A stretch of 56,979 nt of DNA, the filler included, from Dugesia japonica (Eukaryota): NCBI GenBank assembly GCA_001938525.1. It is 5 parts of 5 records of this genome, joined end to end, with 100 filler letters (N's around TTAATTAATTAA, not from the genome) between each part and the next. Parts side by side here need not be neighbours in the genome. Positions count along the whole stretch, not along the records: positions 1 to 11,762 come from MQRL01633596.1; positions 11,863 to 20,397 come from MQRL01591286.1; positions 20,498 to 31,569 come from MQRL01623542.1; positions 31,670 to 41,308 come from MQRL01639698.1; positions 41,409 to 56,979 come from MQRL01595302.1. One strand, given 5' to 3'. Both the position numbers and the translations under genes were made by a program. The notes beneath the pieces are model-generated. The model did not search any database and was not told where the DNA came from. It saw only the letters and a list, made by a program, of their open reading frames with translations. Of the stretch, positions 1 to 56,979 are shown one piece after another. Positions within the stretch are counted from its first letter, which is position 1, and each line of letters opens with the position of its first letter.

Positions 1-366
1 AGTTGTAAAAAAAATCTAAAAATTGTCGAAACTCTCAATTAAAATAAAATAACATCAAATGAAAGTATTTTTACTGATTTTTTGAAACCTAAATTATCAA
101 GCACATTTATCATATTTAATTAAGATATTTTGATAATTAGTGTCTAGTGAGTGTTACATACATGTTTACAATTAGAAATTAAATAAAAGCAATCAACACA
201 TTTTTATTCATTATCATTAATATTAAAAAATGACAAAGAAATATGTGTCCAAAATTATTTTTTTGGAAATTAAATGAAATATTTAAAATTATTGTCAAAA
301 TTATTCATGTAATCAATTTAATTAAACAAACGAAATATATTGCAATCAATATAATGTTATCTTCAG

Positions 367-451
367 TTGAATGACAATTCTAGTTCTTCAGTTACTTTAT
401 ATGATACAAAAAAGAAGCGTTCTGAATCAAAAGTACAAGAATCCAAAATGA
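367..451 (+). other. Possible isolated coding exon (LNDNSSSSVTLYDTKKKRSESKVQESKM), product unknown
   Basis: ttcag acceptor at 362-366, open frame, GTAAGT donor at 452; no recognisable domain. Confidence 0.3.
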
Positions 452-1399
452 GTAAGTACTTCAATTATTTAAGCTATTTTATAAATTAAATTATAGCAAA
501 TTATTAATAAATTATTAATAATACAATAATAACAAATTGATGAAAATATTAATTGCAATTTTATATGGCAGGAATTTAATTCATGAATTTAATCAAAAAC
601 CACATTCTACAATGGCTAAAAAATTTAACGTTTATTAGTTAAATTAGCAGTTAATGTAAAAATTATTTGAAAGAGGTACTTATTAAATTCATTATATTCC
701 AACACCTTTTCACATTTGTAATGGTTTCTAGATAAGTTTATTTTAATTTTTTGTAATTTGATTGAAGAGAATTTTCTATCAAGTAAAAATGTAATTTGAT
801 ATTCACCAACCTTTTGAAAGATAATTTTCTTACTACTTCATAATTATTTGAATCTAGAACAATTTGTACTTATTAAAAAAATATAATACAAAGATTTTAT
901 GACTGTTGAAATTTCTGTTATCAAATATTTTTTTCTCTATTTTGTCTATTCGCATCCTTTGATATGAATTATTGGTTGTTTTTCATTTATATTTATAATT
1001 ATTTCCGTATAATAATAAAGTAATAAAAATAATAATAATAATAATTTAAAATAAAAGCTTGTTTTTTTTTGATTTTTGATAAAAAATCGATATTTCGACT
1101 TAACTTCTTCAGGAATTGACTTTTAATGATAATAATAAATAATAGGAAATAATTATTATTTAATAATTTTGAGCCAATAAAAATTGAGTTAATTCTGGAT
1201 AAAGATTTTTAAGCTACTATTCAATTATCATTTCTCATTAAATTTAGAGTTGATATAGAAAAATAAATAATGTCTAAAAATATTAGTTCTGATTTGAATA
1301 ACCAATTACCAATTGAAGATTTATCTAACAATAACAATAATAATAATAATAATAATAAAATTAATAAAAAATCAATAATAATATTATTTAATTTTTAGC

Positions 1400-1907
1400 G
1401 TGGAGCGATAAATGGTAATATTAACATTGCCGGTAAGCGACTAATGTTGATGTTAATATTACCCAGGGATTATTAATATAAAATCTGTTCTGGGATTAAT
1501 AATAATAAGTCTTCCCGAAGATTAATATTATGCCTGCTCGGATGATAGTTGACATTGACCTAGAAATAGTTACCATGGAAATGACTTTGACTTACTTTTA
1601 TATAAATTTGACTCGACCTTGAAATATTCTACCAATCATAACTGAATATACTACATCAATCTGACCTTAAAAATTCGATTTTGAATTATTTCGTCCAATC
1701 CGAATCGAGTTCAGAATTTCGATCAGAATCAGAATCACTTTGACCTTGAAAATTCAACTTTGAAAATTTACACCAATCAGAATCGAGGTTACTAGATCAT
1801 TGTTCTTAGAAATTCTACCTTGAATTATTTCAGCCAATCGGAATGAAGTATACTAGACAACTGACCTTGACGGGGGATCTGATGCAGTGCGCTACTATCT
1901 ACCTACT
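1400..1907 (-). mobile_element. Putative element end: terminal motif (1887-1907) plus array of GACCTTGAAA / CCAATC(A/C/G)GAAT repeats
   Basis: Reverse complement AGTAGGTAGATAGTAGCGCAC then GATCCCCCG; repeated gaccttga and ccaatc units at about 1555-1870. Confidence 0.5.
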
Positions 1908-1970
1908 GTGTATGATTGCCACAAGGAAAGCAAATGAATTCAGGATTTTTATCTTTGAGTATAGCTTGGA

Positions 1971-2513
1971 CTATTTGATTTCACTCATTATTGATTTCAC
2001 ACATTGAACTAGCGTTGTCAAAGCGTCCAGCTACATAATTAATTCTTGATCCTCAAGAAGTTTCTTTATGTTGATCGTGATATGTTTACAAGCTGTTCCG
2101 TAAAACTCATCAAAGCAAATAAAAAAAGAAATACTTTCACATTTCTTATATCCAAGTATTTCAACAGTAACCATGCATTTATCTGTAATGTTGTAGACAT
2201 CATCATCAGCTTCGTTTGAATTAATTAAAAATCAAGCATCTTTTAATGTCATCAACTCATTGATTCTTTTAAATAAATCATTTAAAATAAACTTTTTATG
2301 TTAACTAATGTTAACATGTTATATGCACTCCTTCTCATCTTTTCTGGTTCCTAAAACAAAGTAATGAAACTAATACTAGCACATTAAATACCTGGAAAGC
2401 ATATGTTATTAGTTTCCTGAAAAATTCATCTCGTATTGAAAGTAATCATGAGGGTTTTCAAAATTGATGTTAACTGCTGAAACATTATCCTTTGTCAAAA
2501 TATTTGCTTGCAT
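1971..2513 (-). pseudogene. Two-exon orphan gene, family A copy 1 (frameshifted, internal stops)
   Basis: TATATAAA at 2547-2554, ATG 2513, GT..AG intron 2351-2391; peptides FRKLITYAFQ|EPEK, LNDLFKRINELMTLKDA, ITDKCMVTVEILG match the copy at 8277-8590. Confidence 0.6.
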
Positions 2514-3332
2514 TTTTAAATAATTAAAATGTAAATAAAGTTTAGGTTTATATATTGTTTTATAAGTATGTGCAATACTATGTATTATTATTTATGCACC
2601 TGATAATTTCTAAACTGTTACAAATAGACCGGAGTGAATGACTGAGGATAGATATATTACGAAAAGTATATATAAAATTGTNNNNNNNNNNNNNNNNNNN
2701 NNNNNNNNNNNNNNNNNNNNNNNNNNNNNNNTATATTTATTTTTTATCCATTAAAATATGAACAACATTTAATCAGAAATATTGACTAAAATAAAGATGT
2801 TCATGCTTAATGTTTTCATTATAAATATTTATGAATGTACATTTTATATGTCAATAGTATAATACCNNNNNNNNNNNNNNNNNNNNNNNNNNNNNNNNNN
2901 NNNNNNNNNNNNNNNNNNNNNNNNNNNNNNNNNNNNNNNNNNNNNNNNNNNNNNNNNNNNNNNNNNNNNNNNNNNNNNNNNNNNNNNNNNNNNNNNNNNN
3001 NNNNNNNNNGAATAATGAAATTCCTTCAAAACTACTTGAAGAAATTTGGAGTGAAATATTACTTGGAATTGTAAAATCGACTTTAAAAGGTATTTTCCTT
3101 ATTTTTCAATATTTTTTAATGTGAATATAGCAAAAAATTATTCTTATATATTATGTAAGATTGTTTTAATTTTGTGAATGTACGTTAATAGGAAGATGTA
3201 TTATAATGGAAGTTTTACCTTCTATAGTTTAATTCAGTTCAAGTTTTCTTCCGCTAATTAGAGACATGTGCTAATATAAAATAGTAATAATGTAATAATA
3301 TAAAATAATTACTAATTTTATATAAACTAAAC

Positions 3333-3969
3333 CAGTGTCTTGCAACTGTTGCGCTGTGGGAAAGTATTAGTGCGCCACGAAAACTTTTGGAGTTTTTGAA
3401 TTTTTGAATGATAAAAAATATAAATATTTATGGCTTAAAAATGTTCGAAGATTTGAAATAATTATCAAAATATTACNNNTAAGTTTTAGATAAGGAAATT
3501 TAATTAATTAAAAACGAAATTTGCGATGTTGTTTTATGAATAAATTTAACTACTGTTTTCTTCACTGTACTCTTAATTCAGCTTTATTGATAATTTTATT
3601 ATAAATGAATACAGAAATTTCCTAACTAATAATAGAAAAATCTCTGATTCAAAAAAGGTGTGATTAATAAAAGGGATCAGCCAAATTAAAACAAAAAAAC
3701 TGCTTGATAATAAAAAGGAAAAAGTGAAAGTATCAAGAAGATTACCTGAAATCTGGATTTTTTGCATCAGAAAACGATCACTCACTACCATTTTGTTTGA
3801 TATGCTTTAAAACTCTAAGCAACAAAACGATGACACATTAATCACACGCATAAGTCTTTGTTAATAAAGTTTCTTTCACTTTTACAAAATTATCAGTATC
3901 TTAATGGGTGCACCGCAAAACCATTTTTGGCTTAGTGCGCCGCGATCTAAAAAATATTGCCAGACACTG
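3333..3969. mobile_element. Non-autonomous hAT-type (Charlie/Buster-like) MITE
   Basis: TIRs CAGTGTCTTGCAA / TTGCCAGACACTG (12/13); 8-bp TSD AACTAAAC / AACTAAAA. Confidence 0.8.
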
Positions 3970-4134
3970 AACTAAAACAATGATCAGTATTTAATCACAG
4001 AAATTATTTTTTATTTGGAAATTGCATGAATTTAAATTGTATGTGTAGTCAATATCGAATGGCATAATTGAAATCTTAAGAATCCAAGTAATTTGAAAAG
4101 TATGTATTTGAATAAAATAGATGATATAAACAAA

Positions 4135-6606
4135 AAATAATTAAAATATTTAATATATTTGAGTGTAATACTCCCTATCACACTCCCTATCAGATGAGGG
4201 TCATTTAATATAAAGGCTGGACGAATTTTGTCTATGGAAATTCACTCTACTTGTCCACGTTGCATTACTTCAATAACTTTGCCATCTTCATTTCTCCAAG
4301 TTACTAGATATGGACCTTCATTGATTGGCTGTAGTGGTCTTCTTAATTCGCGTTTGATCCTTACAAATGTTTCATTTATTTATTCCTTGTGGAATGAATA
4401 TTTTCGTGAGTTTGTGTGATCTGAGACAGGTGTTTCGAAATTCTGTTGGAACCATTAGTTATAACTCTGAATCTTCCCCTGCCACGTTACGGATTCCTAA
4501 CATTGTTAATGGACGTTTTTCTAACCAACTGCGTTCCTTGAGTCTGTACAACATTTTTTTATAGACCTGTGTAATCTATCTATTTTTCTATTGCACTGTA
4601 GGTGGTATGGTATTGTTTGCCTATGTTCAATTCCAAAGTAATTACATAAATCGATAAATTTTTCATATATTAATTGTCTACCATTTTTGCTTACTATTAT
4701 CTCTGGTACTATGAAGCGAGATATTAATTTTTTACTTAAGGGTTTTAGTACGGTGTCTGATGTAATTTTATTCAGAGCCACTACCTCTGCCCATGAAGTA
4801 TCACGATCAATCATTGTTAATATAAACCTTTTGTATTTAAAGATTGGCAAAGGACCGGTGAATAAATATCTAAAGTACTTTGAATTTCACTAGATTCGGA
4901 TTCGATTCTAACAGTGCTTTTGTCTGCCTAGTAATTTTATTAGCTTGACATATCTGACAAAATCTGCACCATTTACGAATTTGGGATTTCATACCTGGTC
5001 AAAGATAACGACTTGTCAGTAATATAATTGTTGCATTTGATCCTTGATGACACATACTTTGTAGTCTTTCAAATTTATTAAAGTTAAAACACTCCAGTAA
5101 AAAATTATTGTGTTAGCCTTCGAAGTGTTAATCAGAACACCTTCCTTAGATATTTTCAGTTTCAGAGAGTGATTTTGTATATAATTTTGAGACATTAGTC
5201 GTCTTTCTAGATTTTGACTAAGTCTGAGAGTGCATATTGTTTAATTTCTTTTAATATTTCATCGTCTGTGTCTTTTCTAGACAGAAAGTCAGCTACTATA
5301 TTGTCAGAATCTTTTATATACTGAATTTACATATCAAACTTACTCAGATATTCTGCCCATCTCCACTGTCTCACAACATTATTTTTCATCTGTATGATAT
5401 GAAGTAATGGCTTATGATCTGTTCGGACAATAAATTTGCTGCCAAGTAAGTAGTGATTGAAATGCTTTATTAAGATAACTAAAGCCAGAAGCTCTCTATC
5501 AAATTTTGAATATATTTGTTCTGCAGTGTTTTGACTTACTTGAGAAAAATGAAATAGGACATAAACGACCGTCATTGTTTTCGTGGTTTAAACTGCCACC
5601 GATTGTCGTACCATCGGTTCGAAAAACAAATGTTTTCAGGTAGTTTGGCGTCGCCATGTCTACAATTTCGGTATGTTTCTTTAAAGAAATTCTAAATGCT
5701 TTTTCATGGCTTGATTACCATTAAATAGCTCGATTTATTTTTGAGCCTATGATGAGATCATGTAATGGAGACATTGTTTCGGATAAGTGAGGAATCATCC
5801 ATTGATAAAAGGCCATTGTTCCAATAAATCTACTTAATACTTTAAATGTTTTTGGAATAGACATATTGCTGATGGCTTCAATCTTGGATTGTATTCGCTT
5901 GATTACAAGAAATTCTACCTCGGATTTGTTGAACTATCATTTTTTTGTATTAATCTGCAGCTTCTTCTTACGTAAAACTTCTTTTATTAGCTCTAGGTAA
6001 TTCTGATGGTCGCCTGAGCTTTTTGAATGAACTAAAATGCCATCAATATATACTCAGTAAATGCGCGACAGTCTTGCAAACATTTGCCCATGTGTTGTTG
6101 GAATGTTTGTGAAGCATTTTTCAGTCCAAATACCAAACTTCCGTATACAAATAATCCAAATAGAATTATAATAGCCGTTTTATGCCGGTCCTCCTCATTG
6201 ATTTGGATTTGATGATACACTTTCTTAAGATCTAAAGTTGAAAATAATGAACAACCTGTACTTCTGTCCAAAATGTCGCTCATTCTGGCTAATGGGTATC
6301 AACCTGGTTTCGTAATTGCATTATGCATGCAATAGTCTCCACGTGAACGAAAAGTTTCATCTTTCTTTTTGACAAATACAAGTGATGAAGCCCATTCGCT
6401 GTTACTTGGTTAAATAATATGCTGAGTGATCATGTCATCGAACTCTTTTTTTATTTGACTGAGAACGATTCTTCCTAATTTGCGAACTCTTTGCTTCATT
6501 AGTGCTCCGAAAGTTTCAATTCTTAGGCAAGTTTGATTTTCTGTGCTCATAATAAAATTAATAAAAATATTTAATATATTTAATTAATTATTTTCTGAGT
6601 GTAATA
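4135..6606 (-). mobile_element. Degenerate Ty3/Gypsy pol remnant (RT-RNaseH-integrase) bounded by short direct repeats
   Basis: FSTLDLKKVYHQI..KTAI..FGLKNASQTFQ (RT); YSKFDRELLAL..RTDHKPL (RNaseH); IDRDTSWAE..PYHLQCNRKIDRLHRSIK (IN); repeat ...aaaatatttaatatattt..gagtgtaatact at about 4143-4172 and 6564-6608. Confidence 0.9.
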
Positions 6607-7439
6607 CTACAATATGAAATAGTGTAATGTTTACTATAATTTTTTATTAACATAAATCACCACTGAGATTTATGAATAATTATAATATTATTAGATAGGA
6701 GCAATGTTAATTAAAAATTTTAGAATTAAAAAAAATATTTTCATACAAATAATATCCGTGAAATAATTTCTTTAAGAAACTTGGAATCCATTAGGATTTT
6801 CAAATCCCAAAGGTTATGTAAGAGATTTTACAAATATCTGTATCAGACTATTTTTCGTGTTTGCAGTGCTATTTAAACAGTGTTGTTCAAGTTCTTGGAT
6901 CATGCGAAGATTTTAAAAGGGACATTTATAACTGTAAATGGATTTCTACTGAGAAAACAGATGATTCAATATTTGTTGAAGGCTAGTTATAATTTTNNNN
7001 NNNNNNNNNNNNNNNNNNNNNNNNNNNNNNNNNNNNNNNNNNNNNNNNNNNNNNNNNNNNNNNNNNNNNNNNNNNNNNNNNNNNNNNNNNNNNNNNNNNN
7101 NNNNNNNNNNNNNNNNNNNNNNNNNNNNNNNNNNNNNAGGTAAAGGTTATCATAATACTTTTTTGATAATTTTTATTAGTCATACAATATCAGTAACAAA
7201 ATTTTGATAAAACACAATTTTTTATATTTTCATTACTATATTTCCCATTAATTGGCAATGCATTTTTAGTGCAATAAAAATAAATTTCACAAACACTTAC
7301 AAACATTATATTATCACTAGATTGATGCGTCAGCACTGGATCATCTCCNCTGCCGACAAAATAATCTAGCAATTTGAGTAATCCAGAAATATAGGATTTT
7401 GATTGTTCGTTAGGTATACGTAAAAATCTTTTTCGAATT

Positions 7440-7830
7440 CGGATTGGAATGGTCAAATTTTTTCACGGGAAGGTCAAAAAATTGAATTTTTGATTCCAAA
7501 TATTTTGGTCAGATTTTATCATACGATTTCAAATTTAGTATTGTTGAACTCAGAATTAAAAACTGACCATTTTTTGTATATACTTTGTGTATATACATAT
7601 TTTTAGTTTCCAAGATAAAAGTATCTCAGCACTAAATCAGTTGACCTTGATCTATGAGTTGTTCGGTCAAAAATTATTGTATGGTCATGAAAATGATAGA
7701 ATTCAATTCAGAATAAAATTTTAAACATTTTGCATATGTTTTGCTGTAGATATATGCTTAGTTCAAAAGATAGAAAATTCCCGTTTACCATGTTCCACCT
7801 TGGATAGAAAATTATTTTTCTGGAAATAGT
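7440..7830 (+). repeat. Dispersed non-coding repeat family (probable non-autonomous DNA transposon), copy 1
   Basis: gtattgttgaactcagaattaaa, atatgcttagttcaaa-gat and ccatgt..ggata shared with 25780-26380 (+) and, inverted, 47150-47460. Confidence 0.65.
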
Positions 7831-8276
7831 CACACTAAAAATAAATGCATTTAACTATTGAAATAATAATTAGTAAAATACTACATGTTATTTCTTTGAC
7901 AAATTGTTTTATCACGTGTCGTTAATTTTTCACGTAAAATATAAGCCAAGTCAACTTCTTTCTCTACTTTGACTGGTACCATGGAAACTGAATAGTTAAT
8001 ATACCTATACTCCACCATATTATCTATAATTTTATCAATATTCATTGTCAATAAGTTAAACTATTTAATTTTCGTTTATATTATTTAAAATCAAAATAAA
8101 TTAATCATACACACATACATAGAAATAAAAAAAATTCATGATATCATAGGGTCAAAGGTCATACAAAAGAAAATTAATCACAGATATTATATAATCTAAA
8201 GCATTGCAAATTTTGTACACACACATAAATAGTTACTATATAAATCAAAACAATTTACAATATTTCATTAATAAAA

Positions 8277-8590
8277 ATGCAAGAACCGAAAAATAGTGCA
8301 ACAACCATTGGTTTCGAATTGAAGAAGACCTACTTCAACAAACCAATCACTTATTCGTTTCAAGTAAGGTTTACTATTATCATTACAATTATTAACTTTT
8401 CATTTAGGAACAAGTAAATGTACTCAAATCGAAGTATAGCTTGCAGTTAACAAACATTAGTAAGGCTGATCAAACGGCTATTAATGATATTCTATCAAAA
8501 TTTGACAATACCATGTCATTAAAAGATAGTGCTTTCATTGATTTAAAGAAAATAATAATCAACAAATGTATAATCATAGTGGATATTTGA
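8277..8590 (+). CDS. Two-exon orphan gene, family A copy 2 (89 aa when spliced; probably prematurely terminated)
   Basis: TATATAAA 8237-8244, ATG 8277, exon 1 8277-8363, 44-nt GTAAGG..TAG intron, exon 2 8408-8590 in frame: MQEPKNSATTIGFELKKTYFNKPITYSFQ|EQVNVLKSKYSLQLTNI...MSLKDSAF...INKCIIIVDI*. Confidence 0.6.
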
Positions 8591-9829
8591 TAGGTCCATC
8601 CATTAATTTGACAACCCATTTTATATTATTCGGATGTGTTTGATTTATAAAAATAATTTCACCATATTTTTAAATGATTTATAATTTATCATTGACTTTA
8701 TTTAAGTTTTTAATTATAGGTTTATTTAATTTGATCAAAGCTATAAGGGAAAATAATAAAAAAAATCTTAATAAATCTTTGAAGATAGTTCAGAAAAATA
8801 TCACAGAATGTTCTTTTGGGTAATTTTATTATTTTAAAAGTGAAACTAATAAATACAATTTTATTAAAAAAAGGTAAAGAAATTATTTAAAATTATTCAT
8901 TTGTTTAAAATATTATCTCATTTCATCCAGTGTGTAAAAGGCTTTACAACGTTTTGTTATAAATTAAAATTGTATGTCTTCTGTAAATTTTAAATTGATT
9001 TATCACAGTTATGATGCATACCCAGAAATTTAATTGATAATATTCTCGTACTTAATGTCTCATTATAAAGCCCAATAAATAACTAATCAGTAACTATAAT
9101 ATCAATATAATTTAAATTATTCCATTTTGGCTGGTCTGTGTGATCGGCTTTTTATTCCAGATTCATAATTGAAATTAGACACTTCAATTTCCATTGACCA
9201 TTGAGAGAAAGCACTAAGATTTAATTTTACAAATCTGCGATTTTCAACAACTTAAGTAATGAAAACGATTTTTTCATATTGTTTGTGAAGTAATTTTGAT
9301 TTCCCAATAAAAATTGGTGTTCTTCCATTTTAATGAATGATTTTTTGTTAAATAATTATTTATTTTGTTTTTTAATAATTAATATTCAATTTCATGTCCT
9401 TAATTTTTGGCTTTTTATATTAATTGATAATTTCTTTAATATAATTAGTTAATATATTTAGCAGCAGAAAAACAAAATAAAAATGTAATTTAAAAAATAA
9501 GGATAAGAAGTGGGAAAAAATAATTTTATATCTACTTAACCATAAAAAGCAACTCAGAAATTAATTAATTAAGAAAAAATCAAATTATATAAATTATAGA
9601 TAATAAATTTTTAAGCAAAAAACACTAAATCATTGAAAAGTGAATGTTCCAGTAAGGAAATTACAAATAAAGATATTCTAAATAGAAAAACTCACAGAAT
9701 CCGAAAATCTAAGTTAGAAAGTTCCAAAGGTAACCAGTAGGAAAGTTTAAAGGGTTTTTAAGAATGAACCAAAGAAAATAGAACACGTAATATCGTTAGA
9801 AAACTAATTAAGGAATCAGACCAAGAAAA

Positions 9830-10310
9830 AAGATTTGCGGTGCTGATCAAGAAAAATGAAGCGATCAACAACATTTAAATATGGAAAATATGTTTTACTT
9901 AAAAGAGATTCAGACAAACTATATAAATTTTACAATAATCATTCTTAGACTTGGAAAACGAATTAAGCATAAAATATATTTTCTAAAAACAAAATGGCAT
10001 TGTAACAAATATATGTAGCTTTTGAGGAATCAGTTATGTAAGTATGTCTGAGCACTAAAATCATACACACATTCAAACAGTCAATCAGGCTTTCACCTAT
10101 TATCACAAACATATTAATTTACTTGTATAAAGGTCAATATGAAAATATTATGTTATTCTTAGTCATATCTCAAAATCATCATCATCAACAGAACTATTTT
10201 TTCAAACTAAGAAAAGGTAAATTCAAAATAATAGTAGCGATTATATGTCTCTGAGAAATTGATAAAACCAAATGCTAATGAATGAGGATTATGCACCACA
10301 AATGTGAGTT
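9830..10310 (+). pseudogene. Degenerate SF2 (RecQ-like) helicase C-terminal fragment
   Basis: AFTYYH followed by FKLRKGKFKIIVAIICL*EIDK-PN resembles RecQ YHA...VIVATxAFGMGIDKPNVR; many stops and frameshifts. Confidence 0.35.
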
Positions 10311-10551
10311 TTTTAATTTGAAAATACTTTCTAATATTGAATCTGTGTTTATATTCGGTTAGTGCTAAATAATGTCGTTTTTTAATTATAAAAATAAAAA
10401 CGCAGTAACTCGGCTAAAAAATAATTTTATTAATCATAATAAAAACGAACAGATTCAAAACATTTCTGTCAACCATGTATAAAATATTCCTCTTACCACC
10501 GNNNNNNNNNNNNNNNNNNNNNNNNNNNNNNNNNNNNNNNNNNNNNNNNNN

Positions 10552-10618
<67 letters not shown>

Positions 10619-10620
10619 AA
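10552..10620. repeat. (ATT)n microsatellite next to a gap
   Basis: More than 20 ATT units. Confidence 0.95.
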
Positions 10621-11762
10621 TCAAAAGCAATTCTTATCAACCATAGTAGCAAAAAAATATTTCACTCAACTGATCCTTATTTAGTGAATTTATATTGTCC
10701 TTTTTTTTGATATAGTATTTTTCTTCGTCTCGTGAGTATATTGTTTTTGTGGAAATTATTAGGAATAAAAAATCCAAATTGCGACTTTAAAATTTGTAAC
10801 GTTCCACGAAGCGGTGTTAACAGAAATTTCTAGTTTTACCATTAACAATTAGATCTTTTGGAAAAGTTATCAATTTTAACAAATTGAAGATTGAACAAAT
10901 CTTAATCCAATAATTATAAGTAATTAAAGAATATTTCAAAATATTACTTTTCAAATTTGTGTTACTATGAACTTAATTAAACAGAGAACGACATATCCAA
11001 AATTTCTATCAAATTAATAGAGATTCTCCTAATTTTTATTTTTATTTGGACTATATTTATATTAATAGATTTGAAACATCAATCATCAATATTGAAATCC
11101 TTTAAATCAGCCATGTCCACCCTGCGGTCCAGTTTACTTTTTATGGCTCATTACAATTTGGATTTATTTNATGTAAAAAGATTTTTTTTTTTAAATTTTC
11201 AATTAATCTTACGCAAAAAAGCGTTAAATTTTTGATAAAGTGCTTTAGTATATTATGAATTTTTAAAGCTGAAACCAAAAATAACTTGTTATTTTACCTG
11301 GTTTATGCTGAAGTACCAAATTTGAGCAGCGGCTCCAGCATGCCAATGAGCTGCACATTGTTACTTTAAATGAAATGAATATTTCACTAGAATAAAATAA
11401 ATGTAACAAATTCATTTAAATGTTTTAAGGAAACAAAAAAGATAAACCAAGAGCATTTATAATACGAGTTATCATATTAGTTAGCACATTAGAGATCGAG
11501 CCAGTAACCATTACCGAACCATAAAAAGAATATTTGAAGTTATGGAGTAAAAATATATGAATTTCCAAGGGAATCAAATAAATATTCTTCCAATTTTCTT
11601 CAGGGTACGAAATCGCATTTAAATTTTAAAAAGAAAATATACAATCAATGATTTTAGTCAATTATGAGTATAAAACTAATACCAAAACGAGCGAATTTAA
11701 AATCAAATTCATATTTAAATAAAAACATAAATAATATAAGTATAAATATTTCGATTTGAATT

Positions 11763-11862
11763 NNNNNNNNNNNNNNNNNNNNNNNNNNNNNNNNNNNNNN
11801 NNNNNNTTAATTAATTAANNNNNNNNNNNNNNNNNNNNNNNNNNNNNNNNNNNNNNNNNNNN
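11763..11862. other. Artificial 100-bp contig linker
   Basis: 44 N + TTAATTAATTAA (six-frame stop) + 44 N. Confidence 0.95.
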
Positions 11863-13838
11863 CGTAGACATTTGAAGAATTAAAATGCATAAAGTAACAT
11901 AATATTGAATAACACGACACTGTCCAGAAATAAGATTGATCGAACTTCTCAGATGAGAAATATTTGGTTAAATATTTGGCTTCATTTCTATTGGTTCTCT
12001 ATAATATCCTTAAACCAATGATAACAGCTGTTGCTAAGTTAATTTTGGTTGTAGCCAAAATGAGTCATCTTAATGAATGAGTGGGTGTTAGTATTTTTAA
12101 TATTGACGTAATACATAATAGATCGGTCAAGTTGTTACTATTATTAAACAGAAATTCAAATTATTTATGTCATGTGACATTTTACTAAAATTAATCACTA
12201 GTTTATATTTATTGTTTTGAATTTAATTTAGTTGATAATCCATTGGATTACAAATATAACAANNNNNNNNNNNNNNNNNNNNNNNNNNNNNNNNNNNNNN
12301 NNNNNNNNNNNNNNNNNNNNNNNNNNNNNNNNNNNNNNNNNTAAATTGTTTTTATTTATGTCAATGTGTTTTTATGATAAATTGAGAAAGTTAATTTATT
12401 TTATTACTTAGTGTAAAAATCTATTTTCTATTTAATTAAGAACTGCAATCAATTATTTTATGTGTATTATAAAATATGATTTTGAAAACTGTTTTATAAT
12501 ATTCACACGTGCAAAAAATAGCTATCGAATTTCAGAAGTGTTGAGTTGTGCAATTATGTGACAAAGATATATTAATCTTTTAATAATTTTGTGGATTCAT
12601 TAAACAATAATTTTGTATATTTAATAATTGAGAAAATTTTCATGGAATATAAATTTTATTGTTATTATTTTCGATCAGCATTTTTCCCATAATAAATTGA
12701 ATTTTAAAACAATTTAATGGAATTTCATGTAATGGTAAAATCTTTTGATTTAATAACTATTCGTTCTGCATATCATTTGGCATAGTTCGATAAATGAAAT
12801 CTCCATTTTTACGCCATAGTATTTTTTAGTGTGATGCTTCAAATTCCAAGATAAATTTTTGCTCTCAATGAATATCGTGTCATTTAACTTAATAAAAATT
12901 TCTTAACATCATGTCTTACATTCAATTATATCTGTCCGAATTTTTTTAATGTTTTAAAATATATCAAAACATTATTTGAAATATTACATAATCAATTTTA
13001 GATATCTGACTCTGGTGGTTATTTCTTAATCTGGATTTCTGTTTTCGCTTGGTATATTCCAAAATGTTGCGATTGATTAAAACAATATTTATAATTGTTC
13101 ACTAACAGTTATTTATTTTCGTAGAGTGAAATGAGAATTTTTCTCGTGCTTAGAAATCAAAATTAGTCTTTTCCATGATAAATAGTCAATAAATCGATTT
13201 TTTCCTACACTGGCCATTTACCTTATTTTATTCTTAGAAAGAAAAGGCNNNNNNNNNNNNNNNNNNNNNNNNNNNNNNNNNNNNNNNNNNNNNNNNNNNN
13301 NNNNNNNNNNNNNNNNNNNNNNNNNNNNNNNNNNNNNNNNNNNNNNNNNNNNNNNNNNNNNNNNNNNNNNNNNNNNNNNNNNNNNNNNNNNNNNNNNNNN
13401 NNNNNNNNNNNNNNNNNNNNAAAATTCAACTTCGATACGTTTATCTACCTATTTAACTTATTTTATCAGTTCTTCGCCTATTTCCTTATACTAGCTGGTC
13501 AACAATAACCATTTCAACAAATAATATAAAAGGTTAATCAAATATTTTTACTAAAAGAATACAAGCTGTATGGATATTTTAAAATTATAAATAATTATTA
13601 AAATCGTATATTAGACAACTAATATTTGACGGTGAGTTCAAATATATAGTATGTTGCATAATAAATCAATGTTTGGTAGCTGATTGAAGTATGTTGATTG
13701 CTCAAATCATAATTACATGTATTTTTATTCTTCCTTTTCTATATTTTCTATTATAAATATTATGGTTCTTCAACAGTCTTCTAACACAAGTATTTATATA
13801 TNNNTGTGTGTATTGCGTTAAACTACTACAACGTGAAA

Positions 13839-14585
13839 TATTAGGTTGTCTACAAAGTTTCCGTCGATTTTCTGAATAGCCGGCGAAAAAGTTCTGTATA
13901 TAGTTTAAAGGATATTAAATTTGTTTAAATATTTCAATTTTTAAAATCTTATAATCATTCAATTCAAATTGCTTTAAAAGATTTGATATTTGATTAATAA
14001 ATAAAAATNTATTCATCTTTTGGAATGGATATAAATAATGAAGAAATTCGACGATTATTGAAATTTTATTTCATTAAAAGCAAGCGTGCTAAGCAGGTTT
14101 CTAAAATGATTTGTGTAGTTTATGGTGCACATGTTGTATCTCATAGTACAGTCTGCGAATGGTTTGCTCGATTTCTCTCAGGAAATTCTAACGTCAAAGA
14201 CGCAACTCATTCTGGCTGATTAATCTGTCAAAAAGGCGGTAAAATCATTCAGAAAGTGGAGGAAGGAGCCATGAAATCGCTAAGGATCTCAGTATTCATC
14301 ATCAAACCGCTTTGAACCATTTACAGAAATCTAGATTTCAAAAAAACTGTATCTTTGAATTCCAAATAATTTAACACAGAAAAATTTAATAGACTGAATT
14401 TTAATATGCTAATCTTTGCTAAAAAGATATGAAATCGAACTATGTTTGAAACGTCTCATGACAAGTGACTAAAAATGGATCCATTTTGATAACAATGTGC
14501 AAAAAAGATATTTGACAAGACTTCGTGAGACCCCAAAAACGGTGGTAAAGCCAAGATTGACACTAAAGAAGGTAATGTTCTATTT
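13839..14585 (+). mobile_element. Mariner (Mos1-like) transposon remnant, 5' TIR and N-terminal transposase
   Basis: TA-TTAGGTTG.. terminus at about 13839; MDINNEEIRRLLKFYF..ICVVYG..VCEWFARF.SGN..VKDA.HSG HTH; degenerate TSD*KWIHFDN and KP.LT.KKVM motifs. Confidence 0.85.
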
Positions 14586-15254
14586 CTAATTCACAAGCCT
14601 AATTGATGAATGCCAATTGCTATATAACAGATGACATGACTTGGAAATTTCATAAGTTCGAATACCATTTAATTAATTTAAGTGTGAGAGATTCATTTCG
14701 CTATATATACCCTTACTATAATCATGCTTGAAACTATAAATAATTCGTCATTGATACTCGTGACAGTTCGTTTTATTATACCCCATAAACGTCTCTTTGA
14801 TTATTAACTAAAAACTTCCTATAAGCTTTATTAAAATCACTTACTATTAATTTCTTTAACCCGAATGCTGTTTATGCACAGGAATAATCTCCGCTTGTAC
14901 TAATAATTGCTGAATGCAAAAATACTGACACACTCATAAAATATATCAAAGATGATCCCTATTGCGGTAAATATTAGCATAATAATTAACGTAGTTTATA
15001 TAAAATTAACCAGTTAAATCCCATTATATTATTGATTAATGAGAGAATTGTCATAGAATTATGGTTGATGATTATTTAATTAAACTATAATTCAATAATC
15101 GACTTTTCGTACGCATCGAACCAACAACTCAAANTCATATCGATTTTAAATTCCTTTAAATTTATGATCAANTTTAGTATGAAGGCTTATTGCAAACTTG
15201 TAATCTACTATGAAATAAAAATATACTTAATTGACACACTATTACAGATTTTAA

Positions 15255-15486
15255 CCCTTTCGCACTGACTTTCCGCTTATGACACGAAGCTAAATTTATA
15301 TATTGGAACTTGTTAATATTGACCTAAATGTGAAATATTCTCATTTTTGTAATCGTGGTGCTTCTGAATATCCTGAACAATGAAACACTGAAAATAAACT
15401 CTAACATCGCAAATTGCTTTTAAAATATCCCAGTAGGATCATGATGAAAGTTTCTGGGACGTATTGTCCCAATAGAGGTGAAAGGG
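15255..15486. mobile_element. piggyBac-type MITE
   Basis: TTAA-CCCTTTC...GAAAGGG-TTAA, i.e. TTAA TSD and CCCTTTC TIRs. Confidence 0.85.
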
Positions 15487-15571
15487 TTAACATTATTCAT
15501 AAACACTATCGAATTTATTCTAATCACTAGACAGCTCAACAGACGACATAAATATTTTTATTTGTTGTTAC

Positions 15572-16227
15572 TAGGGGTAGGATTTTAATGACTTTATTTT
15601 TTTGAATTGTCAGATGCACGAATATTTATATGATTAATTATTAATTAAAAAAATTTTCACATTTATGTATAATTTAATGCAAAATAAATCATTTTTATTG
15701 ATAGTTTTATTCAGCATTTTTACATTTTTTCTGTCATTTGATAGGATTTAGGTAATTTTTTACTAAATGTGAAANNNNNNNNNNNNNNNNNNNNNNNNNN
15801 NNNNNNNNNNNNNNNATACAAAAAAAATCAATTGATCGGTTTGCTATCATGAAACATCGATAATAAAATTCTCTTAAAAAATGCCAGAAATCAAACCAAG
15901 CATTTTGGAAAATTTGCGAAATTTAGTTTCTGAATTTGGAAGTGAAATATTTTCAATTGATGAGAAACTTTTATTTTACAAAATATGCTATACAAAAGTT
16001 GCTACTGAAAAACCCTTCACTGTCGAACAGGACATTACTTGTGAAGACCATAAGCTTGAAATATAATGTAATCATGAGAAGAAGTAACACTTTCTTCAAA
16101 AAAGAGTTATAATATAAGGCGGAATTTGCAAATTCTCTATGGATTTGTGTTAAGCTTTAATATCGCTAAATATTTCTTTGGACAAATTACTCAATTCAAA
16201 GTTTCAATCTTTTTGAGAGGTACACAC
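15572..16227 (+). mobile_element. hAT-related (CGGBP1-like) transposase N-terminal remnant
   Basis: TAGGGGTAGGATTT terminus-like start; MPEIKPS..LVSEFGSEIFSIDEKLLFYKIC..V..EK.F.VEQ zinc-finger-like segment, then FSMDLCKALI..NISL.KL. Confidence 0.6.
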
Positions 16228-16300
16228 TAGGGTATATCGGTATTGGGATATTTTTTCAAAACCGGGATTCGGTATTATGGTAAATAAAAACGTTTTTTTG
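16228..16300 (+). mobile_element. Left end of a TAGGG..CGGTAT-type MITE truncating the transposase
   Basis: TAGGGTATATCGGTATT..AAAACCGGGATTCGGTATT; no right end found. Confidence 0.35.
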
Positions 16301-17059
16301 ATTTTTATTTTAAGCTGTTTATTTATTTAAGTTTTAATTAAGGTTTGGAATATTATTTATTCAGTAAATAGAAAATTTTTATAGTTTTTTAATATTGTAA
16401 TTTTCATTTTTTGAAATAATGTTTCAATACAACCAAAGTGTCAATCGTATCATCATACCTAAAAGTATTCTGAAATTCCACTCCACCAATTAGATCTAAA
16501 AAAAATTAAACTTTAAAAAAATATTTATACGTTTCAAATAACTAATTTCTTTTCAATTATATTTTAGAGAGCCAATCATATCGCGGCAAATTATTATCAG
16601 GTTGATATTTATTTTCTAAATTTACTTATTAAACTTTATTTAGTGTATTAATATTATTGTGAGTATGTTTTGAAAAGCGAGTTGAAATTTTTGTGCTTTG
16701 GTTTTGAAATCATTTTCTTAAAATCTTTTTTTAAAATTGAAAATCAGAAATTAATTATTAATGTTAAATTAATGATTATTTTATTTGAATTTTCAAAATT
16801 ATATTAAATGAAAATTTAATCTAAAATTTTAAATTTATTGAAAAAGGATTGACAATTAAAGCATAGAGTTTTAATTTCTTTGAATAAACAAATAGTGATG
16901 GATATAGTTTTGTTTTGAATAAATACTTTATGGAAACGAGTTTTGACATTAATTACGCAATGAGTACTTCAAACTCATCTTTCATGGTAGCAGCAGTAAA
17001 CACCGATGCGACTAAAGAGAGATTGCTGCCAAAAATATTTTGGAGAGGCGATGATCTAA

Positions 17060-18377
17060 AGAAGTGGTTTATTATTATTATGAAAATATTCATTTGCCAG
17101 CGTCTGCTGAACCTAACAGATATATGCATTATGAAGAATTTACTGGTCCAGATTGTATTATCAGTTTTTTATCAGCGTTAGAGCTTATCGCGTAAACCAA
17201 AGTTTCACTTTGGTATGAGAATGCAAGAGTTCCATTGCCCCCGCAATCATATCAACAATGGAGGAATTTTAAAAATGCATCAGAATGTTACTTATGCCAA
17301 AAATCATCAGAACAATATGTGAGAGATCATTGTCCTGTTACCGGACAATTTCTTGGAGCTGCGTGCAATAAATGTAATTGGTCCAAACAGATCCACAGCA
17401 TGTTGCCAGTCTTTTTTCACAATCTAAAATGATATAGCTTGCATCATACACTTAAACATGCCATCAACAAATTTACCACTTGGAATCTCAATGCTATTCG
17501 TCAGACTTAGAAAAATTCTCAACATTGTCAGCATTTATGAAATCAGATTATCAAAAAACAGTGTCAATTAAATTTTTGGATTCACATCAGTTCCTATCAG
17601 CTTCACTGAAGACATTGGAAAGACTGTTTAAAATCTATTAAATTTTATGAATTTGAGACTGTGTAACAATGAAAAGAAACTTGTTACATATGCAAGTAAG
17701 CCATAATTCAAAGATTCAAACAAAATAGCCGGTAATTTGGTTGCAGTTTTATTAAATAAGGATTTTGTAACATTAGATAAACTATCTTATATTGGACAAG
17801 AGGTTCTGGATCTATCCAAGTTCAGAATGTATAAGTTACAATATGAATTAGAGTCATTTAGAAAAACACTTAATTGTGAAATTAACATCGTCGCTGGAGA
17901 CACAGACAGTTTCTATCTCAAATGTAAGAATATTAATCAGAGACGGCAGCTTCTTTCAGCAATGATTCAAGACAAGATTTTAGACAGTTCTAATTTTCAG
18001 AAAGAAGATCTTCTTTATTCAACGCAGCCATTGGTTAGTTCAAGGATGAAAATAAAGGTCTGGCTAATTTTAAATAATGTATATTTCTTCGTCCAAAGTC
18101 ATAATCACTTCAAACAGATGATAAAACAATGATGAAGAGTAAAGGGATATATCTCAAGCAAACCATTATTAATCAAGACTATATAGACGCATATGACAAG
18201 GACGAAGAAAAACGAGCACCTCAAAGCAGAATTAGAACAGTGAACCATCAATTATTTACCATTCAAACAAGAAAGAAAGCATTGTATCCGTTTGACGACA
18301 AAAGGAATTGGACTTTTCAAAATAGCAGTGTGGCATATGGGATTACTCGTTGTAAATATTTTTTGAAAAATAAATAA
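17060..18377 (+). pseudogene. Polinton/Maverick protein-primed DNA polymerase B with endonuclease VII domain; disrupted and internally deleted
   Basis: CYLC..VRDHCPVTGQFLGAACNKCN (EndoVII), VFFHNL, FLDSHQFLSASL, YIGQEVLDLSK.RMY, AGDTDSF, KSKGI, KKAL.PFDDKR. Confidence 0.9.
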
Positions 18378-18759
18378 ATTATATAAAAAGATTTATTTAA
18401 TTTTATCTTACTATATTTAATAATGTTGTTTTATTGTTAATTATATCTGTATTGTTGTTTAATTATTTTTAAAAATTAATTGGATGTGTATATGTTTCAA
18501 CAGTTTTATACTATGATATTCTTGATCAGAGTAAAATTCTGCGTCGAATGATGTGTAACATGACATAGTTCTAGAAAAGAAATTCTTAAAAAAAACCAAT
18601 ACTGTATGTAATGGTTGTCAGTGGAACGGTTGCTATGGTAACGGTGAAAAGTATTATGCAATAGTAACGTAAGGATTACATAAGTATTAAGCAACATGAT
18701 TTAAATGGTTATGTAATACAACTATAATGATTTAAATAAAATAAATTATATAAGAAAAT

Positions 18760-19400
18760 AGTAGGTGGAAGTGAGTGCACCGGGCCAGGATGTTTACATT
18801 ATCCCAGGTGTGAACTTTCACGTCCTAATGTAAACTATGAAATTGACACCTTAGGTGTGAACTTTCACACCTTAATTAAACAATAGATATTGACACCCGA
18901 GGTGTGAATTTCATTCATTATTTTTTTTATTAAAAATTAAATGCGTTGCGCATTGAGCATCAAAAAATTCAAATTAATTTTTTTTGTTTTAATTAACATG
19001 AAAATTTCCATACATTATTACTTTTGTATTAAAAATTAAAAGTATGATGCATTGAGCTTTATAAAATACATTATTCTNNTTAATATTATTATTAACGTTA
19101 TTTCAAATATGTTTATAGGTGTTAATTGTCACATCTGTAGCATCAATTTTCACATCTAATTGTAAACAATGTTTTTTTATCGACGTGTAAATTTCCACAC
19201 ATTATTATTTTTATTAAAATGTTTTTTTATGGGTGTGAATTTTCCCACTTTTGTCATGAACTTTCACACCTTAATCATTTGTATTCATGTATGAATATTT
19301 AAAAACATATCATTGTTGTTATTTAAGGTGTGAACTTTCATACATTATTATTAACTTTGAATTTTCAAACTTTTGGCATGAACTTTCACACACCAACTTT
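18760..19400 (+). repeat. Terminal-like motif plus array of palindromic GGTGTGAA-CT-TTCACACC units
   Basis: AGTAGGTGGAAGTGAGTGCACC at 18760; full or degenerate palindrome copies at about 18807, 18854, 18901, 19186, 19232, 19257, 19327, 19379. Confidence 0.75.
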
Positions 19401-19598
19401 AAATTTTTTTTTCATTTAAAATAATTAGCCTCAAATAACTTTCTAACCAAATGAAATTATTATTATTATTAATACTATTATTAATTACTAATAGCAACGA
19501 AAAAGATTTATTTACATGATCACAGGTAATGTAAACACAGTTTTAAACATTTTTTGTAATGATTTTTTGCCATGATTATAATATGGACAGAAATTATT

Positions 19599-19991
19599 TT
19601 ACGGTATACATAATTTTACATGTTCATTTAAGTTATAATTGACAATTCGAAGACTCGGAAAAANNNNCTTGAGAGTTTTGATTTTCTTTCCATTCACGTG
19701 ATCATTTACATAAAACAATGCATTATTAGAAATTGCTTGCAAGTCATTGAGTATTCGAATTGGATCAAATTTACAATCTCCGTCAATCCACTTGAGATGA
19801 TGACGCCAGAGCCGTAAGTACTCATTAGTTGTTTGAGCAGATTTTGATAAATTACCCATTGATTCCGTCATGGCAAACATGTAATAAAACGGATGAAGAA
19901 TATTATCCACATCCATTATACATAATTCTTTAATTAAATAGTCGGCATTATTATCCTGAAAGACTTCATGATCAATAAAAAACACAGACAT
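19599..19991 (-). CDS. Polinton-associated small DEDD-exonuclease-like ORF
   Basis: N-terminal IDHEVF...YLIKELCI (DxE) pattern, H.LKW.DG; head-to-tail with the adenain ORF. Confidence 0.5.
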   Translation of the reverse strand: MSVFFIDHEVFQDNNADYLIKELCIMDVDNILHPFYYMFAMTESMGNLSKSAQTTNEYLRLWRHHLKWIDGDCKFDPIRILNDLQAISNNALFYVNDHVNGKKIKTLKXXFPSLRIVNYNLNEHVKLCIP

Positions 19992-20017
19992 TTAAAATTT
20001 TATTGATAATCACATTA

Positions 20018-20326
20018 TCATTGTTTATACTGACTTTTGAGCCATTCAATACAATACTGCTCACATAGAAATGCCAATGGATTCTGATACATGATTTGAT
20101 TGTATTCGACACGTTGTTGCATACGCTCTAATTTTGTTACCAGCAATGGTTGATAAAACATACCCATTGGATCAAATACATGAATAATATTTGGTTTGAC
20201 ATGAATAGCAATCCAATGCTCACCATCCAAATTCGAGGTATGTGTATACATAGTATCCGTTTTGTAAAAGGTCCGGTAATCGTTCGAGTGGATACACTCC
20301 TTTAAATCTCCTGCTGTCCAAATCAC
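20018..20326 (-). CDS. Adenain-like (adenoviral-type) cysteine protease of a Polinton/Maverick; 5' degenerate
   Basis: GEHWIA (His), VFDPMG (Asp), YQ....LCEQYC (Gln/Cys). Confidence 0.8.
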   Translation of the reverse strand: MIWTAGDLKECIHSNDYRTFYKTDTMYTHTSNLDGEHWIAIHVKPNIIHVFDPMGMFYQPLLVTKLERMQQRVEYNQIMYQNPLAFLCEQYCIEWLKSQYKQ

Positions 20327-20397
20327 GTTTCAATATAGTTTCAATCTGAAAAGTACTATTAATCAATAAAATTATCTTTATAAAAACAATACATACT

Positions 20398-20497
20398 NNN
20401 NNNNNNNNNNNNNNNNNNNNNNNNNNNNNNNNNNNNNNNNNTTAATTAATTAANNNNNNNNNNNNNNNNNNNNNNNNNNNNNNNNNNNNNNNNNNNN
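20398..20497. other. Artificial 100-bp contig linker
   Basis: 44 N + TTAATTAATTAA + 44 N. Confidence 0.95.
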
Positions 20498-20874
20498 TCT
20501 TTACTTCTTAATATATTTCTTTTGTTAATATTATTTTCTTTTAGATAATTATCGAACTCTGAATCATTATTCAATAGTTCTCTATTTATTTGTCTTCTAA
20601 CATTTAATAAATGTTCTTTTCCTTTTAAATGATTTTTATAACTTCTTTTTTCTTGAAACCCCTTTTCACAAATTTCACATTTAAATAATGAATTTATACA
20701 AAACTTTTCATGTGTTATTAATCCAGATTTACATTTAAAGACTTTGTTACATTTTGTAAATTTAAGTTCTTTTACTTCTTTCTTTTTTATTATTCCACAG
20801 TACTTTTGATGAGTAGTTAATCCATTTTGTTTTTTAACTTTATTACATTTCTCACAAATAATTGCTGAAGACAT
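20498..20874 (-). CDS. Intronless multi zinc-finger (C2H2/C2HC) ORF, truncated by linker
   Basis: CEKCNK..GLTTHQKYC, KCNKVFKCKSGLITHEKFC, CEICEKGFQEKRSYKNHLKGKEH. Confidence 0.7.
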
Positions 20875-21149
20875 TTTATTTAAGAAAAATTTAGTTTAAT
20901 GGGTTTTTTTAATTAATTGAGGCTACAGCTATAAGTTTTTTATTTCTATTTTAAGTTTAAGATTTTTATTTAAATTTCAATCCATAACTAGAGTAATGAT
21001 AGAACGGGGGCTTATGTTTTTAGACTATGGCTTTTAATATTTTTTTATTTTAATACACAACGTCGTAAAAAGGTGGTCTAATTTAGGTGTCAGGTCAAGC
21101 CTCTGTCTGTTGAAGGTGCCCCCGTTCCATCATTACTTATAATATATAC

Positions 21150-21904
21150 AAAATATCCTTACATCCATTCTCTTTAAAGGCTCTTAACCACTCTCCATTT
21201 CTGATAACTACTTTACCATTTCAAATTTATTGTGATAACACTTTGCATGTCTTTTTTACATTATTTTTACTGGACTTTCATACATATCTTTTTTAGAAAC
21301 AATACTTTTCATTAAAACTTTGTCTCTAATTTTAAAATGTCTTTTTGTAATTCCATACATGTTATGACTTATTTCATTCTGATCAATATGATGTTTTACA
21401 ATATTTCCGTGTTTCTTTAATTTCATGATTAATAATTCTTGTGAAATTTTCTTTTCCAAAACACATTCCGCTAGGCTGCATTTTAATGTACTTTGATTTG
21501 TAGACTTTATCATAAATTCTACTTCCGGGATTATATCCATTCAATCTAAATTCGTTTTATCTTGTAGTGTTATGTCAATAGAATATATTATAGTTCAAAA
21601 TTGTTTTACAATTTGTCAATTACTAGAATGATGATATGTAATTAAGAATTTTATCTCGATTTTAAGTTTTTCTGTCTGTTCTCTAATCACATTAGATTCA
21701 AATGATCTCTTTTTACCACATATAATAAATTAGGTGCCTCAAATTTCAAAATTCACTGATAATTTAATATATTTGCTTCGATTATTTCAGTTTGATAAAT
21801 TACTGATGTTAGTGAAATGCACTTGCTAGATTTATCTATAATACTCAATATGTATTTTTAACATATCAAGTTGTTTTCAATGGTATATGAACATCAATAT
21901 GTAT
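21150..21904 (-). mobile_element. Ty3/Gypsy integrase remnant, 3' part of host element
   Basis: IHID.., IIDKSSKCISL, FEAPNL, YHHSSN..VKQF, DIIPEVEFMI.ST.QST; heavily decayed. Confidence 0.75.
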
Positions 21905-24900
21905 TGTGAGAATGATATTTAAATGGCTTAATTTCAAATTTATATGCGTAATTAAAATAATTATTGAGTATTTTTGTTTGAATATTACAACTATTTTAAT
22001 TCAGTGTTTTCAATTTATAGAAATTTGTCATATATAAATGTTTAAAGAATATATCGTTTTTCTTGCTAATATGGCAACCACGTCAGGCTCACGTCAGGTA
22101 TGGATGTGTTTAAAAAATTCAAGGATATCCCGTTATTAACAACCAAGGATAGACTACAGTGCGCTAACGACAGTTCATTTAGTACCAAAGGAAGATTTGA
22201 GGTAGAAGTAAGGATCGGCAATACTACTAAAATGATTAGTTTCAAAGTTGTGGAGAAGGTAATCCCTAACATAATTGGTGACATTGAGTTGCATACCAGT
22301 TTTGGATTAGAACTACATTGGATAGATAGAACAGAAAAAGATAATCAAGATTAGATTTGCAATATTGAGCCGCATTTAAGAAGGATTATTACAGATGAAG
22401 AAAGATGTCAAAAATACTTTGAGTGAAATAAATACATTGGAAAATGGCTCGATCAAAAAGTTAATAAGAAAACATTCAAATATCTTTATGGCAGATAAAT
22501 GGGACATAGGATGCATAATACTGGTGATGCATAAATAGTAACAAAAGAAGGACCTATAAATGTTAAGCCATGGAGAACTCCTATGAACCTAGAGGATAAG
22601 ATAAACAAGGGAGTACGTAATCTTTTTGAAAATGGAATGATACGAAAGTGCAAATCAACATGAAACACCCCATTGATATGTATCTGGAAAAAATGAAAGA
22701 CATTCGTTTCTGTTTTGATTTTCGACAGCTGAACGCTATTTTGAAAAGAGAACCATTTCCAATGTCAATGTAGAAGAGATTCTGGATAGATTATGCGGGT
22801 CCACATTTTTCAGCTTATTAGATTTAGGTAATGCTCACTATCAAGTTGAGTTAAAAGAGGAGTCTAAAGATATAACAGCCTTTTCACTAAAGTCAGGTCA
22901 AAACTGCTTCAATAGAATGCCGTTTGGCATAGCTTTGGTGCCTGGGACATTTCAGGAACTCATGACAAAGGTTTTAGGTACAAAAAATGAAACAACGGTG
23001 TATTTAGACGATATTCTAATATATTCAGAAAATTTAGAAGAGCATTACAAAACACTGAATGAAGTATTTAGTAAAATACATCAAGCAAAACTACGTTTGA
23101 GCCCATTACAATGTCAATTGCTAAGAAGATAAACTTTTGTGACACATCATAAGTGATAAAGGAGTTCAGACCAATCCAGCAAAATTGGTTGCAATACAGA
23201 CATACGAAAGGCCCAAATGCGTGAAAAGATTAAGGATTTTCTTGGGAATATGTTGCTATTACAGAATATTCATAAATGATTAAGCAAAGAATGCTAGAGA
23301 ACTAGAAAACTGTGCTGTATAAATACTAAAAAGTTAATATGTACAGAGAGCTGCGAACAATCATTCAGACATATGAAAGAAGCGTTAACGGAGCCACCAA
23401 TTTTAGTGTTTCCGGATGTCAGAAGAGAATTCATACTGGATACGGATGCTAGCTACAATACAATCGGTGCCGTATTATCACAAATTGACGACAATGGACA
23501 AGAAAGATTGATAGCGTATGGATCAGACGCAATGAATAACTACAAATTGGGATATTGAATAACAAGGAAAGAGCTGCTGGCAATATTCTTTTTTTGCAAC
23601 CATTTCAGTCACTACTTATATGGGTAAAGATTCACTCTACAAACATACCATAAAGCGATTGCATTTATGTTAACTACGAAAAAACATATAACGGCACAGT
23701 TTCAAAATTTGATAAATTAACTAAGTGAATTAGACATTAATTTACAGTATCAGAAAAGTGACAAACATGACAATGCGGACTTTCTCTCAAAGCATGACGT
23801 CACACGAAGACCCTATAAGGGATAAATTAAAAACGAGACGATTGATTACAATAACGGAGACATCAAAATGGCAAAGAGATAATGAAGAGATACGAAAAAT
23901 ACGAGAACATATCAAAGATGGTAAGGAAGAGCGATNNNNNNNNNNNNNNNNNNNNNNNNNNNNNNNNNNNNNNNNNNNTTGGATACCAACAGATAGAAAA
24001 TCGGATATGATTAGAGAAATGCATTAGTTGCAAGCACACCAGGAACAGAAAAAGTTACCAAATATATTAGAGAACATTATGACATGACTAGGTTGTGGGG
24101 AAGTGTAAAGAAAGTTGTGGACAGATGCAAATCATGTCAGCGTTTGAATATGATAACAACTAAAACTAAAGAGGAAACTATAAAATACGAGTTGGCGAGG
24201 ACGTTTGAGAGAATATATACATATATTGATATAGCAGGACCATGGCCAGAAACCTTCCAAAAAAAGAAATATTTCGTGGCTATTATCGATCCGAATAGTA
24301 AATATAATCATTGAAAGCAACAGCAAAACAAGATGAAGAGTCAAAAACTCGTGTATTAAAAGATAACTGGATATTAAAGGTAGGAGCTCCGAGATATATT
24401 CATACAGATTGTGGTAAGGGATTTGAATCACAAAGAATGAAGAAATTTGTCTATGAGATAAATATTAAGCTATGTTTTTCAAGTCCGTATCACCACGAAT
24501 AGACTTGTAGAAAGGCAATTTCGACTATCAGAGGCTGGATTGTGGCATCAATAGCAGACAAAAACGCAAATAATTGGGCAGACATTCTACCGAAGCTTGA
24601 ATTTGCGATGAATGTGACAGTTCAGAAAACAACAGGTAAAAGCCTGGCAGAAACAGTGTTTGGTTAAAAAATCAGCAGAGAAAGATGGTTTCCACCTAAA
24701 CAACTAAAATTCGAGAAGGTAGACAATATACCGAAGGTTACGTACTCAACCCAGAGAACATTTGCTATTGAAGATGCAGTGCTTATCAAGGAGTAAACAA
24801 GAAATAAGGATCAGACTCGTTTTGTAGATCTACTCTTAGTAGTAAAAAAAGATACATGACCGAAGATATCTGATTCGAGATGAACTGGGTCGGACAATGG

Positions 24901-25161
24901 AAAGAAATGTTGAAAAGATCAGAAGATTTCTTAAAGAAAGGGAATTTAAGAATGATATTTGAATTGTTTGATTTTAAATTTATATGCGCAATTAAAATAT
25001 TTATAAAGTTTTTGAAATTTAAAAAATTTCAAGAAAATAATTAAAATAATTATTGCGTATATTTGTTTGAAGATGGAAACTATTCTAATTCATTTTTTTT
25101 TCATTTATAGAAATTTGTCATAAATAATTGTTTGATGAAGATTGCGTTTTTCTTGCTAATA
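21905..25161 (+). mobile_element. Nested Ty3/Gypsy element with both LTRs, PR(part)-RT-RNaseH-IN; no gag visible
   Basis: 5' LTR 21905-22071, PBS-like TGGCAACC 22072, MPFGI..YLDDILI, LDTDAS, YIDIAGP, PRYIHTDCG, PPT AAAGAAAGGGAA 24933-24944, 3' LTR 24945-25161, TSD TGTAT/TGTTT. Confidence 0.92.
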
Positions 25162-25700
25162 TGTTTAATTTCAAATATATCTGTAAGCAAGATTTAAAGT
25201 ATGTATTTTTTGGTTTTTGAAGATACTTTTTTTTTCGTTGACAACTTTTTACCCCTTTTTACAGTTTTATATATTATATCAGTTTTATTTCCATATCAAA
25301 TTTTCTCGAAATATATTCGTGAACTTTTTTTGAGCTAGCATGACACAATAATTGATGAGTGAATTTATAAAATTTGACTTTCATTTCTATTGGGATCCAA
25401 ATTTTTTGTGAAAAGTATAAACAATATTTTCAATCAATTTAAATTTATAATTTCTTTCAAATTTAAGTTTTTTTTAATAACATCAATTTCTTTACATCTT
25501 TCTTGTTACGTAGAAGCATCATTTTTTAACATTAGTACGAATATTTTAGTTTTAAATTTCCTAGATTTCGTTTCTTTACTTTTAGTCTGGCATTGAGCAC
25601 ACGCTTCACACGTCATTATTTCAATATGTTTTTAAAAGAGCACCTACATTGATGTGTTCGTCACCTTTTATGTATTCAAATCTAATGTCTAACCAGCTAA
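25162..25700 (-). mobile_element. Ty3/Gypsy host element 5' part (RNaseH end, CxxCxxC, integrase zinc finger)
   Basis: TCEACAQCQTK, HASSKKVHEYISRKFDM, and DIFEI continuing into IHID on the other side of the insertion. Confidence 0.75.
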
Positions 25701-25779
25701 TATATTTGATTCAAGTCTAAAATCGTGGTGTTATGGATCTTATAAGTAGAAAAATATGAGCCATAGGAACAGTCCCCCT

Positions 25780-26380
25780 TTCCCCCGCCGTCGACTGTTT
25801 TTGACAATTTGACTATTTTAGTGTTATTGACATATAGAATTTTGATTGGAGGTTACGAATACATGATAATATTTTTCTATTTCAGGTTGAAATGTTCGAA
25901 TTTTAGCTCGGAAACATCGAACATCAATAATTTGTTTTTTAATTTTTTCGGTCAAATTTTATTGTATGGTTTTAAATTTGTTCTTTTTCATCGTAGAATT
26001 AAAAAATGAACATTTTCTGTATAGAGTTTGCTAGATTAATNCTCGCTTCTCTGGGAAAAGTTATGAGCGCNCGNGAACAGTTGACCTTAATTTTAAAATT
26101 TCTCAACCAAAACTTATTGGATCGCTTTGTAAATAGTACTATTCGATTTAGAATAAAATTTTGAAAATATTTTGTATAGAATTTGATGTAAGAATATGCT
26201 TAGTTCAAAGGATTAAAAATTCTCAGGCGCCATGTCGCACCGAGGATAAAAATTTATTTTTTCAAGAAATACTTATGATAATAAAACACATTTGGTATTG
26301 TTGAACTCAGAATTAAACATTGAACATATTTCACATGTGGTTTGCTATATAATCTTTTTAGATATTAAGAAAAACCTATG
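25780..26380 (+). repeat. Dispersed non-coding repeat family, copy 2
   Basis: Blocks shared with 7440-7830 and 47150-47460. Confidence 0.65.
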
Positions 26381-27992
26381 AGCTTTTGGATACTTAATGT
26401 ATTTTTAAGTATTTTATAGCTTTTTTTAGAGTTTTCCAAAGTTTTATGAGTTTTATAGGGTTGTATTTGATTCATTGTTTTCATTAGATATGATAAGTTT
26501 AACTGCTTTTTAAGAGTTTCTTAAAGTAAAATGACAAAGGAATAAAAACTTGATTAACTCATACAACAATTCCTTACTTATTAACCTAATATACACATTC
26601 ATCATACATCAAAGTTTCATAATTATACAGCACTTTCTTTAAAGTATAATCAAATTTCATATAAATAGACTGATGTTCATTAAAACATACTAGATTTCAT
26701 TATTTCACAACAGATCGCTTAGGTCAAACAGTAATACACTAGATTCAATACATCATAGACTAATCATAGAAGAAGGAACAGTGGCGAAGATTCCATGGAG
26801 GTGTGAATATACAAAGAACAAGAGGATACAAACAGAAGGATCATGGTTCATTTTCTTAAAAAAATATTTTAAACGAAATGTTTTCTGTTTTTATTATCTG
26901 TTTTGTGTTTTATTGATATATTTAAAGACATTTTATTATAAAATCATAAAATATGGAAGCTATGGAAGTAGATGACACTGTAAATGATTGGTTGGAAAAC
27001 ATCTATGATCAAAAAGGTTTTAATATTATTTAATTTCATTGTTGTCAATTTTTCATTAGAAATAATAAGAAACATTTTAGAGGAGCAATTCATAAATGAT
27101 TTATTTATATACTGGACTACTAAAATTTACTGGGAAACGATATATGAAAGGATAGGATTTGAAATTGATGTCGTAATCAAAAGATATCTTTCATATCCTT
27201 TTTGATATGTTTATTCATGTAATCAGTGTAAAAAATCTATTTTGAAGCATGTTATTGAAAAATACCTTGAAGATATAAATCGTATACTTGAATAAAGCTT
27301 GATAAAATGTCTAGCGTTTCTATTAAAATGGGAAGTTCTACCAAACCCGGCTTATTTTTCCAGACATAGCCCCGTCAGATTTTCACTTATTTCGTTCTAT
27401 GCAGCACAGTCATTTGGGTACACGATTCAGGAATATTGAAGAGGCAAGAAAGGTTAACAGCAACTTCATTCAATCCAAGAGCAAAGACTTCTTTCATAAG
27501 GGTATTCATCTTTTACCTGAAAGATGGGTAAAAGTTGTGAATAACGATGCAAAATATTTTGATTGAATGTACTGTGTTATTTGTAATAATATTGTTGGGG
27601 CGAAACAACCAGTCAAGGAGGAAATAAGATAATCACCACCAACAAGTACCCTAAAGAGAAAAGGGAATAATACGGTATTACCACAAAAGAAAACAAATAC
27701 CAAAACGAAATCAGGTTGTAAATTAATGATGAAAGGAACAATCTAAGAAAAGCTGATAAATGCGTACTCAGATAATCAAATAAAGGAAATTACTGAATTG
27801 TTATTTAAAAGCGGGAAAATGATTAAACAGAATAATTAATTATAAAGAAAAATATAAATTAATTAAAAGCTAAAATAAATTAAAATTAAATCAAAATTCA
27901 TTTTGGGCGAATATCTATGCACCAGAAGATCGGAGGAGCTCAGCACAAGAAAATTTCCGAAGAAATTAGGGTCTACAAATTCCATCATGATC

Positions 27993-28330
27993 AGTAGGGG
28001 GATAGTGGCGCTCTGCTGCAATTTTTTTAAGCAGTTCTCTCGGGACCCCCCCCCCGAGGGTGGGCTTCGAAATACAATACGCTTGAGCTGCGTTTTTTTG
28101 TCCTTTAATTTTTGGCCTTTGAGTTTTGGCTTGTTTTTTTTTCTAAGATTTTTGGGATCAAAATTTTTTATCGATCGGATCAGTTTTTTTTGTTGATTGG
28201 ATCAATTTTCTTTTTTGATCAGAATTTTTTCGACGGATCAAATTTTTTTAATCTTTATTTTTACCTCTTTTTTTTAACCTTTTTTTTTAATCTTTTTCTT
28301 TTACCTTTAATCTTTTATTTTTTACCTTTT
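27993..28330 (+). mobile_element. Putative element end: terminal motif, C-run, GGATCA-Tn repeats
   Basis: AGTAGGGGGATAGTGGCGC, GGGACCCCCCCCCCGAGGG, about 5 (g)gatca-Tn units at 28155-28250. Confidence 0.55.
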
Positions 28331-29249
28331 ATTTTTAATTGTTCCTTTTTGTTTTAATAAATGGACTGTTTTGTTTTAATAATTAAACTTTTTTTTATTT
28401 TAAATAATGAAAATGGTTTGTTTTAATTAATACTAGAATTTTGTTGGTAATTGAAATTTTATTATTTTTTTTGTGAGAAGACTTTATATTTATGTATGAG
28501 ATGGGGTAGTCTTGATAATGGATGAGAAGTATTTTGGATGCGAAGTATTTATATTTTGCATAGAATAGTGGGGAAATCTTTTTAATATAATTAAATTAAA
28601 TTAAATTTAATTAAATTAAATTAATTAAATTAATTTATTTATGTATCAAATGAGACAGTCTTGATATTTTTTTTAAGATATTATTACAAGATATGGACAG
28701 TTTTGATATTTTTTAAGATAATATTACAAGACATTTATGCATGTTATAGTTAGTCTATATATTTATGCATGGTATGGGTAATCTCTATATATATGCTCAA
28801 AGGTATTTAAAGAATAAGACATTAATTTTTTTTATTATGTACATTATTTTTAATTATTATTAACTATTTTCATGCATTGTTTCAGTAACAGTCTTGTTTT
28901 CCTTCCATAGCATTACATTACATCCTCTAACATGAACAGTCTGACGAAGCGAATCCATCAAGGTCTTTAGCATCCAATTCGAGTCCGATCATAATTAAAC
29001 TTATCGATTAGCTAAGCTAAGCTCGATTACAGTATGTGCATCTCCAGTAGCAGTATTTCTATCCGTTCACATTCGGACATAATTGAACACCACTACAATT
29101 GTTTAAAAAACAATCAGTCATCATCGTCANNNNNNNNNNNNNNNNNNNNNNNNNNNNNNNNNNNNNNNNNNNNNNNNNNCAACTGTTACTTATTCAATAC
29201 ATGACATTTTTTATATTATTTAGCACATATTAGACATCTTTGACAAATT

Positions 29250-29426
29250 TTGATCATATTAATGGAACCTTTAAACATAGTTGACCATATTACTATGGAA
29301 CCTTTAAACATAATTGACCATAATAATATGGAACCTTTAAATATCATAGACGATATTACTATGGAACCTTTAAATTTCATAGACCATATTACTATGGAAC
29401 CTTTAAATATCATTGACCATATTAAT
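29250..29426. repeat. 33-bp minisatellite (ATGGAACCTTTAAAyATmrTwGACCATATTACT), at least 5 copies, runs into gap
   Basis: Directly visible 33-bp period. Confidence 0.92.
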
Positions 29427-29989
29427 NNNNNNNNNNNNNNNNNNNNNNNNNNNNNNNNNNNNNNNNNNNNNNNNNNNNNNNNNNNNNNNNNNNNNNNNNN
29501 NNNNNNNNNNNNNNNNNNNNNNNNNNNNNNNNNNNNNNNNNNNNNNNNNNNNNNNNNNNNNNNNNNNNNNNNNNNNNNNNNNNNNNNNNNNNNNNNNNNN
29601 NNNNNNNNNNNNNNNNNNNNNNNNNNNNNNNNNNNNNNNNNNNNNNNNNNNNNNNNNNNNNNGATAATATAAAATTAAGTAATCAATAATTATATTGATT
29701 TTTAAATTTCTTATTATCATAATTGTAATTTTTATAGTTATGTTAATATAAAATGAATAAAATATAAATGTTAAAATTTTTTTTTATTATTTACATGGCT
29801 ATCGAGTATTTACTTAGTTATCATTTCTAGTTTGTATTATTTACATAGTTATGTTATGTGGGAGAGGTTTATTTTAGATTATTGCTTTATTTTAGTGGTT
29901 TGAGTAGTTTAAAAAACATTTCGAGGCACGTGTTGGTGTGTTGCAATTGTGTTGAAACTAAGTTGCATAACTATTGTATTTATTTAAAA

Positions 29990-30210
29990 GAAAATTCAAA
30001 ATGGCGGCTATGTTGAGTTTAAAAAATTCTCAGACGTATGATTTTCAGTGTAGGTGTGTTGTATCTAAGTTGCATAGCTATGGCATTTATTAAAAATCAA
30101 AATGGCGGCTATGTTTGGTTTTAAAAATTCAAAATGGCGACTATGTGTAGGTTTAAAAAATCAAAATGGCGGCTATGTTTAGTTTTTAAAAATCAAAATG
30201 GTGGCCAGCT
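29990..30210 (+). promoter_or_regulatory. Cluster of YY1-like TCAAAATGGCGGC repeats
   Basis: Five copies at about 29996, 30097, 30128, 30161, 30193; function inferred only. Confidence 0.55.
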
Positions 30211-30593
30211 TGAGTTTTAAAAATTCTCAGAAGTGTGATTTTCAGTGTATGTGTGTTGCATCTGAGTTGCACCTGAATTGCATACCTATTGCATTTATTA
30301 AAATAAAAATTCCCAGGCACGTGATTTTCAGTGTATTTATGTTGCATTTAATAAAATATCTATCAAAAACAGCAAAGATAGGGGTCTTTGTGCTATTTTC
30401 ACGATAAAATATATCTATCAAAAAAACCTTTGATATTTACATGATAAAAATATATCAAAAAAGTTCAAAGAGAGGAGTCTTTGTGATATTTTCATGATAT
30501 AATATTCAAATNNNNNNNTTTTTTTACAATATGATAAAAACAGATTTTTTTTCATTAAAACCTTAACTAGGTAATTTTCCATAAAACGAGCAG

Positions 30594-30775
30594 ATTAGTG
30601 CTGCAATTTTTAATAAAAAGTAACATTAGTGTTGCACCTTTTAATAAAAAGTATCATTAGTGTTGCACCTTTTAATAAAATGTATCAATAATGTTGCACC
30701 TTTTAATAAATAGTATCATTAGTGTTGCAATTTTAAATAGAAAATCTCATTAGCGATGCAATTTCTAATAAAAAA
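30594..30775. repeat. About 30-31-bp minisatellite (ATTAGTGTTGCACCTTTTAATAAAAAGTATC), 6 copies
   Basis: Directly visible. Confidence 0.9.
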
Positions 30776-31149
30776 CATATTGGTTGAGAACATTTTGAGA
30801 ACAAATTGATTAAAACATAGGACGTTTTTTATAAAAATCAGAAATTCATGGTACCTTCCCATATATAACTAATAAACCTATATAAAAAAANNNNNNNNNN
30901 NNNNNNNNNNNNNNNNNNNNNNNNNNNNNNNNNNNNNNNNNNNNNNNNNNNNNNNNNNNNNNNNNNNNNNNNNNNNNNNNNNNNNNNNNNNNNNNNNNNN
31001 NNNNNNNNNNNNNNNNNNNNNNNNNNNNNNNNNNNAAACATGTATTGTACAAGACGCAAGGATGACGCATGCATGTTAAATATAAACAAAATAAATATTA
31101 AAATTCTTACTAAAAAAAAAGAAATGATAAAAAAACGTTTATTTAAATA

Positions 31150-31560
31150 AATACACCATGTTGATCGAATGCGGACACCCTGTCTTTTATTATCCTTGTT
31201 CATTAGTCGATTTAGATTTATTACTGCGGTGTAATGAAATCTGTTGTTTTTTTCCAGTAATGACAGATATATTTTCTCTCCATCTATCACTTTTGATCGG
31301 CGTATTATATCCAAATTTGGATGTTTTATTACTACGTCATCTTCTTCATCCTCCACTGATTCTTGATTCCATGATAGAACATTTATGGATAGTCCTGGAT
31401 TATTCTTCTCAAACTTCGGTATATCAATTAGTTTCATTGGCATATCCTCATCATCATAAGTAAGCTCCGATATGTATTTTTTATATAATGTTACATGGTT
31501 TCTATGCTTTCCTCTAACCTGATCTGTTTTTAGTGATAGCAAGAATACTGTAAATAAAAC
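31150..31560 (-). pseudogene. Second Polinton pPolB fragment (N-terminal region)
   Basis: MPMKLIDIPKFEKNNPGLSINV...IYLSLLEKNNRFHYTAVINLNRLM matches the P..I.KFE..N..SINV..LLL..HY..I.NL.RL pattern of Polinton/adintovirus pPolB. Confidence 0.75.
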
Positions 31561-31569
31561 AGTAATTAT

Positions 31570-31669
31570 NNNNNNNNNNNNNNNNNNNNNNNNNNNNNNN
31601 NNNNNNNNNNNNNTTAATTAATTAANNNNNNNNNNNNNNNNNNNNNNNNNNNNNNNNNNNNNNNNNNNN
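31570..31669. other. Artificial 100-bp contig linker
   Basis: 44 N + TTAATTAATTAA + 44 N. Confidence 0.95.
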
Positions 31670-32774
31670 CGGGCAATATTGTTTTAATAGAATGCCATTT
31701 GGCATCACAGCAGCACCAGGGACATTTCAAGAGATGATGACAAAATTGGTAGGCGGAATCAATGAAGCCATGGTTTATCTTGATGACATCCTGATATTTA
31801 CGAACAATAAAGATCAACACTATAAAGTAATTGAAAGAGTATTGACAGAAATAATGAAGGCTGGTCTAAGAATTAATCCGTAAAAGTGTCAATTTCTTCA
31901 AAGTGAAATCAAGTTTCTTGGACACATAATTAGCAAGGATAGTATTAGAACTGGTCCGCCTATAAGAATATTTGGCAAACCTAATTGTGTGAAGAAGTAA
32001 CGAAGTTTCTTGGGAATTTGAAATTATTACAGGAAATTTATAGAAAACTACGCAAAAAAATGAAGAATATTAGAGCAGTTGTGTAGCGGACCAAGCAACA
32101 AGAAATTAGAATGGACTAAATGGAATGAAATAAACGATACTTTTAAAAGTATTAAAAAATCTCTAATTACTGCACCAATATTGTGTTTTCCGGACCTAAA
32201 CCAAGAATGTATATTAGATACGGATGCCAGTTTTGATACGATTGGAGCAGTATTGTCACAGAGAGATAAAGAAGGANNNNNNNNNNNNNNNNNNNNNNNN
32301 NNNNNNNNNNNNNNNNNNNNNNNNNNNNNNNNNNNNNNNNNNNNNNNNNNNNNNNNNNNNNNNNNNNNNNNNTATTTCTGTATAAATTTCAAACATTACT
32401 TGTATGGTAGAAGATTTACTCTTAGAACAGATCACAAAGCTCTAACCTTCTTGATGACGACAAAGAAACGAATTACGTCGCAATTCCAGACATGGATTAA
32501 TTATCTGAGCAGTTTAGACATGATTTTGGAATATAGAAAAGGAACTCAACATGCTAATGCAGATACGTTATCTATACCAAGATGTGAGGTATGTGTACAA
32601 TGTCAAATGTCACATAAAGATGCCAAGAAAGGGAAGGTTAAAACGAGAAAACTGAATATAATTGAAAAGGAAAAAGAAGATCATTTAAACATTTCTGAGG
32701 AAAGAGATTTGATCAAGAAAATGAAAATTCCGGATGACAAATGTTATTATCTTATGCAATTAAAATCTTCATAA
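31670..32774 (+). mobile_element. Ty3/Gypsy RT-RNaseH remnant related to the 21905-25161 element
   Basis: MPFGITAAPGTFQ..YLDDILI; LDTDASFDTIGAVLSQ; FTLRTDHKAL; HANADTLS..CEVCVQCQ. Confidence 0.9.
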
Positions 32775-33332
32775 TTTTATAATTATTGAAAGCATTTTCA
32801 TTTGAATCCGTCGATATTTCAATTTTTTCAAATTAACTTATGTAATTTCCATTGACTAATTCAATTCCACAAAAAAAATCTATAATCCGAAAACATTTTT
32901 TTTGTTTTAATCAAAATTTTTGTTCAAACTTATTTATTTGTATAACAAGTCATTAAAAACGATTGACATTTTAAAATATTTTAGAAGAAAATTCGAGTTT
33001 TCAAGAAAACCAAAATTCATAATTACTTAACTAAAAAATATACGTTTTTTTAAAATTTCTTTTAATGGGAATTTAAGTAACTAAATTATTGTTTGATAAA
33101 TAATTTATACGAATTTAATGCCAAAATGTTTAGAAATTAAATAGAAATTTAAGGAGTTATCAATTTCTTCTTATGAGTGATGCATAATAATTTTAAAACA
33201 TTAAATTATTCTAACTATAATTTTTATTAATTTTAANNNNNNNNNNNNNNNNNNNNNNNNNNNNNNNNNNNNNNNNNNNNNNNNNNNNNNNNNNNNNNNN
33301 NNNNNNNNNNNNNNNNNNNNNNNNNNNNNNNN

Positions 33333-33369
<37 letters not shown>

Positions 33370-33403
33370 TAATAATAATAATAATAAAAATAATAATAAT
33401 AAT
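33333..33403. repeat. (AAT)n microsatellite
   Basis: Directly visible. Confidence 0.95.
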
Positions 33404-33945
33404 ATTGTGATAAAATTTAAACGCAGTCAAATACAAGTATAAAACTCAAAAATCTAGCTAAAAAAGAACATTACAGTACATGAGAAAACAAACAAGTAAT
33501 ATAGAGATTTAATTGGGGAAGTAGAATTATAATAGTAAAAGTAAATTAACTGTGATATTAAACAAAAAAATAAACAGATAAGAAAATAAGCAAAACTAAA
33601 AAATAAGAAATAAATANNNNNNNNNNNNNNNNNNNNNNNNNNNNNNNNNNNNNNNNNNNNNNNNNNNNNNNNNNNNNNNNNNNNNTTGTATCATTAAAAA
33701 CTACTCATTATATTTCATTCCCTCCCAATTTTACTTCGCCATGACCCAAAAAAGTACTTTCATTTGATTATATTCAATTCAATAGAAGTTATCCAGAAAA
33801 GTTTGTCAGTATTAAACGATGTATAAAACTTTTTTTAAACATTATTCAACTATTATACTCATAATTATAATAAATGCCACTTGTCTGTAATTATCCACAA
33901 CAAAAATTCCAAGAAATTAAGATTTTAAAAATATATCTGTTAAAT

Positions 33946-34143
33946 CCGTGGTTCTCACAAAGGCGCAGCAAGAGTTTTCCAATATTAGACATCTTCTATA
34001 AAAGTAGCAAATCCAAGGAACGAATAAAAATCCTTTGATTTATATTTGCAATTTATTGTCTCACCAAATATTAAATTAAAATGTTTTAAAATCATTTTTT
34101 TTAACAAGAAGCGTTGCGAACCAAAGACGTTTGGAAACGACTG
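33946..34143. mobile_element. Short hAT-type MITE
   Basis: CCGTGGTTCTCA / TTGGAAACGACTG imperfect TIRs; flanks TGTTAAAT / AGTTAAAC (6/8). Confidence 0.55.
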
Positions 34144-36157
34144 AGTTAAACAATATTTGGTAAATCGAAGATTAATATAAATAATAATAGAAAGTTGCAA
34201 TGTTGTAAAATAATGTTGAAATGTAAATATAATTTAATATAATGTTGACTAAGTACACTTGGTTTTTTATACATATTTTAATGAAAACTACTTCACTACA
34301 TAAAAACTAGACGATTTTATTTGATGAAAACATGGGGAAATTATGTTCAACAGAATTAATTTGATGCTCACTCTGTTCAACTTGATTTTAATTGCGTATA
34401 GAAACAAATTATCAGTAAGGCAGTTTATTAAAATATTTTAATTTTATTATAACTATTCACTGTTAAGTTTAAAAATTAAATTCAATACTAAAAAAAATTA
34501 TTGAAAAAACTAAATTAATAAATTAAATTTTATAATTTGATATAGTTTTAAAATATAAATATTTAATAATTTAGTATTCAGTTTACAAAGTGTATTTTTA
34601 AACAAAAAAAAACGCTTTTTAGAACGACTTTTAAAGTAAAGAATTTTTAATTTTACCTCATGGAAATACTTTTAATTCTGGAATAAATAATTTTATTCGA
34701 ATTTCCATTTTGTAAAGAGCATTTTTCGGGGAGAAAATAATTGAATTTTGCTAAAATTAAATTTGATTTTGTTTGATAATATATGTAAATTTACCATTTC
34801 TTTTCTTTATGAAAACATCCAATGCTAATAATTGTTCATTTTTTGCTTCTTTTATTGTTTTAGAATGAATATCAACGACTTTAAATGATAGAATGTCTTC
34901 CAATGTTTGTATTAATGGTTCAATTAAATTTAATTCACCTTTCCAAGATCTAAAAATGTGTAAATTAATTAACTAATCCATTAGAATTTCAGCAGTTTTA
35001 AAATTCTATAAGAAAATAAAAGTAATATTGAAATTATTATCTTCAATTGTCATTTGTTATGGTTATAGCTTTTTGCAGAAATATATTAGAAACTTTTGAA
35101 ATTATACTAACATTTAAATAAAAAAAAATTTTCGATCAAAAAAATGTATTTGTAAAGAAATTCTAATTGTTCACAATTGTCTTCTTCAGGAAAATGGTGA
35201 TTTCTTGATAGATTCAAAACGACAATAGATTTTTGTTACAAAATTCTTTATAATTTATCTAAATTTTATTGGTTTATTTCAATTACAATTTTTATATATT
35301 AAAGATTTTTAAATTTTTTACAATTTATAATTTCTCTTTAATTTTTTTTAGAATTTCTTCATCTTTTATGTCGTCAGAAATTTGATGAACAACCTTATAA
35401 GCAGTAGGTAAAGATATATTTTCAATTTTTCAGATATCAAAAATCAAATAGTTTTTGTCTACACCTTTCCTAATGCTTTTCAGCATATCGACCGTAATTG
35501 TTGTTCGTTGTTTTCGTATTGTAACGAGAATTGAAATGTCTTCTGAAAAATGATTCATTTTGAAAAAATAAACAAAATTATTGTAATATTAATTGTAATA
35601 TAATGATGAAAAACTTTTAATATATTCCTGCAGAAAGCTGAAATAAAAAATTACGATTTCTAGTGAATTTTTTTTATCATATTTTCTGATAATAACTAAC
35701 TAGAAAAAGCACACTAGAACTAGCTCCAGTGTAGCTGAAAATGATTTAATTAAAACTAATCTTGAAATAGTTTTAATATTATCAAATAATATTAATTTAT
35801 TCATAAATATCTAACTTAAACTAATGTAAAGGATTGTATTTTTTTATTGAAAACAATAACCATTTATTAAAACTAGAAAATGGTAAAATTTTTTATTTGT
35901 TTATATTAAAAATTGTTCAAGATTATTTTATTAATATTAATCTATTTTCAACTAGTAGTTCTTATTGTGACGTTTCTAGTTAGAATGAAAATTATTTTTC
36001 TAATGTTTTTCAATTCATTTAAAGTCAAGAAGACATTTTTTAAATGCTCACAACTTAAGTATTTATATTTTTGTTAATAAATAAACGCTTTTGATTGTAA
36101 TGAATAATTTCAAATGAAATACTCATTACTTTATAAACTTTTATGTTTAATATATTC

Positions 36158-36635
36158 TAGTGTTTCTCAACTGGTGGTCCGCCAATCAATTTAATTAATA
36201 TACTTTTGTTAACAAACAAAATGATTTAACTAAAGAGGTTGTAGCAATTAATTATTTAAATACTATTGTGTTTTTTGTAGTTAGTTTTTATGTAAACAAT
36301 TTATATTTTATGTACTTTTACAAATAAAATTAGTGTTTTAGTATTATAATCAGACTCTTCCGTACCTGTTGCTAAAACAAATTTTACTAACCAAAAAATG
36401 CTTAAGAAATTGTCAATTATTGAAATTGAAAACTTTTAAAGTATTTCTCCGCGTGGGNAGAAGGTTCCCTTCCATACATACATACTCAGTGATACAGATA
36501 AAATTTATTTTAGCAAATAACGTATTTCTTGCTAAAATTTAGAATAACACCACTAGGTATAATCATATTTAGTATCCGCGTTAGAATGTTTTACAGTTTA
36601 CTGGTCAACGGTTCGTTTTTGATTGAGAAACACTA
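36158..36635. mobile_element. hAT-type MITE
   Basis: Perfect 13-bp TIR TAGTGTTTCTCAA / TTGAGAAACACTA; TSD not evident. Confidence 0.7.
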
Positions 36636-37279
36636 TTCTAAATTATACTTCTCAACCATAGGCGCTCTCCACATATGTGCCTTGTTAAAAAATTCCCTCC
36701 TAATATTAACGGTTGCTGATCTCTGATATAAGATGTTTTAAATTAAATTTGTATAAATAATAAACAGAACAGTTATTTCAATCTTAGTAAAACCGATATC
36801 TTTTAATTTCGAAGTTTTCAGTAGGCAAATATTTCGTAATTAAAAAAAACTAAAATTAGAAATTCCTGATATGAATTTGGAAAAAATGATGACTTATAAA
36901 ACTTAATAATGGAATCAAAAAAGCTTAGATTTATCTTAAACAAAACAATTCATAAAAAACCTGTTGAATGTTTTATAAAATAACAAAAAGTAAAACGGCA
37001 TATATATAGAAAAAATGTATCCTCGTATACTTTGTAAGAAAATTTTACGCGATGAGGCACTAATAATGGACACAAATACTCGTTTTCCTTAGGAAAGTTA
37101 TCATTATCTCCATAGATGCTAGAAAATATTATGAAATTAATTGATAAAGATGCTGTCGACACTGTATCAGTAATCAGTAGTATTTATGGCGCCATTTTTC
37201 ATCTTCGTATTAAACACTTTTTTGCATATTAATTTTGACAAAGCAAATGCTTAAAAATGAATGATTACAATGAATGATT

Positions 37280-37420
37280 AGTAGTAGGTAGATAGTGGCG
37301 CATTGCCCGCACTGATTTTTCATTGAAGACCCCCCCCGGGCAAAAAATAATTTTTAAAATATGTTATAAAAAATTTCATATACAATTTAAAATAGGCTTA
37401 AAAAATTTTTTTTATAAATT
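37280..37420 (+). mobile_element. Putative element end: terminal motif plus C-run
   Basis: AGTAGTAGGTAGATAGTGGCGCA..GACCCCCCCCGGG. Confidence 0.55.
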
Positions 37421-37974
37421 TCAGAAGTTACTAATCAAATCACTAAATACTGATCTGTCGGCAGTTTATGATTTGTGTGATCAGGTTCAATATCATTCAA
37501 TTTATTCACAAAGCGTTAAAAAAATATTAAAGCATGTTTTATTTGTGTTGTTAGTGCTGAACGTAGTTTAATATATTTGGGAAACATTAAAACCACGCTA
37601 AGAACAAGAATGACAGAAAACAGATTAGTTGGATTGGCAGTACTAAAGTTCACAGATTAATTTTACTAAATATGGTAAATATAATTAAACATTTTGTTAA
37701 TACAAGAATTATATTAGATTTTGGTCTACAAATTGTAAAATATTTAATCAATAAAACAGCATAAATCCTCATTGAACTCTTAACCTAACTCTGGATTTTA
37801 AATAAATTGCTGTTAATTATTATCCCTAATTTATTTATCTTATTACTTTCAAAATAAAGAAGTTTCAATTGCATGGTGCATATATATTAGTAATATTAAC
37901 ATTGAGGTTTTTATTTAGTTTAATTATATCAAATTGCCAATTAATTTTAATATTAAAAATACCAAAATTTCCCA

Positions 37975-38630
37975 ATACTGATAATTAAAGAAAGTACGAA
38001 AATTGTAGTGATGATGTCTCGACATCAATCGTGTATCCAAGTTCGTTGNGAATTAAACAAGAAAAAAATGGAAATATTCAATATCAAGACCATCGACAAA
38101 AACTTTATAGAAACTAGAAAAGTACATGACTTGTGAGCACTGTTACTCCAGAAAATTTAGAAAATGTGCAGACGCTTATTGAAGTACCAAATCAATTCTT
38201 ATCAATTCGTATCTCAAGATATTCGACATATNNNNNNNNNNNNNNNNNNNNNNNNNNNNNNNNNNNNNNNNNNNNNNNNNNATACTGATAATTAAAGAAA
38301 GTACGAAAATTGTAGTGATGATGTCTCGACATCAATCGTGTATCCAAGTTCGTTGAGAATTAAACAAGAAAAAAATGGAAATATTCAATATCAAGACCAT
38401 CGACAAAAACTTTATAGAAACTAGAAAAGTACATGACTTNNNNNNNNNNNNNNNNNNNNNNNNNTAGAAAATGTGCAGACGCTTATTGAAGTACCAAATC
38501 AATTCTTATCAATTCGTATCTCAAGATATTCGACATATACTATTTTAAGAAAACAATTTCATTGCTTTCCTTACAATATTCAGTTCTATCAGAAAATATC
38601 TGATGAAGGCTTTCAAAATCAGAAGCTAGC
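37975..38630 (+). mobile_element. Tc1/mariner-like transposase fragment, duplicated across a gap
   Basis: VTPENLENVQTLIE..SIR..ILRKQFHCFPYNIQFYQKI; 37975-38231 repeated at 38282-38537. Confidence 0.55.
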
Positions 38631-41308
38631 AAGTGAATAAAAATTGGCTGAAAAACATTGAAAACCTATTTTTTTTAAAGCTTTCAAAAAAAATTGTTAA
38701 CAAAAAATTCAACTTTCTAATTAATATATTATTTTAATTGTGGTTTTGAATTATTTTAAAAATCAAAATTTCAGAAGTTACTAATGTAAAGAATGTTACT
38801 CACAAACTTTAATAAAAATATGTATAAAAATGATTGTCTACAATTTCTTGTTAGTAATTCGAATTTTTGACAATAACTTTCTTCAGAGATTCACTGGTAA
38901 CATATAACCATTTGATCATTTAAGTAATCTTCACAAAATTATTCAAAACTTGCTAAATAAATTCTAAAATCAACATTAAAATCTACGCCTATTAATTTCT
39001 ATTTTTACTTTATAATATTAATAATAATGACTTTTATAAGAATTTTTAAAATTTAACTTCATTGGTGAAATTATTAAAATTTTAATCTTTTTGAAAATCA
39101 AGTTTTAATAATCATTCGATAATATTAATAAAATATTTTACTTTTTACAAATATCAAGCAGGAATTATTTTATTTAGAAAATCTTTTACACAAGCAGATT
39201 CGTTCTAGTGAAAAATTTCACTAGAAAAGTTGTATAAAAAGCTGAAATAAAATTGATTCTCAAAAAATGAAAGTTATGAAGTTTTGTAAAAATAAAATCA
39301 AAACTAATGGAATTTAAAATTTTTTTATTTAATTAAATTAATTGAAATTGTGATTGAAATTTCTAAATAAAATTATTTGCAATCACAATTCATTAGTGTT
39401 TTAATTGACAAAAGTTTACAAATACAATTTAGAAAAGTCGGATAAATAAGTTATTTTGTGTATATATGACACAGAGTAATATGACAATAGTTAATGGAAA
39501 TTTATAATTTAAAATATTATTTAATTTAATAATTATGAAAAAATAACATTAAAAAAACCAAAACTATAAAAATTGAAAATAAAAATTTAAAATCTAAAAT
39601 TTTTGGGGATACAATATACTTTGTTTTAATTATAAACCATTGATTTGTGATTTATCAATTTTTTTATTTCTAATATTTTTTCGACTTAGTTATTATAAAA
39701 ATCCTAATGAAGACTAATTCGAAAATTATAGCAATTAAAAAAATTAAAGAATGCCATTGAATAACATTTATTTACGATTAAATTCTACGGAATNNNNNNN
39801 NNNNNNNNNNNNNNNNNNNNNNNNNNNNNNNNNNNNNNNNNNNNNNNNAAAGATTATGTAACTTCAATTAATAATCTAAATAAATAATCAATCAAATTAT
39901 TTTAAGAGCAATGTAGAATTGGTCAACTGAACATTAATTTTAGAATTTAATAACCTTAGAATTAATTCACTGATTATTTAAAGAAAATGCATAATACAAG
40001 TTACATAATCATTTTAACATTATAAATAATGTAATTTAATGATTTTACTGGCCTAATGATGACAGTTATTCCGTCAAAATTTATCGTAACTACATATTTT
40101 ATTAAATTGCGTTCTTTTACATTTATGAAAAAAATGCCAATGTTTTTTTGAGTTCCTTATTAAAAAAAAATAAATGTTTTAAATTATGTTTAATATTTTA
40201 AAATAGACACAAATATGAAGCGGGTAGTATTGGTGAAAAATCACAATATTACTATTATTTTAATTATTATTAATTAATAAAAAATATTATTAAAAATAAT
40301 GCACTCCCAAAGCAAGATTTTGGTGAAATATGAAAGGAAAAACAAAAAAATAATCTATATAAATTAAATAAGTAAATCTTCATTAGTCGTTTAAACAAGA
40401 ACAAATAATATATAACATTTATTGTGCTTTTGATATTCAAATGAAATTTCAAATCTATATGGAATGCAAATTAACAAACAAATAAGTTTATGTAAATTTT
40501 TAAATTACGTACTCCAGGGAGATCAAGATTCCCAGACCAAAACAGTTTTCCTTTAATAATTGCATAATAAAAATAGCTAAATAAATAATTTATTTTTTCT
40601 CGTAATTAGTTTATTAAAAATGGTTCTCATTTTGAAGTTAGAATGAGAAAAATTATAAAAAATAATTTATTTCAATTGGAAATTGACTTGTTTAATTTTA
40701 ATTTCACTTAATTGTTTTTTTAAATAAAATTCCATTGTAAATTTAGAATAATAACTGTAAGGAATAATTTTTACTTTTCATAAATAAAACTCTGCAGCTT
40801 AATTAATAAAAAATAATTTTTTCAATAATGTCAATAAAAAGAGTATTCTAAATAAAATCTTATTTTCAATCATCATTATTTAATTGAAATTTAATACTTT
40901 TCGTAAATATTTAATTGTATAATTATAGGATATCAAAAATACTCACAAAATCAGAAAATACATATAAATTTTTTGAGAAAAAGAAAATGATTTTTTAATT
41001 ATTTTTTGATACTATTAAAATTATTTTAAAATTTAATTTAAAATGTTTTATTTTGATTACATTGAATCGGTCTAGTTATTTATCTGAAGTTACTATTTCT
41101 TAAGAAAGAGAAACATAATACTTATTGTGTCTATGAATTTTATTTGGTAAAGTTAAAGAATATATTTAAATAATCAAATAATAATGACAATTTTCTCAAC
41201 GCACGCATTTAAACTATGAAAACCACTTGCAGACGGCATCATCTCCATAACGGGAACATAAGCTTGTAGCATTTTTTAAATTGAAAATAATGTACAGGTT
41301 TAAAACAA

Positions 41309-41408
41309 NNNNNNNNNNNNNNNNNNNNNNNNNNNNNNNNNNNNNNNNNNNNTTAATTAATTAANNNNNNNNNNNNNNNNNNNNNNNNNNNNNNNNNNNN
41401 NNNNNNNN
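41309..41408. other. Artificial 100-bp contig linker
   Basis: 44 N + TTAATTAATTAA + 44 N. Confidence 0.95.
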
Positions 41409-41659
41409 GGAAATGACTGATTCACAGTCTAATGGGGAAATAAATGATAAAGAAATGACTGATGAAGACATATTGATTGAAAAAAAAATTATAATAATAT
41501 TTATATAAAAAAAATAATAAAAAAAAATACTAAAACCAAAAAAAAAACAAAAAATATTAAAACAATAAAAAAAAATATTAAAATAAAAAAAAATATTAAA
41601 ACAAAAAAAACGATTAAATCAAAAAAAATCTTTATTAAAACAAAATTTTAAAAGTTATG

Positions 41660-42083
41660 TATTTCCGTGAGAGGAGGAGGGGGTATGTCTTTGTTCTGAC
41701 ATAGAAAAATTTTCGAGAAAAAAATATGACTCATCACAAAAATTCAAAATGGCTGGAGGGTGGGGGTAAGGGAAGGGGTAGGAAGGGAGATAGAGGTATC
41801 TAAATTTCATAGAAAATTTTTTGAAAAAAATATGAGTCATCAAAAAAAAAGCGGGCAAAAAAAGTGGGCGGGGCAAAAGAAAAGTGGGCAGTGAAAAAGA
41901 TAAAAAGTGGGCGGAGAAAAAGATAAAAAGGGGCGTGGCCAAAAAAAGTGGGCGGAGAAAAGATAAAAAGTCGGCGGAGTCTAAAAAGAAGCGGAGTCCA
42001 AAAAAGGTGCGGGCAAAAAAATCGGGGGGGTGGGGTACCCCCCTTCGAGGGGCCCCAGTTTGGTGCGCTCATATCTACCTACT
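41660..42083 (-). mobile_element. Putative element end: terminal motif, G/C-runs, AAAAAGTGGGCGG array, TGA(C/G)TCA and CAAAATGG motifs
   Basis: Reverse complement AGTAGGTAGATATGAGCGCACC at 42062-42083; GGGCGG-like units 41850-42015; ATGACTCAT about 41726, ATGAGTCAT about 41832. Confidence 0.6.
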
Positions 42084-42135
42084 TACTGTTAATCACAGTG
42101 GATTTCAGGATGGAACCACTCAGGCCCATCAAATC

Positions 42136-42730
42136 CTAAATAATCGAAACTTCTTCTTCTTCCGCTTGCGACTCCGTGCTGTCTTTTTCGGTTGCACCAC
42201 TCTCTACAGGCACTCCAGTCATTTGGCTCTCTTCAATGATGTCTTCCAAATCACTCTTCTCGAGGGCTGTCATCAGTCGATCTCGTTGCGAAGTGAGTAA
42301 CTTATTATTCGCCTCGAGTATGGTAACCCGCAAATTAGCTACCTCGAGATCCACCCTCAAATCATTTGTCTCTTCTTTCCGAGCTATTTTCTCATCACGG
42401 ATCATTTCCTGGACCTCCTCCCATTCAATATAGTAGTAACCGTTAGTGTCGATGTACGGCCATATATAGCGTGGTCTTTTCAAATTCCTTCTGTTTTTTG
42501 TCATCTAGTGAATTATAATCATATTTATTAATTCACACTGCATACGATAATGAATAAAATAAAATTAAATTAGATTTTTGAATTTCCTATGATTTACACG
42601 ATTTCTTCGGCCTACGGCTTATCATCATTTCCAACGTCCCATAACGCGAACCAGAGAAGATACTCGCTGGTAACATGTATCTTTCCTCGTTCCCGCTATC
42701 GTCAAACTCTGTTGGTCGTTCAATACTCAT
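42136..42730 (-). CDS. Two-exon orphan coiled-coil gene, family B copy 1 (frame across intron unresolved)
   Basis: Exon about 42598-42730, GT..AG intron 42505-42597, ORF 42136-42504 with GYYYIEWEEVQEM, heptad region and acidic tail; DNA similarity to 49069-49132. Confidence 0.55.
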
Positions 42731-44239
42731 TATAAAACAGTTGCACTTCAATTTATTTTGTAAGAAAAATGGATATTAATAATTAAAACACATCTGTTGA
42801 TTAAAAGAAAATGATCCCATAAGATAAATAATAATAAATAAATCAATAAAAAAAATAGATAATGTTTTTAATTATTTATTAAATATTCATACGACTTTTA
42901 ACAAGACAAAAAATAATTTTTCCACTCAAAATATAACAAACCAAACAATAATCCCATCGGGGAATATATTTTTACCCGTTGAAATCTGACAAAACTTAAT
43001 TTCGCCCTACAATTCTCGGCTTCACCTTCACTCCTCCATGCGTGAACGCCACCCAGCGACTTCCTCTGAATTCCCGTGATTTCTCAATTCATAATTTTTA
43101 AGCCACATTACAAAATTTGTCTCGTCCTTAAATTTTCATCTCATTTTTTATCAAAAAGATTGTGGTGGTGGCACTCGGACATGATGATTTTATTTCATTT
43201 AACAAAAAATTGATATTAATGTAAAATAATAAAATAAATAAATAAACAAATATTTACTCTGTGGTAGTTGTCGATAAAATGTTCTGGAANNNNNNNNNNN
43301 NNNNNNNNNNNNNNNNNNNNNNNNNNNNNNNNNNNNNNNNNNNNCATAAAATGCTTTTAAGTAAAAATTTTTAAATTCTTCTCCTCATTTTTTCCAAGTA
43401 ATCTGGTTTTATTCATTTTATCGACACCACGACTGGAGAGCTTTCACTACTCGTCAAATCGTTGATTCGCATTTCAGAACCTCATCCGCTCATTGGTTCC
43501 TGGAGTCAGATTTTCTCGAATCTTGGAAATGATCGCACCACAACTTTGCTTGCCTGCATGCGCGATTGATTGACAACGAATTTGGAAAACCAAATTCGTA
43601 TCGTTGGGTGGATGCTCTAGTTGATACTGTCTGGTTTTCAAACTTATTCATCGCTTTGAAAAACCAGACATAAACGTGACTGGACCAGATTAAGTTAACT
43701 TCTAAATAATATTANNNNNNNNNNNNNNNNNNNNNNNNNNNNNNNNNNNNNNNNNNNNNNNNNNNNNNNNNNNNNNNNNNNNNNNNNNNNNNNNNNNNNN
43801 NNNNNNNTATTATTTGTCTTATTATTTCCTACTCGTACATCCAAATGTCATCGTTGTATCTCCAAATTTGGGTCCTCTACGCCCAATTTTCATTTTTTTC
43901 CCGTTTCAATAATAATTGTATAATAATTATAATAATAATAATTACATAATAATAATGATACTATAAGGCAAAATATCTGGTCCAGCACCTATATTTTACT
44001 TAATTTTCCGCTTGTTCTCTCTTAATTTTCGTATTATTTGAGGATGCTTTGTTAGCTTTTTTCCACTAAAATTATATGTTCTAGCCCAACATAATTATTT
44101 TAATTATTATCATTTTAATTGCTACTATTATTTTTGTTATTATTTTAATTATCATTTATTTTCATTATTTATTATAATTAATTATTAATACTTTTATTAT
44201 TCAATAGTAAATACATGCCATTGATTAAATCTTATTTTA

Positions 44240-44376
44240 TTGAGTAAATTTTATTCTATTGAGTAAATTATCCTTAATAATTTATATTCTATCGAGTAAA
44301 TTATATTCTATTGAGTAAATTATATTCTATTGAGTAAATTCTATACTATTGGGAAAATTATATTCTAATGAGTAAG
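44240..44376. repeat. About 20-bp tandem repeat (TTGAGTAAATTATATTCTA) in the leader of a Gypsy gag
   Basis: 6-7 visible copies. Confidence 0.85.
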
Positions 44377-44451
44377 TTAGAAATTGATATGACATTGAAG
44401 TTTAGTTTATATATTAAAGTGTAAATAATAAATATATTTTCAAAATTCAAG

Positions 44452-46990
44452 ATGTCTGTAATTACTGATTTAACTGGTGAACACTGCCATCTCAACTCAA
44501 TGACAAGAAATCAAACAGCAGAACTGTTATTTCCAAGAATAACAAAATTCTCAGGAAATTGTTATGAAGATCCAATCGCGTGGTTGAAAGAAATTGAAAC
44601 GTTCTCAGTCACAAATAACTTTGACCTCATGTTAACTTTTGATTTCTTATTAGATAGCGACGTTAGAATTTATGGCTAGCTTGCAAAGCTCGAGCCAAAA
44701 TGAACGACAAATCAACATGAAATTTGTTCAAATTAAAATTCGTCAAAGATAAATCTTTTTTACGAATGATTGAAGATTTCAGTATAATGATTCAAAAAAC
44801 TGATGAAAGATATAAAAAATTTGAATTACGAGTTACAAAAGCTTTAAAGGAAATATTCAAATACGGATTATCAATGGAAAAAATTGTAAAGAAAGTAATT
44901 CAGAAAAGAGTAAAATCTCAAGATTTAAAAAAAGCCTTTGCCCTGAAATTAGATTTAAATGCTGATGATATACAACAGTTAGCTGAAAATTATGACAAAA
45001 ATGATGAAATTGATGAAAAGTCATCAGTCAATAAATTATCATATTCTGAAGTGGCAGCAGCTGATTAATTCTCAATGTTGAAGAGAATAGATACAGGAAA
45101 AATTAACGGTCGGAATTACATGCGAATTCCGGATAAGCCAGCTCCTGTTGTTAATGATACAGAAAGAAATTCTCCAATTCAATACCAAAAGCAAATCCAG
45201 AGAAACTCTCCAACGACATTCATGAAGTTCATTGTCAGAAAGATGTATAATCAATCCACAGGTTTTCCACATCCAAAAGAGGAGATTTTGAGACCCGATT
45301 CAATGAAATATTTCCGTAATAATTGTCTTCTAAAAGATTGTTGTTTAATTTGCGGAAAATTGGGACATCATTTTAGAAGTTGTAGACTGCTTGGGAAATA
45401 TCACCACAGAAACAATGTTAGATGTATTGTGGATGAAACTAATTAAAAAGATGCAATTAATATAATTTGCGTTGAATCAGATGAAGAAGAGCATGGTGTG
45501 AACTATTTAAACGAGAAGGACTTCAATGTTCCAATTTTAGCTGTGGAGTCAAGACAGTAAGAACAAATTAAAATCAAAATTTAAACATAAAGATGAGATG
45601 TATGTGAAGAGTGATGGAAGTATTTGGAGTGTAGTTAAAGTGAATGATAGAGGTGTGGAGATGTTTTGGGACACAGGAGCATGGATTTCAATAATGCATA
45701 TGAATGCTTGGAAAAGATGTAATTTGTTTCAGAAAATTCAGAGATAAAATTGAGTGAAGCATTTTTGAAGGAAGTTGTTAAATGCTTAGGCGTCGGAAAA
45801 GTGAAAATTAATTACTATAATATGAATGAAACTGTCAATTTGGTGATAGTACAGAGAATAAGCCCAGAGTTCATTGGTGGAATAGACATGTGCAAAGTTT
45901 TTAATATTCAATTAAAGATGATTGGATTAATCAAATCAGATAATTTAGTGTGTGATGTTTCTGATGATAATCGATTAAGAGTCACTATGAACATTTTAAA
46001 ACCAAGAGATGACACCTTGAAAAAATTGTTAACGTTTTTCGCCTCGATATTCATGGCGCATACGTTTGATCTGGGTAAAACACATATAGTTAAACATCCT
46101 ATCCAAACAACGGGAAATCTTGTCTTACAATGGCCGAGACGACAACCGATGCACCTAGAAAGCAAGATTGATGAAATGATTAAAACAATTATAAAAAACG
46201 GCATTATAAAAGAATGCAGTATCCCGTGGAATTCACTTATGGTGATTGTTAACAAAAATAATGGAGCTATTCGTATGTGTCAGAATTTTAGATTATTGAA
46301 TGCAGCAACTGATAAGTTTTTGTTTCCTATGCCAGATTCTCAAATTTTATTCGATCATCTTAGTAAGTGTACCATATTCTCAACACTAGATATAGGCCCA
46401 GCGTATTATCAAGTCGAACTAGAAAAGAAGGATAAATTAAAACCGCTTTTTTTACAAAGAAAGGTCAGTACTGAATAATTGCATTCCATTCGGCCTATCA
46501 ATCGCTCCAGCTACGTTTCACAAATTAATGCATACAATTTTGCCAGATATTTTATTTAAAGGCGTTGTAGTTTATATCGATGATATTATAATCTTTGAAA
46601 AAATTTGGATGGAACATGATCGCATTCTATTAGAAGTATTTCAAAGAATTAAAACATCTGGTCTTAAAGTGAATCCAGCCAAATGTAAACTTTATCAAGA
46701 GGAGCTCGTGGTTTTGTGTCATACAATAAAAATTTGGATTAAAACCTTATTCAGAGCAAATCAAGGAGATTGTTAATGCTGGAATTCCAAATTGTACTAA
46801 ACAAGTGCGATCTTTTTCTTGGAATGGGAAATTATTACAGGAAAGAATTTTTAGCAACTTGCTACATCTCTATATGCTGCTAAATGAGGTCAAAAGCACG
46901 AGATATGTGAACAAAAAAATGCGAGACGAGTTTCTGGAAAATCAAGGAAGATCTTTGTAATTCTCGAGTATTGGGGTATCCTAATTTTTT
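44452..46990 (+). mobile_element. Ty3/Gypsy gag-PR-RT remnant, 3' truncated
   Basis: KFSGN..EDPIAWLKEIE (gag), CLICGKLGHHFRSC (CCHC), WDTGA (PR, about 45667), IFSTLDI..AYYQV, PFGL..APATF, VYIDDII. Confidence 0.9.
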
Positions 46991-47149
46991 TTATCCTAAT
47001 AATTTTTCAGTGGTAGTTTATAGAGCCATTATAAATTGCTTTCAATTCTGAGTTAAACTTTATAAAATTATTTTAAAAATTAATATAATCATTATTATAA
47101 TTAATTATATAATTATATATTATTTCTTGAAAGAAGCATTTTTGTATTG

Positions 47150-47460
47150 TAAATCCTACATGAAATATGTTCAGTTTTTTATTCTGACCTCAAAAATATT
47201 AAATTTGTTTGCTTATCACAAGTATTTCCGCAGTAAATCGTTTCTTTTATCAAAGGTGGATCATGTTACCTGGCAATTTTTTATCTTTTAAACCAAGCAT
47301 ATTTTTACAACAAATTTTTTACAAAATATGGTTGTAATTTTATTCTAAATCAAATGCTATCATTTTTAGAGCGAAACAATAAGGTTTGGCCGAGAAATTT
47401 AAACAAGTCAAAGTGTTCCCATGCACTATTACCTTTATCTTGGAAACTAAAAATATTTAT
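47150..47460 (-). repeat. Dispersed non-coding repeat family, copy 3 (inverted)
   Basis: tttatcttggaaactaaaaatat is the reverse complement of about 7597-7619; other shared blocks. Confidence 0.6.
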
Positions 47461-48059
47461 GTTAGCTCTTTTTAAAACTTTGCAAATATTTTAAAATTTA
47501 ATGCAGTTATTAGTTTAAATTTTTTAATGTAAATAATTAGTAAAAAATTTTAATAATTAAAATTTATTGCTTTATTTTTTAAATTACTTGAAATTAGAAG
47601 TTTTAGATTTAAAAAATATATTTTTAATAAATATAATAAATTTGTTTAAATTTATTATTTATTCAAAAATAAAAATTGGAAAAGGCAAGTTTTGAAAGAA
47701 GCGTTCAAAAGAAAGAAGAATTTCAAAGAAGAATTAATTGTAGTTGAAATAAAGTATTGAATTAAAAGTCTTGTTTTAGTGGATTTAAATGAAGAAGAAA
47801 ATAAATAAAACAAAAATTTATATAGTAATTTCTAAACAGAAAATGTTTATTTTTTAATTCTATGACAATCAATATCAAATTCAAAACCATACGATAAAAG
47901 TTAACTAAAAAATTTAAAAAACAAATTTTCGATATTCAACCTTCCCGAGCCAAAATTCGACCGTTACAACCTGAATTCGACAACCTTTTCATGTATTTGT
48001 AACGTCCAATCAAAATGCTACATGTCAAAAGCAGCAAAATATCAAAACCAAAAACAGAG

Positions 48060-48095
48060 ATGGGGGCTTTTCCGGTGCGCTACTATCCATCTTCT
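48060..48095 (-). mobile_element. Degenerate copy of terminal motif
   Basis: Reverse complement AGAAGATGGATAGTAGCGCACCGGAAAAGCCCCCA. Confidence 0.45.
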
Positions 48096-48154
48096 TCAAA
48101 TATAACGCGCTTGCTTATTATATTCGAAATTTAACACAGAGATCTATATAAAGA

Positions 48155-48715
48155 AGCTGATTATAGAGATTTGCTATCAGAAATGCAATAATTTTGAGAA
48201 GATAAATTTGTCGAAAAATGCTGAAATCAATTATAAATATTTTCTGTCAGAAATGCAATAATTTTGAGAGAATAATTTGGTCGAAAAATGCTGAAGTCAA
48301 TTATAGAGATTTGATATAAAAAATGCAATAATTTTGAGAAGATAAATTTTTTGAAAAATGCTGAAATAAATTATAGAGATTTGCTATCAGAAATGCAATA
48401 ATTTGGAGAAAATAATTTTGTTGAAAAATGCTGAAATCTATTATTGAGATTTGTTATCGGAAATGCAATAATTTTGAGAAAATAAATTGGTTGAAAAATG
48501 CTGAAATAAATTATAGAGAATTGCTATCAGGAATGCAATAATTTTGAGAAAAGAATAAGGTCAGAAAACGTTGAAATCAATTATGGAAAATGGAGATCGA
48601 GAATGCAAGAGTTTTGAGAAAATAATTTAGCCGAAAAATGTTGACATCAATTATAAAAATGACTACTGAGAATGGAATAGCTATAAAAAAATTATTTTGC
48701 AAAAATACCTAAAAC
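48155..48715. repeat. 70-bp tandem repeat, about 8 copies
   Basis: AAATGCAATA recurs at 48181, 48251, 48321, 48391, 48461, then diverges at 48531, 48601, about 48670. Confidence 0.95.
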
Positions 48716-49009
48716 ATGTGTAGTAAATCGATCGAGAGCTTGGTGTTCATGGGTACCGCGAGTGCAAGATAGTTTTTTCTTGTTGGAAGGAATGATTTTG
48801 TAAATGAGTGCAGTTATGTCTTAAAATCTTTTATTGTTTTGTAATGAAAATATCAACTTTATATATACGAAATTTGATTTTTTTATTTTTCTTAGATAAT
48901 ACTTTTCCTATAATGTATACGATTAATAATATTTTGTTTATTTAATAATATGTTCATTAGATCATTTAAATAATGTGACTAATTTAAAAGATATTCATCT
49001 AACAATATA

Positions 49010-49655
49010 GAGAATCTTTTGAGAGCTCCGCAAACATGTGAACGGGAAAAGATGGTAGTCTGAATTATCATCTTCTCCGGTTCGCATGTCAGGTGCAAAA
49101 ACAAGAACTGATAGGCCACAGGCCGAAGGAACNNNNNGTTAAATAAATTCTGAGCTATTTTGATTGAATTACATTTAATATGAATATTAAAAATCGATAA
49201 TTTATATTTTTAACAGAATTATAACCGAGTATTTCGAGCCGCATATCCCGTTGGTACTGACCAATGACGGTGACGAAGGGACCTTTTGTATTCCATGGAG
49301 GAACACCGTGGAGTTACTCGACAAACATAAGAAACTTTACGAGACAGATAAACAGTCAGTGAAGGCAGGACAGCGGGAACTAGTGAAACAGAATCTGGAA
49401 TTGAAGCGCCAGTTAGAAACGGCCCGTGTCGAAAATGAAAAACTCAAACTCCAGTTGCCACAATGGTGATTAGAATTTCAAGCAACAGCTCGGGAGGTTG
49501 CCGTGGCCACGCGACAGCTGATGGAACATCGACGCGTTGTGGAAAAAATTGAAGAGAGAGTGTTGTTGGACGACACTGAGGTCGCGACCAAGGTTCGAGA
49601 CCCAGGGATCGTCAAAGCAGAGTCGATAAGTCAATAAATGTATTAATGTGTTCAA
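49010..49655 (+). pseudogene. Two-exon orphan coiled-coil gene, family B copy 2
   Basis: Exon about 49010-49137, acceptor TTTTAACAG at 49216, GTFCIPWRNTVELL plus heptads, AATAAA at 49633. Confidence 0.55.
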
Positions 49656-49925
49656 GAGTCGGGAATGTTTTTAAATTACTAATTGTGATATGTATGTCAA
49701 ATTGTAGTTGCAGTGGCGGTCATAAGTTTAAGCGAGATTAGTTAATCATTATTTTATTGTTCTTTGTAAAAATGCAATTGAGGAGTGAATTTTAATTACG
49801 TTAGTTTTCGCACTATCTTATGTCTTTGGATGGAACTTTCAATTGTAATGGTTGTTTCCCTTTTATTAGTTTTTTACACCTATCTTAATTGAAACTAGTA
49901 TTATTTAATTAGCTCTAAAATTTTA

Positions 49926-50249
49926 GTGAACAAATCGAGCGAGGAGATGATGCCAAAAAGAGAGGTGGTAATATTACAAAAGAAGTGGAAGGACAATAGG
50001 CGTGAGCTGCGCAATGAGATTTTAAGTTTGAAAGGCCAGTTAAACAAAGCCTCATTCAAGTTCTCGCAATTGAATGAAAAAGAGTTGGCTCTCCAACAGG
50101 CCAATCGGCTCATGGCCGATATCATCAAGATCTTTGCGGATCACGAAGCCACAATGTTCCTCACTCTGCAAACATTGTGGTTACATTATCAATCGCCAGA
50201 AGAGTCCACAGATACTGCGAATCAGGCCATAGATCTAGATGCTTGCTAA
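49926..50249 (+). CDS. Small orphan coiled-coil ORF
   Basis: 107-aa ORF with heptad pattern, GC above background, AATAAA at 50275 with 3' context like 49633. Confidence 0.5.
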   Translation: MNKSSEEMMPKREVVILQKKWKDNRRELRNEILSLKGQLNKASFKFSQLNEKELALQQANRLMADIIKIFADHEATMFLTLQTLWLHYQSPEESTDTANQAIDLDAC

Positions 50250-50749
50250 CCATTGACGAAAATGTTGATACTTAAATAAATGTTCATTGATGTTCAACGA
50301 GTTGTTCTGAATTACAATTTTGTTAGATGTGGCAAAATCTTAGGTGATATTCGAAGTAAATCTTCACTGAGCTTATCGAAGATCATTGCTGCCAGGGTTC
50401 ATGTATTCAGTGAGTAAGATGCGATACCATAAAGTCGCGCTGAACCCGCGGAAAGAAAGGGGCATGTCACAGAGGTGACACAAATACTTGTGGTTTTTAG
50501 GTATGCCCCAAGACATGTAAAGGAAATAGTAATTATTAAAAGTGAGATCAGTAAATTTGAAGCTATCATTGTAAAAAATCAAATTCTAAAAACCCAACAT
50601 ATACATAAAATTAAAATAAAACAATATGGAATAAATTAAAATCATACCACAATAAAAAAAGATCCGGTTACAAAAAATTACCAATGGGTTTTTTTTAATC
50701 GAAGAAATGAAGTTTATTTACAATTCATAAAAAAAAATTATAATAAAAT

Positions 50750-53700
50750 TTACAAGTCACTGGCTGATCGGATTCCTTGGGTTGCTGGTTTTGATTTGGT
50801 TAATTATTTGACTCGAATATTGATTTTTTGATTATTGCATATGTTTATTGTCACGTGTGTTCTGATTGCGTGATTGTGTGTTTGATTAAAAATGGTTTGT
50901 GTTTTCCCCAACAAATTCGTGTTACTGGTGGTAGAAAAACCTTTTATATATATTACTGGCAGTTTATTTGTACATTTTTGTTGATTTTTTTAAAGTAACC
51001 TATGATATTTTACATTTAAAAGTCAATAATGCTTAACCGACAATTCTCCAAAAGGTTTCCGTTTCTTCAAATAACAAAAAAGTCATCAAATCTATTTTGA
51101 TAAAAGCCATTAAAATCTTTGTATGCAACCATTCTCTATTTATTTTACAGTTGTTCAATATTATTTCTTGATATAGTTTTCTCATTTGATATATCAGGTT
51201 GTGATACAAAAAATCGATTTTATTATTGAAATAAGAGGCCAGTTTGATATCTAATTTGTTTACTTGCTTTTAGAGGCTTTAATGAGTATTGTAGGTTTAA
51301 TTTTATCATAAATTAATTTTTCCTTTACTATTTGTTTCTGATTTGTTTGAGTAATATCGTTAATTGTACTTTCATTTATTTCACAGTAATCGTTTAATTT
51401 CATACTTTGAATAAGAGTAACATCTTGATTATTATAATTAGAAATTCTTGTAATTGGTTTTCTTTACAGCAGCTAAACATTTTATTAATTCTCCTATGTC
51501 AATAAATCTCATTAAATTTCTCGATGAATGTGTTAAATATATTATAGGAGCTGGTTTTTCTTATACTATTGTCATTTCTCCCTTTTTGTCTCTTGTTTCA
51601 TTTTTTAATTTTGTCAAGGTACATTCACTCTCTCTTGTATCACAACTGAAATATTATAAATTACAAAAGGGATGTGTCATCAATTTTCCGGTAACTGAAT
51701 CAAATGAAGCTTTAGATTTTCTCAGTTCTACATAAAACATCCGTCTTACTACTAAACTATTTCTCCATTTTACCTATAAATAGTAGTTTCCTCATCCATA
51801 CCATCCTTTTCCAGATGACGATTCAACTATATTTTTTGGTTTTCTTACTTTTACTTTAACTCTTGCATATAATTCCCTTTTTCAATTTACTGTTATTCTT
51901 TTGTTTTTAAATGCTTTATCGCAGTGTTCTGCTAATATATTTACTGCTTCTGGAGACCAACTTGGCTCTAGCGGTGTTACTTGGAATTCATCACATTAGA
52001 AAACTTCCTAGGAATATTTCACGATACATTCCTTCGCTTCTACTTGATTAAATTCTGATTTCTAATACACATGCATAATTATAGGTTCAGAACAGGAACG
52101 GTAAATAAATTTTTTAAAATTTCCCGGGAATTCCCGGGAATGACTTTCTATTTCAGATATTTTTAAATTTATGGGGGAGCTTCTGGACAATTTTCTACGT
52201 CCATTAATGAATATTATTACACCAAACCGATTTACTTCAATTAAAGGCTAATATAGCATTTATCTCTTTTGCTAAGTCAAGCAATAATGTTAATTTTAGT
52301 AATATTGTACAAATAAAAGATTGATTACTTTTAATCCCGCTTTTATTGATTAAATTTCTGGCATCGTTTTCTCGTTGAGAAATGTTTGCAGGGTCTCTAC
52401 TGATATTCGCCAATATTATAAGATCTCGAATTATATGGTTTGACTTTCTCTCTTTTGCATGGCCAATGGCCTCTGCTATGTCTTTTAGTCAAACTACTTG
52501 GTTTCTTATTGGTGATGGTTCATTCAGTCTCAGCCTACTTGTATTTTCTTCATTAGAGAGGCCTGGTTCAACCAGATGTCTTGGTTTCTTTGATTCTGTA
52601 TTTTTAGTAAAATTTTATTTGAGTTGATTGATTTGTATTCTCTATTGGAGCTTGTTTTTTTCTTTTGAAGATTCTGGTTTCTTGAATATTTTCTAGGTAA
52701 ATTACTTAGTTTTTCGTTTTTATCTTTTATTTCATCGACCATATCTTGGTCTGAAATGTCATGCATTTCGTTTAATGACTTTTGCTGCTGATCTGAGAGC
52801 TTGTTTACTATTTTAATTCGTACATGATTATCGTTTTTGGGAAAAATATCATATTCCATCAACCATTTATCTTCAACTAACTTTTGATTATAAAAATATA
52901 ATTTTATTTCATCACTCTTCTCTAATGGTATTGGCCATCTTTCTTTTATAATTTTTCGCATTTTCTCAGTTTTAGTAAGCCCTTGCGTATTTATTCTTAT
53001 AAATTTTATATTAAAGCTACCAAGTTCTGTAAAAGCTTGTATTACTTAGTGTTTCTACCAACTTAAGTTTGCTTTAACAAATTCGCTATAATTTTTTATC
53101 AATTCGTCTGTTATTTCTTCAAATTCTATTCTGTCTTTTACTTTTACTAATGGGATTATTAACTTTTTAAATTCATGATAGTTTATGGAATATTCAATGA
53201 TATATTTTAATTACTGTGTGAATCTGAGTTCGCTATTGTTATTTTTGGCCATTTCATGTCTTAAATTTTCTATCATTGATTTTTGTTTACACTCGTCTAC
53301 TTCTTCGTCTAAATCTACTTTAGCTGTTTCATAAGTATTTATCTCAAATTCATTTTTCTCTGGTTGCCTTTCTTGCATTCTCTCACTCCTGATTCGAAAT
53401 TCCTAACATTTTGCTCTCATATTGTCGTATTCCTCATTTTGTTCAACTTCAATAGCATTTAAACCTTTTGTGTCAGATCCAAATGATACTTCTTTCTTTA
53501 TTATATTTCTAGATTCTCGCTTTTGGCTTCTACAAACTCAGGCTAAATGCCCGTACCTATTACAATTATAACATGTTATTTGTCCTCTATTTTTTACTCT
53601 ACCTCTTCCTTCGTTTAAATATAGTCAATTCCTTCCTAGTTCATTATTGAAGTTCCTCTTTGGTCTTCCGTAATATCGGTTATATAATTTTGTTCAAATT

Positions 53701-53760
53701 ATCTTTTATGGCTGTATCCACTACTGTTAAATCTTGGGCTCAAGTTTCTATGACCTATAT
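50750..53760 (-). mobile_element. Degenerate non-LTR retrotransposon (L1/Tx1-like): ORF1 CCHC, APE start, decayed RT
   Basis: ITCYNCNRYGHLA*VCRS (about 53530-53580); KFIRINTQGL (APE N-x-x-G-L, about 52980-53005); IIRDLIILAN and G.R..S.SP RT-like remnants. Confidence 0.6.
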
Positions 53761-55048
53761 TATAATTATTATTCCAATTTCTCTTTAGTTAAGAGTTTAG
53801 AATAATATTTGCGACAAAATACCAATATAAGTTTCCTACAATAACAATAATCGAGGTCACTAGGCTCACGATGTCGTCTGTCAAACCAGAGCGAATATTA
53901 TTGAAGTGTAAACCCGAACCAAAGGAATGAAAGTATGCACTCGAACTAAGGGTTACGAAAATTTAGAATAGAGATTCTAGATCAAATTCTTCACGGGTTT
54001 TTGCTAGGTCATGTTACTATAGATAATAATAAAAAGATTGAGCTGGATAAATGAAATCCCAAAAAAGAATACTTTAGATAAAATATATTAAAGAATTCAA
54101 TTTTTTTATAAATATTCTTTAATAATACTGTAATAAAAACATCATTTAAATTTGAAAATTCAGTTTCAAATTATTATCAATGTTTATTATTATATAGTTT
54201 AGTTTAGAACACTGTTATATAGTGTGCAATTAAATAAATCTTAAGTTTTAGAAATTGAATGATACAACTAAGAAAGAAATAAAATATTTTACAAAGAATC
54301 ACAGTCGAAAACATTCAAAATACATCTAAAGAAATGTTAAGAACATAGCATCAATAATAAAAAAAGAATTTATAATTTTCTTATACATAGCTTAATCTGA
54401 CTTTGACATTAGATTTTTAAAAAATTTTAACGTATCAATAAGAAATTTATTAATTACAATACAAACCATAAGTAATTTTTTTTAATTAAATATATTTATT
54501 ATATATCTAATATATATCTAATTTTAATAACACACTGAAGCATTGACGTTTTACCATAGGCGTGTTTTGATGCCGTGATTTTGCAAAGAAAAACTAAAAA
54601 TAATTACTTTGCATAAATTACAGTTAAATCTCAGCCAAATGTATTTAAAATATTACTTACACATATATACAATCTAATCAATGAAATATAATTTAAAATT
54701 TTTAGTACTGTATAAATCTTTCTTTGTTAATTGTCAAAAAATTTTAAAATAAAATCAGGCATTTGAATTATTTTATTTTACAAGATATGATTGAAATTTT
54801 AAATTGGTTATAATGTTACTGAATTATTTCATTTATTATTTGTAATTGTTTTGATAAATAAATTTAAATTCTTCAAATCGAATCAAATTATACTTCAATA
54901 ACATTTCAATATATAAGAATTTTACCTTAAGAGTTGTTTTACTATGCTATCTACATGGTATTATATAATAGTTATTATTTAAAAATTGACTTTAATAAAA
55001 TTAATTAATACTTAAGTCTCTGTTTTGTTTTTAGAAATGCAATATTAA

Positions 55049-56506
55049 ATGAAGTTTTCTATTATTTACACTATCAGAAAATTTTTAATTAAAATCGGTT
55101 TAAAACAGCATCCATTGCCTTTGAATCGAAAAATTTTAATTGGCAATTTTGACTCATCAGCAATTAATGCGAATTATTCTCATGACAGTAAATATAAGTA
55201 TCCGAATAATTATATTAAATCTTCTCGATATACAATTGTAAATTTTCTTCCGAAAAATCTTTTTGAACAGTTTCAAAGAATTGCAAATTTCTATTTTTTA
55301 TGCATTGCTTTAATTCAATTGTTCATCGAAACTTCCGTTCCAATATTTTTGAATATATTTCCTTTAATATTTGTGATTTGTGCTACAATGATAAAACAAG
55401 GTTATGAAGATATTCTGCGTCATTTAGCGGATGCGGAAGTCAATAATTTGCTAGTTCAAGTTCTGAGAAATGGAAAACTAATCAAAATCAAATCAAAAGA
55501 CATTGTAATAGGGGATATTGTCTATTGTGAAAAGAATGAAACATTTCCTTGTGATCTTGTATTACTTTCATCAAGTGAATATTCTGGAATTTGCTATGTC
55601 ACCACTGCAAGCTTAGACGGTGAAACTAATCTAAAGGTTTTCTCAGCTTCTCCAAAAACAAAAGCATTTAATGACTGCTCAAAAATCAATCAAGGATTAC
55701 ATTTCGTGATTCAATGCGAGCATCCAACCGAAGATCTTTATCGTTTCGAAGGACAAATTTCTCCAATAAATAATCTTTACGATGTTAGTCCTTTGATTTC
55801 CAATAATCTTTTATTGAGAGGTGCCAGACTACGCAATACGGATTACATTTTTGGTTGCGCTGTTTATACCGGACAAGACACTAAAATGGCCTTGAATTCC
55901 TGTTCGAAAACTGCCAAATTTTCCCAAGTGGAATTGAGATTAAATTTATTTTTAGCTGTTTTTCTATTGGTTCTTTTATTTGCTGGTGTTTTATGTACAA
56001 CATTGAAGTATATGATGGTAAAATCGGTATTTCTAGATTCGTTTTATATTCCATATAGCAGTACAGCTGCTTGGAAAGTCGTTGAAACCTTTCTAACATT
56101 TATTGTTTTGTTTAATTATTTGATTCCCATATCACTTTATGTGACAATTGAGTTACAGAAATTTTTTGGATCAATGTTTTTTGGATGGGACTTGAACATG
56201 TATGATCCGATCAATGATTTATGTGCCAGGTCGAATACTTCTGATTTGAATGAGGAGTTGGGGCAAATTGAATTTCTATTCAGTGATAAAACTGGAACTT
56301 TGACAGAGAATGAAATGCGATTTCGGCAAGCATCAATCGACGGTGTGAAATTTATCGACAATGAAGGAGAATTGCTGGATGCATCAACTCAACAAGCAAT
56401 CGATTTGACGAATTTACCGGATAAAGTTGAACAATTTTTCACAGTTTTATCACTATGTCATACTGTAAGAGTAGAATCAAGAACGAAAAATCAGAAAGAA
56501 TATCAG
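55049..56506 (+). CDS. ATP11: P4-type ATPase phospholipid flippase, ATP11-like (class IF/IG/IH); large coding exon, gene continues
   Basis: FLPKNLFEQFQRIANFYFL, KQGYED, SLDGETNLK, LLLRGARLRNT, IPISLYVTIELQKF.GS.F.GWD, EELGQIEFLFSDKTGTLTENEM, LSLCHTV; donor CAG|GTATTT at 56506/7 just before the expected ASSPDE. Confidence 0.95.
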
Positions 56507-56979
56507 GTATTTTCATGTTTGGTTATTTGAATTTATCTTTATCCTCATTATTTGATGACTCAATTGAATCATTAAATTTTACTTTTCTTTTGTAACTCAG
56601 ATAAAATTAATTTAAATATTGAAAATATTTATACAAAATCACTTTGTTGGTATTTCTGTGAAATAACTTGATAAATGAAATCATTTGAAAATTAACTATT
56701 CAATGTCAAACATGTGATTGAATTTTATATTCAAAAATCTCNNNNNNNNNNNNNNNNNNNNNNNNNNNNNNNNNNNNNNNNNNNNNNNNNNNNNNNNNNN
56801 NNNNNNNNNNNNNNNNNNNNNAAAACATTTTAGAAAGATCATCATCAATAGTGTTGATTAAAATTAAAATAAATATCTATAGTCTTTTGTAATGAAGTAA
56901 TTATTTTACTGACTTTATTTTTCTCGATTGATTACATAACACAAGACATTCTTATATGAAATACTCATCGTATTTTAAT

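Follow-up and report, generated by a model that had tools for sequence, protein, structure and literature searches.

The window, i.e., the whole stretch of 56,979 nucleotides of Dugesia japonica DNA analysed here, contains eight copies of a 21-bp motif together with remnants of Polinton-type genes and several subterminal repeat regions. These features are given below by position, with each end named after its outermost base and mismatches counted against the 21-bp pattern of an earlier note on this DNA.

1560..1886, minus strand: subterminal region of the 1907 end, with a C-run, four CCAAT-type words, three TCAAGGTC words, one RFX-like word and an inward-facing TATA-like word
1887..1907, minus strand: element end, starting with AGTAGG, 0 mismatches
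7316..7889, plus strand: degenerate end followed inward by some 570 bp, family B copy 1, with the tip ACTAGA and likeness on the inner side only
about 17094..18374, plus strand: broken relic of a protein-primed DNA polymerase B (pPolB) with an endonuclease VII-like domain, outside the 18760 end
18760..18780, plus strand: element end, starting with AGTAGG, the loosest among the six copies reported earlier
18806..19392, plus strand: subterminal array of the 18760 end, a 47-bp tandem repeat and dispersed GGTGTGAA words
19602..19991, minus strand: Maelstrom/DEDD-like ORF, interrupted by Ns at 19664-67, its broken tail reaching about 19520
20021..20366, minus strand: adenain-type cysteine protease gene, with a frameshift near 20246
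25745..26444, plus strand: degenerate end and about 700 bp with internal repeats of about 155 bp, family B copy 2, starting with AGTAGA
27993..28013, plus strand: element end, starting with AGTAGG, 3 mismatches
28046..28427, plus strand: short T-rich/GATC arrays and a C10 run inward of the 27993 end (TRF)
31153..31564, minus strand: N-terminal pPolB fragment, 43% over 117 amino acids to P0003 (E 1e-19)
37283..37303, plus strand: element end, starting with AGTAGG, 1 mismatch, with AGT directly before it
41720..42062, minus strand: subterminal region of the 42083 end, with G/C runs, GC-box and TGASTCA words
42063..42083, minus strand: element end, starting with AGTAGG, 2 mismatches, with a scaffold gap 675 bp away
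47055..48074, minus strand: inner part of copy 3 of family B, which carries an AT-rich insertion of some 380 bp
48075..48095, minus strand: element end of family B, starting with AGAAGA, 3 mismatches

The six copies of the motif that the earlier note had reported are all present: five lie within 0-3 mismatches of the pattern (mean of 0.00 in 100 shuffles), and the looser 18760 copy differs from the 42083 copy at 4 positions and from each of the remaining four at 6-8. The positions given earlier were off by up to 3 bases. Given that the pattern was derived from the copies themselves, two less circular tests were added. With each of the six copies used in turn as the query, leave-one-out searches retrieved 1-4 other sites at no more than 4 mismatches, compared to 0.00 in 50 local shuffles. 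In a post hoc control, 10 of the 12,706 GC-richer 21-mers in the window had at least three dispersed matches (0 in two shuffles), and these 10 form four clusters, three of which correspond to the 21-bp motif and the fourth to a word from the interior of the family to which the 48095 copy belongs. Self-comparison via the inner sequence of the 48095 copy revealed two additional degenerate copies on the plus strand, at 7316 and 25745, for a total of eight; the tips of these two are 7-13 mismatches away from the other copies and are thus beyond the reach of a search with the tip only. The C/G runs previously noticed near five copies were recovered as well: in five of the six reported copies, a run of at least 5 bases begins 9-33 bases past the motif, compared to 15 such runs in the entire window.

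The motif copies mark the ends of elements, because the similarity between them begins at the first A and is at background outside it. The majority-base count is 5.19 of 6 across positions +1 to +21, as against 3.17 outside and 2.92 further in, with the jump at +1, and the outer 200-bp flanks are unrelated in all 28 pairs (identity of 0.37-0.55, with a background of 0.50 and a 99th percentile of 0.57). Beyond the tip, the inner sides are related in only 3 of the 28 pairs, all within family B, and eight ends therefore correspond to approximately six unrelated inner sequences. Homology on both sides of the motif, which the earlier note had named as the observation that would speak against an element terminus, was not found, the flanks being unrelated outside and the homology within family B extending inward only. 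With inner sequences unrelated in 25 of the 28 pairs, the subterminal regions differ among the copies, as had been claimed; by the same token, the copies are not one family. Nor does the motif organise the window, as had been suggested: the copies look like independent relics within nested repeat debris.

The three copies at 7316, 25745 and 48095, judged by sequence comparison, are one old family (B) with internal repeats of about 155 bp. Some 600-700 bp are common to the 48095 copy and the 7316 and 25745 regions, with overall identity of 68-79% (68% between the 7316 and 25745 copies, 68-71% between the 7316 and 48095 copies, and 79% and 69% between the inner sequence of the 48095 copy and the 25745 copy). 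A motif-like word is found again some 310 bp into each copy. The 25745 and 48095 ends, 22.4 kb apart and with 10 of the 21 tip bases different, are the sole opposed pair with common inner sequence. We considered and rejected the possibility that they are the TIR pair of one element: their sequences have diverged by 21-31% and differ by many indels, and 7316 is a third copy. Moreover, the pPolB fragment that they enclose has 0 stops over 117 codons and looks younger than the two copies, and we therefore infer independent insertions. The region inward of the 7316 end has no Pfam match and one homologue, P0010, of no known family. Two further kinships were discarded, namely that of the 1907 inner region with family B, which was hinted at by common words (z of -0.9 to 1.2, not significant), and that of the 27993, 37283 and 42083 ends, for which z reaches just 2.1-2.2 within the first 120 bp.

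With respect to Polinton-type genes, the 18760 end, its array, the Maelstrom/DEDD-like ORF and the protease gene form one stretch without a scaffold gap, and both ORFs are oriented toward the end. The protease ORF is 92% identical to P0004 over 75 residues, and six of six homologues of the protease match PF00770 (adenovirus endoprotease) with E of 3e-4 to 8e-3, just under the Pfam cut-off; searches of PDB sequences gave at best E 0.78 to chains named 'Protease', ranking beneath chance matches to CYP51. The neighboring ORF resembles unnamed arthropod-rich clusters (0.93-0.95) and, at 0.88, a Maelstrom cluster, the latter a lead only. AlphaFold models of the protease and the Maelstrom-like ORF are uninformative (pLDDT of 45 and 44). 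On the outer side of the 18760 end, the pPolB relic, with 45-66% identity at 17094-18341 to unnamed PF03175 proteins, an internal deletion near 17620, frameshifts and 7 in-frame stops in the aligned stretches, probably belongs to another element. The N-terminal pPolB fragment owes its identity solely to the comparison with P0003 (0 of 492 candidates in a direct homologue search with the ORF at 31.0-31.6 kb) and is separated from the 27993 end by 3.2 kb with four N runs and unrelated repeats. Thus, of the two copies that had been described as leading inward to Polinton genes, the one at 18760 is solid and the one at 27993 is weak, so that one of the eight ends is firmly tied to such genes, and pPolB is present as two relics, neither of them firmly assignable to a motif-bounded element. 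The chance that any point falls within 1.6 kb inward of some end is 22% (eight ends in 57 kb), and therefore enrichment of the ends near Polinton genes is not shown in the window.

No true TIR pair or complete element was found in the window, and all ends other than 25745 and 48095 are orphans. None of the 10 opposed pairs has a target site duplication (TSD) of 5-8 bp, with lengths of 4-8 tried and ends shifted by up to 4 bases; two AT-rich TSD-like matches of 4 bp appear solely with shifted ends. The absence of 5-6-bp TSDs is to be expected, because no opposed pair is shown to be both ends of one element. The window is AT-rich, crowded with gypsy and other relics and broken by 28 assembly gaps of at least 25 N; truncation therefore accounts for the orphan ends, and the lack of inverted pairs with TSDs, which the earlier note had named as evidence against its reading, weighs only weakly in such DNA. 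Among 257 ORFs and 30 read-through frames, there is no match to a major or minor capsid protein, a packaging ATPase or a Polinton integrase, and the rve matches in the window adjoin gypsy RT/RNase H. Given that only gene fragments survive, the missing integrase, ATPase and capsid genes lower the probability of a complete element here but not that of its ends. Scans of the window with Rfam and for tRNAs gave 0 matches. Among GTDB genomes, there are 0 matches to the degenerate form of the motif and no relative of the pPolB, with search patterns that are poorly conserved, and thus nothing points to a prokaryotic origin. As a separate observation, a retroelement in the window with gag followed by a fusion protein recalls the planarian Burro element as described in the available portions of PMC6431247. 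Mavericks are reported to be expanded in Dugesia in the available text of a recent preprint (bioRxiv 10.64898/2025.12.11.693146).

The tips read AGTAGG in five copies and AGAAGA, AGTAGA and ACTAGA (at 7316) in one copy each (n = 8). For Mavericks, Barreat and Katzourakis (PMC8097293; available portions, here and below) report terminal motifs and TSDs of 6 bp each, TIRs between 46 and 1,447 bp long and a part played by the repeats in jumping back. In the Maverick table of that article, AGTAGG occurs 37 times, 35 of the 36 listed being in the 5'-motif column (tuatara, axolotl, gharial); by our own count, a perfect TSD of 6 bp is given for 21 of the 35 listed AGTAGG rows, among them a 2-kb element devoid of genes. 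AGAAGA and AGTAGA occur in the same table 6 and 28 times, respectively. Hence seven of the eight ends open with a hexamer from the PMC8097293 table, at a boundary that was set independently by the conservation profile, which upholds the earlier claim of Polinton-type AG/AGT termini, although AGTAGG alone is not diagnostic (of its 12 occurrences in the window, 7 lie elsewhere than in the motif). The non-coding terminal stretches of 500-750 bp also lie within the span of TIR lengths published for Mavericks, 46-1,447 bp (PMC8097293). The terminal hexamers are known Maverick end motifs, one end adjoins Polinton-type genes, and Polinton ends of the AGTAGG type as such are already known. We propose, with considerable confidence, that the eight copies are the outer TIR tips of approximately six Polinton/Maverick (Alpha-adintovirus-like) families or gene-less derivatives thereof, now orphan ends.

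The closest parallels are with vertebrate Mavericks of the form 5'-AGTAGG//CCTACT-3' (tuatara, axolotl; PMC8097293), which have the identical hexamer, the AGAAGA and AGTAGA variants, pPolB and a protease, and which, like the relics here, are mostly fossil, many without discernible TIRs. Unlike them, the window holds no TSD, paired TIR or full gene set. Furthermore, the text of PMC8097293, as distinct from its logo figure, describes 6-bp motifs with conservation fading inward, whereas here a 21-bp core extends across unrelated families, and the protease of vertebrate Mavericks ends at the element centre rather than near the TIR, in contrast to its position near the end here. Alpha adintoviruses (Starrett et al., PMC8502044, in its available portions) similarly have a PF03175-type PolB and adenain, and the first Alpha map in Fig. 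S2 of PMC8502044 carries, by its label text, Penton, Hexon, Adenain, MAEL and then ITR; the gene order at the 18760 locus resembles the Adenain-MAEL-ITR portion of these labels. In contrast to these viruses, no hexon, penton, FtsK or integrase was found in the window, and the readable supplement of PMC8502044 yielded no terminal sequences. The Polinton_CE_TIR of C. elegans (bioRxiv 10.1101/2024.01.15.575659, available text), with a TIR of about 740 bp, occurs in complete and partial copies and also beside pPolB without an integrase, similar to the situation here, but is one species-specific TIR family as opposed to the approximately six unrelated inner sequences in the window.

Among the alternatives, the least improbable, albeit still unlikely, is that the ends come from cut-and-paste DNA transposons or MITEs (e.g., hAT-like), with the arrays being transposase-binding subterminal repeats and the Polinton genes chance neighbors. 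Seven of the eight ends cannot be firmly linked to any Polinton gene, short non-autonomous elements typically reach a density such as eight ends per 57 kb, and the 37283 copy lies about 100 bp ahead of the tail of a relic that we take to resemble a hAT transposase. This relic has no Pfam match, however, and hAT-like frames flank the 37283 copy on either side, pointing to an insertion into the relic. Moreover, neither an opposed partner end near any copy nor an 8-bp TSD was found, and we know of no cut-and-paste superfamily starting with AGTAG, whereas the terminal hexamers fit the Maverick motifs of the PMC8097293 table. Somewhat less probable still is the notion that the motif lies inside Polintons as a cis-element, such that 17.1-20.4 kb is a single element, its pPolB and protease modules convergent and the motif mid-way. 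In the window, the plus-strand pPolB indeed ends at 18374, and the protease and DEDD-like genes run towards it from the other side of the 18760 copy; vertebrate Mavericks have convergent modules and a central protease (PMC8097293), and every family B copy repeats a motif-like word about 310 bp inside. An internal element is nevertheless hard to reconcile with outer flanks that are all unrelated while the inner sides of family B are related, with a boundary that coincides with documented terminal hexamers (PMC8097293), and with the Adenain and MAEL labels adjoining the ITR on the Alpha adintovirus map (PMC8502044). Finally, rolling-circle elements of the Helentron/HINE type would accommodate the absence of TSDs, the internal repeats of about 155 bp in family B and the GC-rich patches near the end but are very improbable, given that HINEs have T-run flanks, subTIRs and a 3' palindrome (PMC4067079, available portions), whereas none of the eight ends, as set at AGTAGG and its equivalents, is directly preceded by TT, and the first 14 bases have no inverted counterpart nearby at up to 2 mismatches, bar two matches to the AT-rich 25745 tip.

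As for the sequences behind the Polinton-type tips, the earlier note had described four different short-repeat arrays. TRF confirms inward arrays behind the 18760, 27993 and 42083 ends, but the 1907 end has interspersed repeated words only, and the 70-bp array near 48160 sits outside the 48095 end. In a GC-filtered test for repeated 9-mers, which discards the T-rich arrays of 27993, two of the eight ends (18760 and 42083) are above the 95th percentile. Individual words are markedly confined to particular ends: the region behind 42083 contains all four GC boxes of the window and 2 of its 5 TGASTCA words, that behind 18760 has 7 of the 10 GGTGTGAA words, and that behind 1907 has 3 of the 5 TCAAGGTC and 4 of the 20 CCAAT words, these counts coming from a word list picked post hoc after the sequence had been read and any tandem array enriching its own words. 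The words behind 18760 resemble T-box sites and those behind 42083 resemble Sp/KLF (GC boxes) and AP-1 (TGASTCA) sites; the words at the 1907 end may be sites for NR5A, CCAAT-binding and RFX factors. Tentatively, and at appreciably lower probability than the assignment of the ends to Polintons, these patterns could mean that Polinton families with unrelated TIRs keep a 21-bp core origin (the hexamer plus a GATA..GCGCAC box) and swap T-box, Sp/KLF plus AP-1, and NR5A plus CCAAT plus RFX arrays. The adenovirus ITR, with its core origin followed by NFI/NFIII, Sp1 and ATF sites (PMC5717082, available portions), likewise combines a conserved tip with lineage-variable sites for host factors. The analogy concerns layout, not sequence; adenoviruses have no integrase, and the factor sites here are candidates only.

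Under the proposed scenario, the elements would have inserted independently, and later insertions, deletions and assembly gaps would have cut them down to single orphan ends. By analogy with the known biology of the family, the terminal AG-x-AG repeat may template protein-primed initiation, with a jump-back by pPolB, and a retroviral-like integrase would join the AG-x-AG end to host DNA, producing the 6-bp TSD. More speculatively, bases from about 9 to 21 could form the core bound by the terminal-protein/polymerase complex or by the integrase, a role that would keep them conserved between families. The 500-750 bp behind the tip might carry family-specific arrays of host-factor sites that act as a promoter or enhancer, as in adenovirus ITRs, which is likewise speculative.

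Taken alone, the window most likely represents ordinary fossil Polinton ends amid repeat-rich DNA. A 21-bp core common to different families is not described in the available portions of the literature on Polinton termini, including PMC10748475, PMC3014272, PMC8363768 and bioRxiv 10.1101/2024.01.15.575659, nor are factor arrays in Polinton TIRs. The 21-bp tip provides a probe for Polinton ends across otherwise unrelated families, including gene-less debris that is invisible to protein searches. If the core is indeed common, cross-mobilisation between families would be possible, and if the modular reading is true, each family could become active in a cell type or state of its own, and Polintons would have a modular design like that of adenovirus ITRs. 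If confirmed genome-wide, the core together with the arrays would be a candidate origin for the protein-primed replication of Polintons, and the arrays would offer a testable account of how Polintons are switched on in animal cells.

The window contains four 100-bp gaps (at 11763, 20398, 31570 and 41309), each of the form N44-linker-N44, and many further N runs; together these indicate a fragmented draft assembly, so that neighbour relations across gaps are unsafe. Besides the eight probable orphan Polinton ends, i.e., copies of the 21-bp tip, the window holds the following features:

2145-2570 (-) and 8447-8554 (+), a pair of relics that match P0010, a homologue of no known family, and represent an unnamed gene family
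18600-18759, RFX-like words between the stop of the protein-primed polymerase (pPolB) relic and the 18760 end
20500-20895 (-), C2H2 zinc-finger ORF upstream of the adenain-type protease, with a scaffold gap between them
29250, 33-bp array
29991-30351, 32-bp array containing AAAATGGCG, situated 2 kb inside the 27993 end
30594, 31-bp array
48160-48655, 70-bp satellite, seven copies, immediately outside the 48095 end
4500-6300, 22700-24500, 31670-32770, 45500-46800, 14000-14200 (as listed), four gypsy-type RT/RNase H/integrase relics and one Mos1-type HTH fragment
51000-53900 (-), decayed retroelement: CCHC gag-like knuckle, long ORF, fusion glycoprotein fragment
55049-56530 (+), host P4-ATPase (flippase) ORF, 493 codons, stop-free

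The glycoprotein fragment of the decayed retroelement is of the Monjiviricetes type (E 1e-7), and the gag/ORF/fusion-glycoprotein order resembles that of planarian Burro elements (PMC6431247), a resemblance that merely hints at the host. The two P0010-type relics gave no matches in Pfam and none that were convincing in Atlas.

With respect to the regions adjoining the ends, the segment bearing the RFX-like words may represent the cut inner TIR of the element that carries pPolB. The zinc-finger ORF might belong, as an accessory gene, to the Polinton that carries the protease. Four of the five window occurrences of AAAATGGCG, a YY1-like word, fall within the 32-bp array. Furthermore, five of the eight end flanks carry AT at positions -6/-5 (binomial 0.0013, uncorrected for ~40 positions), possibly reflecting a weak target preference.

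Follow-up and report, generated by a model that had tools for sequence, protein, structure and literature searches.

A GC-richer orphan gene with a predicted coiled coil and a predicted hairpin leader beside the end of a separate, very high-copy element in the planarian Dugesia japonica

According to the accessible portions of the reports cited in this paragraph, Mavericks (Polintons) end in an (AGT)2 motif and their genes are intronless in vertebrates (PMC8097293), while nematode Mavericks have a cargo region that is GC-rich and poorly conserved and whose genes, such as wasp proteases and krma kinases, bear introns (10.1101/2022.07.12.499685). Mavericks are expanded in planarians (10.64898/2025.12.11.693146), and in S. 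mediterranea Polintons are piRNA targets that are silenced by SMEDWI-2 (PMC8532177). Other giant elements also have genes of their own: accessory ORFs and tandem repeats occur in Burro-type Gypsy LTR retrotransposons, and coiled-coil ORFs in Terminons (PMC6431247). The gene family analysed here, which we call gene B, is similar to the nematode cargo in being GC-richer, poorly conserved, putatively intron-bearing and near Maverick ends, but differs from it in that its product is a small orphan coiled coil and the gene has a predicted hairpin leader, and its placement inside a Maverick is hypothetical. It also differs from Burro elements and Terminons, since neither an LTR nor a hammerhead match nor a linked reverse transcriptase was found for it. 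The gene B unit is not described in the accessible portions of PMC3014272, PMC11410931, PMC10748475, 10.64898/2026.01.28.702291 and PMC5671611.

The window, that is, the whole stretch of DNA analysed, has 56,979 nucleotides and is composed of five parts of assembly GCA_001938525.1; at 11763, 20398, 31570 and 41309 there are linkers in which a 12-base stop cassette is flanked by 44 N on each side, and the scaffold order across them is uncertain. It is very AT-rich and full of debris, including Gypsy fragments, a mariner fragment and Maverick-like polymerase pieces. The features around the two copies of gene B, and the one clear host gene, are as follows.

42084-42135, minus strand: 3' continuation of the gene B repeat, cut at 42083/42084 (contig depth)
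42136-42504, minus strand: main ORF of gene B copy 1, 122 aa (ORF translation)
42491-42599, minus strand: AT-rich putative intron (splice-site scan; splicing inferred)
42605-42624, minus strand: second common block just before the donor, a small hairpin or a short coding stretch (block match)
42631-42715, minus strand: long predicted RNA hairpin, the conserved part of 'exon 1' (folding)
44220-44379: 19-bp tandem array upstream of copy 1 (repeat scan)
48160-48697, plus strand: 70-bp tandem array upstream of copy 2 (repeat scan)
49025-49096, plus strand: long predicted RNA hairpin of copy 2 (folding)
49217-49640, plus strand: main ORF of gene B copy 2, interrupted by a stop at 49467-49469 (ORF scan, codon bias)
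49950-50249, plus strand: ORF C, an orphan of coiled-coil type that follows copy 2 in tandem (GC3 0.52, same codon bias)
55049-56530, plus strand: ATP11-type flippase, host gene (single open frame of about 490 codons)

Both copies of gene B are real ORFs with coding-like codon bias. The GC contents at codon positions 1/2/3 are 0.51/0.33/0.48 in copy 1, 0.59/0.31/0.52 in copy 2 (which as a whole occupies about 49000-49640) and 0.47/0.30/0.52 in ORF C, and those of the host flippase are 0.38/0.31/0.26. The 3' end of ORF C is similar to that of gene B, with like sequence after a polyadenylation-type hexamer. The flippase is sister to a clade with two named parasitic flatworms (support 99/97 in a tree of 28 rows); several of its closest matches in the flatworm clade are fragments of 407-434 aa. 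Both copies of gene B in the window are broken. In addition to the interrupted frame of copy 2, the stop of copy 1 at 42136-42138 is absent from most other copies, position 42137 carrying another letter in 1064.7 of 1064.7 (X1), 823.2 of 823.2 (X3) and 1645.3 of 1648.4 (X4) units of contig depth. When 42136-42138 is read as X, the frame of copy 1 extends to a stop at 42081, within the adjoining element end, and the insertion at 42083 has likely cut the 3' end of this copy.

Copy number and linkage were assessed on public DNA contigs. In X1 the summed contig depth of gene B over 42103-42543 is 490-1030, with most of the single listed contigs at about 5-10, and contig cover of the gene-side repeat extends almost without a break from 42086 to 43236; this depth, though no true copy number, suggests roughly tens to about a hundred copies. 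The structure model of the copy 1 protein, made from a single sequence (mean pLDDT 72.5, pTM 0.37), predicts a beta-hairpin at residues 13-27, then a long coiled-coil-type helix at residues 28-83 and a disordered acidic tail, in agreement with the coiled coil that the initial annotation had read in exon 2.

No homologue, family or specific fold was found for this protein in the protein, profile and fold libraries searched. There were two homologue candidates for it (as P0001) and one for ORF C, none of them scored; the best score in the Atlas search was 0.88; IMG/VR had no match for the protein, the terminal motif or the hairpin; nothing was above the cut-off in Pfam, NCBIfam and PHROGs; and the fold search of BFVD and PDB gave no match with E up to 0.001. 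Two sets of matches were rejected: the five from phmmer with residues 1-85 against 1.84 billion representatives, all of them repeat or coiled-coil proteins, and the best of the VIA fold search (Z 6.0), which consists of generic coiled-coil helices. Homology to gag, pol, env or tyrosine recombinase was likewise not found in Pfam, NCBIfam, PHROGs, two protein collections and fold libraries, from which planarian repeat proteins may be missing. An 18-residue likeness links the head of gene B to the NUMOD1/I-TevI-like beta-hairpin-helix repeats of three proteins (P0002, P0004 and P0006), but these weakly match NUMOD1-type Pfam models whereas gene B matches none, the E-value is due to many short, repeated matches, and the fit of copy 2 is poor; we keep this likeness as a lead only. 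Gene B is multi-copy by contig depth, GC-richer than the host by codon position and orphan by homologue searches, as was initially proposed, and these three properties make a mobile origin likely. The virus-like nature that was ascribed to such accessory genes at the same time is unproven.

Two element ends with the terminal motif lie near the two copies.

41410-42083, plus strand: end of a separate very high-copy element, reading AGTAGGTAGATA inward from 42083 (contig depth)
47142-48095, plus strand: another such end, variant AGAAG, left of and outside copy 2 (motif comparison)

The end at 41410-42083 carries G-rich and GC-box repeats, and the window has seven related ends in all, at 1907, 18760, 25745, 27993, 37280, 42083 and 48095, six of which read AGTAG inward, one of these AGTAGT, and the seventh AGAAG. 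The motif is a true element terminus, as the initial annotation had it. The terminus at 42083 is sharp in all four contig runs (X1, X3, X4 and X9, the last being contigs of a related organism, B), where the summed contig depth, which is no true copy number, drops from 87,459 to 373, from 149,206 to 436, from 52,907 to 509 and from 397 to 0, respectively; in X1 the drop at 42083/42086 is more than 200-fold. Moreover, 47, 48, 42 and 6 contigs in these runs diverge from the reference past 42083, into letters that are mutually unrelated (agreement 0.42-0.54). The motif-ended element thus has roughly thousands of copies. With its AG/AGT-type motif at a sharp terminus we infer that it is Maverick-type: it resembles Maverick/Polinton elements (accessible portions of PMC8097293 and PMC10748475) in its AGT-type end, its sharp terminus, its subterminal tandem repeats and the pPolB debris nearby, the difference being that no paired TIR or 6-bp duplication was found in the window. 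Among 12 end pairings there was no target-site duplication, the best flank match being 4/6 in an assembly that has gaps. Next to the end at 18760 there is polymerase debris that includes an endonuclease VII domain (PF02945, E 7.6e-6; PF03175, E 0.049); of the Maverick genes for pPolB, integrase, ATPase, protease and capsid, none was observed within the 42083 element itself.

Several further observations concern these ends and their surroundings. The ends at 25745-26352 and 47142-48095 belong to one subfamily and face each other 21 kb apart. The complementarity of their arms (25873-26352 and 47142-47983) is 76-79%, and no target-site duplication matches between them; 7386-7828 is a third piece related to these two, and copy 1 would fall inside the facing ends 25745/48095 if both were one old element. 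Just inside the 42083 element, 41410-41500 is the end of an acidic repeat-like ORF with a summed depth of 117,354 (X1). Maverick-like debris at 16888-18370 (plus) and 19599-20895 (minus) consists of protein-primed polymerase pieces and an endonuclease VII domain, and after the AGTAG end at 18760 there are 47-bp repeats, then a protease-like ORF and a C2H2 zinc-finger ORF. The former ORF (20018-20329) had no profile match in Pfam, NCBIfam and PHROGs, and we presume it to be protease-like from an adenovirus-type protease motif. By eye, a second polymerase-like fragment is present at 30838-31617 (minus). A small AT-rich two-exon-like ORF at 26940-27300 (plus), about 1.2 kb inside the 25745 end, has a stop that overlaps a polyadenylation-type hexamer, and a 32-bp tandem array at 29990-30220 has repeated CAAAATGGCG words, which we take to be YY1-like sites. 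The motif strings were not found in print. In metagenomes the motif occurs at 19 loci, which were set aside as chance: 17 (L001-L005, L007-L009 and L011-L019) are from one unrelated eukaryotic repeat family, in which the same 19-base word is internal, and two are one bacterial locus. Positions 1-750 of L007 encode what, as judged by eye, may be the end of a reverse transcriptase of Penelope type.

Against this background, the explanation that we favour, with about even confidence, is that gene B belongs to the accessory (cargo) genes of a large planarian mobile element and has decayed; from precedent and neighbourhood this element would most likely be a Maverick/Polinton. The GC content of gene B is above that of core genes and host, as in Maverick cargo (GC3 0.48-0.52, against 0.31-0.37 in the three Maverick-like ORFs of the window and 0.26 in the host gene). 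The same figures also count against a Maverick carrier, in that gene B exceeds the Maverick-like genes of the window. Maverick cargo would be inside the element, between TIR and core genes, and at the 42083 end gene B is not; the likeness to Mavericks is that of the motif-ended element, and gene B lies outside it. No intact carrier of gene B was seen. The difference in GC3 from the Maverick-like genes is one reason to consider another giant carrier, namely a Burro-type Gypsy LTR retrotransposon, a Terminon-like Penelope element or a Helitron, which we regard as unlikely. Gypsy gag/pol debris does lie at 44450-47000, between both copies of gene B, and the accessory ORFs, tandem repeats and coiled-coil ORFs of Burro elements and Terminons offer a precedent; however, the copies stand in inverted orientation on either side of the Gypsy and have diverged too far to be its LTRs, Rfam gives neither a hammerhead nor any other family at gathering level, and gene B has no Pfam family above the cut-off. 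We take the block before the donor to resemble a hammerhead core by eye, but as a hammerhead ribozyme of a Penelope/Terminon pLTR it was rejected, having no Rfam match and lacking two of three stems in the folds.

Of the exon 1 match proposed initially, the DNA blocks could be located, at 42646-42661 and 42605-42624 (minus) in copy 1 and at 49070-49085 and 49109-49128 (plus) in copy 2; the score of the linear match was reached by none of 2000 shuffles in the pairwise test, but by 5 of 100 in the window-wide test, which is marginal. For exon 2, the pattern G-x-aromatic-x-I-x-W-x4-E is present as judged by eye, while the likeness behind it is at chance level (score reached by 951 of 5000 protein and 994 of 2000 DNA shuffles) and BLASTP gives no alignment of the two proteins. 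The relatedness is convincing because of the common hairpin structure. In each copy the order is hairpin, second common block, AT-rich spacer and acceptor-like site, the site being of the same phase in both, and the hairpin precedes the codon-biased ORF at equal spacing.

The two predicted hairpins (-33.2 kcal/mol in copy 1 and -35.4 kcal/mol in copy 2) are the two most stable long hairpins among those listed in a scan of the whole window. On the gene strand they have z values of -4.52 and -6.91, whereas the opposite strand gives -1.08 and -6.08. The stem that both have in common keeps all of its 14 pairs, two of them with compensatory changes on both sides and one with a change on one side; with two sequences the covariation is not significant (133 of 500 shuffles). 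Within the window a two-sequence covariance model matches only both copies and their opposite strands. No Rfam family was found for the hairpin at gathering level, and over 41400-50500 Rfam gave three chance-level matches (E 0.44 or worse). The arm sequences were not found in the full-text literature searched, in eight supplements of a planarian small-RNA paper (PMC5671611) or in three of four supplements of a flatworm miRNA paper (PMC3840308), and an entry in Repbase or miRBase is possible. A second strong predicted hairpin is present upstream of copy 1 at 43613-43687 (minus, z -3.99), with GC-richer exon-like islands around it at 42960-43190, 43400-43690 and 43810-43910.

From folding, then, the conserved feature of the two copies appears to be a long predicted hairpin and not clearly a coding exon, and a hairpin leader is the better reading of 'exon 1'. 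The ATG of copy 1 at 42642 is at the 3' foot of the hairpin and runs into stops, and the ATG of copy 2 (49086-49088) is fully paired in the predicted stem and opens a short frame up to an N gap. One-base indels of high-depth contigs at 42662, 42664, 42673, 42677 and 42678 fall in the stem top and argue against a reading frame through the hairpin, with the proviso that a self-complementary stretch may place one contig in both directions and so yield paired indels. The frame that is open in copy 2 across the second block is broken in copy 1 at 42605-42624. On the other hand, a 43-codon frame of 'exon 1' is open in copy 1 and an in-phase join is possible via the weak sites 42599 to 42490, so copy 1 could have a coding exon 1. 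The candidate donors of copy 1 are 42599 and 42597 and its candidate first exon bases 42537, 42504 and 42490; the donor region of copy 2, upstream of the main ORF, is masked by 5 N (49133-49137). In two of the six raw RNA runs listed, X19 and X20, of which about 6% and 25% were read, no RNA joint crosses the putative intron, exon 2 has a depth of 0 and exon 1 at most about 2 per strand; the indexed runs listed as containing the sequence include none of RNA. For the spliced gene of the initial annotation there are in-phase candidate sites in both copies. A DNA joint from 42132 to 42604, seen in one contig each of X1 and X3, was not used, its short side having only 21 letters.

Two further readings start from the hairpin. 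Distinctly unlikely in our view is an undescribed large virus-like planarian element family, in which spliced orphan coiled-coil genes would each have a conserved hairpin as an RNA-based control or counter-silencing module, processed into small RNA or gating translation, so that the hairpin would outlast the divergence of the protein. Highly doubtful, too, is that the hairpin would itself be the functional unit, a multi-copy pre-miRNA-like or other small-RNA gene with the ORF as a passenger. Its contig depth is far above that of its flanks (up to 12,288, at 42673, compared with about 765 on exon 2, in X1), the predicted fold is better on the gene strand, and the long imperfect stem-loop has a form and length that would suit pre-miRNAs; but a self-complementary stretch may count twice in depth, neither Rfam nor the literature and miRNA-paper supplements searched yielded a match, and in both copies a codon-biased ORF comes after the hairpin at equal spacing.

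The initial annotation regarded gene and terminal motif as one small mobile cassette, since both copies are close to a motif copy, although their relative orientations are opposite. The distances hold: the stop of copy 1 is 53 bp from the motif end and the hairpin of copy 2 is 930 bp from the 48095 end, both within 1 kb, with relative orientations opposite. About 25% of the window, however, is within 1 kb of one of the seven ends, so that both copies would be near one with a chance of about 6%. Relative to the 42083 end, gene B is on the flank side, outside the motif-ended element, and the motif faces outward as an end whose flanks are unrelated in dozens of contigs. Among the 32 of 1388 contig pieces listed, none bridges the junction of gene and motif, although bridging copies are possible beyond these pieces; the gene-side contigs that reach the junction, one in X1, three in X3 and two in X4 (pieces 4, 5 and 11), show other letters; and organism B (X9) has the motif end but no depth on gene B. 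The depth drop, the non-bridging contigs and the end without gene in organism B speak against a cassette, which we consider very improbable, and in the contig data the gene is largely unlinked to the motif. Most likely, gene B adjoins the motif only because a separate Maverick-like end was inserted there, as a nested insertion, and closeness to an end of the 42083 type is no evidence of cargo. Least probable of all is that gene B is a young multigene family of the host which segmental duplication has spread. The intron-like spacers, the polyadenylation-type 3' ends and the tandem ORF C could be cited for this, but the GC3 of gene B is about twice that of the sole host gene measured, there are no exon 2 reads in two RNA runs, and both window copies are broken amid transposon debris.

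If gene B is cargo of a large element, we assume that an intact copy would be transcribed from within its carrier element and that splicing would join a short first exon to the main one. With the start codon lying at its foot, the hairpin would mask it and thereby hold down translation, or the RNA would enter small-RNA processing. The protein, with its beta-hairpin head and acidic tail, would form a small coiled-coil oligomer, which, judging from the predicted structure, may act on host or element proteins as an adaptor or a decoy, and the family would normally be silenced, like planarian Polintons by SMEDWI-2/piRNA. For now the results are of use mainly for planarian repeat annotation, where they separate nested transposon debris from an unannotated orphan family and define a precise, very abundant Maverick-type end that is common to two organisms. 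If the hairpin turns out to serve a virus-like element as a processed or regulatory RNA, it would offer a testable case of RNA-level control in Maverick cargo, and such control would sit in an animal whose Polintons are known piRNA targets.
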